This document shows, in pieces, positions 1 to 64,000 of a stretch of 64,000 nt of DNA. Under the pieces are notes generated by a model. The model worked only from the letters and a program-made list of their open reading frames with translations, was not told where the DNA came from and did no database searches. A program made the translations under genes and the position numbers. Source of the stretch: Candidatus Hydrothermarchaeota archaeon (GTDB lineage: Archaea > CAYFZR01); the NCBI GenBank assembly GCA_046760505.1, contig JBHIEG010000007.1:1-64000 (forward strand), in the 5' to 3' direction. Position 1 is the first letter of the stretch. The number at the start of each line of letters is the position of its first letter.

Positions 1-86
1 TGCAAGCCTGTAGCGGTAGTAGTACAACCGAAACCCATCAGCCCTAGTACTGCTGGGTTTGCCCAATCTGCCGCCGCTTCTGCCAT
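1..86 (-). CDS. satP: Acetate/succinate uptake transporter, GPR1/FUN34/YaaH (SatP) family; 5' part only, runs off the window edge
   Basis: Not in the ORF track. The minus strand from ATG at 86 reads MAEAAADWANPAVLGLMGFGCTTTATGL, matching the family N-terminal signature ANPAPLGLxGF. RBS GGAGGTGA at 98-91. Confidence 0.8.
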   Translation of the reverse strand, partial: MAEAAADWANPAVLGLMGFGCTTTATGL

Positions 87-174
87 TTTCTCACCTCCCT
101 AAAAGTTCTTACAACCCCCACCTTCTAACTGTAATGAACTATTGTTATAGTTCTTATAGGGGTTGATCATTTTC

Positions 175-190
175 ATATATTAAAGTTTCG
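175..190 (-). promoter_or_regulatory. Candidate archaeal BRE/TATA promoter for the satP-like gene
   Basis: Minus strand reads CGAAAC-TTTAATATAT, a purine-rich BRE followed by a TATA box, about 90 nt upstream of the ATG. Confidence 0.45.
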
Positions 191-428
191 GTTACCGGTT
201 ATATAGGATTTTGACGACTAACCCGATATTATTTTCATTTTACCCGTGAGGATAAAAATTAAAAAATGATCAAAACTTTTATATCCCAAACCTCAAAACT
301 ATAAAATCAACTTTTCAACTCTCAAATCGGTTTCATTCCTATTGGATCTACCGTAAATGTATGAACCCGGTCAGTGAGGAAAACAAAGTTTAACCCGAAT
401 TTTGAGGAAAAGGCAAAGGAGGAGGGAA

Positions 429-1127
429 ATGGAAGCGCTTATTCTCGCAGCGGGAGATGGGACTAGGATGGGGTTGTTTACCGCGAGAACTCCCAAAGTC
501 CTGCTTGAAGTAAACGGTGAGCCCATAATAGTCAAAACCTTAAATTCTCTCAAAAATATAGGTATATCGCGAGTAATCGTCGTGGTAGGCTATCTAGGCG
601 ATCGTATTATTAAATATCTGGGAGATGCATGGAAAGGTCTAAGAATAGACTACGCTTTAAGCGACTGGTATGGAGATGGAATTGTTAGATCAATTATCAA
701 GGCAAGAGATTACATAGACGAGAGTTTCTTGTTGCTTCTGGGAGATAACATATTTGAAGAGGAACTACTCAGGAACCTAGCAAATGCAAGCGGAGACTTC
801 ATTCTCCCGGTAGATAAAGACCTTTCAAGGGAAGGACTCAGAATAAGATATGATTTTGAGGGAAAAATTATAGAATGGGGAAACGAACTGATAGAATATA
901 ACGGTATAGCCATAGGCGCTTCTCTCTGTTCTCCTGTTGTTTTCGAGGCTTATGAAGAGGTCCTAAGAAACGATAAGGCAGATAGACTCGATTGTGTACC
1001 GTGGCTCTACGAAAATGGTTATTCTGTTAAGATTCTTGAAGTATACAACAAGAAATGGTTTGATGTAGATACGCTGGAAGACCTTTACCAGGCTAGGAGG
1101 ACTCAAGGGCTGAGAGGGACTTTATGA
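429..1127 (+). CDS. Sugar/polyol-phosphate nucleotidyltransferase (IPCT/LicC-like cytidylyltransferase)
   Basis: ILAAGDGTRM...PKVLL, LLLGD and C-terminal WFDVDTLEDL motifs; start moved to ATG 429, after the GGAGG RBS. Confidence 0.75.
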   Translation: MEALILAAGDGTRMGLFTARTPKVLLEVNGEPIIVKTLNSLKNIGISRVIVVVGYLGDRIIKYLGDAWKGLRIDYALSDWYGDGIVRSIIKARDYIDESFLLLLGDNIFEEELLRNLANASGDFILPVDKDLSREGLRIRYDFEGKIIEWGNELIEYNGIAIGASLCSPVVFEAYEEVLRNDKADRLDCVPWLYENGYSVKILEVYNKKWFDVDTLEDLYQARRTQGLRGTL

Positions 1128-2181
1128 ACGAGTAGAAGAGTAAAAGAACCACCGTTGTTTGGCAAATAGATATGAATAGCAGGGCAAGTTCCGGTTTCCT
1201 CAGGATGCACAAGAGTGCTGCCGTAAAAAATGAAAAATCTCTGTCCCAGGGTCTAATTTTAGGTCCGTCCAACGCTTTATAATACACTTTTTCCCATTTG
1301 AGATCTGTCTCTGCCCTGCAGTATTCTTTCAGGTAAAAACCCATGTTAAAGGAAAATGCGCCTAAGAATCCAAGTAATATGAGCAGGGGAGTATATAAAC
1401 GATTTAAACTTATATATGTTAGCGCTAAGATTAATGCCATTTCACCCACTCTATCGAAAAAGGAGTCTATGGTTGATCCCGTGAGAGACGTCTGACATCT
1501 AATCCTAGCGACTTTTCCATCTACACCATCCAGTAAAATACCCAGATAGAGGAGTGGCGAGCCGTATAGAAAATTTCCGGTGGCAAGAAGAAATGAAGCA
1601 AGTAGAATTATGCTCAGACTCATCAGGGTAATATGAGTCGGATTCAGTGGTGTACCGATAATGACTCTGGTAATCAACCGGGAAAATGGTAGGTTAAAGT
1701 ACCTTGTAAACTTAGAATAACTTGAAAAAGGAGATTTTAAATCAAATCTGGTTTCTACGGAAAAATCAAATATCGAATTCTCAAATTCTCTCTCTGCTGG
1801 TTTTTTTATTTCCTCACAGAAATAACCTTCAGTATCTATCCCCTCAAATTTCTCTAAGTTCATTTCTTTAAGAGGTCCTGTTATATCCTGCTTGGAAATC
1901 TTGAAGGCTGGCAATCTGTTGCCATTCTTCACCAGTATGGCAGATGTCCCTGCTTTTTTTAGTTTATCCAAAAGTCGATGATCCAAGAGAAGATTTGCTT
2001 TTACCAAAACAAACGTCTCTTCTTCGATATTTTTTAATTCTTTATCAAATGTAGATTGATCTAGAAACATTGGGTCTAGATTTGCGCTTTTTGCTATCCA
2101 TTTTAATCTATCTTTCCATTTCACCCCCCAATGAGTATGGGTCATTTCTTTTTCGTCCTCATAAAAAAAGATGCATTTCAT
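1093..2181 (-). CDS. CDP-alcohol phosphatidyltransferase family protein (DIPPS-like) with a soluble N-terminal domain
   Basis: Signature DGVDGKVAR-x7-G-x3-D-x3-D (LDGVDGKVARIRCQTSLTGSTIDSFFDR), PNxIT-like PTHIT motif and several TM helices. Confidence 0.8.
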   Translation of the reverse strand: MKCIFFYEDEKEMTHTHWGVKWKDRLKWIAKSANLDPMFLDQSTFDKELKNIEEETFVLVKANLLLDHRLLDKLKKAGTSAILVKNGNRLPAFKISKQDITGPLKEMNLEKFEGIDTEGYFCEEIKKPAEREFENSIFDFSVETRFDLKSPFSSYSKFTRYFNLPFSRLITRVIIGTPLNPTHITLMSLSIILLASFLLATGNFLYGSPLLYLGILLDGVDGKVARIRCQTSLTGSTIDSFFDRVGEMALILALTYISLNRLYTPLLILLGFLGAFSFNMGFYLKEYCRAETDLKWEKVYYKALDGPKIRPWDRDFSFFTAALLCILRKPELALLFISICQTTVVLLLFYSFIKSLSALESS

Positions 2182-2185
2182 TGTT

Positions 2186-3169
2186 TCACCTGAAATGATT
2201 GTCTACAAGTTCTTTAAGATCGTTATAAGACCTTTTAATCCATTCTATAAAGTCTAATTCCCCATATGTATGCATAAAAGAATCAGGACCTGATTCAAGT
2301 ATGAAAGAGCCCCGGTATCCTTTTCTCGCCAATACCCTGATGAAATCTTCTACCGGAGTCACTCCGAATCCAACTGGTAAGTGTAAATCTCCTTTTTTAT
2401 CCTTATAGTCCTTTCTTTCGTCTAAAGCACCCGATAAACCATAATTTGAATGTACATGAACATGAATGCACATGTCAGCAAATTCTCCAATGAATTTTTC
2501 ATAGGGGATCTTCATTAGAGTATGAGTTATGGTAGCATGCCCGAAGTCCCATACAGTTCCAACGTATGGGGAATCGAGACCCTTTATAATCTCGAGTATT
2601 TCCTCAGGCAGGGTACCTATCCTCTTTACGCCTATTTTTGGTGGCATATTCTCTACACCGACTAAAAGGGGCATATCATACTTTTCAACCATCGCGATTG
2701 CATCTTTTAAGCTTGCGTAAATCCTTGAAATCAATTTTTCTTCTACTCTGACTTCCCAGTCATGCCTTACTTTATGACTTGGATGAACGATTGCTACCGG
2801 TGAATCAATTTCCACGCAAATTTCAAATCCAGCATCTAATATGTCTATAATCCTCTCGTGAGGTTTTCCATAATTTTCATCCAAATAAACAGGCGCATAA
2901 CCTGGATATGGGGAGTGGTAGATGTAACAAAAGTCGAATGAACTAAGGGTATCAAGAACGTTTCTCTTCATCTCTTTATTCAAGTTACCCATGGTGTCAA
3001 ATATTTTAAGATTAACTGCTTGAAACTCAACTACTTTTACTTTAGCCTGAGAATAAAGTTCTAGAACCTGTTCCAGACTCAAATTGTAGGGATCCGATAG
3101 CCACCCCTTAGATACATTCATTCCGCATTCGTTACATAATCTCCTAGTTAAGTATTGATCCAAGGCCAT
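2186..3169 (-). CDS. Sugar-phosphate isomerase/epimerase, xylose-isomerase-like (AP endonuclease 2) TIM barrel
   Basis: GVENMP, WDFGHA, HVHVH, DLHLP and ILE metal-binding motifs. Confidence 0.7.
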   Translation of the reverse strand: MALDQYLTRRLCNECGMNVSKGWLSDPYNLSLEQVLELYSQAKVKVVEFQAVNLKIFDTMGNLNKEMKRNVLDTLSSFDFCYIYHSPYPGYAPVYLDENYGKPHERIIDILDAGFEICVEIDSPVAIVHPSHKVRHDWEVRVEEKLISRIYASLKDAIAMVEKYDMPLLVGVENMPPKIGVKRIGTLPEEILEIIKGLDSPYVGTVWDFGHATITHTLMKIPYEKFIGEFADMCIHVHVHSNYGLSGALDERKDYKDKKGDLHLPVGFGVTPVEDFIRVLARKGYRGSFILESGPDSFMHTYGELDFIEWIKRSYNDLKELVDNHFR

Positions 3170-3332
3170 TGTAACGTTATATTCTTGAGATGAATTATAA
3201 AATCTTATTGTTTTGAAATAGCAATTAGATCTAAGTTCATAAGGGACGTTACGTGTAATTTATATTAAAAGAAATCACATTATTAAACAACATATTATTC
3301 AGATACCAACTACCAACCAAAGAGGTGGTAAT

Positions 3333-3869
3333 TTGAGCAAATTTTCTCATTTAATCGTATGGCTATGCTTATTGACTTTCACAATAAGTGTTACATTCTC
3401 TGAGGAGTTCTATCCTCTATCTGTATACAAGAAGTATGAGGGTAAAACGCTTAACGGCCTCTACATAAGATATGTAACGAAGGATGGAGTTGGGATAAGG
3501 GATAACTTCGACAGACTATGGAGTTTTAATCCTGAGACCTTTCCGACTTGCTGTTCCTACAACAAATTAAGGAGATATGTCTGGAGGTTGGAGAACGGAA
3601 TCAGCATGCAGGAATACGGTTACCTTAAATTCAACTATACTGAACTGGAGCTGGATCCGCTATCAGTTTATAAAAGACATGAAGGAGAAAATATTAATGG
3701 AATAACAATATTATTCGTAACAAAAGATGGAGTAACTGTAAAAGATGAAGAAGGCAATTATTACGGGTTTAATCCTGAATATTTGCCTAAATGCGCCTGT
3801 TTTTCTGGTAAACTAAACGACGTGATCCGAAGATTGACCAGGGGACTCGAAATTCTGGAGGGTTACTGA
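3333..3869 (+). CDS. Hypothetical secreted protein with two tandem ~75-aa repeats
   Basis: Hydrophobic N-terminal signal-like segment; PLSVYK.EG..NG..I..VTKDGV...FNPE..P.C occurs twice; GAGGTGG RBS. Confidence 0.65.
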   Translation: MSKFSHLIVWLCLLTFTISVTFSEEFYPLSVYKKYEGKTLNGLYIRYVTKDGVGIRDNFDRLWSFNPETFPTCCSYNKLRRYVWRLENGISMQEYGYLKFNYTELELDPLSVYKRHEGENINGITILFVTKDGVTVKDEEGNYYGFNPEYLPKCACFSGKLNDVIRRLTRGLEILEGY

Positions 3870-4225
3870 TGGAAGTTAAGAGGATAAAGATAATTCATAA
3901 AGACTTTGAAGTATTTGCCGAGCTTACAGATGAAAATCCCAAGACAGTCGAGTTATTACTGGAAAAATTACCCTTGGAAGGCTCTGCTAAGCTCTGGAAG
4001 GAAGAGGTTTATTTTGAAATACCGCTAGAATATGTTCCTGAAAATCCCTCTAGCACTACAAAAAAAGGAGATATAGCCTATTGGCCACCAGGAAAAGCCT
4101 TTTGCATATTCTTTGGTGAGTCTCAGCCTTACAGCGAAGTTAACATACTGGGAACCATAAGGGAGGGAGTGGAAAAACTATCTAGCGTTAGGGAAGGAGA
4201 TACCATAAGAATTGAAAAATTATAG
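3869..4225 (+). CDS. Cyclophilin-like fold protein (DUF369-type)
   Basis: NPKT..LP, W.EEVYF and GDIAYWPPGKAFCIFFG motifs; start overlaps the upstream stop (TGATG). Confidence 0.8.
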   Translation: MEVKRIKIIHKDFEVFAELTDENPKTVELLLEKLPLEGSAKLWKEEVYFEIPLEYVPENPSSTTKKGDIAYWPPGKAFCIFFGESQPYSEVNILGTIREGVEKLSSVREGDTIRIEKL

Positions 4226-4347
4226 TTTGATGCAAGTTTTCTTAATCACTCAAACCATTCAGTTTACAATTCTAAAATTTACTGCACAAAAAATTAACAT
4301 TTTTAACCAAAGAAATTTGAATAGGGTATTCGTGGTTTGGGGAGAAC

Positions 4348-4357
4348 TATATATAAA
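4348..4357 (+). promoter_or_regulatory. TATA box of a probably leaderless nrdJ transcript
   Basis: TATATATAAA ends 23 nt before ATG 4380; no RBS visible. Confidence 0.45.
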
Positions 4358-4379
4358 TGAGATATGTTAAATCTTATAC

Positions 4380-6194
4380 ATGGAGAAGGTGCAGCCTAAT
4401 ATCGAATTATCTGATAACGCGATAAAAGTACTGAGAAGGCGGTATCTGAAAAAGGACGAAAAGGGTAATGTGATCGAAACACCCGAAGAAATGTTTAGGA
4501 GAGTAGCCCGCAATATTGCTTCCACCGATGAAAAATATGGTGAGGACCCTAAAAAGTCTGAGGAAGATTTTTATAGAATAATGGCAAATCTCGAGTTCCT
4601 GCCCAATTCTCCCACCCTCATGAATGCAGAAACAGAACTTCAACAACTTGCAGCCTGTTTTGTCCTACCGGTAGAGGATTCGATAGAAGGAATTTTTGAA
4701 ACTTTAAAAAACGCAGCCCTTATACATCAAAGCGGTGGCGGAACCGGATTTTCTTTTTCTAAATTGAGACCAAAAGGAGATATTGTTAAGTCAACAGGCG
4801 GCATAGCTTCGGGTCCAGTATCATTCATGAAAGTTTTTGATGCAGCGACTCAGGCAATAAAACAGGGAGGAAAGCGTAGAGGAGCAAACATGGGGGTGCT
4901 CAGAGTAGATCACCCAGACATAATGGAATTCATAACCGTAAAGAAAGATCCCAGAGTTTTGACCAACTTCAATATATCTGTAGCGGTTACTGAGGAATTT
5001 ATGGAAGCCCTAAAGAAAGGAGAAAAATACAACCTGATTAACCCAAGAACCAAAGAAATCGTAGATAGAATAAATGCAGAGGAAGTTTTTGATTTGATTG
5101 TAGAAATGGCCTGGAGTACTGGCGATCCCGGAATAATATTCTTGGATAGAATAAACAAGGACAATCCTACACCTCAGCTGGGAGAAATAGAGGCTACAAA
5201 TCCCTGCGGGGAGCAGCCCCTGCTACCATATGAGGCTTGTAACCTTGGATCTATAAATCTTTCCAAAATGGTAAAGAATGGGGAAATAGACTTTGAAAAA
5301 TTGGGTGAAATTGTAGATATTGCAGTAAAATTTTTGGATAACGTCATAGACAAGAATAAATTCCCATTAAAAAAAATAGAAGAGATGGTAAAAGGAAACA
5401 GGAAGATAGGTTTGGGTGTTATGGGATTCGCTGATATGCTGGTAAAACTGGGGATTTCGTATAACTCGGAGGAAGCACTTAAGATCGCTGAAAAGGTCAT
5501 GAAATTCATTTCAGAAAGGGCAAAAAGAAAATCAATGGAAATTGCAAGGAAAAGAGGACCCTTTCCTAATTATGAAGAGAGCGTGAAATATAATCCACGT
5601 ATCGAAAAGGTAAGAAATGCCACTAGGACAACGATTGCTCCCACGGGGACGATAAGCATAATAGCAGGTTGTTCGAGCGGCATAGAGCCTTTTTATGCCA
5701 TATCTTATGTGAGAAAGGTTCTTGATGATGAAAAACTATATGAAGTCAATCGACTCTTTGAAGAAATCGCTAAAAAAAGAGGGTTCTACAGCGAGGAACT
5801 GATGACAAAAATCGCAGAAAAAGGATCGGTCCAAGGGATGAACGAGGTACCGGAAGATGTTCAAGAACTATTTGTTACCGCCTATGATATTTCTCCGGAA
5901 TGGCAGGTAAAGATGCAGGCAGCATTCCAAAAATATGTGGACAATGCGGTGTCAAAGACCGTGAACTTGCCGCAAGAAGCAACTAAAGAAGATGTGAGAA
6001 GGGTTTTCCTGCTTGCATATGAACTAGGATGTAAAGGTATAACCGTTTACAGAAACAAGAGCAAAGAGGAGCAGACTCTATCAATAGAGGAAAAAGTACC
6101 GGTAGAAGAGTGTCCGGACTGCGGTGAAGAACTCAAGTTCATTGAGAGAGCAGATGTCTGCATAAGATGCGGTTACACAACATCCGTGAGTTGA
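4380..6194 (+). CDS. nrdJ: Adenosylcobalamin-dependent (class II) ribonucleotide reductase
   Basis: FLPNSPTLMNA, AACFV, TNPCGEQ, ACNLGS and TIAPTGT motifs; C-terminal CxxC...CxxC ribbon; no intein. Confidence 0.92.
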   Translation: MEKVQPNIELSDNAIKVLRRRYLKKDEKGNVIETPEEMFRRVARNIASTDEKYGEDPKKSEEDFYRIMANLEFLPNSPTLMNAETELQQLAACFVLPVEDSIEGIFETLKNAALIHQSGGGTGFSFSKLRPKGDIVKSTGGIASGPVSFMKVFDAATQAIKQGGKRRGANMGVLRVDHPDIMEFITVKKDPRVLTNFNISVAVTEEFMEALKKGEKYNLINPRTKEIVDRINAEEVFDLIVEMAWSTGDPGIIFLDRINKDNPTPQLGEIEATNPCGEQPLLPYEACNLGSINLSKMVKNGEIDFEKLGEIVDIAVKFLDNVIDKNKFPLKKIEEMVKGNRKIGLGVMGFADMLVKLGISYNSEEALKIAEKVMKFISERAKRKSMEIARKRGPFPNYEESVKYNPRIEKVRNATRTTIAPTGTISIIAGCSSGIEPFYAISYVRKVLDDEKLYEVNRLFEEIAKKRGFYSEELMTKIAEKGSVQGMNEVPEDVQELFVTAYDISPEWQVKMQAAFQKYVDNAVSKTVNLPQEATKEDVRRVFLLAYELGCKGITVYRNKSKEEQTLSIEEKVPVEECPDCGEELKFIERADVCIRCGYTTSVS

Positions 6195-6224
6195 TTTCAT
6201 TTAATTGACGAATATTATTGAGAA

Positions 6225-7991
6225 TCAAACTCTAAAAGAATCCAACTCCCTTGGAGCCTCCACGTGGAGGTCTGGAAGTCTATTTTTAATCAACTTACGT
6301 AGCTGAAGAGTATTTTCTTCCTCTCCGTGCACCACAAATATGTTTTCAGGTTTTTTGGAAAGAGAATTTAGGAAATTCATTATCTGCGGTCTGTCGGAGT
6401 GTGCACTAAAAGTATATGATTTTACCTCCATATCCAACTTCAATTCCTCGCCATTCAATTCTATGATTTTTTTTCCATCCAGTATTTCTCTACCCAGTGT
6501 TCCTTGGGCTTGGTACCCCACAAGTATCAGCAGGTTTCTTCTATCGTTGTGCAGTCTTTTAAGATGATGTATCACGGGTCCACCTTTCATCATCCCTGAT
6601 GTAGCAAGTATAATCGCTGGTTCCTCTATACTTTCCCTTCTTTTTGGCGTGATTACATGGAATATATCTGACAAAAATGGATTATCTTTAGTTTCATCAA
6701 TTCTTCTTCTTATACTGGAACGAAGAAAGTCAGAATAATGGGTATATATAAGGTTAGCCTCCCTAACCATACCGTCCACATAAACAGGGTATCTTTTTAG
6801 CGCACCGGATCTCATGTACTCTTCCAGAACAAGCATTATCTCTTGGGCTCTTCCTACGGCTGCTACTGGAATCAAGACGCTACCTCCCCTTTCCATGCAT
6901 TGTCGTACAGATTTTATGAAATCAGATTCTACACCTTTCCTTGATGGATGAAGATCTTCTTTTCCACCGTAAGTAGATTCTATGATTAAGGTGTCAGCAT
7001 GTATTTTTTTTCTGGATATATCAAGCAGTCTTGTCTTCCTATAACTGAAATCACCCGTGTACAGTAATTTATAGTCATTGAGAGAAAGATGAATCAGAGA
7101 AGATCCAAGAATGTGTCCTGCGCTGTACAAGGTTAATTTCACATTTGGAGACGCCATTACGCTCCTTTCATACTCGAGAGGTATTGCGTGTTTTATGGAA
7201 AGTTCTATTCCTTTTTTTGAGAACAATGATTTAGAATTTCTTTTGCTCAGTCTTAGTGTATCGTTCCATAACAAATACATCACATCAAGGGAGGGTCTAG
7301 TGCAAATTAAGGCTCCTTCAAAGCCGTTTTCGTAAAGATATGGAACAGCCCCGCAATGGTCCAGATGTGCATGAGAAACAACGATTGAGTGTAATTTATC
7401 GATTTCAAATTCAGGTAAATCAAATGCCGGTAGAAGGGGTGGAGACTGTGATGCATCAATGCCGCAATCAAGGAGTATGCCATCGGAGTTTGTGTGAAAA
7501 AGAAAGCATGACTTTCCTACCTGTCTGCAACCTCCAAGGAATGATATACGCTTCCACTTTGCTTCTCCTTTTTCTCTCAACTTTTCACCTATTTTTCTCA
7601 GATGCTCTAGTCTTTCTCCATAGAGTATCTTGTTTACATTTCTGGTTGCTTGACACAGTTTTCCTCGAGTTTCCATGAACTCGAATACCCAACCGGTCTT
7701 TTTCATCAGGATTTCCTTTGTTAATTCTACATTTGCCAAAAAATAATTTGACTCCAGTTCTACAAGAACTACCCCAAAATCTGAGAAAATGATATTCTGT
7801 ATCCCCCTTGGAAAAACTTCCTTCAGTAAATCTTTAACTTCATCTTTTTTTGCCCGATTTTTTTCATCTACCCTGATCAATACTTCTTCTCCATGTTTTT
7901 CTCTTAGTTCTTCCCTTAAATTAGGATCAAATAGTTGATCTATTTCAGCGGCGAAGTAAACCAAATCAGTACCTAGCGCTTCAGCCTCCAT
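6225..7991 (-). CDS. Beta-CASP metallo-beta-lactamase ribonuclease, aCPSF1/FttA-like, with a degenerate KH region
   Basis: LLDCG, SHAHLDHCG, AGHILGS, TGD, ESTYG, VGRAQE, FSAHSD and VHGE motifs; C-terminal APRELDSFRV. Confidence 0.85.
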   Translation of the reverse strand: MEAEALGTDLVYFAAEIDQLFDPNLREELREKHGEEVLIRVDEKNRAKKDEVKDLLKEVFPRGIQNIIFSDFGVVLVELESNYFLANVELTKEILMKKTGWVFEFMETRGKLCQATRNVNKILYGERLEHLRKIGEKLREKGEAKWKRISFLGGCRQVGKSCFLFHTNSDGILLDCGIDASQSPPLLPAFDLPEFEIDKLHSIVVSHAHLDHCGAVPYLYENGFEGALICTRPSLDVMYLLWNDTLRLSKRNSKSLFSKKGIELSIKHAIPLEYERSVMASPNVKLTLYSAGHILGSSLIHLSLNDYKLLYTGDFSYRKTRLLDISRKKIHADTLIIESTYGGKEDLHPSRKGVESDFIKSVRQCMERGGSVLIPVAAVGRAQEIMLVLEEYMRSGALKRYPVYVDGMVREANLIYTHYSDFLRSSIRRRIDETKDNPFLSDIFHVITPKRRESIEEPAIILATSGMMKGGPVIHHLKRLHNDRRNLLILVGYQAQGTLGREILDGKKIIELNGEELKLDMEVKSYTFSAHSDRPQIMNFLNSLSKKPENIFVVHGEEENTLQLRKLIKNRLPDLHVEAPRELDSFRV

Positions 7992-8001
7992 TTTATTCCT
8001 C

Positions 8002-8397
8002 CTAGAAGGAGAGGCTAAAAATACCTCTCTTAAAGAAATGGTATAAATAGAACAAAACGATCATTATTATTACCGCAATAGCCATCAAAGAGAGCCAGTA
8101 TGCTCTTTTATACTTTGGATATCTTATCTCCTTATAGATATAGGGTGGTCGGTAAACTTCTCTCTTTTTCTCAAGAAACAAAATTTTGGTATCTCTTTTA
8201 TTTCTTTCCAAGCTTGCTATAAAATAGTCCCTGGACCTTATTCTGGCACGTTCTCCGCTTTGCCTGTCTATTAGTAATATATCATTGTATCCTCTCACAA
8301 TGGAAATATGTTCAGGAATAGAGACATTTATCTCTATTTTTTCCTTTTTTTCCGTTATTTTTTGCTCTATCTCTTCTTTAATGCTTTTTAATTCCAT
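8002..8397 (-). CDS. Hypothetical protein with a C-terminal membrane anchor
   Basis: Open ORF in an operon-like run; one hydrophobic helix near the C-terminus. Confidence 0.6.
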   Translation of the reverse strand: MELKSIKEEIEQKITEKKEKIEINVSIPEHISIVRGYNDILLIDRQSGERARIRSRDYFIASLERNKRDTKILFLEKKREVYRPPYIYKEIRYPKYKRAYWLSLMAIAVIIMIVLFYLYHFFKRGIFSLSF

Positions 8398-8406
8398 ATT
8401 AATCTC

Positions 8407-8997
8407 TCAATTCTTTTGACATAAGACTTGAGTCTGTAAAGGACCGGATCTTTTATCGATTATCTCAAATCCATTATTTTCTATATGATTAATTATCTCT
8501 TTTTCATCGTACATATAAAACCTAATTCCCCACATGAACCTCGGCAGGTTTAGAATACTCTTTTGGGAGAAGGATAACAAAACCTTTCCATCCCTTTTCA
8601 GGATCCTGCAAATTTCTTTAAGTAAAATTTCCTTTTCTTTGATGTACTCTAGGACGCCTATCATTGAGACAAAATTAAAACTCTCGTCCTTGAATGGTAA
8701 AGTTAAGGCGTTTGCTCTGACAAATTCAGCATCTAAATTCTTTTCCTTAGCGATTTTTATCATCCTTTGAGATATATCGATTCCATAGAGTTTGTTTTCC
8801 TTCTCTTGAGGTAGATTCTTGTACAAGGAGAGGATCGTTCCGGTGCCGCATCCAATATCCAGTATTCTTGCGCCCTTTAGGTCCATAGAAGATAGAATAT
8901 GTTTAAAAATATTTAATTCCCCTTCTCTGATGTTTCTGAAAGGAGGCATTTTGAATAGTCCATCATGAATCAATGCCTTAATATCCCATACACTCAA
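8407..8997 (-). CDS. Class I SAM-dependent methyltransferase (UbiE/Methyltransf_11-like)
   Basis: ILDIGCGTG, GIDIS..MI, LPF.D.SF and RILK..G motifs. Confidence 0.85.
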   Translation of the reverse strand: MSVWDIKALIHDGLFKMPPFRNIREGELNIFKHILSSMDLKGARILDIGCGTGTILSLYKNLPQEKENKLYGIDISQRMIKIAKEKNLDAEFVRANALTLPFKDESFNFVSMIGVLEYIKEKEILLKEICRILKRDGKVLLSFSQKSILNLPRFMWGIRFYMYDEKEIINHIENNGFEIIDKRSGPLQTQVLCQKN

Positions 8998-9055
8998 AAC
9001 AACACCAAAGATAGATTTAATATGAGTTATTTAAAGATACTCTCGAGGTTTCAAA

Positions 9056-9508
9056 ATGAGGATGAAGGATCCCTCTACCATAACTGTGGGAGAAGTCATG
9101 ACTAAAAAAGTCATAACGGTTAATGAAGACGACAGTTTTGAAAAAATAACCAAAATATTCAAGGAAATAAAGGTAAACGCCTTCCCTGTTTTGAACAGAC
9201 ATAATAAACTGGTGGGAATCGTTTCTGAGAGTGATGTAATGAAGGTTGTTGAGAAGCGTTATCTGAGTAAACACGAGATGTTCGGTACAATCGGGAGTAG
9301 GGCTAAAATCTTGAGCCCTAGAAAGGTGAAAGACGTTATGACAAGGAATCCGGTGACAATTTCTCCACTTGCGACGCTGGAACAGGCGATTATCCTTATG
9401 CTAATTCATCATGTGCGTGGTTTACCCGTTATTAACGAAAAAAACGAAGTTATAGGTATTATCGTGAAGAGGGACATCGTAAACACTCTTTTGTCGGAGA
9501 GTGAATAG
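9056..9508 (+). CDS. CBS-domain pair protein
   Basis: Two CBS repeats (VGEVMT..PV..LVGIVSESD; VKDVMT..LPV..VIGII..RD). Confidence 0.85.
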   Translation: MRMKDPSTITVGEVMTKKVITVNEDDSFEKITKIFKEIKVNAFPVLNRHNKLVGIVSESDVMKVVEKRYLSKHEMFGTIGSRAKILSPRKVKDVMTRNPVTISPLATLEQAIILMLIHHVRGLPVINEKNEVIGIIVKRDIVNTLLSESE

Positions 9509-10633
9509 TTGGATTTTCTCTTTCAGCTCATACTGATTCTAGTTTTTGCAACAGTATTCGGAGAACTTTTTCAGAGACTAAATCAACCAAGCGTAGTTGG
9601 AGAAATTGTAGCCGGAATTCTGCTCGGAATTTTCCTTGTGCCTTCGGAGAGTATAAAAGATATGGCTAACCTTGGTATTCTGTTCCTTCTCTTCTTGGCA
9701 GGGACAGAAATTGATATTCAGGATCTTATAGATGTTGGCAGGCAATCAACATCTACAGCAATATTTGGCATGGTCCTTCCTTTCTCAATTGGATTTACCA
9801 CATCTTATCTCATTTGGAAAGGGGTTTTGCTTTCCCTATTCATCGGAACCGCTTTCACCGCAACATCGATTGGAGTTACCGTTAAGACCTTGATGGACAT
9901 GGATAAGTTAGATACCATAGTGGGGAGAACAATAATCGGAAGCGCCATTATAGACGATATCTTGGGAATATCTCTCCTCGGTATCGTCACATCTCTTTCT
10001 ATAGGAAAGGTATCAGTGAGCAAGACGTTTTTCAGCACCTTAACCGGGATATTCTTAATTGTTGTGGTCCTCTACATAGGAATCAAGACCATAAACAGTG
10101 TGGCAACACACATGAACAAATTACTCTTAATTGAGGGAAGTTTCATGGTTTTTATAATACTTGCCCTGACTCTGGCTTATATTGCCGAAAAAATAGGTTT
10201 AAACATGGTACTGGGAAGTTTTGCAGCTGGCATCATTATTGGAAAAGTGGTGGATCATCATTTGCTTGGAAAAATATCAGCAATGTCTCGAGGATTCTTT
10301 ATTCCAATATTTTTCGCGTTTGTTGGCATGTCTACACATTTAGGTTTGAGTTATCAGAACTTAGATATCGTATTCTTATTTCTGGTTTCCGCGAGTTTAA
10401 GCAAGGTCTTTGGCGCCAGCATTGGATCTCTGATAGGGGGAATATCTCCCAGAGAATCTTTGGTCATAGGTATAGGGCTGATGCCGAGAACAGAAATCGC
10501 TTTGGCGGTAATCACAGTGGGGGCTGGATTGGGTATAATTCCTCCTGAAATCTTTTCCGTACTCGTGATAACCTTCGCCCTAACCGTTTTTATAACTCCG
10601 ATGCTATTATCTCTTTCCTATAGAAATTTATAG
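9509..10633 (+). CDS. Cation:proton antiporter, CPA2 (Kef/NapA) family
   Basis: PSVVGEIVAGILLG, TATSIGVT, AIIDD and GLMPR.E motifs; about 12 TM helices. Confidence 0.85.
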   Translation: MDFLFQLILILVFATVFGELFQRLNQPSVVGEIVAGILLGIFLVPSESIKDMANLGILFLLFLAGTEIDIQDLIDVGRQSTSTAIFGMVLPFSIGFTTSYLIWKGVLLSLFIGTAFTATSIGVTVKTLMDMDKLDTIVGRTIIGSAIIDDILGISLLGIVTSLSIGKVSVSKTFFSTLTGIFLIVVVLYIGIKTINSVATHMNKLLLIEGSFMVFIILALTLAYIAEKIGLNMVLGSFAAGIIIGKVVDHHLLGKISAMSRGFFIPIFFAFVGMSTHLGLSYQNLDIVFLFLVSASLSKVFGASIGSLIGGISPRESLVIGIGLMPRTEIALAVITVGAGLGIIPPEIFSVLVITFALTVFITPMLLSLSYRNL

Positions 10634-10643
10634 GGGGTTTTGC

Positions 10644-11216
10644 ATGAAGGTCCTGGGAATAAATGGCAGCCATAGATATGAAAAAACAACAAGAAAGTAT
10701 CTTGATCTTGCCATGGAGGAAATAAAAAAGGAAGGATTTGAAACCGAAATCTTAGAACTATCAAAGCTTAATATCGAAGATTGCAATGTTTGTGAGAAGT
10801 GCAGGGAAGAACCTTGTCCAATACAGGATGATATGCAGGAGGTATATAAAAAGTTGGAAGAGTCTGATGGAATAATCTTGGCGTCTCCGGTCTACTTTGG
10901 TACTGTATCTGCCAAACTAAAAAGAATGATGGACAGAACGCTTTACCTAAGGAGAAAAAATATGGCTCTCTCAGGAAAGGTAGGAGGAGCCATATCAGTG
11001 GGAAGGACAAGAAATGGAGGTCAAGAGTTTACCAACATGGCGATCTATAACTTCATGTTCATACATGAAATGATAGCAGTAAGCGATAAGTCCACGGCTC
11101 ATTTTGGAGGGATAGCCCACTCAGGAGTAGAGGAGGATCCGGAGGGAGAAAAAACCTGCAGAAATTTAGGAAGGAAAGTTGCTGAGACACTGAAAAAATT
11201 AAGTCCGAATAGTTAG
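10644..11216 (+). CDS. Iron-sulfur flavoprotein (Isf) / NADPH-dependent FMN reductase family
   Basis: GINGS.R, CxxCxxCxxxxC (CNVCEKCREEPC), ASPVYFG and GGQE motifs. Confidence 0.85.
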   Translation: MKVLGINGSHRYEKTTRKYLDLAMEEIKKEGFETEILELSKLNIEDCNVCEKCREEPCPIQDDMQEVYKKLEESDGIILASPVYFGTVSAKLKRMMDRTLYLRRKNMALSGKVGGAISVGRTRNGGQEFTNMAIYNFMFIHEMIAVSDKSTAHFGGIAHSGVEEDPEGEKTCRNLGRKVAETLKKLSPNS

Positions 11217-11218
11217 CC

Positions 11219-12166
11219 TCAATCCAATCCTCGGTGAGTTCTAGAAATTTCCTCCAGAAGCTCACAGGGCTTACATATGTTTCTAGATGTAGGTTCCCCA
11301 CATATCTCGCACTCCCTTATCCTTTCATCTACGAGATTTCTTACATAGGGTAACATCTTATCCAGAGAACTTACCACTCCATGCTTCGTGCCAGGCCTCT
11401 TTCTTTCTATCTCGTTTAAGAAATCACGAACATCTGCCCTGAAAGAAGTTCCAGAATATGTACATTCTTTCAACGAACAGGGAATATCTTTCAAAATTGT
11501 ATACAGAGCTATTTCTTTCTCAGGTAAGTTCCTCAGGGGTTTTAGTCTTGGCACAATCAAGGGATGCGTATTATGGGGTAAAGGATCTAATCTTGCGAGT
11601 TTTTTTAATGCACCCTGCATCATGTTCAACATTATCGCCTGAGCCTCGTCATCCAAGTTGTGTCCGGTGAATATCTTGTTGCATTCGAGTTCTCTGGCGT
11701 ATTTATTTATTAGATATCTCCTCAACACGCCACAGTAAGTACAAGGGTTTTTTTTATACCCATTCTCCTTGCTAATTTCAACCATTCTATCAAGGGAGTA
11801 ATCGAATTCTTTTTCAAAAATGAACATGTGGTGAGGAATACCTAACTTTCTGCATAATTTCCTTCCACTTTTTAGAGTGTGCTCCCTGTATCCTTTGATT
11901 CCTTCATCTATGCTTATTGCGATTACCTCCACATCAGGAATCCGGTTTGCAACCTTGTTTATCGTATAAAGGACGCATGAACTGTCTTTTCCTCCAGATA
12001 GAGCAACCGCTATCTTGTCGCCCCTTTGGATACCTTTAAGGAACCTTAATTCCCGTCTTATTCTTTTTTCAAAGAACGTAATAAAACATGATTCACAAAA
12101 AAACTTTCCAACATACCTTAAATTAATGACTGCTTCACTTCCGCAAACACATTTCAAACTAGCCAC
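11219..12166 (-). CDS. ttuA: tRNA 2-thiouridine synthase, TtuA/Ncs6 family
   Basis: PP-loop SGGKDS, CTYCGVLRR, TGHNLDDE and N- and C-terminal Zn fingers. Confidence 0.85.
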   Translation of the reverse strand: MASLKCVCGSEAVINLRYVGKFFCESCFITFFEKRIRRELRFLKGIQRGDKIAVALSGGKDSSCVLYTINKVANRIPDVEVIAISIDEGIKGYREHTLKSGRKLCRKLGIPHHMFIFEKEFDYSLDRMVEISKENGYKKNPCTYCGVLRRYLINKYARELECNKIFTGHNLDDEAQAIMLNMMQGALKKLARLDPLPHNTHPLIVPRLKPLRNLPEKEIALYTILKDIPCSLKECTYSGTSFRADVRDFLNEIERKRPGTKHGVVSSLDKMLPYVRNLVDERIRECEICGEPTSRNICKPCELLEEISRTHRGLD

Positions 12167-12359
12167 CAGAAATCACGTTAATAATTTCTAAAATATCTCC
12201 ATCATTTAATTTTTCTTCCTCTGGTCTAATACGTCCATTTAGGCTAACCACTACGGTTACCGGGTTTATGTTTAAGATATTAAGTACATCCATTATGGTG
12301 CTTCCATCTTTCAGAGAAAGTTCTTCTTCTTTTCCCACTCTTTTTACCTTGATCTTCAT
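12159..12359 (-). CDS. Ubiquitin-like sulfur carrier (ThiS/MoaD/SAMP)
   Basis: 66 aa beta-grasp ending VISGG; overlaps the ttuA start. Confidence 0.88.
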   Translation of the reverse strand: MKIKVKRVGKEEELSLKDGSTIMDVLNILNINPVTVVVSLNGRIRPEEEKLNDGDILEIINVISGG

Positions 12360-12495
12360 GGTGAATAAACGGTGAAATAGAAATTTGAAGGTTTCGTCAT
12401 AACTTAATTCTTTCCACCTTGTATTTTGAGTATACTTCGGCTATTACCGATCGCTGGTCACAAAGATTAAAAGTTATGTCGTCTTGATAGGTTAT

Positions 12496-12525
12496 GAGGG
12501 CTCATGCCCTCTGCCCCCCATTTTT
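12496..12525. other. GC-rich hairpin followed by TGCCCCCCA and T5; terminator-like or tRNA-3'-half-like
   Basis: GAGGGC-TCAT-GCCCTC at 12496-12511 in an AT-rich intergenic gap. Confidence 0.35.
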
Positions 12526-12536
12526 CCAAAATCTTT

Positions 12537-14534
12537 TCAAAGTTTACTACTGTTTTCGTTAGGTCTCAGGAGTTCTCTGGCTCTTTTCTCCTTGTATTCA
12601 TAAATTATGTCTTCGATTGCGTCCAAACTTTCCGTATCTTTTCGTTTTTTGTCTTCTCGGAGCCAGTTTTCAATTTCTCTTCTGAAGAGTTCTGAATCTA
12701 TAACCGCGAAATCATCCACATGTCTCAGTCTTACCTTATCAGGGTCTATTATGGGGATATTCTCCTCTTTAAAAACCTCTTCAGCCACATGAGACATCCC
12801 TTTCTTTGCTATGATGCATTTTACCCCTTTGGCCAGCGTCCTTGCTGTTGTGGCTCCGCCTCCGCTCGCATCCATAATGTACACTACATCGTTAGAAAGT
12901 CCCACCTGGTCTTTTAGTTTTTGTATACTTCCTTTGGTGAACGTTTTCAGTATTTTAACCGGTTTTAATTTTTTTGAAGGTTCTAAAGAATGGATTCTCT
13001 TTAGAGTTTGGAGTTCTTTTGCATATCTTGACGATCTCTCTTTTTCTTTTATTATCTCCGCTTTTAAATCTTCAATCATTTTTTCTTTAGATCTGAGAAG
13101 AGAATCCTTTCGTATCTCCATGTCTTCTTCTTTTATAATTCTCTCTAGTTTTGCTTGCAATTCATTTTTCTCATGAATTAGTTTTTCCCTTTCTTCCATC
13201 AAGAATTTGTTTTCTTCCTCTAATTTTTCTATCTTCTTTTCTAATTTTTTAATTTTATTTTTTAAATATTCCAGATCGTCTTTTTCTGGATGTTTTTCTG
13301 ATAATTTCCTTGTTTTCTCTTTTTTCTCTTTCAACATATCAACTGCATCTTTGAGTGTGTACCCTTTTATCGTTAGTTCTTTAATTTTATTTACGTCGCC
13401 TTTGAAACCAATTTCTTCTAGTTTACCATCGATCTGTAAAAATTTATTTTTATAGGAATTAAATGCCTTTACGGCAGCTGCCAAAGAGTCTCTCTGATGA
13501 GAATCGCTCGGGGGGTGTATTTTCTCTTCCATTACGTAGGCGTTCACAATCTCTCTTTTGTCCTGCACGCTCAATTGGTCGTGGGAAATCAATTTGGCGT
13601 TAAATATTGCCGATATTTTTTCAATTTGCTTGGGAGGGGGGTGAATATCTGTTGCAACTATAGCGGGAGTCCCGAATTTCTCGATGAAATTTATTATGTC
13701 ACTTCTTGACATATTTTTCATACTTTTCATTGAGACCAGATGACCGTTTAGATCGAGTATGGATAGCCCTGTTGTCGTCCCGGGGTCTATTCCAACAATT
13801 AGGGGAGAGTATTTTTTTCTCTTTTCAACTGTAATCTTCGCCGGTTTTACCGTAACTTTGACGTCAGGACCTTTTACTTCTCTAACAATTTTTCTGACCT
13901 TAGGATAGGTTGCGTAAGCAGTAAATTCACTTCTAGAATATCCTTGATCTTTAGTTTTTATATTCAGGTCGTAATCTATACCTTTTTCATCTAAGTTTCG
14001 CTTTATATCTCTTGTAACCTGCTGTATAAGGTTGTGAATCTTTCTTCTGTACCTAGACTGGCTGAATCCCCCTGGTCCAATACTTCTTGCCCTACTTACT
14101 ATGATTTTGGTCGTATCTTTGACGAGGGTTACTTCTGTTCCTATGCCTTTATGCGCGAGTAGTGCGCATACACGGGCTTCCTCTAATGAAGAAGCCCTTT
14201 CTCCAACAGGGATTCCGTGTTTTTTGGCTATCTTGTAGAGTGAAACCTGCCCTCCAAAAGGGCCGGTTACTTGGAGAACTTTGGTTTCGGGGGATAATCT
14301 ACCTAAAAAGCGTTTCAGGCGCTTTCTGTTGGGTACCAGTTCATATATATTATCAGTAGCAAGTATATCTGGCTTTTCCTTTTTGATCAGCCTTAAAAGT
14401 TTGTGAAGATTGGCTCTTTCAAAGGAAAAGACTATTTTTCCGTCTTTCACTCCAACGACAGAGAACCATGGCTTTCTTTTTCCTCTGATAGAACCGTATG
14501 CAACATCGATTCCTATCACTAGCAAACGAACCAC
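12537..14534 (-). CDS. DUF460 family protein (archaeal RNase H-fold predicted nuclease with a long coiled coil)
   Basis: LATDNIYEL, GPGGFSQSRYRR, IVGIDPGTTTG, HQRDSLAAA, coiled coil and SGGG motifs. Confidence 0.85.
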   Translation of the reverse strand: MVRLLVIGIDVAYGSIRGKRKPWFSVVGVKDGKIVFSFERANLHKLLRLIKKEKPDILATDNIYELVPNRKRLKRFLGRLSPETKVLQVTGPFGGQVSLYKIAKKHGIPVGERASSLEEARVCALLAHKGIGTEVTLVKDTTKIIVSRARSIGPGGFSQSRYRRKIHNLIQQVTRDIKRNLDEKGIDYDLNIKTKDQGYSRSEFTAYATYPKVRKIVREVKGPDVKVTVKPAKITVEKRKKYSPLIVGIDPGTTTGLSILDLNGHLVSMKSMKNMSRSDIINFIEKFGTPAIVATDIHPPPKQIEKISAIFNAKLISHDQLSVQDKREIVNAYVMEEKIHPPSDSHQRDSLAAAVKAFNSYKNKFLQIDGKLEEIGFKGDVNKIKELTIKGYTLKDAVDMLKEKKEKTRKLSEKHPEKDDLEYLKNKIKKLEKKIEKLEEENKFLMEEREKLIHEKNELQAKLERIIKEEDMEIRKDSLLRSKEKMIEDLKAEIIKEKERSSRYAKELQTLKRIHSLEPSKKLKPVKILKTFTKGSIQKLKDQVGLSNDVVYIMDASGGGATTARTLAKGVKCIIAKKGMSHVAEEVFKEENIPIIDPDKVRLRHVDDFAVIDSELFRREIENWLREDKKRKDTESLDAIEDIIYEYKEKRARELLRPNENSSKL

Positions 14535-14603
14535 CGCTCTGTATGGTATATAAAGAGAATTCTTCTTTAAAAAACTTTAAGACTGAATTTTAAATGATGT
14601 CCA

Positions 14604-15314
14604 TCAGAGGAAGTCTCTCTTCAGTTTTTCTAATTTCTTCATCAGCTCGCTTGAATCTATCAAGCCCTTTACGATGGATGAATTGACATCTAGCAGTCTT
14701 ACAGTTTCTATGGCTGTAAAAAAAGCCCATAAGTCTTGATCTAGGTCATACATTCTAATTTTATGTTTAAATTCAGAAATAGTCTTCTTTTCTATGAGAT
14801 TTTTCCTCTCTTCTTTCAATTTATGCGACAGTATCTCCACACCTTTGCTCAATATTTCGCTGATAATTTCCTCCGAAATATCCTCAGGAATTTTAATTTC
14901 CTTAATAAAATTAGTATCCTCTACATCTTCTTTTGAAACTTCCAATAAACCTTTTTTACCTAGCACGGTAACCATGGAAAAATTCAGTGCCCATTCATGG
15001 AGTTTTACAAGAAAATTCATCTCTTCTCTCCGGAAATAAGGAACAACTTCATATCTTCCAAAATCTTCTCTTCTCTTTTTTACTTCTTCAATGGCTTCAA
15101 CAAGGATCCTTTTTGCTTTTTCTTCGTCAATATGTCTTTTTAAATAATCTTTTAGATTTTTTCCAATTTTTTCAATTAATGACTTTGAAAAATGATATTG
15201 TTCTTTATTGCAGGATAATCTAGGCATGTTTTCTATCACATCATAACATGCTGCAAAATCCTTTATCAACCGAGAAACAGAATCGTCTATATCTTGGTTA
15301 GTCGATTTTAACAT
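14604..15314 (-). CDS. Hypothetical protein
   Basis: 236-aa open frame with host-like codon usage; no motif recognised. Confidence 0.55.
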   Translation of the reverse strand: MLKSTNQDIDDSVSRLIKDFAACYDVIENMPRLSCNKEQYHFSKSLIEKIGKNLKDYLKRHIDEEKAKRILVEAIEEVKKRREDFGRYEVVPYFRREEMNFLVKLHEWALNFSMVTVLGKKGLLEVSKEDVEDTNFIKEIKIPEDISEEIISEILSKGVEILSHKLKEERKNLIEKKTISEFKHKIRMYDLDQDLWAFFTAIETVRLLDVNSSIVKGLIDSSELMKKLEKLKRDFL

Positions 15315-15413
15315 AATATCCCTTGGGTTTGGAAGGATATAAATATTTATTTCAGTTTTGCGAATCTCTCAATAAAATAACTTTTTTATTTCGGTTATCT
15401 TAAATAGGAGAAT

Positions 15414-15821
15414 ATGAACCCAGACTCTCTATTCGTGTATGGGACTCTCATGAACATTGAGTTATTGAAAAGATTGATAGGTGATGTTTCAATAAAAATA
15501 GAAGAAGGAAGGGTTAACGGTAGATTGTATAACTGTGGTAACTTCCCAATACTTATGGAATCTAAAGATGAATATGTGCATGGAAAGCTTCTCACCATAG
15601 AAAATTTAATGGAAAAGATAGACACTCTGGATAGATACGAAGGCTATGAAAAAAATAATCCAGAATGCCTTTTTATCCGCAAAAAAATCGAAGTAACTCT
15701 AAAGGACAATAAAAAGAAAATAGCATGGGTCTATGTAGGAAACCCAAATTCAGAGTATATAAATAAAATATGCGTTAAAGAAAATTACATTGGGAGCGGA
15801 TCGTGGAATCCTCCTTTGTAG
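15414..15821 (+). CDS. Gamma-glutamylcyclotransferase (AIG2-like) family protein
   Basis: LFVYGTL, V.G.L, LDRYEG and AWVY motifs. Confidence 0.85.
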   Translation: MNPDSLFVYGTLMNIELLKRLIGDVSIKIEEGRVNGRLYNCGNFPILMESKDEYVHGKLLTIENLMEKIDTLDRYEGYEKNNPECLFIRKKIEVTLKDNKKKIAWVYVGNPNSEYINKICVKENYIGSGSWNPPL

Positions 15822-16907
15822 TCAAATTATTTTGGAGTAAATTTTTTCAACCTCATTTACTATATCTTGAATCCCTAACTCAGGGTTCATAACCAAAGTT
15901 GTAAGCGCTGCTCCGCCTGCTCCCACACCTTCCTTTACAACTCCCCTCTCATAGGCCTTTAGTCCATCGTACCTAGTTTCAGAAAAGTCTAAATCTACTC
16001 CAATGAGAGGTACCTGATTTGCGATTTTTTTGACCAGAAATTCAATATCTGATGTTTTGTCTTCCAGTATCCACCTTGTTGTCCCTAGTATAACATTTTC
16101 AAGAGAATTGGGATTGGTTTTGGAGAGGATAGAGAGTATTGCACCCATCTGGGTCCCTCCCGCGAGTATTACCGGAACGTATTTATGTGCTCCATCTACG
16201 ATCCCGCTGAAGGCGGCTTGCATTGGATCTCCAACCGCTTTTATTGCCGAAAATGGATCTTCTTTGCAGTCTCCCTCTTTTATTCCAGCATTTCTTAATC
16301 CTTCTTCAACGACTTTTATCTTTAATTCGCTAGGATTATTCGGCATGCTGCTGCTCACCTTTTCTCTTGCATCTATCCCCATGGCAAGAAGAACACCTAG
16401 AGCAGTGGTGGTTCCCCCGGGAATACTTTCTCCTATGCATAAAAAGTCTACTGCTCTGGCGATTTGCTCTCCTATCATTTTTCCATTTTCATAGATTTTT
16501 AGTGGGTCTTCTACTGCATTACCGGTTCTTATGTCGTTCCCGGGAATTGAACCTGCCACAATAAAAGGCACTGCTGGATTAACCCTGAGACCAGCACTGA
16601 CACCGAAAACTGGAAATTTCGCAAGATTTTTGCATGCTAGTGTAATTATAGCTGGGGTGGGGATACCTTCAGGAGTTACTGGAACCCCATCTAAGCAGAC
16701 ACATCTTTCTAAAAGGAGGAATTCTAGATCTCCTGCAGGAGTCAGATCCGTAATCTCTGGAAATGCTCCTGCTGCGGATATTCCAGGGATTTTTGCTGTT
16801 TCTGTATTCCCTAAAACGCATAAGAATGCTGATTTTTTATTATAGATTTCTGATAAGAGCTCTTTTCCTTTTTTCTTATTCAAAACAATTTTAATCCCCT
16901 CGATCAC
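15822..16907 (-). CDS. cobT: Archaeal nicotinate-nucleotide:dimethylbenzimidazole phosphoribosyltransferase
   Basis: TETAKIPGISAAG, GESIPGGTTTA, GDPMQ, LAGGTQM and VKEGVGAGG motifs. Confidence 0.88.
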   Translation of the reverse strand: MIEGIKIVLNKKKGKELLSEIYNKKSAFLCVLGNTETAKIPGISAAGAFPEITDLTPAGDLEFLLLERCVCLDGVPVTPEGIPTPAIITLACKNLAKFPVFGVSAGLRVNPAVPFIVAGSIPGNDIRTGNAVEDPLKIYENGKMIGEQIARAVDFLCIGESIPGGTTTALGVLLAMGIDAREKVSSSMPNNPSELKIKVVEEGLRNAGIKEGDCKEDPFSAIKAVGDPMQAAFSGIVDGAHKYVPVILAGGTQMGAILSILSKTNPNSLENVILGTTRWILEDKTSDIEFLVKKIANQVPLIGVDLDFSETRYDGLKAYERGVVKEGVGAGGAALTTLVMNPELGIQDIVNEVEKIYSKII

Positions 16908-16944
16908 GCGATCACCTTGTCATTTTGATTGCAACGTATCTGTG

Positions 16945-18237
16945 TCAGGCTTCCATAAAATAAAGATTTTTTTCATCCATTCCAAGCTCTATATATTTTC
17001 CGGTTTTCAATATCTCATGAGTCTCCTTTAGTGGTGCTACTCTTTTTCCAGGACCTATTACAGAATTTTCATAGATTTCGACGTTTTCTCCAATAACTAC
17101 AGTTTTGTCGATATCCTTACCGTAGAACTCCAGGGGAAAATCGCTATCCAACAAGCTTCCTGCACCAATATCAGTGTATCTTCCTACAACACACTTGTTT
17201 AGGGTAGAATGCTTTCCTATATTCACGAAATCCATTACAACGCTATTTTTTATCGTGACGTTATCTTCAATTATACAGTTGTCCCCTATTGAGGAGTTTT
17301 CTATCCATACATTTTCTCCGATCTCACAGTCTCTTCCTATTAGGGTGTATTCTCCCAAGTTAATGCTTCCGCGGAGTAGTTTTGATTTATTTCTCTCTTC
17401 AGTTGAGGATAGAACCCATCTATTTATCCCGCAAATTTCACACTCGTTGATGAGCTTAATATGTCCGAGTTTTTTCTGCAATACGTCAAAACTGGTTTGA
17501 AGATATCTTCCAGGAGTCCCAACATCTGCCCAGTAGCCGTGAAATGGGAAACCATAGATTGGATATCCCTTATCCGTGAGATAAGGTATCACGTCCTTTC
17601 CCACGTCCCTCACTCTGTCTCCCATCTCGTCGAAGACATCTTTTATCTCAGGCGAAAAGAGATATATAGCCGTATTAACAAGTCTTGATGGTTCCTTGCC
17701 TTTTTTAGGTTTTTCGACAAACCTTATAATTCTATTGTCATCAGTAATCTCTGCAACTCCAAATTGAGAGATGGATTCTTGAGGTTCCAGTATTTTAAGT
17801 CCTATTGTGAGTAACGCATTCTTTTTCTTGTGAAACTCGAGCATTTCTCTAATTTCAATATCCACCACATTGTCACCGCTAACAACCAAAACATCTTCGT
17901 CGATATTGAAGTACTCCATGCAAAATCTAATCGCATCTCCACTTCCTTGATCATCGTATCTTGGTTGATATCGAAATTCTACTTCTTCGTCTAATCCCAA
18001 TCTACCAGAAAAACCTTTTCCTTCTTTGAAATATTCTTTCAATCTGGTTGTATTGACATCGCCTTTGCTAGCAATGTAAAACTCCCTGCACCCCTGATTT
18101 GCGAGACCCTCAAATAATATCGCTAAAATAGATTTGTTGCACATTTCTACAAGAGGTTTGGGCTGGTGAAGCGTTAAAGGAAACAGTCTCGTCCCTCGCC
18201 CTCCTACGGTGGCAATTACAGGCGGCATTTCCTTCAT
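16945..18237 (-). CDS. NDP-sugar synthase (mannose-1-phosphate guanylyltransferase-like) with a hexapeptide tail
   Basis: GGRGTRLFPLT...PKPL, GDN, FVEKP and YWADVGT motifs; left-handed beta-helix C-terminus. Confidence 0.8.
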   Translation of the reverse strand: MKEMPPVIATVGGRGTRLFPLTLHQPKPLVEMCNKSILAILFEGLANQGCREFYIASKGDVNTTRLKEYFKEGKGFSGRLGLDEEVEFRYQPRYDDQGSGDAIRFCMEYFNIDEDVLVVSGDNVVDIEIREMLEFHKKKNALLTIGLKILEPQESISQFGVAEITDDNRIIRFVEKPKKGKEPSRLVNTAIYLFSPEIKDVFDEMGDRVRDVGKDVIPYLTDKGYPIYGFPFHGYWADVGTPGRYLQTSFDVLQKKLGHIKLINECEICGINRWVLSSTEERNKSKLLRGSINLGEYTLIGRDCEIGENVWIENSSIGDNCIIEDNVTIKNSVVMDFVNIGKHSTLNKCVVGRYTDIGAGSLLDSDFPLEFYGKDIDKTVVIGENVEIYENSVIGPGKRVAPLKETHEILKTGKYIELGMDEKNLYFMEA

Positions 18238-18299
18238 ATCTTTACTATTTTGAGGGTCTTACTTAAACATTACTTGTTACAAAAATTTGCAAAAAAATT

Positions 18300-19589
18300 T
18301 TAAATGCTGTTATTTCCCCTTCCCAGACCCATATATAGGATATCATCTGTTTTTTCCAAAATGCGTCGCGTGTCTATTAAAATAGGATTGTTCATACTTT
18401 TTATGTGTTTTTTTACTTCTTTAAACTCCTCCCAATCCGTGACTATCACACAGCAATCGCTTCCCCTTAGAGAAGATTTAAGGTCTTCTGCGTACTCTAT
18501 GGAATCTCCAAATATTTTCTTTGCGTTTTCTATTGCTCTAGGATCATAAACAATTACCCTTGCGCCATTCTTTTTGAGTTCGTTTATTATAGGAATTGCT
18601 GGAGAATTTCTCATGTCATCTGTATTCGGCTTGAAAGAAAGACCTAGTACCGTTATTTTCCTTTCATTAAGTCCAGATAGGATATTTTTTACTTTCTCTA
18701 CAACATAAAGAGGCTGTCTTCTATTTACTTCCAGCACAGATTCTAATAAGATTGGTTCATAACCTGCTTTTTTCGACTCACTTATAATTGCGTGAACATC
18801 TTTGGGAAAACAGGATCCGCCAAAACCAGGTCCTGCCTTGAGGAAATGGGGTGAGATTCTGTGATCTAAACCTATGCCCTCTGCTACCTTATCAACGTCA
18901 ATCTTGAATATCTCGCACATATTGGCAATTTCGTTAATAAACGAGATTTTCGTTGCTAAAAAAGCATTAGATGCGTATTTGATCATTTCAGCAGTTCTAA
19001 AGTCTGTGTATAATTTGGGACAGTCAAAACTCTCGTATAACTTTGAGATTTCTATTCGAGAGGTATCATCCAGAGATCCGATCACAATGCGATCAGGATT
19101 GAAGAAATCATATACTGCGTTACCTTCTCTCAAGAACTCAGGATTAACAACTATTCCAAAATCTTCTCCAAATTTCTTGCCCGAGGCTCTCTCAAGGACT
19201 GGTTTTACTATACGATCGGTTGTTCCGGGAATAACTGTGCTTTTTACCACAACGATATGATTTTTCTTTAAAGCCTTACCTATCTCAAAAGAAGAAGATT
19301 CTACATATCTTAAATCGATGCTGCCATCTGCTTTGCTTGGAGTACCTACACAAATGAAAGATATTTCGCTGTTTTCAATAGCATAGTTGGTATCTGTAGT
19401 GAATTCCAATTTTTGCGATGATTTTTCCAGCAAATCACTTAACTCAGGTTCGTAAAAAGGAATTTCTCTCTTCTTTATTTTTTCTATTTTCTCCTCATCT
19501 ATGTCTACGCAGATTACATCGAAGTTCATAGAAGCAAAGCATACAGCAGTAGTTAATCCAACGTAACCAGTTCCTATAATTGAAATCAT
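18300..19589 (-). CDS. ugd: UDP-glucose/GDP-mannose 6-dehydrogenase
   Basis: GTGYVG, VGTP, KSTV, NPEFLREG, GFGGSCFPKD and FKPNTDD.R motifs. Confidence 0.9.
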   Translation of the reverse strand: MISIIGTGYVGLTTAVCFASMNFDVICVDIDEEKIEKIKKREIPFYEPELSDLLEKSSQKLEFTTDTNYAIENSEISFICVGTPSKADGSIDLRYVESSSFEIGKALKKNHIVVVKSTVIPGTTDRIVKPVLERASGKKFGEDFGIVVNPEFLREGNAVYDFFNPDRIVIGSLDDTSRIEISKLYESFDCPKLYTDFRTAEMIKYASNAFLATKISFINEIANMCEIFKIDVDKVAEGIGLDHRISPHFLKAGPGFGGSCFPKDVHAIISESKKAGYEPILLESVLEVNRRQPLYVVEKVKNILSGLNERKITVLGLSFKPNTDDMRNSPAIPIINELKKNGARVIVYDPRAIENAKKIFGDSIEYAEDLKSSLRGSDCCVIVTDWEEFKEVKKHIKSMNNPILIDTRRILEKTDDILYMGLGRGNNSI

Positions 19590-20722
19590 CGTCTCACCAT
19601 GTCTAGCTTACTGTACGGGCCGATTACATTTCCTGCTCTAAAATGAAACATCGGACCTATAACGCTGAAATCACCTATCACAACTCCAAATTCGTCGTTA
19701 GATCCCTTTGCAACAACCTTGGATGCTAACTCAGAACCTTCTCCGACTATACTTCTCTCAAGAAAGACATCATCCGAAATTATCACGTTGTCTAAAACAA
19801 TAGAATTTGCAATAACGGAGGAACTAGAAATCTTCGTACCGGGACAGATGTAAGTATAAGGACCTATTGTGCAGTTTGGACCTATGTCCGTGTTTCTTGA
19901 TATGTAAGAGGGTCCTATTATGCGAGTACCAGATCTTACTATTGCCCTCTCCTCTATGACTACATTTCCCTCTATGATTACGTCTCTATCAAGATCTCCT
20001 TTGTTATCAGGGGATATATTACTTAAAAACTTCATGTTGGCTTCAAGCAGATCAAATGGATGACCTGTATCCTTCCACCACCTTTCAATAATGTATCCAA
20101 GTACTAATTCTCCCCTGTTAACAAGTCCCTGAACTGCGTCCGTAATTTCATATTCTCCTCGCCAAGAAGGCTCTAGCGTCTCTATAACTTCGAATATCAC
20201 TGGATCAAAAACGTAGATGCCTGCTACCGCAAGGTTGCTTGGAGGAATTCTTGGCTTCTCAACTAAATGAGTTATTCGATTCTCTGACATTTTCGCGACT
20301 CCGAATTTACTTGGATCTTCCACTTTAGCCAGGCATAAAGTTGCTTGAGCCTCATTTTCTCTATGAAATTTTAATAGGGGATTTAGTCTGATATCACTTA
20401 GTACATCACCAAGATATACCAAAAAATCGTCATCAAGATAATTTTCAGCGCAGGTTAAGGCGTGAGCCAACCCCAAACGTCTTTCTTGAGTTACATACTC
20501 TATATTGAGATCGAAGCGCGTTCCATCTCCGAAGTAATCTTTGATGTATTCACCTTGATGTCCTATAACCATGATTATATCCTTGAAGCCCGAACCATGG
20601 AGCTTTGTTATCACATGTTCGAGTATAGGTTTCCCTGCAACTGGAAGCATGTGTTTGGGTCTTGTAAACGTAAATGGTCTCATCCTAGTGCCTAGACCCG
20701 CTGCCAAGATAACCGCTTTCAT
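19586..20722 (-). CDS. Glucose-1-phosphate thymidylyl/uridylyltransferase, long form
   Basis: MKAVILAAGLGTRMRP.T..RPK, GLAHA, YLGD, VEKP, RGEYEITDA and WKDTG motifs. Confidence 0.85.
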   Translation of the reverse strand: MKAVILAAGLGTRMRPFTFTRPKHMLPVAGKPILEHVITKLHGSGFKDIIMVIGHQGEYIKDYFGDGTRFDLNIEYVTQERRLGLAHALTCAENYLDDDFLVYLGDVLSDIRLNPLLKFHRENEAQATLCLAKVEDPSKFGVAKMSENRITHLVEKPRIPPSNLAVAGIYVFDPVIFEVIETLEPSWRGEYEITDAVQGLVNRGELVLGYIIERWWKDTGHPFDLLEANMKFLSNISPDNKGDLDRDVIIEGNVVIEERAIVRSGTRIIGPSYISRNTDIGPNCTIGPYTYICPGTKISSSSVIANSIVLDNVIISDDVFLERSIVGEGSELASKVVAKGSNDEFGVVIGDFSVIGPMFHFRAGNVIGPYSKLDMVRR

Positions 20723-21728
20723 GCTTAAACCACTCAATGGTTTTTTTCAACCCCTCCTCCAGCGAGACTTGGGGTTTCCAATCCAGTAATCTTCTTGCTT
20801 TAGATATATCCGGGCATCTTCTTTTAGGATCATCTTCTTGTTTAGGATAGAAGGTTATCTCTGATTTGGATTCCGTTAGTTTTTTTATCATTTCTGCCAG
20901 TTCGATTATTCTCGTTTCTTTGTTGTTCCCTATATTTATTACCTCTCCTTCCAGTCCGTCGAGCAAAGAGAGATATAGAAAGCCGAGTATTTGATCTGTT
21001 ACATAGAGAAAAGATCTAGTTTGGTTACCGTCTCCAAATACGGTTATTGGTTTTTCAGAGAGAGCTTGTTCTATAAACCTTGGTACAACTCTACCATAGA
21101 CATCGCCTGCTCGCATTTTAGGTCCATAGGTATTGAATATTCTTGCGATTCTTACGTCTAATCCATGTTCCCTATGATATGCTATCACAAATGATTCTCC
21201 ACATCTCTTTGCTTCATCATAACATCCTCTAGAGCCTAAAGAATTAACATTCCCATAATAGGATTCAGGAGTAGGGATAAATCTCGGATCCGGATCTCCA
21301 TAAACCTCACTGGTACTTGCGTAAATAAATCTAGAATTGTATTTTTTAGCTATTCCCAAAGTAATCCAGGTACCAAGAGTATTTGCCTTAAGTATTTGTA
21401 TAGGATACCTTGAAAACTCTAGTGGAGAGGCACGACTGGCAAGATGCATTACTAGGTCAAATTTTTCATTAAAAAAGATAGGCTGGGAGATATCATGTTT
21501 TATGATTTTAAAGTTTTCTCCTATTAGGTGGTTTACGTTGTCCAATCTTCCGCTTGAAAAATTATCTATGCATGTAACATTAGCATTTTGTGAAACGAGG
21601 ACATCGCAAATCCAAGACCCCAAAAATCCTGCTCCACCCGTTACTAGTACACTTTTATCTTCAAACGATAAATTTCTTTTCCTCAATTTTTCTAATATGC
21701 TACTTACTCCCTCTCTGCATACGTCCAT
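20685..21728 (-). CDS. UDP-glucuronate decarboxylase (UDP-xylose synthase), SDR family
   Basis: TGGAGFLGS, HLASRASP, ASTSEVYGDP, CYDEAKR, RIFNTYGP and DDPKRRCPDI motifs. Confidence 0.88.
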   Translation of the reverse strand: MDVCREGVSSILEKLRKRNLSFEDKSVLVTGGAGFLGSWICDVLVSQNANVTCIDNFSSGRLDNVNHLIGENFKIIKHDISQPIFFNEKFDLVMHLASRASPLEFSRYPIQILKANTLGTWITLGIAKKYNSRFIYASTSEVYGDPDPRFIPTPESYYGNVNSLGSRGCYDEAKRCGESFVIAYHREHGLDVRIARIFNTYGPKMRAGDVYGRVVPRFIEQALSEKPITVFGDGNQTRSFLYVTDQILGFLYLSLLDGLEGEVINIGNNKETRIIELAEMIKKLTESKSEITFYPKQEDDPKRRCPDISKARRLLDWKPQVSLEEGLKKTIEWFKHESGYLGSGSRH

Positions 21729-21900
21729 GAAGCCTTCCTACCTAATTCTTTCTTCTCAACTTATTTTTAAATTTTTGACTATTTATAAAGGCTTGGCTAG
21801 AAATGCGCGAGAGCATCTAACACTCCATGCTATCGAAATAATTATATAACATCATGGTTCACCTACCTTTTCCCACTATCTCTCTCATCGAGGCAATCGC

Positions 21901-23667
21901 ATGGTAAAACTAACAGACACAATATTCAGGGATGCTCACCAGTCTCTTGCGGCAACAAGAATGAGAACAAGGCACATGCTACCGTAGCAGAGAAACTGGA
22001 TCAGGTTGGATTTTTCTCCCTCGGGGTATGGGGCGGCGCCACATTTGATTCATGTATAAGGTTTCTCAACGAGGACCCGTGGGATAGAATTAAGTCTCTC
22101 AAAAAAGTTCTTAAGAATACGCCCATGCAGATGTTGCTTAGAGGTCAAAACCTAGTCGGCTACAGACATTATTCTGATGATGTGGTTGAGAAGTTTATAG
22201 TTAATGCAGCGAAAAATGGAATAGACATATTCCGTATATTTGACGCCCTGAATGATATAAGAAACATGGAATTCTCCATAAGATTGCAAAGAGGGAGGCC
22301 GCACATGTACAGGGTTGTTACTGCTACACCATCAGCCCGGTTCATACTATGGAGAGAACTATTGAATTTTTCAAGGAATTAGCCTCTCTGGAAGTTGATT
22401 CTTTATGTATAAAAGACATGGCAGGACTTATTCGTCCAAAAATTGCTTACGACATGATAAAGAAGTTAAAAAAAGAAATCAACTTACCTATCGATTTACA
22501 TTGCCATTGTACAGCGGGTCTAGCCCCAATTAGTTATTATGCTGCTTGTGAGGCAGGAGTGGACATATTAGATACGGCTATTTCACCATTTGGATGGGGC
22601 ACTTCCCAACCTCCAAGAGAATCTATAGTCGCTGCCCTACAAGGTACCCCCTATGATACTGGTATAGACCTAGAGTCGCTTGTTGAAATAGCGAGTGACA
22701 TCAAAAAGATAAGGGAAAAATACGCGCATCTCATAGTCCCTCTATCAGAGAGAGTTGATACCAGAGTTCTGGTTCATCAGATACCGGGAGGCATGTTTTC
22801 CAATTTGATTTCTCAGCTGAAAGAGCAGAATACTATGGAAAAATTTGAAGATGTATTAAAAGAATTGCCTAGAACAAGGAAAGAACTGGGGTATCCTCCT
22901 TTAGTTACTCCTGCAAGTCAAATTGTAGGGATTCAAGCCGTTTTAAATGTCGTTTTGGATGAAAGATACAAGATGGTGCCAAAAGAGGTTAAAGATTACG
23001 TAAGAGGGCTATATGGTAAGACTCCCGCTCCGGTCGATGAAAAGATTAAAAAAATAATCATAGGAGATGAAAAACCTATAACCTCTAGGCCTGCAGATCT
23101 TTTAGAGCCGGAGTTGGATAAACTTACAGAGAGGCAAAAGAAAAGGGAATTCTACATAAAGAAGAGGATTTAATAACCTACGCTTTGCATTCTCAAGCGG
23201 CTGAGAAATTTCTAAGAGGAGAATTAATAGAAGAGCCTCTGGAACCTGTTGAAGAGGTACGAACACCCGAGATTATAAGTCCTGAAGCCGGTCCGGTGAG
23301 AGAATTCAAGGTTATTATTGACGATAAGCCTTACAAAATAAGGTTACAGGAGTTTGAGGCCGAACCATCTGTAAGAGAAGAAGTTTTATTGGCGAAGGAG
23401 AAGACAGTTAGTCCAGAAATCACGGTTCCAAAGGCTAAAGAAGTATCTCTGCCTGATGGAGAAATAACAAGCCACATGCAGGGAACAATAATAAGGATAA
23501 ATGTTAATGTTGGGGATTTCGTAAATGAAGGCGATGTGCTAGCGGTATTGGAAGCAATGAAGATGGAGAACGATATAGTAGCGATAAGGTCAGGAACAGT
23601 CAGTAAGATACATGTTTCTGTGAATCAAACCGTAACTAAAGGAACACCCTTATTTCTAATATCGTAG
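21901..23667 (+). pseudogene. pycB: Pyruvate carboxylase subunit B / oxaloacetate decarboxylase alpha (carboxyltransferase plus biotinyl domain), broken by three -1 frameshifts
   Basis: Four consecutive frames give TDTIFRDAHQSLAATRMRT | WGGATFD...QMLLRGQNLVGYRHY | IKDMAG, HCH, HQIPGGM, GYPPLVTP | EAMKM; shifts near 21984, 22280 and 23130. Confidence 0.85.
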
Positions 23668-23724
23668 TTTATCATGAAATTACCTTGATTTTTTCCGCAA
23701 CCTTTTATCCCATCGTAAGTTTCC

Positions 23725-24396
23725 TTATTTTAAGTTCTTTTTTATTTTAAGTTCCTTTATTTTATGGGGTAAATGGGCGAAATCTTTGAAGTCAATTCCG
23801 TAACACAATACGTTAAGACCCGCTTTTTTAGCGCCTTTGCAATCTCTCTTACGATCGTTTCCGACGAATATGCATTCTTTTGGAGAAACCCCAAGTGAGG
23901 AGACCGCCTGTTCAAATATCTTTCTATGGGGTTTGCGCACCTTTACCATATCTGAGGTTATTATTAATTCAAAATAATGTGACAGTCCGGTATAATTTAG
24001 ATCAGACAACACCCATTTTAAGGGGGCATTGGTTATGATCGCGAGTTTATATTTTTTTCTGAGATCTTCGAGTGTGTTTTCAACGTTGATAACCGGGAAA
24101 ACGAGTTCGTAATATTTTTTATAAATTTGCAATAGGAGTTCAACATGATTTTCTAGAACTTCATGCCCTAACAGGGAAAATATTTTTTTTACCGCGCTTT
24201 TATCATCATGGAGTTTGCCCAGACTATACTCCAAATAGACTGTATTGCGGGCGTCTTCATATTCTGAATATCTTACATCGTATCCAAGTTCTCTGGCTAG
24301 TTTACAAATTGAATTGCCAACTCTAAATGAATCTTTCTCATTCCAAGTTAGAAGCGTGCCGTATAGATCAAAGAGAATTGCCTTTATTTCTGTCAT
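23725..24396 (-). CDS. HAD-superfamily hydrolase
   Basis: FDLYGTL, ITN, RKP..IF and FVGND...D..GA..AG motifs. Confidence 0.85.
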   Translation of the reverse strand: MTEIKAILFDLYGTLLTWNEKDSFRVGNSICKLARELGYDVRYSEYEDARNTVYLEYSLGKLHDDKSAVKKIFSLLGHEVLENHVELLLQIYKKYYELVFPVINVENTLEDLRKKYKLAIITNAPLKWVLSDLNYTGLSHYFELIITSDMVKVRKPHRKIFEQAVSSLGVSPKECIFVGNDRKRDCKGAKKAGLNVLCYGIDFKDFAHLPHKIKELKIKKNLK

Positions 24397-24509
24397 TCTA
24401 TATCAGCTACCTTGTGAGATACTATTAATTTGTTTCTCAACATTTCACATTCAACGGGAAAAATAAGTATAACTTATCGACAAGAAATTAATGTCAGGAG
24501 TGACAAATT

Positions 24510-24893
24510 TTGGCTGGTAAAGATGTTTTCCTATTTAGAAGAGGAGAATACAGAAGATACGGGGAGTTTCCTGGAATTGTGGTAGATCTGTTGAAACCGG
24601 AAGTGGACTGCACAATGGAGCCTGCTATTGCTACATTTGAACCTGAAGCCTCTACTGGAAAGGATCCGTATGTCCATCATGGGGATGAGTTCATACTGGT
24701 ATTAGATGGTGAAATCGAAATAAAAATAGAGGATGAAATATTTACATTGAAAGAAGGGGATGGAATCTACTTTCCTTCGACAAAACCACATGCGGTTTAT
24801 AATAAAAGTAACAAAAAGGCAAAATATTTGGCGGTAAATTGCCCCCCATCTCTCGTGATCATGCCCAGAAGATACGGAATGAACGAGGAATAG
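24510..24893 (+). CDS. Cupin-domain protein
   Basis: HHGDEFILVLDG, L.EGD.IYFPS..PH motifs. Confidence 0.85.
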   Translation: MAGKDVFLFRRGEYRRYGEFPGIVVDLLKPEVDCTMEPAIATFEPEASTGKDPYVHHGDEFILVLDGEIEIKIEDEIFTLKEGDGIYFPSTKPHAVYNKSNKKAKYLAVNCPPSLVIMPRRYGMNEE

Positions 24894-25026
24894 TATCAAC
24901 CTCTGATATGAAAGATGTTGTATTTTTATTTACGATAAAATTTACTATTTCTTTTTAATACTCATCGAAAAATATTTTAGTAAAGATATTTTTACGTTGA
25001 TTTGAGTTCTTTTGGAGGTATGATTT

Positions 25027-26466
25027 GTGGAAAAAGAACTGGTAGAGAGGGCTTATGAGGAAATTAAAAAGGTTTTAGGGGATAAAAAAGTCAGAAAAGA
25101 TCCTGTGGAGTTGTACTGTTATTCATTTGATGCCTCAATTTATAAGGGTAATCCGGACATTGTGGTAAGGACCTCGAGCGCATATGAGGTCTCAGAGGTT
25201 GTTAAGATCGCTAACAAATACAAGATTCCAGTAGTTCCTAGAGGAGCAGGGACTGGGTTAACTGGAGGTGCATGTGCATTATACGGTGGAATAGTTTTGG
25301 ATCTCATGGCCATGAATCGAATTAAAGAGATAAACATAGATAATCAATACGTTGTGGTTGAGCCAGGAATAATTTACGACGATTTGAATTTAGAGCTAGC
25401 AAGCTATGGTTTTTTCTTTCCTCCTGCTCCGGGCAGCGGAAGCGCCTGCTCGGTAGGAGGCATGGTCGCGAATAACGCTAGCGGGATGCGAGCAGTAAAG
25501 TATGGCACGACAAGAAATTACGTCTTAAAGTTAGAAGTGGTAATGCCTGACGGAAATATAATCACTACGGGATCTCTTTCCTCAAAGAGTTCAGCCGGAT
25601 ATTCTCTAAAAGATCTTTTTGTAGGATCCGAAGGAACTCTTGGCGTTATAACAGAGATTACACTAAGAATAAAACCTCTTCCTAAGCATTCATCAGCACT
25701 GATTGTTTCCTTTAATAATGTAAGAGAGGCAGGAAAGGCAGCATCGGAAATTTTGAAGACCGGAATAGTGCCAGCGGGAATGGAAATCCTGAGCGAGGTG
25801 TGCATTGAAGCGGTTAAAAGGGTTAAAAAGATAGAGTTTCCGGAAGGGAAGGCAATTTTATTCATTGAGACAGATGGAGATGATGTATGCGTCAAAAATG
25901 ATACTGAAAAGATAATTAAGGTCTGTAAAGAAAACAATGCGTTATTTATCCAGCACTCTGAAGATAAAGCAGAAATAAAAAGAATGATGGCTGGCAGGAA
26001 GGCTCTAAGTCCCTCTCTATTCAACTATGATCCGCGCTTAAATCCGGTATTTCTAGCAGAAGATATTGGTGTGCCTATTTCAAGCATCCCTGATGCCATA
26101 GAAGAAATAGAAAAAATAGCATCTGAAGAAGGTTTGGTTATAGCAGTATTTGGACACATAGGTGACGGAAACCTCCATCCAAGGATGTTAATAGATGTTA
26201 GAGATGAAGAAACTTGGAAGAGGGCCGATAGGGCTGCTAGAGAAATATACAAGATAGCCAAAAAATACGGCGGAACGATAGCAGGAGAACACGGTGTTGG
26301 AATTACAAGAGCTCAGTTCTTAAAATTGGAACACGGCGAGAGCTTAGAGATTATGAGAAAAATAAAGAGGGCACTGGATCCCAACAACATAATGAATCCT
26401 GGTTTGCTCTTTGATTATAAAGAAACTCAATTAGATCATTTAAGATACAGGGAGACAGTCTTATGA
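25027..26466 (+). CDS. FAD-linked 2-hydroxyacid dehydrogenase (GlcD/Dld, D-lactate dehydrogenase-like)
   Basis: PRGAGTGLTGG, GSEGTLGVITE, GHIGDGNLHP, GEHGVG and DPNNIMNPG motifs. Confidence 0.88.
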   Translation: MEKELVERAYEEIKKVLGDKKVRKDPVELYCYSFDASIYKGNPDIVVRTSSAYEVSEVVKIANKYKIPVVPRGAGTGLTGGACALYGGIVLDLMAMNRIKEINIDNQYVVVEPGIIYDDLNLELASYGFFFPPAPGSGSACSVGGMVANNASGMRAVKYGTTRNYVLKLEVVMPDGNIITTGSLSSKSSAGYSLKDLFVGSEGTLGVITEITLRIKPLPKHSSALIVSFNNVREAGKAASEILKTGIVPAGMEILSEVCIEAVKRVKKIEFPEGKAILFIETDGDDVCVKNDTEKIIKVCKENNALFIQHSEDKAEIKRMMAGRKALSPSLFNYDPRLNPVFLAEDIGVPISSIPDAIEEIEKIASEEGLVIAVFGHIGDGNLHPRMLIDVRDEETWKRADRAAREIYKIAKKYGGTIAGEHGVGITRAQFLKLEHGESLEIMRKIKRALDPNNIMNPGLLFDYKETQLDHLRYRETVL

Positions 26467-27539
26467 TAGATTACAGAGACAGAATTATAAAATGCGCCCT
26501 TTGCGGGGAATGTAATACACAATGCATAGTTTTAAGAGAGATCGGTTGGTTGTCTAGCGGTCCAAAAGGTAAGATTTTAATGTCCGGACTTGCTTTAGAA
26601 GGTAAATTAGAAAAAGACCTTGATAATTTGTATTTGTGTACGACCTGCGCTAAATGCGAACCGGTTTGTAATGTAGGGTTAGAGATAGTGGATATCATTG
26701 AGCATGCTAGGAGAAAACTGGTTGAAGCAGGGATTACAAAATTACCTCACGAAAAAATGGCAAACAATATCTTCAACTACGGAAATCCCTATGGAGAAAA
26801 AGAAAAGATAAGGTTAGATTCAAAACTTGTGGAAAAAGAAAGCGCTGAGTACGTTTTTTTCCCAGGTTGTACGGCTAAATACAGAGTAAACGAGATAATG
26901 TTATCTTCTATAGATATATTTAATAAAATAGGGTTGGATTATGTGGTGTTTGATGAAAATTACTGTTGTGGAAGTCCACTATTTAGAACGGGTTTTGCGG
27001 GAGGTTTTGAAGAAAGAGCAGGATTACTCGTGGAAAAACTTAATAAAAAAGGAGATAAAGTAATAACTGCATGTCCTGGGTGTTATAGAACCATGAAAAA
27101 TGACTACAGTAAAAAATACGATCTAGAATTAGATATTCAGCATATATCTGTTTTTTTAAATGAAAAGTTGGATGGAATTGACCTTTCTCTCGAGAAAAAT
27201 ATGACAGCCACATACCATGATCCTTGCCACTTAGGAAGGCATATGAATGTCTACGAAGAGCCGAGAAGTCTATTAAAAAAAGTTAAAAACCTAGAACTAG
27301 TTGAAATGACAAATAATAGAGAAAATGCCCTCTGTTGTGGATCAGGTGGCGGTGTACGCGCCGCATTTGATGAACTTGCATATCAGATAGGTAAAAAGAG
27401 GTTAGAAGAGGCTAAAGAAACCAATGCAGAGTCTATAATCTCATCCTGTCCATTTTGCAAGTTGATGTTCGATACTCTCAAAGAAAATGGTTTAAATGCT
27501 TATGATGTTACTGAAGTCATTGCAAAATCCATGAGATAG
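26463..27539 (+). CDS. Fe-S oxidoreductase with CCG domains (GlcF/HdrD-like), probable partner of the dehydrogenase
   Basis: Two CxxCxxCxxxC motifs; FPGC, CCG, TACPGC, YHDPCHLGR, CCGSGGG and SCPFC motifs. Confidence 0.85.
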   Translation: MIDYRDRIIKCALCGECNTQCIVLREIGWLSSGPKGKILMSGLALEGKLEKDLDNLYLCTTCAKCEPVCNVGLEIVDIIEHARRKLVEAGITKLPHEKMANNIFNYGNPYGEKEKIRLDSKLVEKESAEYVFFPGCTAKYRVNEIMLSSIDIFNKIGLDYVVFDENYCCGSPLFRTGFAGGFEERAGLLVEKLNKKGDKVITACPGCYRTMKNDYSKKYDLELDIQHISVFLNEKLDGIDLSLEKNMTATYHDPCHLGRHMNVYEEPRSLLKKVKNLELVEMTNNRENALCCGSGGGVRAAFDELAYQIGKKRLEEAKETNAESIISSCPFCKLMFDTLKENGLNAYDVTEVIAKSMR

Positions 27540-27565
27540 TATGATATGAACGTTGTAATTTAGGG

Positions 27566-28819
27566 ATGAAAATGACAAGAGTGCGTTTGAGATATGGTAA
27601 GGGCTCAATTGAGGTAGACATACCGGAAAAAAATCTAATGGGAATTATTGAACCTAAAGAACTTCCTAGAGCAGTAGATGAAATAAAAGAGATTAATGAA
27701 GCCATCAAAAATCCAATAAACTCAAAAAAGATCTCAGAAATTGTAAAAAATAAAGAAAAAGTTGTAATCATTGTGAGCGACATAACAAGACCAACTCCTT
27801 CATCAAAGATTCTCCCACCGCTCTTGAATGAATTATATTCCTGTGGTATAAAAAATAAAGATGTAACCATTGTTTTCGCATTAGGAATCCACAGGGCGCA
27901 CACGGAGAAAGAGAGAAAAAATTTGGTGGGCGAGGAAATTTATAGAAAAATACGTTGCATCGATCACGACCCTGAAAACTGTATAAACATCGGTAAAACT
28001 TCATATGGAACAAATGTAGACATTTTTAAACCTGTAGCAGAAGCAGACGTAGTTATTTGTACCGGAAACGTAGAATTTCATTATTTTGCAGGATACAGCG
28101 GAGGATCAAAGGCTGTAATGCCGGGCGTAAGTTCTAAGAGAGCAATACAGGAGAATCATCGGATGATGGTTCTGCCAAAGGCTGAGGCTGGAAGGCTTGA
28201 TAGCCCGGTAAGATTGGACATCGACGAGGCTGGAGAAATACTGGGAGTCGATTTCGCCCTAAATGTTGTATTAAACGAAAAAAAAGAGATTGTCAAAGCC
28301 TTTGCTGGAAATCCCACTGATGTGTACAAAGCCGGTGCAAAGTACGTGGACATGATGTATAAAGTTCCAGTTGATCCAGCAGATATAGTAATAACATGTG
28401 CTGGTGGATCTCCCAAAGATATTAATCTCTATCAGGCGCAGAAAGCCTTGGACAATGCCAAAAATGCAGTGAAAGACGGTGGCTCCATCATTCTTGTTGC
28501 AGAGTGTTCGGAAGGTTTTGGAGAGAGCACGTTTGAGGAATGGATAAGGGAGGCAAAGGATCCAGAAGATCTAATAAAAAGATTAGAAGAGAATTTTGTA
28601 TTGGGCGGACACAAAGCAGCGGCTATTGCCTTAGTGATGCGGAAAGCGGAGTGCTATCTGGTATCCAATATGCCTGAAGACCTCGCAAAGGAAGCATTCT
28701 TTATTCCAAAAGGAGATCTTCAGGAAGCACTGGAAGAGGCATTGAGAAAGCAAGAAGATGCAAAGGTACTTGTCATGCCGTATGGTGGATCTACTCTTCC
28801 CTTTCCCAAGACTAAATGA
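27566..28819 (+). CDS. larA: Nickel-pincer-dependent lactate racemase (LarA family)
   Basis: SDITRP, ALGIHR, DHD, HYFAGYSGGSK, ENH and NLYQAQK motifs. Confidence 0.88.
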   Translation: MKMTRVRLRYGKGSIEVDIPEKNLMGIIEPKELPRAVDEIKEINEAIKNPINSKKISEIVKNKEKVVIIVSDITRPTPSSKILPPLLNELYSCGIKNKDVTIVFALGIHRAHTEKERKNLVGEEIYRKIRCIDHDPENCINIGKTSYGTNVDIFKPVAEADVVICTGNVEFHYFAGYSGGSKAVMPGVSSKRAIQENHRMMVLPKAEAGRLDSPVRLDIDEAGEILGVDFALNVVLNEKKEIVKAFAGNPTDVYKAGAKYVDMMYKVPVDPADIVITCAGGSPKDINLYQAQKALDNAKNAVKDGGSIILVAECSEGFGESTFEEWIREAKDPEDLIKRLEENFVLGGHKAAAIALVMRKAECYLVSNMPEDLAKEAFFIPKGDLQEALEEALRKQEDAKVLVMPYGGSTLPFPKTK

Positions 28820-29507
28820 ATATTACCTTGGATGTCTCCTCGCCTTTAAACTTCATTCTATCGCGGTATCCTTTTTCAAATATCTCAACGTTTTTCTCTG
28901 GTACACCCTTCTTTGGTGGTGCCGACTCATATACAACTTTCTTAGCTTCTTCTAAAGGTATTTTCAAAAGATCTTCATCTTTTCTTTTTTCTAGGTCAGC
29001 AATCATAACGCCGAATGAATATGGACCTTTCAGTACGGATGGATATTCCTTGTACTTTGAAAAGTCATATAAAATTATTTTAGGAGGATTACCACCGATT
29101 TTATAGTTTTTGAGTAACTCTAGCAGTTCTTCTCTTGAATAATACCTGGGGCCTTTTATACTTGTCATCACTGCAATTGGTTCGATAACTCTGTAATCGC
29201 TTATTACTGTTAGATCTTTTGAATATACCTTTTCCGCTCGATTTCCCGCCTCGGTGAACATACGCCAGATTTCAGTCATTTCATAGGCATCCATGTAGTT
29301 GATCTCTTGTGGTACCGAACCGTGAATCTCCTTCTCACTTATCCAGACATCCAGACACATGGGCCCCTCCGCCTGAGCCAGCCCTCTGCATTGATATACT
29401 ACTGCATAATATCCTGCCTTAATCGCTGCATCTGCGATTGTCTCAGCAAGAGTTAGATATCCAGAACCTCCAATCGATGGAAGAGTGATTACAAGATCTC
29501 GCCCCAT
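28812..29507 (-). CDS. 2-oxoacid:ferredoxin oxidoreductase gamma-type subunit (IorB-like, divergent)
   Basis: IGGSGYLTLAETIADAA and RGLAQAEG resemble IorB GVGGQG and HGMAQRGG; C-terminal N..IFEKG. Confidence 0.65.
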   Translation of the reverse strand: MGRDLVITLPSIGGSGYLTLAETIADAAIKAGYYAVVYQCRGLAQAEGPMCLDVWISEKEIHGSVPQEINYMDAYEMTEIWRMFTEAGNRAEKVYSKDLTVISDYRVIEPIAVMTSIKGPRYYSREELLELLKNYKIGGNPPKIILYDFSKYKEYPSVLKGPYSFGVMIADLEKRKDEDLLKIPLEEAKKVVYESAPPKKGVPEKNVEIFEKGYRDRMKFKGEETSKVIFI

Positions 29508-29512
29508 CTAAA

Positions 29513-30433
29513 TCATCTCTCTGCATAGTTTTTCAAAAACTCGATATACTTCTTGGGGTGTTCGGTTACCATTGCTAGGTTTGGCTCATCGCATGTTAGA
29601 GATTCGCAATCGTAATGTGCACATGCCCCGCAGTTGAAGCATCGGCTTGGATCATTCTCAAGTAATGCTTGACAGCGCAGGCGCATACCGCAGAGTCTGC
29701 ATTTGAATGGAGGAATTTCCTTTAGTTTTTCTGGATTCTCTCTAGCAATTTTTTCTCTTTCTTTTTGATAAATTAGGTCTTTGCAATCCTCTCTTTTGAT
29801 AAATGTGCCCAGTTTAATTCCCACTGCTGAGAGTTCCCGTCTCAAGTCTCTTGAGCAGGTGCCATCAGCAACTACCATGATTGCCTTGTTTTTCAGGTAT
29901 TCCCCTATGAGTTTTTTGAAGATCTCTGCGTTCTCCTCATATCGATAGGGGTTGATGAAGTAAACATCGAAGCCTAAAGCTTTGCCTTCTACTTCGTAAT
30001 CATTTTTTAAGCCTATTTGCCCACCTGTCATGCGAATTGAGTAGTTGTCGTAGATTATGTACATGCTTGGTGGGTCTTGGGCTGCAATCTTCATTCCATT
30101 TATATTGAAGTTGTATGCACCATCACCGCTTGCACAAACAACTATGTACTCATTCTCAGGTCCACCGGAAGAATATCTTGCGCCTAATGCAACCATTGGA
30201 GCCATACCCATGCAGTAGATTGCATCTACTATTCTGTATTCATGCCATCCTTGGAGATTGCCGCAGCCTCTATCAGCTACGTAGATAAGTTTGAATTTTG
30301 TCTTATTTTCTTTATTGTATCTTCTGAGACCTTCTTTTAAGGCCATAGAAACTTTGGTTGCGCCGCATCCAGGGCAGTTTGCCACAGGTCTCTTAATCGT
30401 TCTTTCCTCAGGTTTAGGTAATGCAATTTCCAC
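29513..30433 (-). CDS. TPP-binding plus Fe-S subunit of an IorA-like oxidoreductase (C-terminal half of IorA)
   Basis: RP..CPGC, DRGC, CMG, GDG-x24-DN and MTGGQ motifs; C-terminal Cys cluster. Confidence 0.72.
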   Translation of the reverse strand: MEIALPKPEERTIKRPVANCPGCGATKVSMALKEGLRRYNKENKTKFKLIYVADRGCGNLQGWHEYRIVDAIYCMGMAPMVALGARYSSGGPENEYIVVCASGDGAYNFNINGMKIAAQDPPSMYIIYDNYSIRMTGGQIGLKNDYEVEGKALGFDVYFINPYRYEENAEIFKKLIGEYLKNKAIMVVADGTCSRDLRRELSAVGIKLGTFIKREDCKDLIYQKEREKIARENPEKLKEIPPFKCRLCGMRLRCQALLENDPSRCFNCGACAHYDCESLTCDEPNLAMVTEHPKKYIEFLKNYAER

Positions 30434-30448
30434 TATTTTCTCACCTCT

Positions 30449-31729
30449 TTACGCGCTAGCCATTATATGCTCTGCATAAGAAAATCTTTCATACATTCTG
30501 GGCTCATATGGAATGCCCTTATTTCTAACCCTAACGCTGAATTCGTGTGTATTTATGAAGTCAAGAGTTTCGAAGTACATCAGTCTGCTATATCCTTCCT
30601 CGAAAACAAAGACCTCATCTATAGAGCTTTCCTCAAAGATCTGCTTGTATATACCGATAGGCAAAGGCCAGACCAAGTCACTGGCAACCACGACTGGATC
30701 TTTATATCTTTCCCTGAATTCTCTTTCTTTGGCTTCATTGTTTCTTATGTAGTTGAAGTCTTCTCTGAAGGGGCCATTAACAATTACCATTTTCGTTGGA
30801 TTCTCTGAGTAATGAATAACCTCGTTATTTAAGAAATTGAATTTCTCTGAGAACTTTTTCTTTATAAGAGGAATTATCTTCTCCCAGTGTCTCTTCTCCT
30901 TGGGCCTTATTTGAGGTCCGATTGTAACGAGATTATATGGATCCGGGGTGAATCCTTTCTTCCTCTTATTAGCAGTCATATCTATCTCAAGACTTACATC
31001 AGTGACTACCTCTCGATAAGATTGGTTGTAGTTCTCAATAATTGCGAAAGGCACGCCCAGTTCCTCACAAAGTTTATAAGCGTTTCTAACTGTTACATGA
31101 GCATTAGCCGGGTTGTGAACTTCAAATGTTGGCATTCTGAAATGCCATGCGAATAATACCTTGTTGTCCTGCATTGTTTGCGATGCAGTGCCCTGTCTAT
31201 CATCTCCGCTCGCTATGCCAAGACCGCCTGGATAGGGTATGATATTCATCAAAGTTCTAGCGACGTCTGCAGCGGTGTTGCCTCCGAGATGTTTAACCGA
31301 GCACATTACCCTCGAGCCAACTGGAATCTCATCTTTGTTCAGGAAATTTTTCTTTGCAAAGATTGTGTCTCCGTAAATGGTATCGTATTCCTCGGGAGTA
31401 ATGAATTCACGAGTTTTTTTATCTCCCTTACAAATTATATTGCCCAAGGCGAAGGATAGTGCATTTGGCTCGTTTGTCATTTCGCCCCATTTGGCAACGA
31501 GATCGTAGCCAGCCTTATCCAGAGCTTCGCCAAGTTTTTTTGTAAAAAGATTGTTTCTCGGATATCCTGGTTTTTTCGCGAGAGATTCAAATGTATTCTG
31601 CAGATCTGAAATAGGAGCACCGGGATATGCGCATGTAATTCTAACTCCCGCTTCTATGGCTCCTCTCGCGATTGCTTGGTTACCAGTGATTCTCATTCTC
31701 CCTAGATCGATTCTCAACGTTTCCACCAA
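30449..31729 (-). CDS. Pyrimidine-binding subunit of an IorA-like oxidoreductase (N-terminal half of IorA)
   Basis: GNQAIARGAIEAGV, YPGAP, NE, KHLG.N.AAD, GDD..SQ..QDN and EEG motifs; AGGTGA RBS places the start at TTG 31729 or GTG 31726. Confidence 0.72.
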   Translation of the reverse strand: MVETLRIDLGRMRITGNQAIARGAIEAGVRITCAYPGAPISDLQNTFESLAKKPGYPRNNLFTKKLGEALDKAGYDLVAKWGEMTNEPNALSFALGNIICKGDKKTREFITPEEYDTIYGDTIFAKKNFLNKDEIPVGSRVMCSVKHLGGNTAADVARTLMNIIPYPGGLGIASGDDRQGTASQTMQDNKVLFAWHFRMPTFEVHNPANAHVTVRNAYKLCEELGVPFAIIENYNQSYREVVTDVSLEIDMTANKRKKGFTPDPYNLVTIGPQIRPKEKRHWEKIIPLIKKKFSEKFNFLNNEVIHYSENPTKMVIVNGPFREDFNYIRNNEAKEREFRERYKDPVVVASDLVWPLPIGIYKQIFEESSIDEVFVFEEGYSRLMYFETLDFINTHEFSVRVRNKGIPYEPRMYERFSYAEHIMASA

Positions 31730-31879
31730 TAGAATCACCTTTCATTATTTTGTAATGCTAGTGATTGAACTTCCAGAAAAGCGAGTATATAAAATTTGGG
31801 TTTGGCCTTTTTCAGAGTTATTATCGGGTTATGATTGTAAATTTTAAATATAGCAATAAAAAACGGTAAAAAACTAAGC

Positions 31880-32260
31880 CTAAGTTATGATCAATAACAC
31901 ATCTCCTACCTTTACAGTTTGTCCTTCTCTAACACATACTTCCTTTACCGTGCCAGAGATCTGAGAAGAAATATCATTTTCCATCTTCATTGCCTCTATA
32001 ACAACTACAACATCCCCTTTATTTACCGTGTCTCCACTTTTTACGTTAACAGACACGACAGTTCCCTGAATTGGTGAGGTAATCTCCCCTGTAAGCATGC
32101 TAGGTGTGGTTTCTACAAGAGGGATGGAGGGTTGGGCGGTTGTCTCCACCTCTATTTCGCTTTGGTTTTGCTCAATAGGCTTGGGTTTGCTTTCTGATGT
32201 TATTTCTTCGACTTTCACTATGTAAGCGACTCCGTCAACCTTCACCTTGAATTTTCTCAT
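31880..32260 (-). CDS. Biotin carboxyl carrier protein
   Basis: SPIQGTV, IEAMKMENDI biotinylation motif. Confidence 0.9.
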   Translation of the reverse strand: MRKFKVKVDGVAYIVKVEEITSESKPKPIEQNQSEIEVETTAQPSIPLVETTPSMLTGEITSPIQGTVVSVNVKSGDTVNKGDVVVVIEAMKMENDISSQISGTVKEVCVREGQTVKVGDVLLIIT

Positions 32261-32496
32261 ATGTATCCCTTTATCCCTCTTTCTTTGTAGGATTTTGGAG
32301 CCATTAACCTTAGCCTACCTTGATACTTCCATGAGTCTTTTTGTTTCATTACTTTGAATGGTTTAATCATGAGTTGTTCTCTCCCTCTCACCTTCCATTC
32401 TGATATCACCGGAGTAGGAGGTGCCTCCTCCTCGAAGATCTCTTCTACCTCAACTATGTATGTCTTACCCTCGATTTCAATTTTAAACCTTCTCAT
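32257..32496 (-). CDS. Small accessory subunit of the acyl-CoA carboxylase (BCCP-like N-terminus plus two WKxxGRxxLM repeats)
   Basis: 79 aa; overlaps both neighbours; MRRFKIEIEGKTYIVEVEE parallels the BCCP N-terminus. Confidence 0.6.
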   Translation of the reverse strand: MRRFKIEIEGKTYIVEVEEIFEEEAPPTPVISEWKVRGREQLMIKPFKVMKQKDSWKYQGRLRLMAPKSYKERGIKGYI

Positions 32497-33973
32497 TTAC
32501 ATCATCAAGAGGTTCAATAGAAGATATTTTTATTTCTTCTGGGTTTTTTCCCAAATAAGCTGAGATAGCAGCAGTAATCGCAACAATAGTTACACTATCT
32601 TCAATCTTTTTCTTAAGTTTTGGCATTATTCTCTGTTGGTAGAATGAGGTTGAGTAATTTCCCTCCCTGTAATATTGGTCTTCCATAACTAGTTTGTTAA
32701 AGGGTATTGTCGTCTTTATTCCCTCTCCAGTGATTATATATTCGTCCAGTGCCCGTCTCATTCTTTTTATTGCTTCCTTTCTATTTCTACCCCACACAAT
32801 CACCTTAGATATCATCGGATCGAAGTAGGGGAGGATGGTATATCCCTCATAAACAGAACTATCTAGTCTAACTCCAAAACCTCTGGGAACTATGTAAGTA
32901 TCTATCGTTCCGGGAGTGGGAATAAAGTCGTTAAAGGGATCTTCTGCGTATATCCTACACTGTATAGAGTGTCCACGCATCCTTATGTCTTCTTGGTCGC
33001 ACTCGATGCGTTCTCCTGCAGCCATCCTTATTTGCTCCTTGATCAGATCAACTCCGGTTACCATTTCAGTAACGGGATGCTCTACTTGGATGCGTGTATT
33101 GACCTCTAGGAAATAGAAATTTTTATCCTTATCCATCAAAAACTCCACTGTTCCCAAGTTAGTATATCCGGCTTCTTTTGCACCTTTTACAGCCAGTTTC
33201 CCGAGAGTTTCCCTTAGTTCGCCGTTTATGGCAGGGGAGGGAGACTCTTCGATTAACTTTTGATATCTCCTTTGGATGGAGCAGTCTCTTTCTCCTAGAT
33301 GAATTATTTTGCCGTATTTGTCCGCCACAATTTGGAATTCTATGTGCCTAGGTTCTTCGATGTATTTCTCAATGTAAACTTCGGATATTCCGAATGAAGA
33401 CATTCCTTCGCTCCTCGCAGATGCGATGGCTCCCTTTAATTCCTCTTCATTCTTTGCTATCCGAATACCTCTTCCTCCACCGCAACCGACGCATTTAACC
33501 ACAACAGGATAGCCTAGACTCTCTGCTATTTCAAGGGCATCTTCTTCATCTTTTATTGGTTTCTTAGTACCAGGAACAAGGGGGACGCCTGCCTTAGCCA
33601 TTATTCTTCTTGCGCATACCTTGTCTCCCATTTTTTTGAGTACTTTACTAGAAGGTCCTATCAGTACAATCCCTGTTTTCTCACAGTCTCTCGCAAACTC
33701 GTTATTTTCTGCCAAAAACCCGTAACCGGGATGAATCGCATCTGCTCCGCATTTCAGTGCGGTATCGATTATCTTTTCTCCGTTTAAATAACTCTTTACA
33801 GGAGATTCTCCGATACAGTAAGCTTCCTTTGCGTATCTAACGTGTAAAGAATTTTTATCCGGTTCCGAGTAAACTACAACAGGCTTTATGTCCAGTTCTT
33901 TACATGCACCCATTATCCTTATGGCAATTTCTCCTCTGTTTGCAATCAATATCTTGTTGAACAAAAATTTCAC
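32483..33973 (-). CDS. accC: Biotin carboxylase subunit with a C-terminal extension
   Basis: KILIANRGEIA, HPGYGFLAEN, GGGRG, ERDCSIQRR.QK, EVNTRIQVEHPVTE and RIYAEDP motifs. Confidence 0.92.
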   Translation of the reverse strand: MKFLFNKILIANRGEIAIRIMGACKELDIKPVVVYSEPDKNSLHVRYAKEAYCIGESPVKSYLNGEKIIDTALKCGADAIHPGYGFLAENNEFARDCEKTGIVLIGPSSKVLKKMGDKVCARRIMAKAGVPLVPGTKKPIKDEEDALEIAESLGYPVVVKCVGCGGGRGIRIAKNEEELKGAIASARSEGMSSFGISEVYIEKYIEEPRHIEFQIVADKYGKIIHLGERDCSIQRRYQKLIEESPSPAINGELRETLGKLAVKGAKEAGYTNLGTVEFLMDKDKNFYFLEVNTRIQVEHPVTEMVTGVDLIKEQIRMAAGERIECDQEDIRMRGHSIQCRIYAEDPFNDFIPTPGTIDTYIVPRGFGVRLDSSVYEGYTILPYFDPMISKVIVWGRNRKEAIKRMRRALDEYIITGEGIKTTIPFNKLVMEDQYYREGNYSTSFYQQRIMPKLKKKIEDSVTIVAITAAISAYLGKNPEEIKISSIEPLDDVNEKV

Positions 33974-35536
33974 CTACAGTGGTATATTTCCATGTTTTTT
34001 CCATGGTCTATCTTCTCTTTTATTTTCTAATGTTTTCAAAGCATTTATCAGGAGAGGTCTCGTGTTTTTGGGTTCTATTACCGCATCGATGTATCCTCTT
34101 GCCGCTGCTTCGTATGGATTTGCGAATTTCTCCCTGTACTCTTGAATCAATTTTTCTCTCATCGCTTCAGGATCTTCTGCTTTTGCTATTTCTTTCCTCG
34201 CTATGATATTTACTGCTCCTTCTGGCCCCATCACAGCAATCTCAGCAGTGGGCCAGGCATAAACTAAATCCGCGCGCAAATCCCTGCTGCACATAGCCAG
34301 ATAAGTGCCTCCGTATGATTTTCTCGTAATTATTGTTATCTTTGGAACTGTAGCCTCTGAATAAGCAAAGAGAAGTTTTGCTCCATGTCTAATAATTCCA
34401 CCGTATTCCTGAGCCGTTCCTGGTAGAAATCCAGGCACATCAACGAATGTTACCAGAGGTATGTTAAAAGCATCACAGAACCTTATGAATCTCGCAGCTT
34501 TGTCAGATGAGTTTACATCTAGACTTCCCGCGTACACTTTAGGCTGATTCGCTATTATACCCACGGTTTTGCCATCAAGCCTCGCAAAGCCTATTATAAT
34601 GTTCTTAGCAAAATTCGGTTTGAGTTCAAACAGTTTACCATTGTCCACTATCATGCGTATTACGTCGTACATGTCATATGCCTTCTTTGGATCCACTGGT
34701 ACTACATAATTTAGTTCTTCTTCTCTTCTGTTTGGGTCGTCTCCTGTATTAACTACAGGAGGATCTTCTAAGTTATTGGAAGGTAAATAGCTTAATAGCT
34801 CTTTGATCAATTTTATACATTCTTCTTCATTTTTTGCTGAGAGATCTGCGTTTCCGCTAACCTGAGTATGTACATCTGCTCCGCCTAACTGCTCGAACGT
34901 CACTTCTTCCCCTGTTACCTCTTTTATAACGTCCGGTCCCGTTATGAACATGTAACTGGTTTTCTCCACCATGATGGTGAAATCGGAGATAGCAGGAGAA
35001 TACACTGCTCCCCCAGCGCAAGGACCCATTATTGCCGATATTTGAGGAATTACTCCTGAATATATTGTGTTCCTAAAGAATATTTCACCATAACCAGCCA
35101 AACTGTCCACTCCTTCTTGAATCCTTGCTCCTCCTGAATCATTTAAACCTATAAAGGGTGCACCAACCTTGGCAGCCATATCCATTATCTTGCAGATTTT
35201 CTTTGAAAACATCTCGCTTAACGTACCACCTATTACCGTAAAATCCTGCGCGAAAACGTATACAAGTCTGCCATCTATGGTTCCGTATCCTGTAACCACA
35301 CCGTCTCCGGGATACTTTCTTTTTTCCATGCCAAAGTGAGTGCACCTGTGCTCAACGAACATATCTAACTCCACGAAACTGCCTGGATCTAACAGCAAAT
35401 CAAGTCTTTCCCGAGCAGTGAGTTTACCCTTTTTGTGTTGGGCATCTATTTTTTCCTTTCCTCCTCCTAATTTTGCCTTTTCTTCTCTTTCTTTAAGTTC
35501 GGCAATTTTTTTGTCAGATTCTGACCTAGCAGACAT
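33974..35536 (-). CDS. pccB: Acyl-CoA carboxyltransferase (propionyl-CoA carboxylase beta / methylmalonyl-CoA decarboxylase alpha type)
   Basis: [38 protein letters not shown] and KKHGNIPL motifs. Confidence 0.9.
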
Positions 35537-35556
35537 AAGAACCCTCCTTAACCAAA

Positions 35557-36423
35557 TTATAGTAATTCTTCAACTATTTCTGCTACTCCAGAGGGAGTCG
35601 TACCAACTTTAACTCCAACTCTCTCAAGTGTTTTAATCTTCACATCAGGAGTCCCCGTACCTCTTGAGATTATTGCACCTGCGTGACCCATCCTCTTTTC
35701 TGGAGGAGCATACCTTCCGGCAATAAATCCTACAACCGGCTTGTTTACATACTCTTTTATGTATTCTGCGGCCTCCTCCTCTTTAGTTCCGCCAATTTCT
35801 CCTATCAACACAATTGCCTTTGTTTCAGGATCTTCCTCGAAAAGTTTCAAAACATCTATGAATGTCGTGCCAACTATAGGGTCACCCCCAATGCCTATGC
35901 AGGTGGACTGTCCAATCCCTCTTCTCGTAAGATCATCCACGATCTGATAGGTGAGAGTGCCACTTCTGGAAACTACACCTACGCTTCCCTTCTTAAATGC
36001 ATCCCAAGGCATGATTCCAAGAAGAGTTTTCTCTGGGACAATTATTCCAGGGCAATTGGGCCCTACTAATACGGTATCGGTCTCCTTTAGATACTTGGAA
36101 ATTCTCAGCATGTCATGGACTGGAATGCCCTCTGATACGCAGACGATGAGATCTAGACCTGCGTATATAGATTCAAAAATTGCATCGGTAGCGAATTTTG
36201 CGGGAACAAAAATTAGGGAGGCATTCGCACCGGTCTCAATTACTGCTTCTTCTACTGAATTGTAAACAGGCACTCCATGGATCTCCCCTCCTCCTTTGCC
36301 AGGCGTAACTCCAGCAACAACATTCGTTCCATATGCTATCATCCTTTCGGTATGAAAACTACCCTCTCTACCTGTTATCCCTTGGACCAAGACCTTTGTG
36401 CTTTTGTCTGCCAGTATACTCAT
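35557..36423 (-). CDS. sucD: Succinyl-CoA synthetase alpha subunit
   Basis: [34 protein letters not shown] and MGHAGA (phospho-His) motifs; start set at MSILAD. Confidence 0.92.
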
Positions 36424-36436
36424 TTTACTATCTCCT

Positions 36437-37573
36437 TTAAGACTTTTTAGATAGTTCCACGACTTTTTCTGCTGCATCTTCCATGGTATCAGCAAGAATT
36501 AGATCTGTGTCTCTTAAAATTTCTTTCCCTTCAATTTCATTTGTTCCCGCCAACCTAACAACTATAGGCACGTTGACTTTCATGTCTCCTAAGGCTTCTC
36601 TAATTCCTCTGGCAACCTCGTCGCACCTGGTTATCCCACCGTAAATGTTGAGCAGTATTGCATTTATTCTTTCATCTGATAGGAGTAAGCCTAAAGCACT
36701 TCTAACTCTTTCTGCCCTTGCTCCACCGCCTATATCTAGGAAATTTGCTGCTTTACCCCCTTTGTCGTGGATAAGATCTATGGTTGTCATCACAAGACCT
36801 GCACCGTTTCCAATTACTCCGATATTTCCTTCTAATTTAACATAGTGGAACCCCTTTTCCTTAGAAATTCTCTCAGATTCATCTGTTTCCATGTATTTAA
36901 TTAATTCTGGATGTCTCATAAGGGCATTATCGTCTATTTCCAGTTTTGCGTCCAGTCCTACAAGTGATCTGTCTTTTTTGAGTACCAGAGGATTTATTTC
37001 TGCTAACATTGCATCTTTTTCTAAAAATATCTTGTAAAGTTTTTTTGAAATATCCAAAATACCTGGAATTGCTTCTTTATCAATGCCGGCATTGTATGCG
37101 AGCGATCTTGCCTGAAAATCTAGAAGACCTAGATTCGGGTCTACTGTTTGCTTGATAACCTTTTCAGGCATCTTTTTAGCGACTTCTTCAATGTCAACTC
37201 CACCAATGGAGCTCATAATGGCAGTGATTTGCCCGCTGGATGGATCTATCACAAAACCCACATAATATTCTTTTTCAATATCTACCCTTTCTTCTACGAG
37301 TACCTTTTTTACGGTAAAATCTTTTATTTTCATGCCCAGCATTTCCTTTGTTACTTTCTCTGCTTCCTCTGGTGTATCAGAAAATTTTATTCCCCCTGCC
37401 TTCCCACGACCACCAACCGGTATCTGTGCCTTAATTGTGACCCGACTTCCTATGCTCTTTGCAATTTCTCTCGCTTCTTCAGGTGTTTCTGCGACTTTTC
37501 CCCTTGGGATGGGGAGACCATATTCTTTGAATATTCCTTTGGCCTGATACTCCAACATCCTCATTGCAACCAT
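36437..37573 (-). CDS. sucC: Succinyl-CoA synthetase beta subunit
   Basis: [36 protein letters not shown] and GGITRCD motifs. Confidence 0.92.
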
Positions 37574-37606
37574 CCACGCATAGTAATTCTCCGGAGTTAA
37601 TAACTG

Positions 37607-37664
37607 TTGTTGTATATAACAATTTTTTCATCAGAAAAACTTATAATTAGAAAAACTTATAATT
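37607..37664. promoter_or_regulatory. Divergent promoter region: a near-palindrome over the sucC TATA box and a perfect 16-bp tandem duplication of a BRE/TATA-like element
   Basis: TTGTTGTATATAACAA at 37607-37622; AGAAAAACTTATAATT twice, at 37633-37648 and 37649-37664. Confidence 0.65.
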
Positions 37665-37779
37665 CCAGATTTCATGAATTACTGTAAGAAGAGAAGAAAT
37701 TGCAGAATAAGTAAGTAATAATTTAGAAATACAAGATTTCTTCATGCTTATATGAATGAGTTTTGAGAGGGAGCGGAAA

Positions 37780-38181
37780 ATGGAAGAAAAAATAAGAATC
37801 CTGATAGCGAAACCCGGCCTGGATGGCCACGACAGAGGTGCGAAGGTAATTGCGCGAGCATTAAGAGATGCTGGGTTCGAGGTAATTTATACAGGGGTGA
37901 GACAAACTCCTGAACAAATCGTTGAAACAGCAATTCAAGAAGACGTAGACGCTATTGGTCTTAGCATACTCTCTGGTGCACATACCTATTTATTTCCAAA
38001 GATAATGGAGCTTTTAAGAAAAAGAGGCGTTGATGACATAGTTGTTTTCGGAGGTGGAATAATACCTGAGGAGGATATACCTGCGCTCAAAAAGGCTGGA
38101 ATAAAAGAGATATTTGGTCCAGGCACCTCAACCCAAACCGTCATTGAATTTGTAAAAAATACCGTCAAAAAGAGGTCCTGA
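37780..38181 (+). CDS. Methylmalonyl-CoA mutase, cobalamin-binding small subunit
   Basis: [10 protein letters not shown] (DxHxxG), SILSGAH and GGGIIP motifs. Confidence 0.92.
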
Positions 38182-38197
38182 ATTTTTTGGTGAAAGG

Positions 38198-39148
38198 ATG
38201 GAACTGGTTGACAGGTTATTAAAAGGAGATGAAAGAGCCGTAGCAAGATTGATAACGTTACTGGAAAACAGATCTTCAATAGCAAGAGAAGCCATAAGAC
38301 TTCTCTATCCATACACCGGGAACGCATACGTGATCGGAATAACAGGAGCACCTGGAGTCGGTAAAAGTACTTTAATCGATAGAATAGCCAGAGAATACAG
38401 AAAAGAGGACAAAAAAATAGGAATATTGGTCATAGATCCCAACAGTCCGTTTACCGGGGGTGCAATATTCGGTGATAGGATAAGAATGATGGGATTAAGC
38501 ACAGACAAGGATGTTTTCATAAGGAGTATGGGTTCTAGAAGCAAAAAAGGAGGACTAGCACCAGCGATACACGATGCAATAAGAGTTTTAGATGCATTTG
38601 GAAAACAAATAATCCTTGTAGAAACCATGGGTATCGGTCAGGCAGAAGTTGATATTGTAAAGGTAGCAGATACAGCCATAGTTGTCTCTGTTCCCGGGTT
38701 AGGCAATAGCATCCAGACCATTAAGGCAGGAGTGATGGAGATCGCAGACATATTTGTCGTAAACAAGGCTGATCACCCATTCGCAGATAGGGTTGTATAT
38801 GAGATTGAATCAATGCTTGATCTAGATCTAAGTGCATCAAAAGAAGAGTGGAGACCTCCGGTGATAAAAACTTCAGCAGAAAAAGGGGAGGGAATTTTAG
38901 ATCTGATTAAAGCAATAGAGAACCACAGGACGTATCTACATGAATCGAACAGAATTGATTACAAAAGAAGAAAAAGAATTGAAAACGAATTGATAGAAGT
39001 AATTAGAGATATGTGCACAGAAAATTTATTGAAAAAAATGGAAGAAAATAAAATATTCGAAAAATTTATTGATGAAATGGTCAATGAAAAGAAAGATCCT
39101 TATTTTATTGCTGAAAAATTCATTAGGGAGTGGATCAGAATTGATTGA
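38198..39148 (+). CDS. meaB: Mutase-associated GTPase MeaB/ArgK
   Basis: [30 protein letters not shown] and VNKAD motifs. Confidence 0.92.
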
Positions 39149-40817
39149 AAAAGAATACCTGGAAAAAATAAAGGATGAAGAAGAGAAGTGGGAAAACACA
39201 ACCTTAAAGAAAGTACTGGAAAAATTCCCGGAAAGAAAAAAGGAATTTCTTTCTGAATCAAGAATATCCATAAAGAGAGTGTATACACCGAAAGATATCG
39301 AAGATACAGATTACATCAATGATATAGGTCTTCCTGGAGAGTATCCGTATACAAGAGGAATTCAACCCACGATGTACAGGGGAAAAGTCTGGACAATGAG
39401 GCAGTACTCAGGTTTTGGTACTGCAGAAGAAACAAATGAGAGGTTTAAATATCTTCTAGAGCAGGGACAGACAGGTCTCAGTATAGCCTTTGATCTTCCT
39501 ACCCAAATAGGTCTTGACTCTGACCATCCCCTTGCTTATGGAGAAATAGGCAGAACTGGGGTCGCCATAGATTCCCTTAAAGACATGGAAATACTGTTTG
39601 AAGGAATCCCCCTCGATAAGGTGAGTACTTCAATGACCATCAACGCACCTGCATGCGTACTACTGGCCATGTACATCGTTCTTGCAGAGAAACAGGGCAT
39701 CCCTCTGGACAAACTAAACGGAACAATTCAGAATGATATCTTAAAGGAATATATAGCAAGGAATACCTACATATTCGCCCCTTTACCATCCATGAAACTG
39801 ATAACCGACATATTTGAATTCTGTACAAAAAATATGCCTAGATGGAATTTCATAAGCGTGAGCGGCTACCACATAAGAGAAGCAGGAGCAACAGCGGTTC
39901 AAGAACTGGCATTTACCTTTGCAAATGCCATGACTTATATTGATTATGCGATAAAGCGCGGTTTAGATGTAGATGAATTTGCGGCTCGGATATCATTCTT
40001 CTTCAGTTCTTCAAGTGATTTATTTGAAGAAGTGGCAAAGTTTAGGGCAGCTAGAAGAATATGGGCTAAAATAATGAGAAATAAGTTTAAAGCAAAAAAT
40101 CCAAGATCCTGGCTCTTAAGATTTCATGTTCAGACAGCAGGCAATACTCTAACTGCTCAACAGCCAGAAAATAACATAGTTAGAGTAACACTACAAGCGT
40201 TAGCAGCGGTTTTGGGAGGTGCCCAGTCTTTACACACAAATTCTATGGATGAGGCATACTGCTTGCCAAGCGAACAAGCCGTAAGAACCGCACTGAGGAC
40301 CCAGCAAATTATAGCCTATGAAAGCGGTGTAACCAATACGGTAGATCCTCTGGGAGGGTCTTACTACATAGAAGCACTGACAAATGAAATTGAAAAACAG
40401 GTATGGGAATACCTAGAAAAGCTAGAGGAAATAGGAGTCGTGAACGCTATAGAAAGTGGCTTTATACAATCAGAGATTCAAAGCAGCGCGTACAAATACA
40501 CAAAAGAGATTGAAAGCAAGGAAAGAATAGTGGTAGGCGTCAACAGCTACCAGATAGAAGAAGAAGAGAAATTGGAACTCTTAAGACCTAATCCTGCTGT
40601 AGAGGCAATGCAACTGGAGAGGTTAAGGAAGGTTAAGGAAGAAAGAGATGGTAAAAAAGTAGAAGAAGCTCTAGAAAAACTCAGAGAAACAGCAAAAAAG
40701 GAAGAAAATGTTATGCCTCCAATAATAGAAGCTGTTAGATCTTACGCAACAATTGGTGAGATTTGTGATGTTCTGAGAGAGGTATACGGAGAATATCAGC
40801 CAATTACAGTACTGTAG
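39141..40817 (+). CDS. Methylmalonyl-CoA mutase, substrate-binding large subunit
   Basis: [15 protein letters not shown] (Tyr), [11 protein letters not shown] (Arg), GYHIREAG and SLHTNS.DEA motifs; the Tyr/Arg pair indicates methylmalonyl- rather than isobutyryl-CoA specificity; start set at TTG 39141. Confidence 0.92.
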
Positions 40818-40825
40818 GTAATGAA

Positions 40826-41362
40826 ATGGTAAGAAAAAGGTTAGTACAGGTTTACACAGGAAATGGCAAAGGAAAGACAACCGCCAGTTTAGGACTGGCA
40901 ATGCGAGCCGTAGGACATGGATTGAAGGTATACATGATTCAATTCTTAAAGGGAAACGGAAAGAAAGGAAATTTCTACGGAGAACTAAACTTGGCCAAAG
41001 AGATTCCAAATCTAACGATTGTCCAGTTTGGAAGACCTGTTTGGCTCGACAAGCATACAATAGACGAAGAAGACTTAATAAGAGCAAGAAAAGGACTAAT
41101 GCATGCTAAAGAGATTATTTCGAGCAAAGAATACGATATCGTAATACTGGACGAGATAAACGTGGCAATGGATTATGGCCTCATAGACGTAAAGGAAGTA
41201 ATGGATTTAATAAAAAATAAACCTGAAGAGGTAGAAATTGTATTAACTGGAAGGTATGCGCCGGAAGAGATTATAAAAATCGCTGATCTTGTAACAGAAA
41301 TGAGGAATATAAAACATCCGTATGAAAAAGGAATAAAATCTAGAAAGGGCATAGACAGGTGA
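40826..41362 (+). CDS. cobO: Cob(I)alamin adenosyltransferase, CobO/BtuR type
   Basis: [23 protein letters not shown] and KHPY motifs. Confidence 0.9.
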
Positions 41363-41366
41363 TAAA

Positions 41367-41777
41367 ATGATAAAAAAAATTCAGCACATAGGTGTTGCTG
41401 TTAAAGACTTAAAGTCTGCGATGGATTTTTATGAAAACGTTTTGGGACTGAAGGTAAAGCATGTAGAGGTCATAGAAGACCAAAAAGTAAAGGTCGCTTT
41501 CATTCCAATTGGAGAGACCAACATAGAATTACTTGAAGCAACTGAAGAGGATAGCCCGGTCGCAAGGCACATAGAAAAGCGAGGTGAAGGATTGCACCAC
41601 ATAGCACTAGCGGTAGACGACATAGAGAAGGTATTGGAAGATGTAAGGAACAAAGGAGTCACACTGATAGATGAAAAGCCAAGAATCGGGGCCCATAATG
41701 ATAAAATAGCATTTCTTCATCCAAAATCTACATACAAAGTTCTTTTAGAACTGGTTGAAGAATTTAAAGAACAATAA
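41367..41777 (+). CDS. mce: Methylmalonyl-CoA epimerase
   Basis: [19 protein letters not shown] and AFLHPK...L.ELVE motifs, plus gene context. Confidence 0.9.
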
Positions 41778-41875
41778 CTAGTTATATTCAAAAAAAGGCG
41801 TAAAAAACTGTTAAATCTTTGAGAAGTAGAAAGAGTTATATTTGCCTCTCATCAAGGTTGAGGTAGGTTGTTGGT

Positions 41876-42706
41876 ATGGCAATTACTAGAGAGGATGTCA
41901 TAGATTCGGTAGAAAAAATATTGAGGGAAGCCGTAATTAAGCTTCCTGAAGACGTTATATTTTGTTTGAAATCCTCGCTGAAAAAGGAACGTAATGAAAG
42001 GGCAAGAGCCACCCTCAACACGATTCTAGAGAATGTAAGGGTAGCAGCGGAAAGAAACATACCAATGTGCCAAGATACAGGAATACCTATATTCTTCGTC
42101 GATCTTGGAAGAGATTTGAACCTAGACTTCGATCTCAAGGAGGCAATAACGGAAGGAGTTAGAAAGGCTACCAAGGAGATACCTCTAAGACCCAATGCGG
42201 TACATCCGCTTACCAGGGAAAACTCAGGAGACAATACAGGTCCTGGAATGCCTGATATCACCTTAGATCTCGTGGAAGGAAGTTCAATGAAGATAACTGT
42301 AGCGCCTAAGGGCGCGGGCTCAGAAAACATGAGTGCTTTAAGAATGCTAAGTCCGGGTCAGGCAAAAGAGGTTGATCGCATAATCGTAGAGACGGTTAAA
42401 AATGCTGGAGGAAGACCTTGTCCACCAGTCATCGTTGGAGTTGGAATTGGAGGATCATTCGATGAATCTGCTAAACTTGCAAAGAAGGCCATACTTAGGG
42501 ATCTTAGAGAGAAGCCAAGTAAGATGGAAAAGGAAGTGCTTGAAAAAATAAATTCTTTGGGAATCGGTCCGATGGGTCTTGGTGGGAATACCACTGCATT
42601 GAAGGTAAACATAGAATTCGCCCACTGTCACACCGCATCTCTTCCCTTGGCGATAAACATTCAATGCTGGGCTGATAGAAAGGCGAGCGTTGTACTGGGT
42701 GGTTGA
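41876..42706 (+). CDS. Fumarate hydratase class I, alpha subunit
   Basis: PMCQDTG, PLRPNAV, KGAGSEN, CPP and CHTASLP...CWA.R motifs. Confidence 0.9.
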
Positions 42707-42707
42707 G

Positions 42708-43283
42708 ATGGAATATACACTAAATACACCTTTAAGCTTGGAGGATATTTCTCAACTTAAGGCAGGGGACATAGTTTATTTAAACGGCATAGTGCTTACC
42801 GCTAGAGATGAAGCCCATGAAAGAATCTTGAAATACAGAAAAGAAAGTAAGAAACTGCCCTTTGAATTAAATGGCTCCGCTATATACCATTGCGGACCAC
42901 TGATGAAGAAGGAAAATGAAAAATGGAAGGTAGTAGCAGCTGGTCCGACTACTAGCGTGAGGATGAATAAAACTACGCCAGAATTACTCAAGTATTTTGA
43001 AGTTAGAGCATTGATAGGAAAAGGCGGGATGAGCGAGATCACCGAGCATTTAAAGGGAAAATGCGTTTACCTTGCATATACAGGAGGATGTGCTGCCCTC
43101 GCAGCGGATAGAATAAAGGAGACAAAAGATGTATTCTGGCTAGATCTTGGGATGCCAGAGGCGGTATGGGTATTCGAAGTGCAGAACTTCGGACCTTTAA
43201 TAGTAGGGAGCGACGTAGAGGGAAATGATTTATTCAGAGATGTAATGGAAAATGCCACGAAAAAAATGAAAAAACTATTTTAG
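42708..43283 (+). CDS. Fumarate hydratase class I, beta subunit
   Basis: TARDEAH, YHCGP, GPTTS.RM, IGKGGM and DLGMPEA motifs. Confidence 0.9.
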   Translation: MEYTLNTPLSLEDISQLKAGDIVYLNGIVLTARDEAHERILKYRKESKKLPFELNGSAIYHCGPLMKKENEKWKVVAAGPTTSVRMNKTTPELLKYFEVRALIGKGGMSEITEHLKGKCVYLAYTGGCAALAADRIKETKDVFWLDLGMPEAVWVFEVQNFGPLIVGSDVEGNDLFRDVMENATKKMKKLF

Positions 43284-43295
43284 GGAGATGTTAAA

Positions 43296-44981
43296 TTGGA
43301 GGTCCATGAGACAGATGTTCTAATCATAGGAGGTGGCGGTGCTGGCTGCAGGGCCGCCATAGAAGCATCTGAAAAAAATGTTGACGTAATAGTGATGGTG
43401 AAAAGTTTAGTCGGAAAGAGCGGATGCACTCCCATGGCTGAAGGCGGCTATAACGCGGCTTTGGGAAATATACACAAAGAAGATTCCTGGGAAGTTCATT
43501 TTAGAGATACGGTAATAGGGGGAGCCTACTTAAATAATCAAAAACTGGTAGAAATATTGGTTAAGGAGGCTCCAGAGAGGATATACGATCTCGAGAATTA
43601 CGGCGCAGTCTTTGATAGAACAGAGGAAGGATATATAGCACAAAGACCTTTTGGACATCAAACCTATATCAGGACCTGTTATGCCAGCGATAGAACCGGT
43701 CATGAAATGATGATCACTCTTTTAAACGAGATTAGGAGGAGAGACATCACTCTGATAGAAGACCATATGGCTATTGAGCTTCTAAAATACGATAGCAGAG
43801 TTACCGGTGCCATAGCACTCGACATGATAAGCGGAGATCTTGCATTGATAAAGTCTAAAGCCACCATACTTGCTACGGGTGGAGGATCAAGAATATATAA
43901 GATCTCTACGAACTCTCAGCAAACCTGCGGAGATGGCTATGCAATGGCTTATAGAGCGGGAGCAGAGTTAATAGACATGGAACAGGTTCAATTTCACCCT
44001 ACAGGAATGGTATTTCCTGAATCTGCGAAGGGAATTCTGGTAACCGAAGCAGTAAGGGGAGAAGGAGGCATTTTACTAAACAAAGATGGAGAGAGGTTCA
44101 TGTTAAGATATTCCCCTGAGAAAAAAGAACTCGCAGGAAGAGACGTTGTTGCAAGGGCAATAGCCACTGAAATATTAGAGGGAAGAGGTACCAAAGAGGG
44201 TGGCGTTTATCTCGATGTATCTCATCTCGATGAGGAGGTTATTGAAAAGAGACTGGAAACGATGTTTGAGCAGTTCATGTTATTTGGTGTAGACATAAGA
44301 AAGGAGCCAATGCAAGTGGCTCCTACCGCACATCACTTTATGGGAGGAGTTAGAATAGATGAGCAGTGCAGAACCTCTCTTCCCGGCCTATATGCTGCAG
44401 GAGAGACTGCAGGAGGCGTTCATGGAGGTAATCGGCTCGGAGGGAATGCTTTAGCGGATACGCAGGTATTCGGTAAGAGAGCAGGAGAATATGCTGCTGA
44501 ATACGCTAAAAAGACTGGTAAGCCCAAGATAGAGAGACAATTTGTTGAAAAAGTTGAGAAAGGGGTTTACTCGCTATACAACGGAGAGGGAGTTTCTCCA
44601 ATAGAAGCAAAAAAACGTTTGACAGAGATTATGTGGGACAAGGTAGGGATATTTAGAGAAGAAAAAGCCATGAGTGAGGCTCTAAAAGAATTAGAACGAA
44701 TGAAAAAGGAAGATTTGCAAAATTTAAGAGTTAATGAGGGAAAAACTTATAATTTAGAACTGATTGAGGCGCTTCAATTAAGAAATATGGTTACCGTAGC
44801 AGAGATGGTTACCAGATCAGCGCTCTATAGAAAGGAAAGCAGGGGCGCTCATTGCAGACTTGACTTTAAGGAAAAAGATGACAAAAACTGGCTTGTAAAC
44901 GTAATAGTAAAACAAAAAAACGGTAAGATGACGATTTACACAGAGCCAGTTGTTTTTACGATTCTAAGGCCAGGTGGTTGA
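43296..44981 (+). CDS. tfrA: Thiol:fumarate reductase flavoprotein subunit A
   Basis: GGGGAG; SGCTPMAEGG lacks the covalent-FAD His, as in TfrA; QFHPTG, TEAVRGEG, HHFMGG, GGNRLGGN and ESRGAH motifs. Confidence 0.85.
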   Translation: MEVHETDVLIIGGGGAGCRAAIEASEKNVDVIVMVKSLVGKSGCTPMAEGGYNAALGNIHKEDSWEVHFRDTVIGGAYLNNQKLVEILVKEAPERIYDLENYGAVFDRTEEGYIAQRPFGHQTYIRTCYASDRTGHEMMITLLNEIRRRDITLIEDHMAIELLKYDSRVTGAIALDMISGDLALIKSKATILATGGGSRIYKISTNSQQTCGDGYAMAYRAGAELIDMEQVQFHPTGMVFPESAKGILVTEAVRGEGGILLNKDGERFMLRYSPEKKELAGRDVVARAIATEILEGRGTKEGGVYLDVSHLDEEVIEKRLETMFEQFMLFGVDIRKEPMQVAPTAHHFMGGVRIDEQCRTSLPGLYAAGETAGGVHGGNRLGGNALADTQVFGKRAGEYAAEYAKKTGKPKIERQFVEKVEKGVYSLYNGEGVSPIEAKKRLTEIMWDKVGIFREEKAMSEALKELERMKKEDLQNLRVNEGKTYNLELIEALQLRNMVTVAEMVTRSALYRKESRGAHCRLDFKEKDDKNWLVNVIVKQKNGKMTIYTEPVVFTILRPGG

Positions 44982-46509
44982 TTTGGATCTCAAGGTTAGG
45001 GTACTTAGATACGATCCTTTAATGGATGATGAGCCCAGATTTGTCGAATATTCCGTTCCGTATCAGCAGTACATGACTGTTTTAGACGTTTTACAATATA
45101 TTTATGAAAACTACGATTCAACTCTCTCTTTCAAATGGGGGTGCAGAGCAGGTCAGTGTGGATCGTGCACCGTGGTGTATAACGAAAAACCCTCTTTGGC
45201 ATGCAGAACAAAGATCGATCCTGAGCAAGATGTTGAAATAAGCCCTCTACCATATTTTCCGATTGTAAAAGATCTTGTTGTAAATACGGAGAAGATACGT
45301 GAGAAATTGATAAGGGCTTTACCCTTCCTAGAATCAATGAAAAAGATAGAAAGACCTTACAAAGTAAAACAGGAAGAAATAGAATCCATAGTAGATCTCA
45401 GGAAATGCATAGAATGTTATTCATGCGTAGCAACGTGTCCAGTAATAGATCAGGCATGGCAAGATTATGGAAGTCCTTTTGTTATGAGAGAAGTTGGCAG
45501 GTGGGCGTTCGATAAAAGAGATTCATTAGACAGGATAAAAATAGCCATGTTAAACGGGCTCTATAATTGTACCACGTGCGGAAGTTGCAAAGAAGTCTGC
45601 TACAAAAACATTGATATTCCAGAGAAAGCAATAGAAAAACTAAGAAATCTCGCGGTCATAGAGGGATTGGCGCCATTGCCGCCTCATAAGACGTTGATAG
45701 CAAGCATACAAAATTACTGGAATCCATGGCTTCAGCCAAGGGCAGCGAGAGCAAAGTGGGCTAAGAAGATGAAATTGAAAGATGAAGGTGACACTCTATT
45801 TTTCGCGGGATGTTCTCCATCTTTGCTGTTAAAAAATCTTCCCTTATCGAGTATGGAAATACTGAATTCGTTGAACAAAGACGTTGCGTATTTGGGAAGG
45901 AACGAAAGGTGCTGCGGCAGTCCATTGTTAAGACTAGGAGATTTAGAACTTTTTGATGAAATAGGAAGATCGAACATAGAGGAATTCAAAAAAGCAGGAG
46001 CAGAAAGAATCATTGTTACGTGCGCAGGCTGTTACAAAGCCCTTAAAGTCGATTATCCAAATTTCTTCGGTGATTTCGACTTTGAAGTAAAGCACATTTC
46101 CGAAGTAATCGCTGACGAGATAAGAGAAGGCAATGTTGATTTTAAAGAAAAATACGATATGAAAGTTACATATCATGATCCCTGTCATTTAGGCAGGGCA
46201 GGAGGGGTATATGATGCTCCAAGAGAAATTATAAAAGCCATTCCTGGTTTAGAATTGATTGAAATGAACAGGAAAAGGGAAATAAGTGCTTGCTGTGGAA
46301 GCGGAGGAGGTCTAAAGACTTATAAACCAGATCTTGCCATGTCCATAGGCGGTAAAAGAGTCGAAATGGCGAAGAATACTGGAGCAGAGTATATACTGAC
46401 GTGTTGTCCTTGGTGCGAGCAAAATCTTGATGATAGCGCTAAAAAGGCGAATATAGACATGAAAACCATAGACTTGGTTGATATCGTAGTAGAGGTACTT
46501 GAGGTGTAA
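44974..46509 (+). CDS. tfrB: Thiol:fumarate reductase subunit B (SdhB-like 2Fe-2S and 2x4Fe-4S fused to two CCG domains)
   Basis: CRAGQCGSC...LAC, CIECYSC..TCP, CTTCGSC..VC, FAGC, CCG, YHDPCHLGR and CCGSGGG motifs. Confidence 0.85.
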   Translation: MVDLDLKVRVLRYDPLMDDEPRFVEYSVPYQQYMTVLDVLQYIYENYDSTLSFKWGCRAGQCGSCTVVYNEKPSLACRTKIDPEQDVEISPLPYFPIVKDLVVNTEKIREKLIRALPFLESMKKIERPYKVKQEEIESIVDLRKCIECYSCVATCPVIDQAWQDYGSPFVMREVGRWAFDKRDSLDRIKIAMLNGLYNCTTCGSCKEVCYKNIDIPEKAIEKLRNLAVIEGLAPLPPHKTLIASIQNYWNPWLQPRAARAKWAKKMKLKDEGDTLFFAGCSPSLLLKNLPLSSMEILNSLNKDVAYLGRNERCCGSPLLRLGDLELFDEIGRSNIEEFKKAGAERIIVTCAGCYKALKVDYPNFFGDFDFEVKHISEVIADEIREGNVDFKEKYDMKVTYHDPCHLGRAGGVYDAPREIIKAIPGLELIEMNRKREISACCGSGGGLKTYKPDLAMSIGGKRVEMAKNTGAEYILTCCPWCEQNLDDSAKKANIDMKTIDLVDIVVEVLEV

Positions 46510-46511
46510 TT

Positions 46512-46856
46512 ATGACTTTAAATATAGATCCCCTGAAATGTGTTGGATGTGGAGCATGCGAAGTAGCATGTAGTTTTCATAGGGATGAGACCTTTTCAAC
46601 CCTCTCTTCAAGTATAATGTTATATAAAGAGGAGAAGAAAAACTACTTCGGCGTTATGTTAAAGAGAGAAGAAGATCTTGTCCTCGGTAGACCCGAGGGA
46701 CTAGAAATAAAAAGGATAGAAGATATTTCTGAGGAAGCAGGAGAAGAAGCAGCCAGCTCAAAGCCAATATTGTTAAGAGAATCCTGCGATTTATGCGAAG
46801 ACGAAGAACCCTATTGCGTGAGATTTTGCCCTACCAACGCTATAACAGGAGGATAA
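46512..46856 (+). CDS. Small 4Fe-4S ferredoxin-like protein
   Basis: CVGCGACEVAC and CDLC...PYCVRFCPTNAI motifs. Confidence 0.75.
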   Translation: MTLNIDPLKCVGCGACEVACSFHRDETFSTLSSSIMLYKEEKKNYFGVMLKREEDLVLGRPEGLEIKRIEDISEEAGEEAASSKPILLRESCDLCEDEEPYCVRFCPTNAITGG

Positions 46857-46857
46857 A

Positions 46858-48285
46858 ATGACGGAATACTTGTATTCAGGATTAGTATTGATAGTTGATC
46901 TTGAAAAAGAAGAAACAGAAGAAATTGACCTGGAAGATGAATTAATAGAGGAGAAAATAGGTGGTGCAGCGGTAAACATAGCCTTATATGAAGAACACAA
47001 AGAAGATGATCCTATAATACTGGGAACAGGTATTTTTACAAGTACATTGGTTCCGGGCTCCGCCTTAGGAATAATAACTGCCAAGAGCCCGATAAATAAA
47101 AGGGTATGTCACGTTCCAATTACGCTCTTCGCGGGCTGTGATTTAAAACTCAGTGGATTTGACTTCGTTGTAATCAAAGGAAAGGCAGAAACTCCTGTCT
47201 ATCTCTGGCTACGCGATATGATAGCGGATATTCATGACGCGAGTGAGGTTTGGAATAAGGATACATGGGAAACCACTGATTATTTGCGCTCAGAACTAGG
47301 GGAAGAACGTATCCAAGTACTAAATATAGGTACTGCAGGAGAAAACAAGGTTGACATCTCTCAAATCTGCAATAACTACTGGGGATCTGCTGATAGATTT
47401 GGTATTGCCAGTATTTTCGGAGATAAAAATCTGAAAGCCATTGCTATGAGAGGTCTAGGAGAACTAGAGATAAAGGATCCGAAAAGTTTCTTTGATAAAG
47501 CCCTCGAATTACTCGAGGTCGCTAGAAATAGAAAGATCGACGTTTTAGATCTCATGCCAAATGGAAGAGCGGAAATAGAAAATATGCTCCATAGAAGAGT
47601 TTCCTGCTTTAACTGCGGATACGCATGTAATTTATTTTTGAAATTCAGAGAGGACCCTAAGGTAATGGTTTCTTCTCATATAGAAGAACCAGGAATACTT
47701 GTTCAAGATATCTCTCATCTGATCGGTTTCTCCAATTTTAAACTATCGCTGGCAGAGATTATCGAAGTGATAGAAAAGTGCTACAGATTAGGGCTGGATC
47801 CTGTATCAGTAAGTAAAATTGCAAGGGGAGATTCTAAGGAAAAAGTTATGAGAGAAATAGAGGGATTCGCAAGCGGCACTTACGACTTGCCCGAGGCAAG
47901 ATTTGACGGAATAATACCCTATCCAACCATAAAGGACTCGGGCCTTCTCCAAGGATTTGGAATATTCTCAAATTGGATGACTTTACATATCGGAGATGTT
48001 ACAGATATCACCGAGGCAGAAGCTTGGGTATACAGAAATGCCCTCTCCTACATACTCGGAATCTGCCCGATACTCATGTTGGGAGCAAATTTTAACGAAA
48101 AAGATCTTCTTGAGCTAATAAATCTCGGAACGGAATTCGAAATAGACTCAGAGACTCTAAGCGATAAAATAAAAAATATGGTTGGAGATAGCATCAAACT
48201 CGGAGGAGAAGAGAGAGACATCCACAATTCTCTTAAAAGCGGGGATTTCGATTCGAATTTAAAAGATCTCCTAAGAAAATTCTGA
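46858..48285 (+). CDS. Aldehyde:ferredoxin oxidoreductase-like protein, shortened and divergent
   Basis: KSP, LK.SGFD.VVI.GKAE.PVYL, IG.AGEN, KNLKAIA.RG, CFNCGYAC, LGLD and LGIC motifs; 475 aa. Confidence 0.7.
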   Translation: MTEYLYSGLVLIVDLEKEETEEIDLEDELIEEKIGGAAVNIALYEEHKEDDPIILGTGIFTSTLVPGSALGIITAKSPINKRVCHVPITLFAGCDLKLSGFDFVVIKGKAETPVYLWLRDMIADIHDASEVWNKDTWETTDYLRSELGEERIQVLNIGTAGENKVDISQICNNYWGSADRFGIASIFGDKNLKAIAMRGLGELEIKDPKSFFDKALELLEVARNRKIDVLDLMPNGRAEIENMLHRRVSCFNCGYACNLFLKFREDPKVMVSSHIEEPGILVQDISHLIGFSNFKLSLAEIIEVIEKCYRLGLDPVSVSKIARGDSKEKVMREIEGFASGTYDLPEARFDGIIPYPTIKDSGLLQGFGIFSNWMTLHIGDVTDITEAEAWVYRNALSYILGICPILMLGANFNEKDLLELINLGTEFEIDSETLSDKIKNMVGDSIKLGGEERDIHNSLKSGDFDSNLKDLLRKF

Positions 48286-48309
48286 AGATTTCCCCATATT
48301 ATTCCATCA

Positions 48310-49602
48310 TTACTCATCGTTTAATCCCAATGCTTCTGAAACCAATTTTGTTATATCTGATACTTCCATTCTAAGTTTTTTCATTTTAACAGTGTTCTGC
48401 AGGCTTTGATAACAGAATGGGCAGGCAGTAACCAATTCTTCAGCATTGATTTCCCTCGCATCTTCTACCCTACTCTCTGAAAGTCTCTCCGCAAGATGAG
48501 GATTTGCGGGTTTAAGCCCTCCTCCAGCGCCGCAACATCTAGAATACTCTCTATTTCTTTCCATTTCAATTAGTTCGATTCCGGTGATTGATTCCAAAAC
48601 CCTTCGCGGGGGATCATAAACATTCGTATGCCTACCTAAGTGGCATGGATCGTGATAGGTTATCACCTTATTTATAGCCTTTTTAAATTCGAGTTTACCC
48701 TCCTCTATCAACTCGTCTATGAATTCAATGGTATGCATGACCTTGGGTTTCAATTCCCCGAACTTGGGATAGTCTTGGCTCAAGGTCTTGAAGCAGCCTG
48801 CGCAGGATGTAACTATGAGCTCTACTCCTAATTCGTTAAAAGTTTTAAAATTCTCATTGGCTATTTCCTTAAATTTTTTTACCTCTCCAACTCTAAGGAG
48901 AGTGCTTGCACAACATTGCTCCTTTTTACCCAAGATTCCAAAGTCTACGCCTGCTTCATTAAATATTTTTACCGTATTTATTGCTACGTCTTTTATGTGA
49001 GGATCATAGGAAGCAGTGCAGCCAACGAAAAACAGGATTTTTGCATCCTCTTTATTTAAATCTTTAATTTTTAATTCCTTTTCCTTTTTTCTCATTTCTT
49101 TGGTCAAATCCTTAGCCCATTTATCTCTCCTTGCTCTTGGATAAAGCCAAGGATTTCTGTAATTTATGATGCTCTTGACAAAGACATCGTGCTCTTTCAA
49201 AGGACCAAATCCGTTTTCAACTGAAACTTGTCTCGTATCTTCCCAGAGATTTATGGTGTTAATTTTAGCCGGACATACAATGTGGCACTGTCCGCATACC
49301 GTACAGGCGTACAGACCGTTTAGAAATTTTTCTCTCTCTACGTTTTTTCCAATCAGATTGTACAGGACTCTGTAGAATGGGTTGTGTTTCTTTCTTAAAA
49401 TGGTCTTCATCCCGTCTATCTTAAACCTAGGCAATACATTTTCCTCTTTTAATCCATCATACGCTGGACACCAGTTGAGGCACTCTCCGCATCTCGTGCA
49501 AGCCTCGATTTCAATCAACTGCTTTATACTTAGATCTTCCAGAGATAAGTCTTCTATTTCCTTTTCATCCTTTTTTGTCTCTTGCTCTTTCACTTCAGTC
49601 AT
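48310..49602 (-). CDS. HdrD-like Fe-S/CCG oxidoreductase
   Basis: ACTRCGEC..WCP, CTVCGQC..VCP, FVGC, CC, SCAGC, YHDPCHLGR, CCGAGGG and ACPFC motifs. Confidence 0.85.
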   Translation of the reverse strand: MTEVKEQETKKDEKEIEDLSLEDLSIKQLIEIEACTRCGECLNWCPAYDGLKEENVLPRFKIDGMKTILRKKHNPFYRVLYNLIGKNVEREKFLNGLYACTVCGQCHIVCPAKINTINLWEDTRQVSVENGFGPLKEHDVFVKSIINYRNPWLYPRARRDKWAKDLTKEMRKKEKELKIKDLNKEDAKILFFVGCTASYDPHIKDVAINTVKIFNEAGVDFGILGKKEQCCASTLLRVGEVKKFKEIANENFKTFNELGVELIVTSCAGCFKTLSQDYPKFGELKPKVMHTIEFIDELIEEGKLEFKKAINKVITYHDPCHLGRHTNVYDPPRRVLESITGIELIEMERNREYSRCCGAGGGLKPANPHLAERLSESRVEDAREINAEELVTACPFCYQSLQNTVKMKKLRMEVSDITKLVSEALGLNDE

Positions 49603-50414
49603 TCTCTAACCTTTGAGACGGTGTTTAAGAATATGCTTAATGGAGTGGTGAAAACGTGGAAAAACTTGCTGAAGGGGAAGTATGCTATGAAGAGAGAGGA
49701 TAGAAGCGAGTGAGTAATCCATAGATGCTCATGAAATGTGTGTACAGCATTATCACTTATATTCATGAATTTTGAAATAAAATATCCAAAGAATGAATAG
49801 ATTCCTATGGAAGATGGCTCTTTAACTAATCTCACCGCTTCCAGAATGAAGCCCGATAGTACCACTATTAACAAAAAAGTTAATGCGAAGGCATCGTCAA
49901 GATTCGTTGACATCTGCTCACTTTTAAATAAAAATCTCCTTGATAAAGCAATCAGAATTCCGATAAAAATCATAAATCCAAATAATTCAAATAAAAAGTC
50001 ATATACAATCAGGGATTTGCCCTTCAGTTCTACATGGAATAAATCAGTATACGTGCCAACGAGATCCATGATCAAAAAGAGGATGAATCCGACTCCAATG
50101 TTAAAGTGCATAAACCATCTTACCTTACTTAATTTGGTGGTATCTTTCTGTAAAATGGAATCCAGAAAGAGAGTCTTTACAAAAGTTTCAAAGTTGTTCA
50201 GGATTAATTTGATTAACCTCGTTCCATTTGAGAGGAACTTGGATATTATGTTTCTTTCAGATTTATCCGCAGTCAAAAAAATACTGATCCTTATCCACAA
50301 ACCCACGCAAAAAATTAAAAGGCAGGAAAAATGGACTATCCAAAAAAGTGAGATCAATTTAGCGTTGTCTATGGTCTTTATCATTGAAATCAATCTCATG
50401 GGGACTAAAAACAT
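49599..50414 (-). CDS. NarI/HdrE/DsrM-like membrane cytochrome b subunit
   Basis: RWFMH, RRF, SGFILE..R, WITH and YFPFSKFFH motifs; TM helices; overlaps the hdrD-like start. Confidence 0.75.
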   Translation of the reverse strand: MFLVPMRLISMIKTIDNAKLISLFWIVHFSCLLIFCVGLWIRISIFLTADKSERNIISKFLSNGTRLIKLILNNFETFVKTLFLDSILQKDTTKLSKVRWFMHFNIGVGFILFLIMDLVGTYTDLFHVELKGKSLIVYDFLFELFGFMIFIGILIALSRRFLFKSEQMSTNLDDAFALTFLLIVVLSGFILEAVRLVKEPSSIGIYSFFGYFISKFMNISDNAVHTFHEHLWITHSLLSSLFIAYFPFSKFFHVFTTPLSIFLNTVSKVRE

Positions 50415-50775
50415 ACTTCCACCCTTTTGGGAATCTTAAAGGACAACACTATAAAAGCTTTGTGGAGGTATAGTTCCGATCTAGGCAGATAACTCCAATT
50501 TTTGTAACAAAGCTTAGGTTCTGTAATTCTAAAATAAGATACCCGGTTGCAGGCGGCATTTAAAGAAAAAAGTAGCAGGCCATGTTCTTTGAATGACATT
50601 GGTGATAAATTAAAAAAGCCTATGGCTCCTATTTTCACTTCCCATAAACAATAGATAGGAGAGGAAAAAACTGGTAAAAGTTCAGGAATGGATATAGAAG
50701 GTTCAAATGATTTTTAACATAAAGCAATCTTTTTATACTCTCAAATCTACTTTTCAGAAAAACGGAGGTGATGGA

Positions 50776-52161
50776 TTGAAAAAATTCATTATTTTGAGAA
50801 AATGCATTATTCTAATGGTCATATCGCTTTTGATGACTCTTTCTCTTCCAAGTCCTTCAAATTCTCTGACATCTTTAAGTCCTGAAAACACTATAAAAAC
50901 TGAAATTCCAGTCCAAAAAGTTACTTTTTATCAAAATGGACTGATATACGTCGAAAGAATTAAGAATATCCTTCTAAAGAAAGGAATCAACGAGATAGTA
51001 ACCGATACGTTTTCAGATCAGATCTTGGCTTATACAATAAGGGCAAAAACCGAGGAAGGGGAAGTCATTGACGTTTCTTACACGCCGGAAAAAAAATTGG
51101 AAACTAGGTTTAAAGAATTCTTGGGAAAACAGGTAGAAATTTTATTAAAAGAGGGAAAAATTATCCGAGGAGAACTTGTGTCTTATTCACTAGACTATCT
51201 GGGGATATACTCTGAAAATAGGTTGGACGTGGTAAAAACAGAGAATATATTGAGTATAACGGTCTTTGGCGTCGAAAAAAACGGAAAGGCACTTAAAATA
51301 AAAATAGATTCTAAAAAGGATGGTAATCAGAAAATAAAATTCACCTACCTCACGAAGGGTGGAAATTGGAAACCTGTATACGATCTTTACGTAGAAAAGT
51401 CTCATTTAATTTCTAATGCAGTGATCACAAATGAGGTAGAGCCATATTCTAACGTGGAACTCGAATTAGTAGCTGGAACTCCTCATTTCGCTTTCGTTCC
51501 CGTTCCCATACCTGCCATGGCGAAGGGCTATGCCGTGGAAGAAGCCGGAAGAGTGGTAAGAGGAGGTTTAGGAGAATACGTAGTTTACAAATTATCTAAC
51601 GTAACCATCGAAAAAAACGAAATCAAGAAATTTAAGTTATTCGAAGGAAGTGTGGACATAGACCCAATATATCAATGGGATGCTTCCACTTTGATAAAGG
51701 GAAAGGCAAGCGAGAGATTAAAGTTAAAAAATAACATGGAAGACCCGTGGGCCAGCGGAATAATGAATATCTATAGGAATGACAAGTTAATAGGCTCTGA
51801 CTCAATAGAATATACCCCTATAGGGGCAGACGTTGAGGTTACCGTAGGAAGCACTCCTGATATAGACGTGAAGAAAGAACTTACAGCGGTTAAAGTATCC
51901 TACGAGGAGACCCTTCGAATTGAGACTGTGGAGTATACATTGACGATAAATAACTACAAGAAAGAATCTATAGCGATCATTGTAAAAGATAGAATTCCCT
52001 ACGGCTCTACTCTCGTATCCGCCAATCCCAAAGCGACTCAAAAACCGGATAACATGTTAGAATGGAGAATTAATATCCGCCCTCAGGGAGAGCAGAAGAT
52101 AACTTATACTTATGAAACCAGACAACCAGTTCCAAGATACGTAGGAAAGCCGGTTGGATAG
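50776..52161 (+). CDS. Secreted DUF4139-like protein
   Basis: Signal peptide; VTFY..G..YVER, YLT.G..W.P.Y.L and C-terminal Y.LTI.N.K...V.D.IP...W motifs; start set at TTG after GGAGGTG. Confidence 0.7.
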   Translation: MKKFIILRKCIILMVISLLMTLSLPSPSNSLTSLSPENTIKTEIPVQKVTFYQNGLIYVERIKNILLKKGINEIVTDTFSDQILAYTIRAKTEEGEVIDVSYTPEKKLETRFKEFLGKQVEILLKEGKIIRGELVSYSLDYLGIYSENRLDVVKTENILSITVFGVEKNGKALKIKIDSKKDGNQKIKFTYLTKGGNWKPVYDLYVEKSHLISNAVITNEVEPYSNVELELVAGTPHFAFVPVPIPAMAKGYAVEEAGRVVRGGLGEYVVYKLSNVTIEKNEIKKFKLFEGSVDIDPIYQWDASTLIKGKASERLKLKNNMEDPWASGIMNIYRNDKLIGSDSIEYTPIGADVEVTVGSTPDIDVKKELTAVKVSYEETLRIETVEYTLTINNYKKESIAIIVKDRIPYGSTLVSANPKATQKPDNMLEWRINIRPQGEQKITYTYETRQPVPRYVGKPVG

Positions 52162-52224
52162 AAGTATAAGAAACCCCATGGAGAGTAATTAAGTCTGCAG
52201 AAAATCCGTGTAATCAGGGTAAAA

Positions 52225-52280
52225 ACTCCATTATCTGGTCTGTATAAAGAACATTCTTCGATGATATAAGATGATGGAGT
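52225..52280 (+). other. Intergenic stem-loop, candidate structured RNA element
   Basis: ACTCCATTATCT (52225-52236) pairs with AGATGATGGAGT (52269-52280): 11 Watson-Crick pairs and 1 G-U. Confidence 0.4.
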
Positions 52281-52305
52281 AAGACATTCCTCTTTTGCCT
52301 CTGTA

Positions 52306-52320
52306 GTAAAGTTTTTAACT
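52306..52320 (+). promoter_or_regulatory. Candidate BRE/TATA for a leaderless hdrA transcript
   Basis: GTAAAG-TTTTTAACT about 25 nt upstream of ATG 52342; no RBS. Confidence 0.4.
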
Positions 52321-52341
52321 TTTTGTTCTTTATTTTCTCCT

Positions 52342-54690
52342 ATGATTGGGGTATTCCTCTGTCATTGCGGAAATAACATCGCTGGTACAGTAGATATAGA
52401 ATATATCAAGAAAGAACTTTCTAACAGGGGCATAATTAATTTTGACAACATTTTCCTTTGTTCTCAAGAAGGTCAGGATCTTATTTTAGAGAGGATAAAA
52501 GAAGAAAATTTAGATAGAATCGTGATTGCTGCTTGTTCACCTAAGCACCATGAAGATATCTTTAAAAGATGTGTGGAAAAAGAGATCAATCCATACCTTT
52601 TGGAAATGGTGAACATTCGAGAACAATGCTCTTGGGTACATAGAGATAAGGGAGAAGCCACCAAAAAAGCTCTTGCCCTGATAACCGGTGCCATCAGGAA
52701 GGCGGAATATCTTTCTGAGATTCATAGAATCGAGGTTCCAATAAGCAAAGAAGTCCTGATTGTTGGAGGTGGTGTAGCCGGAATTCAGTGTGCTTTGGAA
52801 CTCGCTAAAAACGACTACAAGGTATATCTCTTAGAGAAAGAACCATGCATAGGAGGGAACATGGTAAGGCTCAATAAAACTTTTCCAACGGATGATTGTT
52901 CCATGTGTACTATTGCTCCAAAGATAAGCGAGGTTGGAAGTCATGAAAACATAGAGATAATATCAATGGCTGAGATAGAAGACATAAAAGGCTCTGTAGG
53001 CAATTTCACTGTAAAAATAAAGCAGAAGCCTAGATACGTCAACGAAAAGTGTACTGCCTGCGGAGAGTGTGCCAAGGCTTGCGTCCTGAAAGACAGGATC
53101 GAGGATGATTTCAATCTGGGATTGAGTAAAAGATCAGCGATTTATATCCCATATGAGCCTGGAATGCCTTCCATGTACGTTGTAGATGCGGAAAACTGTC
53201 TATATGTAAAGAAGGGAAAATGCAAGCAGACCTGTCTGGAAGCCTGCTTTAGAGGTGCCATAGACTTTGAGCAGGAAGAAAAAGAGTTCACTCTAAACGT
53301 TGGAGCAATAGTGCTCGCAACGGGTTATCAGGAGTACGATCTAACGGGTACCGAGTATAATTTCGAGCACCCAAATGTGATAACCGGTCTGCAACTGGAA
53401 AGGCTATTGAGCGCGAATGGACCGACTGGAGGTACTTTGAGAAGACCCAGCGATGGAAAGATACCTAAAACCGTTGTTTTCGTGCAGTGCGCTGGCTCGA
53501 GAAGCGAGAAACACAATGAATATTGCTCAAAGATCTGCTGCATGCATGCCCTTAAGAATTCAATGATAGTAAAATCAGAAAATCCAGATACCGAGGTTTA
53601 CTACTGCTATATAGATCTAAGAGCCGCTGGCAGAGGTTACGAAGAGTACTACGATAGAGCCAGAGAGATGGGAATAAAATTTATAAGAGGAAATGTGGGA
53701 GATATCCAAAGCGCAAGCGACAATCTTATCGTAAGAGTTGAGGACACTCTTTTGGGAGAGAATAAAGAAATCGAAGCAGAACTGGTGGTCCTCTCAACTG
53801 CACTGGTACCCTCTGAAGGGACTAAAAATATAAAAGACCATATCAACGTTTCTTATGAGCCAGATGGTTTTGTAAGTCCTTTACATCCAAAAATAGAACC
53901 TGTGGATACAAAAGATGCGGGCATATTTATATGCGGTACGGTATCTGGTCCAAAGGCGATACAGGACTGTGTTGCAGAGGCTAACGCGGTTTCATCCCGG
54001 ATTCAAACAATCTTGCATAGAGGAAAGATAGAGGTCGATTTAAAGATACCCTCTCTGGACAAAGAGATCTGTGTCCGCTGTGGAGAATGCATAGTGAACT
54101 GTGCGTTTAATGGCGTAGAGGATTTTGAAGTACTGGAAGGCGTTTGCAGGAGTTGCGGAAAGTGTATTGTTAATTGTCCTTCAAGTGCTTTAGAAACGTG
54201 TTACTACTCAGACAGGCAAATAGAATCGCAAATAGAGGGAATCTTGGAAGTCGATCCAGATTCCATAATAGCCTTTTGCTGTAATGAATGCAGTTATGCT
54301 GCTGCTGATTTAGCTGGCGTTGCAAAAATAAACTATCCTTCACAGGTAAAAATTATAAGAGTTCCATGCACAGGAAGGGTTTCATTAAATCACATATTGA
54401 AATCCTTTGAGCTTGGAGCGCAGGGTGTTATGGTAGCCGGATGTTTAGCTGATCAATGTCATTACATCGATGGGAATTACAATGCCGCTGAAATTGTAGA
54501 AAGAGGAAAAAAAATTCTTGACTTGCTTAATATAGGAAGCGAAAGATTAAAGATGTTTTATATTTCAGCAGCAATGAGAGATGCTTTTGTGCAAGCAGTA
54601 AAAGAAATGGTTGAGACCACTAAAAAGCTATCAGAAGAGTTTAAAGAAGAGAAATCTGAAATAGCTATTAAAGATACTTTCCAGCATTAG
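52342..54690 (+). CDS. hdrA: Heterodisulfide reductase subunit A fused to an MvhD [2Fe-2S] domain
   Basis: GVFLCHCG.NI, NIREQCSWVH, GGGVAG, FPTDDCSMC, QCAGSR and CSKICC motifs; C-terminal FCCNECSYAAAD, RVPCTGR and GC...CHY (MvhD). Confidence 0.9.
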   Translation: MIGVFLCHCGNNIAGTVDIEYIKKELSNRGIINFDNIFLCSQEGQDLILERIKEENLDRIVIAACSPKHHEDIFKRCVEKEINPYLLEMVNIREQCSWVHRDKGEATKKALALITGAIRKAEYLSEIHRIEVPISKEVLIVGGGVAGIQCALELAKNDYKVYLLEKEPCIGGNMVRLNKTFPTDDCSMCTIAPKISEVGSHENIEIISMAEIEDIKGSVGNFTVKIKQKPRYVNEKCTACGECAKACVLKDRIEDDFNLGLSKRSAIYIPYEPGMPSMYVVDAENCLYVKKGKCKQTCLEACFRGAIDFEQEEKEFTLNVGAIVLATGYQEYDLTGTEYNFEHPNVITGLQLERLLSANGPTGGTLRRPSDGKIPKTVVFVQCAGSRSEKHNEYCSKICCMHALKNSMIVKSENPDTEVYYCYIDLRAAGRGYEEYYDRAREMGIKFIRGNVGDIQSASDNLIVRVEDTLLGENKEIEAELVVLSTALVPSEGTKNIKDHINVSYEPDGFVSPLHPKIEPVDTKDAGIFICGTVSGPKAIQDCVAEANAVSSRIQTILHRGKIEVDLKIPSLDKEICVRCGECIVNCAFNGVEDFEVLEGVCRSCGKCIVNCPSSALETCYYSDRQIESQIEGILEVDPDSIIAFCCNECSYAAADLAGVAKINYPSQVKIIRVPCTGRVSLNHILKSFELGAQGVMVAGCLADQCHYIDGNYNAAEIVERGKKILDLLNIGSERLKMFYISAAMRDAFVQAVKEMVETTKKLSEEFKEEKSEIAIKDTFQH

Positions 54691-54701
54691 GTGCACGAAA
54701 A

Positions 54702-56585
54702 ATGCTAGATTGCACAACCTGCAGGCTTTGTGCCGTCAAATGCCCAACAGAAATCAATCTAGATGAGATTATCAAAAGATACAGATATTTAAATGAAATC
54801 AGGACTCCTCACGGGGGAGTATTCCATATACTAGGGAAAATTTTAATCAGAGTGGATATTTCAGATTGGCTTAAAGAAGATGAACTGGATATTGGCAGAG
54901 ACGATTTATACTATTTTCCAGGATGTTTGCCGATATTCGATTTGGTTCTGGATAGAGATAGAAGCTATTCGGGAATTGCCCATGCAGGAATAAAGGTTTT
55001 GAATAAGTTGGGGATATCACCGAAAATAATCTACGGCTGCTGCGGGCACGACCTCTTATATTCAGGGAATTTAGATGAGTTTGAAATCAATAGGATAAAC
55101 CTTAAAGGAAAAGTGGAAGGTAAGAAGATAATAACTGGATGTGCAGAGTGTTATCACATTTTAAAAAATGAATATCAAGCGGATGTGGAGCATTTCTCTC
55201 AATTCATTTCCAAAAATTTAAACAAACTTGATTTAAGTAATATCGATACAGAAAAATTGAAAACCACCTATCATGATCCCTGTAGATTAGGAAGATACAA
55301 TTCAATTTACAATGAACCTAGAGAACTCCTTGAAAAAATCACTTCCTTTAGTGAGATGTCAAGAAACAGAGAAGAAACAATATGCTGTGGAGTTTCTTCG
55401 TGGCTAAACTGTGATAACCTATCTAGGGAATTGAGAGAAGAAAAAATAAAAGAAGCAATTGAAACCGGATCAGATTCTTTGGTCACGAGTTGTCCGAAGT
55501 GTATAGTTCATTTAGATTGTTTATACGAAGAGAAACTCGGTGATTTGGATTTAAAGCGTTTAAATATCGTTGATTTACAAGAAATACTCGCTCATTCGCT
55601 TGGAATCTATGACCTCCAATCAGATGAGAAATTTTATGAAATAAAAAAGAGAAAGAGCACACCAATAAAGTCCGTTGAAATAAAGAAAGATCCCTTGAGA
55701 TATATAGACAGAGATCTATCCAATTTAGCATACAGGTGTACCACATGTTATGCATGTGAGACTGCATGTCCGATGGAATATAAGCCTGTTCACATGATGG
55801 AAGACTTCAGAAAATTTCTTGTTTCTCAAAATCTCAATCCTGAAAGGCACAATGAAATTTATAACAATATTTTAGAAACAGGAAACGTTTTTGGTGAAAA
55901 AGAGGAAATATTTGATGAAAAAGTAGATCATGACGTGGTTTATTTCCCGGGATGTGTCGCTAGTTTTCGTGCTAGGAAGATAGTCGATTCATGCAGGGAA
56001 TTGATGGACAGAATAGGAGTTAATTATACCATCCCTAAAGGGACGATATGCTGTGGGAGCATAGCGTTTAGAACGGGATTCAATACCAGACCAATCGTGG
56101 AGAAGAATATGCAAGTGTTAAACGGAAAGAAGATTGTTTGTTCTTGTTCGGGTTGTTACGCTACGTTTAAAAAGGACTATGGATTAAACGCTATTCACTT
56201 CATCGATTTATTGCTGGATAACAAGAATAAACTGAAATTTAAAAAATCGGGAGTGAAAATAGCCTACCATGATCCGTGTCATCTAGGAAGGGAGTTTCAG
56301 TACTTCGACCCTCCGAGAGAACTGCTAAAATTAATTCCAGAACTGGAATTGGTAGAATTTCCCCATAGCAGAGAGAATTCTCTATGCTGTGGAGGTGGAG
56401 GCGGGGTTAGATCTGCTTTTCCGGAGTTATCTGCAATGATAGCAAAAAAAAGGATGGAAGAAATCGAAAATGAAAGTGTGGATGCTGTAGTAACCGCCTG
56501 CCCGTTCTGTGAGATAAATCTAGGAACCGTTACCGATAAGAAGGTATACGACATATCCCAATTCTTACTGATACATCTAAAATGA
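54702..56585 (+). CDS. Internally duplicated HdrD-like Fe-S/CCG protein
   Basis: Two modules, each CTTCxxCxxxCP + YFPGC + CCG + YHDPC.LGR + CCG + CPxC. Confidence 0.82.
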   Translation: MLDCTTCRLCAVKCPTEINLDEIIKRYRYLNEIRTPHGGVFHILGKILIRVDISDWLKEDELDIGRDDLYYFPGCLPIFDLVLDRDRSYSGIAHAGIKVLNKLGISPKIIYGCCGHDLLYSGNLDEFEINRINLKGKVEGKKIITGCAECYHILKNEYQADVEHFSQFISKNLNKLDLSNIDTEKLKTTYHDPCRLGRYNSIYNEPRELLEKITSFSEMSRNREETICCGVSSWLNCDNLSRELREEKIKEAIETGSDSLVTSCPKCIVHLDCLYEEKLGDLDLKRLNIVDLQEILAHSLGIYDLQSDEKFYEIKKRKSTPIKSVEIKKDPLRYIDRDLSNLAYRCTTCYACETACPMEYKPVHMMEDFRKFLVSQNLNPERHNEIYNNILETGNVFGEKEEIFDEKVDHDVVYFPGCVASFRARKIVDSCRELMDRIGVNYTIPKGTICCGSIAFRTGFNTRPIVEKNMQVLNGKKIVCSCSGCYATFKKDYGLNAIHFIDLLLDNKNKLKFKKSGVKIAYHDPCHLGREFQYFDPPRELLKLIPELELVEFPHSRENSLCCGGGGGVRSAFPELSAMIAKKRMEEIENESVDAVVTACPFCEINLGTVTDKKVYDISQFLLIHLK

Positions 56586-56606
56586 TGTTCACGGTGAAGA
56601 TGTAAT

Positions 56607-57719
56607 ATGAAGATAGGTGTATACGTGGGAGAAGGCTCTTCGCATTCATGGGTATGGCTCGTTGATACCTTGGAGAAATTTGGTCTTATAGATATCTTGT
56701 TTCTAAACGAAAAACTTGTAAAAAAAGATACGCTGAATTCCATAAATTTAATGGTAATATCTGGAGGGGACACGATATCCATAGCCAATTCTATAGGAAA
56801 TGGGTTCAAAGAAATCAAAAACTTTATAGGAGATGGAGGAATATACTTGGGAATTTGCGCTGGCGCTTATCTTCCCCTGTACTCGAGGAAAGAGCCACTT
56901 TCTAAGTTTAACCTAGTTAAAGCCGGTATCACCAATATAATCAGGAGTGGGGGCTTTAAACCTTTCAGTTGCGACCGTGTATTTCAGGGCGTAAGAGGAC
57001 CGTTGTATATAGATTTTCAAGGAAAGATCATTTCCGCGCCTCTCTACGGTGGCCCCTCCTTTGTCCCCAATGGAAGTGAGACTCTTGCAATCTACTCTGA
57101 CTTTTCCGAAGAGACCTCATTTTTGGTTGAAAAAAACCTAGCAGAAAGAACGATTTTAGGAAAAGGAGCAATTATCAAAAAGGATTATGGAAAAGGCGCC
57201 TTTTTGCTCTTTGGACCCCATCTTGAGCACCCTTCTTTCCATGATGCTAATCTAATTTTTTACCACTTACTCAAAGGTTTGAAAATTAAAGAAATCAGAG
57301 ACCAGGAAGAAAAAGATTTTACCCATTTATTAAGAGGTGTAGAGGCGAAAAAATTCTTAAAGGACTTAAAAAGAGAGATTAGCAATATGAGAATAATCGC
57401 AATGGGAATTGAAGGCTCTATAAAATGGAAGGTAGGGCATAAGGTATGGGATATGGAAAGAATCCTTTATTTCACAGATGCCACATGGAAGAGACTTAGA
57501 TACCTGGAAAAAGATACCCTTTACGTAAAAAATCCCGATAAAATAGTGGAAGAAGTAAAAGAGACAAAAAATCTACTCATAAAAATCAGGGAAGAATTAA
57601 GAGAAGGAAAGGACATAAGAGAATCTGCTGAAAACTTGGTAAGAAAAATGAGAGAAGTTGTTCCAGCGATTCTTGAGTTTTATTTTAACAACATAAAGAG
57701 AAATAGGGGATCCTCATGA
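56607..57719 (+). CDS. BPL-N domain protein (class I glutamine-amidotransferase-like)
   Basis: GVYVGEG, SGG, GGIYLGICAGAY, YGGP.F and GPHLE motifs. Confidence 0.7.
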   Translation: MKIGVYVGEGSSHSWVWLVDTLEKFGLIDILFLNEKLVKKDTLNSINLMVISGGDTISIANSIGNGFKEIKNFIGDGGIYLGICAGAYLPLYSRKEPLSKFNLVKAGITNIIRSGGFKPFSCDRVFQGVRGPLYIDFQGKIISAPLYGGPSFVPNGSETLAIYSDFSEETSFLVEKNLAERTILGKGAIIKKDYGKGAFLLFGPHLEHPSFHDANLIFYHLLKGLKIKEIRDQEEKDFTHLLRGVEAKKFLKDLKREISNMRIIAMGIEGSIKWKVGHKVWDMERILYFTDATWKRLRYLEKDTLYVKNPDKIVEEVKETKNLLIKIREELREGKDIRESAENLVRKMREVVPAILEFYFNNIKRNRGSS

Positions 57720-58687
57720 ATGAGATAAAATTTGGGCTTCAACAGCCAGAATACAACTTTAAACCTGAAACAACCTTTGATAATTTAAAGAATATAATTC
57801 AGACTGCTGAATCAAATGGTTTTGAATCTTTCTGGGTTATGGATCACTTGATGCAGATCCCGTATCTGGATCCTGAATCTAAGGCTCCAATGCTGGAAGC
57901 ATGGGTTGTCCTCTCTAATCTGGCGGGGGTTACCAAAAAGATTAAACTTGGAACGCTTGTGACATGTGCATCATACAGAAATCCTGCCCATCTTGCAAAG
58001 ATAGGCGCTACCTTGGATGTTTTATCTGGTGGTAGAGTAATCATGGGAATCGGAGCCGGTTGGTTTGAAAAAGAGTACATATCTTATGGCTATTCGTTCC
58101 CTAAATATAGGGAACGCGTGGAAATGCTAAGCGAGGCAGTGCAGATAATGAAAAAGATGTGGACGGAAGAGTCGCCATCCTTTGAAGGGAAATATTTTAG
58201 GATAAAGGATGCTATTTGTAACCCTAAACCCTTGCAGAAGCCATATCCGCGGATTTTAATTGGAGGAGGAGGTCTAGAGACCTTAAAAGTCGTGGCTGAA
58301 CATGCAGACATGTGTAATTTCTTCGGAAAGCCTGATGAAATCATGAAGAAGATTGAGACAGTTGAGAAATACTGCTCTGAAATCGGTAGAGACCCAGATG
58401 AAATAACAGTTAGTAAAATAGGCGGAGTTATAATAGCCGAATCTGAAGATGAACTAAAAAGTATTCTAAAGACAAAAATCCGCCCTGGCATCCGCCCTGG
58501 CTTCAGTCCTGAGCAACTGGAGGGCTGGCTGATTTTAGGCACCCCAGAGCAAGTAAAGGAAAAATTACAGAAATTCATAGATGTGGGAGTTACTTACTTC
58601 ATCCTCAACTTCCCGGGCTCGGATGAGGTTAAACTACATTTGAATAAAATAATGATCTTCGGTGAAAGGGTGATATCTGAGTTCTGA
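57716..58687 (+). CDS. LLM-class (luciferase-like) oxidoreductase, probably F420-dependent
   Basis: WVMDH, LGTLVT..YRNPA.LAK..ATLD.LSGGR..GIGAGW and PKP.Q.P.P.I.IGGGG motifs. Confidence 0.85.
   Translation: MNEIKFGLQQPEYNFKPETTFDNLKNIIQTAESNGFESFWVMDHLMQIPYLDPESKAPMLEAWVVLSNLAGVTKKIKLGTLVTCASYRNPAHLAKIGATLDVLSGGRVIMGIGAGWFEKEYISYGYSFPKYRERVEMLSEAVQIMKKMWTEESPSFEGKYFRIKDAICNPKPLQKPYPRILIGGGGLETLKVVAEHADMCNFFGKPDEIMKKIETVEKYCSEIGRDPDEITVSKIGGVIIAESEDELKSILKTKIRPGIRPGFSPEQLEGWLILGTPEQVKEKLQKFIDVGVTYFILNFPGSDEVKLHLNKIMIFGERVISEF
58478..58501 (+). repeat. Perfect 12-bp in-frame tandem duplication (IRPG-IRPG)
   Basis: ATCCGCCCTGGC twice. Confidence 0.85.
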
Positions 58688-58717
58688 TACAAAGAGATAT
58701 AGAGAGACAATATCATT

Positions 58718-59200
58718 ATGTCAGTAGAATCGGAAAAAATAAGGATTGATAGAGTAAATCTAAAGGAAATCAAAGAACTGGTGGAAGTTTATAAAGATGC
58801 TTATGCTGAGTTGGAAGAATATGCCTACACTAGCCGAAGCAATATAAAGGGGTATTTGAAATGGCTTTACAAAAGAGATCCGATGGGTTTTTTTGTTGCT
58901 TATTTTAAAAATCGACCTGTGGGATTTATTTCAGTAGATTCTAGATGGTACAGCGTGGATAAAGGTGTACTTCTGGGAGAAATCCATGAAGTCGTTGTAA
59001 TCAGGGAATTTCAGGGAAAAGGAATAGGTAAAAGACTCTTCGAGACGGGTCTATCTTACCTGAAAAGCAAGGGAATAAAGAACTTGGAGTTATGGGTTGG
59101 AGAAAATAATAGAAGGGCAAGGAAATTCTACAGGAAATATGGTTTCAAAGAAGTTGAAAAGCGATGGGACTGGGTGAGAATGACGAAAAAATTAGACTAA
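58718..59200 (+). CDS. GNAT family N-acetyltransferase
   Basis: QGKGIG motif A; L.V...N..A..FY.K.GF. Confidence 0.88.
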   Translation: MSVESEKIRIDRVNLKEIKELVEVYKDAYAELEEYAYTSRSNIKGYLKWLYKRDPMGFFVAYFKNRPVGFISVDSRWYSVDKGVLLGEIHEVVVIREFQGKGIGKRLFETGLSYLKSKGIKNLELWVGENNRRARKFYRKYGFKEVEKRWDWVRMTKKLD

Positions 59201-60274
59201 ATATGAAATCGCTCTATACAAGATTTTGCTGGCTAAAATAATATCTTCAACATCAACGTATTCATTCGAGGTGTGGGAAGTTTCCAATCTACCGGGACCG
59301 AAAACAACTGGTTCAATTCCCCTTTCGTATAGATTTTGTGCGTCTGTCCAACTCTTCATACCTCTTATCTTTGCATCCTTACCTAAAACATCTTTATATG
59401 CCTTTTTCAATAAACTTACAATCTCAGCGTCCATATTGATTTCGAAAGGCATGGATTCGTCTGTTAGTTTGTATTCAATTCCTTTAGAATCGAAATAATC
59501 ATGTAACTCCTTCTTTATTTTTTTAGCATCTTGATTGGGGAGTATTCTAAAATCTAAAACCATTTTACATTTCTTAGGAACTATTAAGGCATCGAAACCC
59601 CCTTCGATTCTCTGGATGTTATAGAGGCTTTTACCTATCAATTCATGCTCCTCATTTAAGAATGAGAGCTCGTTAATTTTTTCAATTACATCAATTGCTT
59701 TCATAATAGCATTTTCTCCGAATTCAATCGCGCTTCCATGCGCTTCCTTTCCTATAACTTCTATTTCTATCTCAAAGGATCCTGCGCCTGCTACACATAT
59801 ATCCAATCCGGTAGGCTCTAGAACTATACCGTATTTTGAGGTATACTGATCCGCTAACTTCTCGGATCCTGATCCATCCCCCTCTTCGTCCACCAAAAAT
59901 GCGAAGGTAACAGGAAATTTTCTCAGATTTTCTTTCTCTTTTATTGTTTCCAAAGTCAAGAGAATGGATAAAATGCCACCTTTAGCATCAGCACTTCCGA
60001 GTCCGTAAACTCTTTCTCCCTCAACCTCTGCCCTAAGAGTTTGATGATAGAGTAATGGTATTGTATCTACATGCGTGCATATAATGAGTTCTGGATCATC
60101 GAGCGGATTGACGATTAAGTTATAGTTTTTCTTTACATTTTGTCTTTCGAATGGAATATCCAGTTCATTAAGCCTTTTCTCTATATATCTTAGAATTTTA
60201 TCCTCTTCTCCACTAGGACTTGGAATTTCTATGAGTTTTACCAACTCATCTATGAGGGAACGCATGGTGAACAT
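59192..60274 (-). CDS. M20 family metallopeptidase/deacylase (ArgE/DapE-like)
   Basis: PSPSGEE, HVDT, G.GSADAKG, DEE, EPT, G..AHGS and FGPG...HT.NE motifs. Confidence 0.88.
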   Translation of the reverse strand: MFTMRSLIDELVKLIEIPSPSGEEDKILRYIEKRLNELDIPFERQNVKKNYNLIVNPLDDPELIICTHVDTIPLLYHQTLRAEVEGERVYGLGSADAKGGILSILLTLETIKEKENLRKFPVTFAFLVDEEGDGSGSEKLADQYTSKYGIVLEPTGLDICVAGAGSFEIEIEVIGKEAHGSAIEFGENAIMKAIDVIEKINELSFLNEEHELIGKSLYNIQRIEGGFDALIVPKKCKMVLDFRILPNQDAKKIKKELHDYFDSKGIEYKLTDESMPFEINMDAEIVSLLKKAYKDVLGKDAKIRGMKSWTDAQNLYERGIEPVVFGPGRLETSHTSNEYVDVEDIILASKILYRAISYLV

Positions 60275-60310
60275 TTTTCTTCATCCTTAGTTTTTTACTT
60301 AATAAATTTC

Positions 60311-61573
60311 TTAGATTGTGTATTTTTCCAACCCTAAGAGTTCAAGTAATCTATCAAAAATAGAGGATAAAAGTCCTATTATTCCTTTATGCTCAAGATC
60401 CTCAGAGACATGAATCGAAATTTTTTCTGAAATTATGATTTTTTCCTGATTATCTTCATAGTAGATTAAATTTGCGTTGGGAATCTCATAATCACCTTTT
60501 TGTTCTGGTCTAATCCTATAGCTGTAGGTTTTGAATTCTCCTCCTCCCAAGATATCTGCGATAATTAAGCTACCATTGATAACTTCAAAATCTTTAGGGG
60601 CTGTATCAACAATTTCAATCTTAATGGGCTTATCTAAAAGGTTCTCTACCTTCAATAAGACGCTCATTTCTTGCCCAACTATTGGATTATAGTTTTCGAT
60701 CTCCTTGACGATTACCGCACCAAGTCTCTCTCTTGGCGCGAACTTAGTTTCTCTGACTATTCTATACCTCATTGATGAGGGCAATTCTACTTTCACTTCA
60801 ACGCCATCAGAGTTTATATCCAGCAAGGTCAACTTTGCTTCTCCTATGTCCAGAGATTCTCCAGAATTCAGAGAACCAGAAAGAGGAGACTTCTTCCCTT
60901 TGTATAAAACATTTATGTAGGCCCTGTTTTTTTCGGTATCAATAAGTCTCAGTCCATAATTCTCATAAGTAAATATCTCTCCAAAGGAGAGAAAACCCTG
61001 ATAAAAGCCTTTTCCTTCCTTCAATAATTCGCCCTCATAGATATAGGTGGTAGGTGGACCAGTAAGTTTAGGTTCTTTTTTTTCTTTGTAGGTTTCTTTC
61101 TTAGGAATTTGGGTTAACTTTACTCCTCTCAATAAACTGTTTATTACAGATTCGAGCTCTTCTTTCTCTCTGTAACCAGACAATTTTTTAACCGGCCTTC
61201 CATATCTGTCGAAAAAGGTAAACGTCGGGAGGTAGCGTTCACCATACTTTCTTGAAAGTTTTAGACCTTCTGCAGTATCTACGTTAACGGTTATTATATC
61301 CACGATTCCCTTGTATTTCGTTCTCAGCGCTCTTACGGTTGGAATCATCATTCTACAAACCCCGCACCTATCTGCTGAGAATTCTAATACGGTGGGCTTA
61401 CCGTTGTTTAATGCTTCATGAAACTTCTCTGGAGAGTAATCATAGAGAATTCCAGCGGGGCTTAAATACCCCTCAAAATCTCCTGCCTCTTCTGCCTCAG
61501 AAGGAATCAATAGCATGACTAGCATTACAATCAGGAAAACGACCAGGAGATGTTTTTCAAACCCTTGCATCAT
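60311..61573 (-). CDS. Secreted thioredoxin-domain protein with a C-terminal Ig-like (BatD/DUF11-type) domain
   Basis: Signal peptide; FSADRCGVC (CxxC), LPTF.FFD..G; C-terminal V.L.VEN...I.D..P..F..YSY.I.P...G.Y.IP.A. Confidence 0.7.
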   Translation of the reverse strand: MMQGFEKHLLVVFLIVMLVMLLIPSEAEEAGDFEGYLSPAGILYDYSPEKFHEALNNGKPTVLEFSADRCGVCRMMIPTVRALRTKYKGIVDIITVNVDTAEGLKLSRKYGERYLPTFTFFDRYGRPVKKLSGYREKEELESVINSLLRGVKLTQIPKKETYKEKKEPKLTGPPTTYIYEGELLKEGKGFYQGFLSFGEIFTYENYGLRLIDTEKNRAYINVLYKGKKSPLSGSLNSGESLDIGEAKLTLLDINSDGVEVKVELPSSMRYRIVRETKFAPRERLGAVIVKEIENYNPIVGQEMSVLLKVENLLDKPIKIEIVDTAPKDFEVINGSLIIADILGGGEFKTYSYRIRPEQKGDYEIPNANLIYYEDNQEKIIISEKISIHVSEDLEHKGIIGLLSSIFDRLLELLGLEKYTI

Positions 61574-61610
61574 CTCATAATTTATGCTTTGGGCTATATT
61601 AAATTTTTAG

Positions 61611-61828
61611 ATGTTCGAGCAGTTGAAGATTATGTTATTTCAATTAACCTATATTTCCAACTTTAATTTAATCTTTAATTTACATCTCTATTAATTTTTT
61701 ATTCGTCTCTGAATCTGAGCAGATATCTCTCGAACATGTTCGTGGTAACGATTATCCTCTAAGAGTATATATGTTAGTTTGACTCTTGAAGTAATGATAA
61801 TGGTGGACATCTATGTTTGAGCAGTTGA
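61611..61828. repeat. Cluster of ATGTTCG-based repeats and a palindrome in a divergent intergenic region
   Basis: ATGTTCGAGCAGTTGA (61611-61626) vs ATGTTTGAGCAGTTGA (61813-61828); palindrome CGAACATGTTCG (61731-61742). Confidence 0.5.
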
Positions 61829-62817
61829 GAGAAGTAATTTTAGAAAAAATTAGACAGGGTATAGATCCCTTGGGAAAAATAATCGGTCAGGAAGAGGCTA
61901 AGGAAGGAATACTAGCAGCTTTGCTTGTAGGACATCATATTCTGATTGAAGGCCCTCCAGGGGTAGGTAAGACCACTCTGGCAAAGGAAGTTGCAAAACT
62001 TTTGCCACCGATAAAAGTCGTTAAGGGGTGCCCCTATAACTGTGATCCTGAAGAGCCTGTTTGCCCCCTGTGCAAGCAGAAAAAAGACTTTGAAATCGAG
62101 GAAATTGCTGGAATAAAGAGGTTTGTCCGAATTCAGGGTTCTCCAGATCTTACTGCAGAGGATCTTCTCGGAGACATTGATCCTCCGATGGCATTCAAGT
62201 ATGGACCCCAAGACTACAGGGCATTTACTCCCGGAAAACTTCTCAAAGGAAATAGAGGGGTTATATTCTTCGATGAACTCAACAGAGTCCCAGAAAAGTT
62301 GCAGAATGCTTTACTTCAAGTATTGGAGGAGGGAATAGCTACCATAGGTCCCTACGACGTTGACTATCCCTCCAATTTTATAATGATCGCAACCATGAAT
62401 CCTGCTGAGCACGCTGGAGTGGAAGAACTCTCAGACGTTTTGCTTGATAGGTTTGATATGGTAAGAATGGGGCATCCTGTTTCCATAGAAGAGGAAAAGA
62501 GAATCGTGCTGGAAAACGCCCGTGATATAGGCGTTAAAGTCAAACCTGAGTTGATGGACGAATTACTCAAAATAGTTAGGGCTACAAGGGAGGATGAAGA
62601 AATTTCCCAGGGAGCAAGCGTTAGAGCGAGCATAAGTTTATACGAAAAGGCTCAGGCCAGGGCTCTTATGCATGGAAGAAGAGAGGTGACCAGAGAAGAC
62701 ATAATGGAAATGGCTCCTTCCGTACTACTTAAACGCATAAAACCCGCTCCAGAATCTCCTTACTTTGAAGATCCCTTGCCTCTCGTGATAAGGAAGATAG
62801 ATGAGGTAATGGGCTAA
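61813..62817 (+). CDS. AAA+ ATPase, MoxR / Mg-chelatase ChlI-like
   Basis: IIGQEEAK, GPPGVGKT, CPYNC..P..VCPLC insert, FFDELNR, ATMNP and LLDRF motifs. Confidence 0.85.
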   Translation: MFEQLREVILEKIRQGIDPLGKIIGQEEAKEGILAALLVGHHILIEGPPGVGKTTLAKEVAKLLPPIKVVKGCPYNCDPEEPVCPLCKQKKDFEIEEIAGIKRFVRIQGSPDLTAEDLLGDIDPPMAFKYGPQDYRAFTPGKLLKGNRGVIFFDELNRVPEKLQNALLQVLEEGIATIGPYDVDYPSNFIMIATMNPAEHAGVEELSDVLLDRFDMVRMGHPVSIEEEKRIVLENARDIGVKVKPELMDELLKIVRATREDEEISQGASVRASISLYEKAQARALMHGRREVTREDIMEMAPSVLLKRIKPAPESPYFEDPLPLVIRKIDEVMG

Positions 62818-64000
62818 ATGGGTATAAGAAAAGATATAAGGAATGTATTGAGGGAAAGAGAAGAAGAATTATTTGAAGGACTTTACTTGCCAGTGGATTT
62901 CAAGGAAGATGTCCTGACTAGTCTTTTCGCTGGGCACAACATAATCCTCGCTGGACCTCCAGGAACAGGAAAGACAAGTATTGCCTTAAATCTATCAAAA
63001 ATGCTCCCTGATATTAAAGTAGTTAGAGGCTGTCCAGTTAATTGTCTTTTTGAAAATCCAACATGTCCATTTTGCAAAAAATTAGGAAAAATGGAGCCAG
63101 AGATCATAAAGGGAAGCGAGAGGATGGTGAGAATACAGGGAAGCGCAGAAATGGTTCCTGAAGATCTAATAGGAGACTTCGATCCAAAAGTGACTCTTGA
63201 AGAGGGCTTCACCTTGGAAGCCTTTCATCCAGGAAAACTCTTTAAAGCCAATAATGGCATATTGATGGTAGATTTCATTGATAGAATGCCTGAGAGAGTA
63301 ATAAATACCCTATTATCTAGCCTCGAGGAAGGATACGCTGTTCCACGGTTAGAAGAATTCTTCAAATTGGATTTTTTAATTATCGCCACGAGCGGAATTA
63401 AAACTCTAGATAGGCTGCCAGATGATTTGATAGATAGATTCGATGTAATAAAAATGGACTACATAGAGACAAAATATGAAAAAGAGCTTTTTCTCGAGCG
63501 TGCAAAGGGTGTAAAAAAAGACCTCGTGGAGTTATATGCTAAACTAATTGGAGATACTCGTTCTCACTCAGATGTTCTAAGAGGGGTTAGTACAAGAGGC
63601 GGTTTAAGGTTTTTTGAGTTGTTGAGCATACTGCCCACCCTAAATCAAAGGGATGAAATTACCATAGAAGACGTAAAAAAGGCAATGTACATGACTCTAA
63701 GACACAGAATGAAAGTAAAACCTTATACCAAGGCAGAAATCGTTTTAAAAGACATAATGGATGATTTACTTGGTGAATATAAAGAGAAAGGACCAATAAC
63801 AGATGCTGACGTTATCAGTATAATAGAGGAAATAGCCTCTGATCCAAGCCTTCAGAGACCACTTAAGTATGGATTCTCAGATATTTTACTCAAAAGACTG
63901 AGTCAGAGACCTTCTTCTACATTAAGTTTAATTCAGCAGAGAATTGCAAAAGATTTGGAATATAAGGTAAGATTTGCTCCAGACCAGGCTGAAAAAATGA
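62818..64000 (+). CDS. Second, paralogous AAA+ protein (ChlD-like) with a degenerate Walker B; runs off the window edge
   Basis: Not in the ORF track. The open frame from ATG 62818 reads MGIRKDIR...GPPGTGKT, CPVNC...PTCPFC, RIQGS, PGKLFKAN.G, ILMVDFIDR, LIDRF, and has no stop before 64000. Confidence 0.8.
   Translation, partial: MGIRKDIRNVLREREEELFEGLYLPVDFKEDVLTSLFAGHNIILAGPPGTGKTSIALNLSKMLPDIKVVRGCPVNCLFENPTCPFCKKLGKMEPEIIKGSERMVRIQGSAEMVPEDLIGDFDPKVTLEEGFTLEAFHPGKLFKANNGILMVDFIDRMPERVINTLLSSLEEGYAVPRLEEFFKLDFLIIATSGIKTLDRLPDDLIDRFDVIKMDYIETKYEKELFLERAKGVKKDLVELYAKLIGDTRSHSDVLRGVSTRGGLRFFELLSILPTLNQRDEITIEDVKKAMYMTLRHRMKVKPYTKAEIVLKDIMDDLLGEYKEKGPITDADVISIIEEIASDPSLQRPLKYGFSDILLKRLSQRPSSTLSLIQQRIAKDLEYKVRFAPDQAEKM

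Follow-up and report, generated by a model that had tools for sequence, protein, structure and literature searches.

In methanogens, the fumarate reductase TfrAB supplies succinate for 2-oxoglutarate synthesis, according to excerpts of PMC8764690, which also propose pairs of GlcD-type and Hdr-type proteins as heterodisulfide-linked dehydrogenases. Methanogen TfrB is described as catalytic with thiols in excerpts of the same paper and of bioRxiv 10.64898/2026.08.18.745454. The latter excerpt takes retention of ten Cys residues at the CCG site as the criterion for a catalytic HDR, and presents EMO, in which CCG/NCB domains serve electron transfer only, one cluster Cys is lost and the CoM site is blocked by a His residue.

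We analyzed a window of 64,000 nucleotides from a Hydrothermarchaeota genome (Table 1). A preliminary description had proposed a quinone-independent methylmalonyl-CoA pathway at positions 25027-56585, which forms or consumes propionate and is wired to a thiol/disulfide pool. ORF calls, Pfam and NCBIfam revealed every gene that it named, and its two divergent operons are real, with starts 182 bp apart (sucC end, 37573, minus strand; mcmS start, 37756, plus strand). Bit scores were judged against the curated cut-offs of the NCBIfam models.

Table 1 Features of the locus, with bit scores and, after the slash, model cut-offs
Feature	Position	Strand	Basis
pycB/oadA-like (5S-type) carboxyltransferase gene	about 21901..23173	+	Three-frame reading; broken by two frame changes
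Biotin carboxyl carrier protein, copy 1 (160 aa)	23185..23667	+	Pfam Biotin_lipoyl; absent in G001
GlcD-family FAD-linked D-2-hydroxyacid dehydrogenase	25027..26466	+	Pfam FAD_binding_4, FAD-oxidase_C
HdrD-like Fe-S partner (Fer4, two CCG motifs)	26463..27539	+	Pfam CCG, Fer4_8; 4-bp overlap with dehydrogenase gene
LarA-superfamily racemase, LarAH6 (Mar2, malate racemase) family	27566..28819	+	NF052593 589/500
Candidate split divergent IOR-like 2-oxoacid:ferredoxin oxidoreductase, three genes (429, 306, 231 aa)	28812..31738	-	Weak family matches
Biotin carboxyl carrier protein, copy 2 (126 aa)	31880..32260	-	Pfam Biotin_lipoyl
Biotin carboxylase (BC; ATP-grasp)	32483..33973	-	TIGR00514 accC 650/626.5; abuts carboxyltransferase gene, no gap
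Acyl-CoA carboxyltransferase (CT; PccB/MmdA/12S-like)	33974..35536	-	Pfam Carboxyl_trans 708
Succinate-CoA ligase (SucD 35557-36495, SucC 36437-37573)	35557..37573	-	NCBIfam: SucD TIGR01019 443/353; SucC NF001913 476/370
mcmS (B12-binding), meaB, mcmL, cobO, methylmalonyl-CoA epimerase	37756..41777	+	5/5 NCBIfam models over cut-off: MCM small 187/57, MeaB 348/241, MCM large 805/304, CobO 188/168, epimerase 167/115
Class I Fe-S fumarase (FumA, FumB)	41876..43283	+	NCBIfam: FumA NF004885 379/276; FumB NF004708 318/269
TfrA, fumarate reductase flavoprotein	43296..44981	+	NF004900 806/718
TfrB, SdhB-like 2Fe-2S and 4Fe-4S half fused to two CCG domains	44974..46509	+	NF004898 458/385
Ferredoxin (114 aa), short AOR-family protein (475 aa)	46512..48285	+	Pfam Fer4, AFOR_N
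HdrD-like protein (430 aa), NarI/HdrE-like membrane protein (271 aa)	48310..50414	-	Pfam CCG, Fer4_8, Nitrate_red_gam
HdrA-MvhD fusion (782 aa), double HdrD-like protein (627 aa)	52342..56585	+	HdrA2 model NF040770, FlpD domain
BPL_N-like protein, F420-dependent LLM-class oxidoreductase	56607..58687	+	Pfam BPL_N; TIGR03560 271/231

The phylum is represented in our collection by two genomes, that of the window (G000) and that of a sister species (G001); marker counts put both at 100% completeness. On both sides, the contig matches G001 with 76-84% DNA identity and synteny kept. Positions 41001-52500 were covered by single contigs in three of four runs assembled separately, and pieces from the fourth bridge both block borders, but since all four come from a single study, perhaps from the source samples themselves, they are not independent support for the contig. 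The contig is native and not chimeric. Judged by its genes, the region may well be a compact native centre of C3/C4 carbon metabolism; BC abuts CT, gaps in the tfrA-to-AOR run are at most 12 bp, and those from mcmS to the epimerase gene at most 16 bp.

Both family scores and architecture mark TfrAB as a genuine fumarate reductase of the thiol type, not of the quinone-Sdh type. Since both subunits pass Tfr-type models, TfrB is fused to CCG domains and no SdhC-type anchor (Sdh_cyt) was found in G000 or G001, the proposed replacement of quinone-linked Sdh by TfrAB is supported. The menaquinone markers MqnA/D and MenD gave no match over cut-off, in agreement with quinone independence. In TfrB, both CCG motifs are complete with all ten Cys residues, and the cluster cysteines are invariant in 12 of 12 sequences. 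Alignment to SdhA (7d6v) and motif comparison with relatives place GKSGCTPMAEGG in TfrA where SdhA/FrdA carry the FAD-binding His, and this lack of a His for covalent FAD argues for fumarate reduction only. The flavoprotein that replaces TfrA in G001 has Asn at this position. Succinate oxidation by E. coli FrdA is reportedly abolished once the covalent FAD bond is lost. The arrangement mutase-mce-fum-tfrAB, suggested for a synteny check, is not conserved: among 30 full-length TfrB loci, MCM was nearby in none and FumB in one, and the sister species lacks tfrAB here. Because neither ComA, a CoM marker, nor mcrA was found in the genome, the Tfr thiol is, as far as tested, not CoM/CoB.

Family scores show how the enzymes connect. 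Propionyl-CoA and succinyl-CoA are linked by an acyl-CoA carboxylase that depends on ATP (BC-CT-BCCP), together with the epimerase and the B12 mutase, which is accompanied by MeaB and CobO. SucCD links succinyl-CoA and succinate, and malate, fumarate and succinate are connected through the class I fumarase and the soluble TfrAB. CT stays below the cut-off of the mmdA subfamily (TIGR01117, 927 bits; cut-off 999). No Na+-pumping decarboxylase subunit was found in a genome search. This absence had been taken to favor carboxylation, but it leaves the direction unsettled, since carboxylases of the ATP type operate backwards during malate dismutation. Three further elements had been overlooked. The broken pycB/oadA-like gene matches PRK09282 (NCBIfam) with 405 bits over its last 274 aa and is followed by a second biotin carrier gene; the interval holding both (21769-23714) has no match in G001. 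The IOR-like genes within the carboxylase operon, with weak IOR_alpha/IOR_beta, TPP_enzyme_C and POR matches (Pfam, NCBIfam), are kept in G001 with 76-90% aa identity.

The upstream operon had been described as a lactate module with LarA. The racemase, which passes the LarAH6 model, fails that of lactate racemase LarA (359 bits; cut-off 460). Against PDB chains, it scores 443 bits with Mar2 (6d6z) and 198-241 bits with LarA, and every catalytic or NPN residue that PMC7583248 names is kept in it. LarC is present in the genome, and malic enzyme adjoins racemase homologs in seven of 15 sampled loci. The genome has fumarase and an archaeal PEP carboxylase (PEPC; equivalog, 644 bits), but malate dehydrogenase (Ldh_1_N) and malic enzyme were found in neither G000 nor G001, and Ldh_2 and Mqo were not found in G000, in a search that covered these four families; a D-2-hydroxyacid dehydrogenase of the 2-Hacid_dh family could make D-malate instead. 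Since the racemase is Mar2-like and these enzymes were not found, the operon is more likely a malate/oxaloacetate bypass than a lactate module, and we lean slightly toward its replacing malate dehydrogenase. The dehydrogenase would interconvert oxaloacetate and D-malate with its CCG partner, in which both C-x31-35-CC-x34-36-CxxC motifs are complete, and the racemase would interconvert D- and L-malate.

A module converting L-lactate via D-lactate to pyruvate, merely adjoining the C4 genes, is a clearly less probable but serious alternative. Annotations often call pairs of GlcD and CCG proteins D-lactate dehydrogenases, and G000 holds two further GlcD-like/HdrD-like pairs. The dehydrogenase, a family-level call only with 425 bits to the GlcD model (cut-off 568), is nearer to solved glycolate and D-lactate enzymes (glycolate oxidase, 298 bits; mouse LDHD, 273; LctD, 256) than to D2HGDH (166), and two substrate positions of Mar2 are changed in the racemase (K173 to F, GHK to GSK); both observations also speak against a malate bypass. 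GlcD-type enzymes normally oxidize, and to our knowledge an oxaloacetate-reducing role would be unprecedented. The three genes of the operon (glcD-ccg-mar) are kept in G001 (74-89% aa identity). Because none of 83 LarAH6-like loci has a CCG partner and only one has a weak GlcD-like neighbor, the pairing lacks outside support.

Downstream, gaps of 2 and 1 bp join tfrB to the ferredoxin and short AOR genes, which the preliminary description had not mentioned. The Atlas groups the short AOR protein with AFOR_N proteins of about 425 aa, largely from Thermodesulfobacteriota, and shows an AOR fold along its full length. The HdrDE-like pair, with all ten Cys residues and several hydrophobic segments, resembles a short-AOR/BPL_N/HdrDE module of Thermodesulfobacteriota, so that its tie to fumarate is hypothetical; in bacterial loci, BPL_N-like genes are found together with those for short AOR and HdrD/E-like proteins. 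At this locus, G001 lacks the tfrAB-fdx-AOR-hdrDE block, and a different flavoprotein/FeS/HdrBC set occupies its position. The double HdrD-like protein has four complete CCG motifs, and the HdrA-MvhD fusion reaches 903 bits with its HdrA2 model (cut-off 1100), again a family-level call only. A canonical HdrA-HdrC-HdrB-MvhD-MvhG-MvhA locus lies elsewhere in the genome, in which HypA is also present. Apparatus for reducing disulfides is thus present.

It is also possible, though doubtful, that no free thiol is involved and that the CCG domains of TfrB, the GlcD partner and the HdrD-like proteins are only electron-transfer modules to membrane cytochrome b proteins and a lipid carrier, as in EMO, GlpC or SdhE. 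This would make TfrAB plus HdrDE a split quinol:fumarate reductase. The adjacent NarI-like gene, the cytochrome b6-like or NrfD-like membrane proteins to which GlcD-like/HdrD-like pairs are joined at other G000 loci, and the failure to find DsrC as well as ComA and mcrA in the genome are consistent with this. However, all ten cluster cysteines are kept here, unlike in EMO as excerpted, no menaquinone marker (MqnA/D, MenD) passed its cut-off, and methanogen TfrB acts on thiols.

We consider that the locus serves a reductive C4 branch plus malate bypass fed by an Hdr network, with a probability of about 0.5. The host is plausibly an H2- and CO2-type archaeon of a vent setting, without methane genes or citrate synthase. 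Since no citrate synthase was found in G000 or G001 and both PEPC and CODH/ACS (CdhC, CdhD) are present, the known anabolic role of Tfr is the simplest reading, a methanogen-style branch from oxaloacetate to succinyl-CoA and 2-oxoglutarate. PEPC would convert PEP to oxaloacetate, which would pass through malate, fumarate and succinate to succinyl-CoA and then 2-oxoglutarate, as in autotrophic methanogens; propionyl-CoA, carboxylated using ATP, would join the same succinyl-CoA pool. A KOR/2-oxoacid-type OFOR lies on contig C27 (alpha over cut-off, beta not), and two POR-type OFORs on C39 and C2. Both redox steps would pair a flavoprotein with an HdrB/D-type Fe-S partner. Reducing power may come from HdrABC-MvhADG, HdrA-MvhD/HdrDD and the HdrDE-like pair, reaching the reductases via a putative thiol/disulfide couple or direct transfer. 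Anabolic flux alone, however, hardly explains an 11-gene operon, and is hard to square with the strain-variable tfrAB-hdrDE block or with Mvh-Hdr retention in an mcr-less cell.

An improbable alternative is a catabolic route to propionate or succinate, a fumarate respiration resembling malate dismutation, with fumarate derived from PEP/oxaloacetate serving as terminal oxidant. TfrAB would oxidize a thiol pair, bifurcating Mvh-HdrABC and the HdrDE-like membrane pair would re-reduce the disulfide and conserve energy, and succinate would pass through SucCD, mutase, epimerase and the reversed carboxylase to propionyl-CoA. The reversed propionyl-CoA carboxylase step yields ATP. Excerpts of PMC7828693 describe propionate formation via mutase, epimerase and propionyl-CoA carboxylase in anaerobic eukaryotes. 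The gene layout predicts co-transcription of tfrAB with the mutase, epimerase and fumarase genes, the strain-variable block that holds tfrAB also includes hdrDE, and an Mvh-HdrABC locus is present without mcrA to make disulfide; every CCG site retains the ten Cys residues that the bioRxiv excerpt gives for catalytic HDR, TfrA points to fumarate reduction, and two family III CoA-transferases lie on C1. On the other hand, no Na+-pumping subunit or ComA was found, the 5S-type gene is broken and absent in G001, a BC gene directly adjoining CT is typical of enzymes that carboxylate, and G001 has neither tfrAB nor hdrDE at this locus. Syntrophic-type oxidation of propionate or propionyl-CoA, through carboxylation to succinate, fumarate, malate, oxaloacetate, pyruvate and acetyl-CoA with electrons passed to the disulfide pool, is very improbable: the ATP-dependent carboxylase, pointing in the direction of succinyl-CoA, the OFOR in its operon, and the hydrogenases and Hdr for electron disposal favor it, but with a disulfide at about -140 mV, succinate oxidation runs strongly uphill, TfrA and its G001 counterpart lack the covalent-FAD His, quinone markers for reverse electron transport were not found and the oxaloacetate decarboxylase-like gene is broken.

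The preliminary interpretation is therefore partly supported: the enzymes of a propionate pathway are present by family score, an anabolic reductive branch is the simplest role, and a catabolic propionate route may exist but is less probable. The locus is probably an ordinary biosynthetic route in which unusual Fe-S enzymes replace the usual dehydrogenases.

Every gene that the preliminary description had named between 25027 and 56585 was recovered by ORF listing and by Pfam and NCBIfam searches. In the ORF listing, 182 bp separate the starts of the two divergent operons; the gaps in the plus-strand operon are 16 bp or less throughout, except for 98 bp ahead of fumA, and no gap lies between the biotin carboxylase and carboxyltransferase genes. 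The mutase, MeaB, CobO, epimerase, SucCD, and fumarase all exceed their NCBIfam cut-offs, with TIGR00641, TIGR00640, and TIGR03081 each above cut-off for the mutase and epimerase. Since the carboxyltransferase, GlcD-like, and HdrA2-like proteins score below cut-offs, they are assigned at the family level only. Three features had been overlooked: a 2-oxoacid:ferredoxin oxidoreductase (OFOR), the ferredoxin/AOR pair, and a pycB/oadA-like gene. The last is readable only through two frame changes, which may reflect a sequencing error or gene decay, and a second biotin carrier gene lies behind it. The OFOR is a very divergent IOR-like enzyme split over three genes in the same orientation as the carboxylase and SucCD genes and is kept in the sister species (hereafter G001); 2-oxobutyrate, 2-oxoglutarate, or pyruvate as its substrate are guesses.

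Features of the window, with the regions that differ in the sister species
Feature	Position	Strand	Content
pycB/oadA-like gene	~21901-23173		broken gene
First region differing in G001	21.8-23.7 kb		broken pycB-like gene, carrier 1
5' flank of the operons (glcD-ccg-mar)	25027-28819	+	GlcD-type flavoenzyme, overlapping HdrD-like CCG protein, LarA-superfamily gene
Minus-strand operon	37573 down to 28812	-	sucC, sucD, carboxyltransferase, biotin carboxylase, biotin carrier, three split IOR-like OFOR genes
IOR-like OFOR	28812-31738	-	three genes
Plus-strand operon	37756-48285	+	mcmS, meaB, mcmL, cobO, epimerase, fumA, fumB, tfrA, tfrB, ferredoxin, short AOR-family gene
Second region differing in G001	43.29-50.69 kb		tfrA, tfrB, ferredoxin, AOR-like, hdrD-like, hdrE-like
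Covalent-FAD site	43413-43448		TfrA residues 40-51
HdrD-like/NarI-like pair	3' of the tfr operon	-	HdrD-like protein, NarI-like membrane protein
Further 3' genes			DUF4139 gene, HdrA-MvhD fusion, double HdrD-like protein, BPL_N-like protein, F420-type LLM oxidoreductase
Recurring ferredoxin/short AOR/BPL_N-like/HdrD-HdrE-like set	46512-48285, 48310-50414, 56607-57719		

TfrA scores 806.4 bits with NF004900 (cut-off 718), the next-best Sdh/Frd models reaching at most 611, and TfrB scores 458.5 bits with NF004898 (cut-off 385). According to Pfam, TfrB is an SdhB-like half (Fer2_3, Fer4) fused to two CCG domains (HdrB/D-type iron-sulfur motifs); an alignment of 12 sequences shows no variation in its cluster cysteines, and both five-Cys CCG motifs are complete. 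An SdhC/D-type anchor (PF01127) was not found in the host genome or in G001, with the caveat that the NarI-like gene lies 3 kb downstream of tfrAB. The grouping with anchored, quinone-linked Sdh, named in the preliminary description as a possible refutation, was not seen, and the assignment of TfrAB as Tfr-type stands. A TfrB query gave 15 matches in the host genome, mostly to the HdrD-like (CCG) half. In the species collection, the nearest relatives of TfrAB come from Methanomassiliicoccales (50-53% identity for TfrB, 53-56% for TfrA), and at three loci of that order an aminotransferase gene, not a fumarase or mutase gene, adjoins tfrAB. In contrast to methanogen tfrAB, that of the window shares an operon with mutase, epimerase, and fumarase genes, a layout that recurs at none of the 30 loci compared, each of which has a full-length TfrB relative. 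No mutase (MCM) or epimerase gene was found near TfrB at these 30 loci, FumB was near it at one (L045, a Nitrososphaeria MAG with fumB-tfrA-tfrB), and a SucC-like gene lay 8.5 kb away at one; these misses are weak evidence since five loci had 1.5-kb flanks only and several contigs were short. The mutase-mce-fum-tfrAB order, whose uniqueness to this assembly the preliminary description had named as a refutation, is largely unique to it, and the sister species does not have tfrAB.

The window is contig C7 of the host genome, which comprises 2.17 Mb in 142 contigs (rated 100% complete, 5.67% contamination), and searches at the class and phylum levels returned this genome, its congener G001, and no others. 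Over nearly the full length of the window, G001 is 76-84% identical in DNA sequence, with two exceptions. The first, containing the broken pycB-like gene and the adjoining biotin carrier gene, is missing from G001. The second is swapped in G001 for a 3.9-kb block encoding HdrC-like and HdrB-like proteins, a 2Fe-2S/4Fe-4S protein, and a flavoprotein of 542 aa that has FAD_binding_2 but lacks Succ_DH_flav_C. This block occupies exactly the position of tfrAB (L038:3861-7530 on contig C67 of G001; L125:10766-14432) and has no ortholog in the host genome. The flavoprotein is FrdA/NadB-like, with an 88-aa N-terminal extension and the C-terminal domain missing; together with its HdrBC partners, it may represent another kind of CCG-linked fumarate reductase, as yet undescribed. 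A metagenome scan with FumB gave two loci: L125, which carries the G001 module at 100% identity and is thus the same species rather than an independent case, and L126, a 1.3-kb fragment. The stretch 42001-51500 of the window is present in four sequencing runs, all from a single study with the label hydrothermal vent metagenome, and none of the runs listed for it is from RNA. One contig covers 41001-52500 in three of the four per-run assemblies, while in the fourth both borders of the block are bridged by pieces; since the four runs are possibly the source samples, this speaks for reproducible assembly and not for independent occurrence.

In SdhA and FrdA, a His residue binds FAD covalently. 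The window TfrA has GKSGCTPMAEGG at this position, a pattern also present in a Methanomicrobiales TfrA. TfrA relatives (L002-L006, L045, L060) are of two types at this site: Ala-His-Thr in Methanomassiliicoccales and the Nitrososphaeria MAG, and Gly-Cys-Thr in the host archaeon and a Methanomicrobiales MAG, so that the window TfrA differs here from its nearest relatives. The G001 flavoprotein has Asn at the FAD-His position and keeps the HPTG, RG-G, HY-GGI, and NRL-GNSL active-site motifs. Loss of the covalent FAD bond in E. coli FrdA reportedly abolishes succinate oxidation and leaves fumarate reduction intact. Since the FAD-linking His is missing from both proteins, the fumarate reductase is probably one-way in both species, with an HdrB-type partner and a gene position directly after fumarase. 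The exchange at the tfrAB position suggests that the function is conserved and the enzyme itself has been swapped between the species.

The host genome resembles that of methanogens with TfrAB and an incomplete reductive TCA branch, such as Methanothermobacter. In both, TfrA and TfrB pass the equivalog cut-offs, TfrB is an SdhB-like/double-CCG fusion, the membrane anchor and citrate synthase (PF00285; absent from the host genome and G001) are missing, and PEPC, class I fumarase, SucCD, a KOR-type OFOR (a candidate only in the host genome), CODH/ACS, and Mvh-HdrABC are present. The host genome differs in that mcrA, ComA, and malate dehydrogenase were not found; the ComA control search likewise missed M. 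acetivorans, which makes that absence weak. PEPC is of the archaeal type (TIGR02751, 644 bits), and bacterial PEPC and ATP-PEPCK were not found. A GTP-PEPCK, interrupted by an internal stop, occurs in pieces only on a contig of 2.5 kb (C106, L210) and is possibly a broken gene or part of a contaminant contig. The genome encodes two POR-type OFORs, one KOR/2-oxoacid-type OFOR, and one IOR. In the KOR-type enzyme (contig C27), the alpha subunit scores 499 bits with PRK08659 (cut-off 411), and the best match of the beta subunit, KorB, reaches 242 bits, below the cut-off of 364. A complete HdrA-HdrC-HdrB-MvhD-MvhG-MvhA locus with HypA, the CODH/ACS subunits CdhC and CdhD, and a second HdrA-MvhD fusion with polyferredoxin are encoded on contigs C8 (L214:3008-9079), C6 (L232), and C4 (L213:3919-7600). 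Also present are RACo, three HMPTM-type radical SAM proteins, and two NiFe hydrogenase large subunits. Judged from its gene set, the picture is that of a methanogen-like H2/CO2 archaeon that has the acetyl-CoA pathway and lacks the methane step. The DC/4HB and 3HP/4HB cycles are provisionally out: HpaB/HpaB_N (E<=1e-15) was found in none of 86 ORFs scanned among the 94 of 465-535 aa, the other eight being six in the window and two annotated before. The best supported of the readings that we weighed, with a probability of about one half, is a methanogen-style reductive branch from PEP through succinyl-CoA to 2-oxoglutarate, merged with ATP-driven propionyl-CoA assimilation and using flavoprotein/CCG redox steps.

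The window also shares much with the bacterial methylmalonyl-CoA pathway of Propionibacterium, Syntrophobacter, and Pelotomaculum, namely mutase, MeaB, epimerase, SucCD, fumarase, and a 12S/PccB-like carboxyltransferase. However, it has an ATP-grasp biotin carboxylase instead of an intact transcarboxylase 5S or a Na+ pump, and a soluble Tfr instead of a quinone-linked Sdh/Frd. The Propionibacterium-type transcarboxylase (12S+5S+1.3S) or Na+-pumping decarboxylase, quinone-linked fumarate reductase, and NAD-malate dehydrogenase are thus lacking, while mutase and epimerase are in place; OAD_beta, the Na+ pump subunit, was not found in the host genome or G001. In malate dismutation, the ATP-type carboxylase yields ATP during propionate formation. 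PMC7828693 describes this eukaryotic process as fumarate reduction followed by conversion of succinate to propionate through mutase, epimerase, and propionyl-CoA carboxylase, with a rhodoquinone-linked complex II where the window has a soluble Tfr. Propionate formation through a carboxylase of the ATP type is thus known, and a cell that has Mvh-Hdr but no mcr needs some disulfide-making reaction. Both points favor catabolic fumarate respiration forming propionate or succinate, which we nonetheless consider unlikely. Propionate oxidation is less probable still, as the flavin site argues against it and for reductive flow, and thermodynamics also opposes it.

Malate dehydrogenase is part of the methanogen-type reductive branch. 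Ldh_1_N and malic enzyme were not found in the host genome or G001, nor were Ldh_2 and Mqo in the host genome. The racemase gene in the 5' flank had been described as LarA in a lactate module. However, the protein scores 358.8 bits with the LarA lactate-racemase model NF033504, under the cut-off of 460, and 589 bits with the LarAH6 malate-racemase equivalog (cut-off 500). It aligns over the full length with the solved Mar2 from Thermoanaerobacterium thermosaccharolyticum (PDB 6d6z), its score being 443 bits compared with 198-241 for lactate racemases. In the alignment to 6d6z, R74, H108, H171, K181, H197, and K294 are kept. Y172, Q293, and K351 are conserved among the substrate residues, whereas Phe replaces K173 and GSK replaces the GHK motif (Ser for H180); the roles of these residues in cofactor (NPN) binding, catalysis, and substrate binding follow PMC7583248. 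The window protein is therefore like Mar2 in its catalytic and NPN-binding residues, and LarC is encoded in the genome. The Phe/GSK pattern is common to G001 and Methanocellales homologs.

The gene context of the racemase also differs from that of Mar2, with the GlcD-type flavoenzyme and CCG protein in place of malic enzyme. We surveyed 83 loci with homologs 50-61% identical, applying Pfam at 15 of them to the 49 nearest of 92 neighboring ORFs. Malic enzyme adjoins the homolog at seven of these 15 loci. Within 7 kb, SucCD occurs at four of the 83 loci and fumarase at one; a GlcD-like gene was near at one (weak, 24% identity) and a CCG partner at none, and the glcD-ccg-mar trio was not found beyond the genus. 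At four loci with a Mar2-like racemase (L127, L140, and L167 from Methanosarcina; L202 from a Methanosarcinales MAG), a sodium:solute symporter is adjacent in all, and a second LarA-family paralog in the three from Methanosarcina. Since fumarase and PEPC are present and malate dehydrogenase and malic enzyme of the searched families are absent, we read glcD-ccg-mar as the missing link, and we propose a predicted bypass in which it would connect oxaloacetate and L-malate through D-malate. Its weak points are that the nearest solved relatives of the flavoenzyme act on glycolate and D-lactate, that the pairing is unique to the genus, and that an NAD-type D-2-hydroxyacid dehydrogenase could be the source of D-malate instead. 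Pairs of GlcD-type and Hdr-type proteins in M. acetivorans (MA4410, MA4630-MA4631) are independently proposed to be heterodisulfide-linked dehydrogenases in PMC8764690. The likeness is one of pair type; in the window, a racemase gene shares the operon of the pair, and CoM/mcr markers were not found in the genome.

According to a preprint (10.64898/2026.08.18.745454), the non-cubane clusters of HDR rely on ten cysteines and carry out catalysis in HdrB and TfrB, whereas in EMO one cysteine is lost, a His occupies the CoM site, and the domain serves electron transfer only. All ten Cys are kept in TfrB, the GlcD partner, the HdrD-like protein, both halves of the double HdrD, and the HdrB-like protein of G001. 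Such complete sites are compatible with thiol chemistry and are not proof of it; a marker for a thiol cofactor was not found. The HdrD-like protein 3' of the tfr operon has two 4Fe-4S and two CCG motifs, and its NarI/HdrE-like partner has hydrophobic segments and His residues. The pair is like HdrDE of Methanosarcina and EMO in this combination but passes no NCBIfam equivalog, and the gene contexts nearest to its own come from Thermodesulfobacteriota, at loci where short AOR and BPL_N-like genes occur. Two further GlcD-like/HdrD-like sets lie on contigs C23 (L215:2218-5998) and C10 (L216:47-5611) of the host genome: one adjoins cytochrome b6/petD-like genes, and the other contains a fusion of an FAD domain with an NrfD membrane domain, beside a four-cluster ferredoxin. 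Since such pairs are joined to cytochrome b6-like or NrfD-like membrane proteins, some lipid carrier probably exists, although of the menaquinone markers MqnA/D was not found in the host genome or G001 and MenD gave no match above cut-off. Sdh_cyt (PF01127) and DsrC were not found in either genome.

In Thermodesulfobacteriota and delta-proteobacterial loci, genes for ferredoxin, short AOR, BPL_N-like protein, membrane cytochromes, and HdrD-like protein stand in a row and adjoin an NMT1-type ABC transporter; at L094, mutase, epimerase, and aldehyde dehydrogenase genes lie just upstream. Since the hdrDE-like pair and the short AOR recur together in bacteria, hdrDE may belong to that module and not to Tfr. 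The set, with a short AOR of ~410-475 aa, recurs at loci L074, L079, L081, L094, and L096; a paralog on contig C26 of the host genome (L217:1779-3307) sits after three DsrE-like genes. The set may be sulfur-related.

A bolder reading of the same genes, which we regard as doubtful and less probable than the catabolic one, is that NAD(P)H and quinones would both give way to a thiol/disulfide relay in the C4 branch of an H2/CO2 archaeon lacking mcr, giving a fumarate-driven 'heterodisulfide respiration' without methane. A D-malate:disulfide oxidoreductase and malate racemase would act in place of malate dehydrogenase, and TfrAB in place of quinol:fumarate reductase. CO2-derived fumarate would be the oxidant that regenerates the disulfide for Mvh-HdrABC bifurcation and the HdrDE-like membrane pair, and succinate would be disposed of as propionate with the carboxylase in reverse.

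The families of all parts are known; the arrangement, the host, and the proposed malate bypass may be new variations on them. Our literature search returned no paper joining TfrAB with methylmalonyl-CoA and none joining thiol fumarate reductase with propionate, where the usual colon spelling could hide matches. The papers returned for the methylmalonyl-CoA pathway together with archaea, heterodisulfide reductase, and fumarate reductase were bacterial or community studies, as judged from the listing. Many non-methanogenic archaea have Hdr and Mvh genes, and to our knowledge the reaction that makes their disulfide substrate is not known. In this locus, a fumarate reductase of the thiol type, and possibly also such an enzyme for malate/oxaloacetate, stands directly in the central carbon metabolism of an mcr-less Hdr/Mvh organism, which offers concrete recombinant targets toward finding the thiol. 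The racemase bypass, if real, would be a new way around malate dehydrogenase and would supply a physiological role for malate racemases, a question not settled by those who discovered them. If the reductive-branch reading holds, the locus would be a clean case of methanogen-style anabolism surviving outside methanogens.
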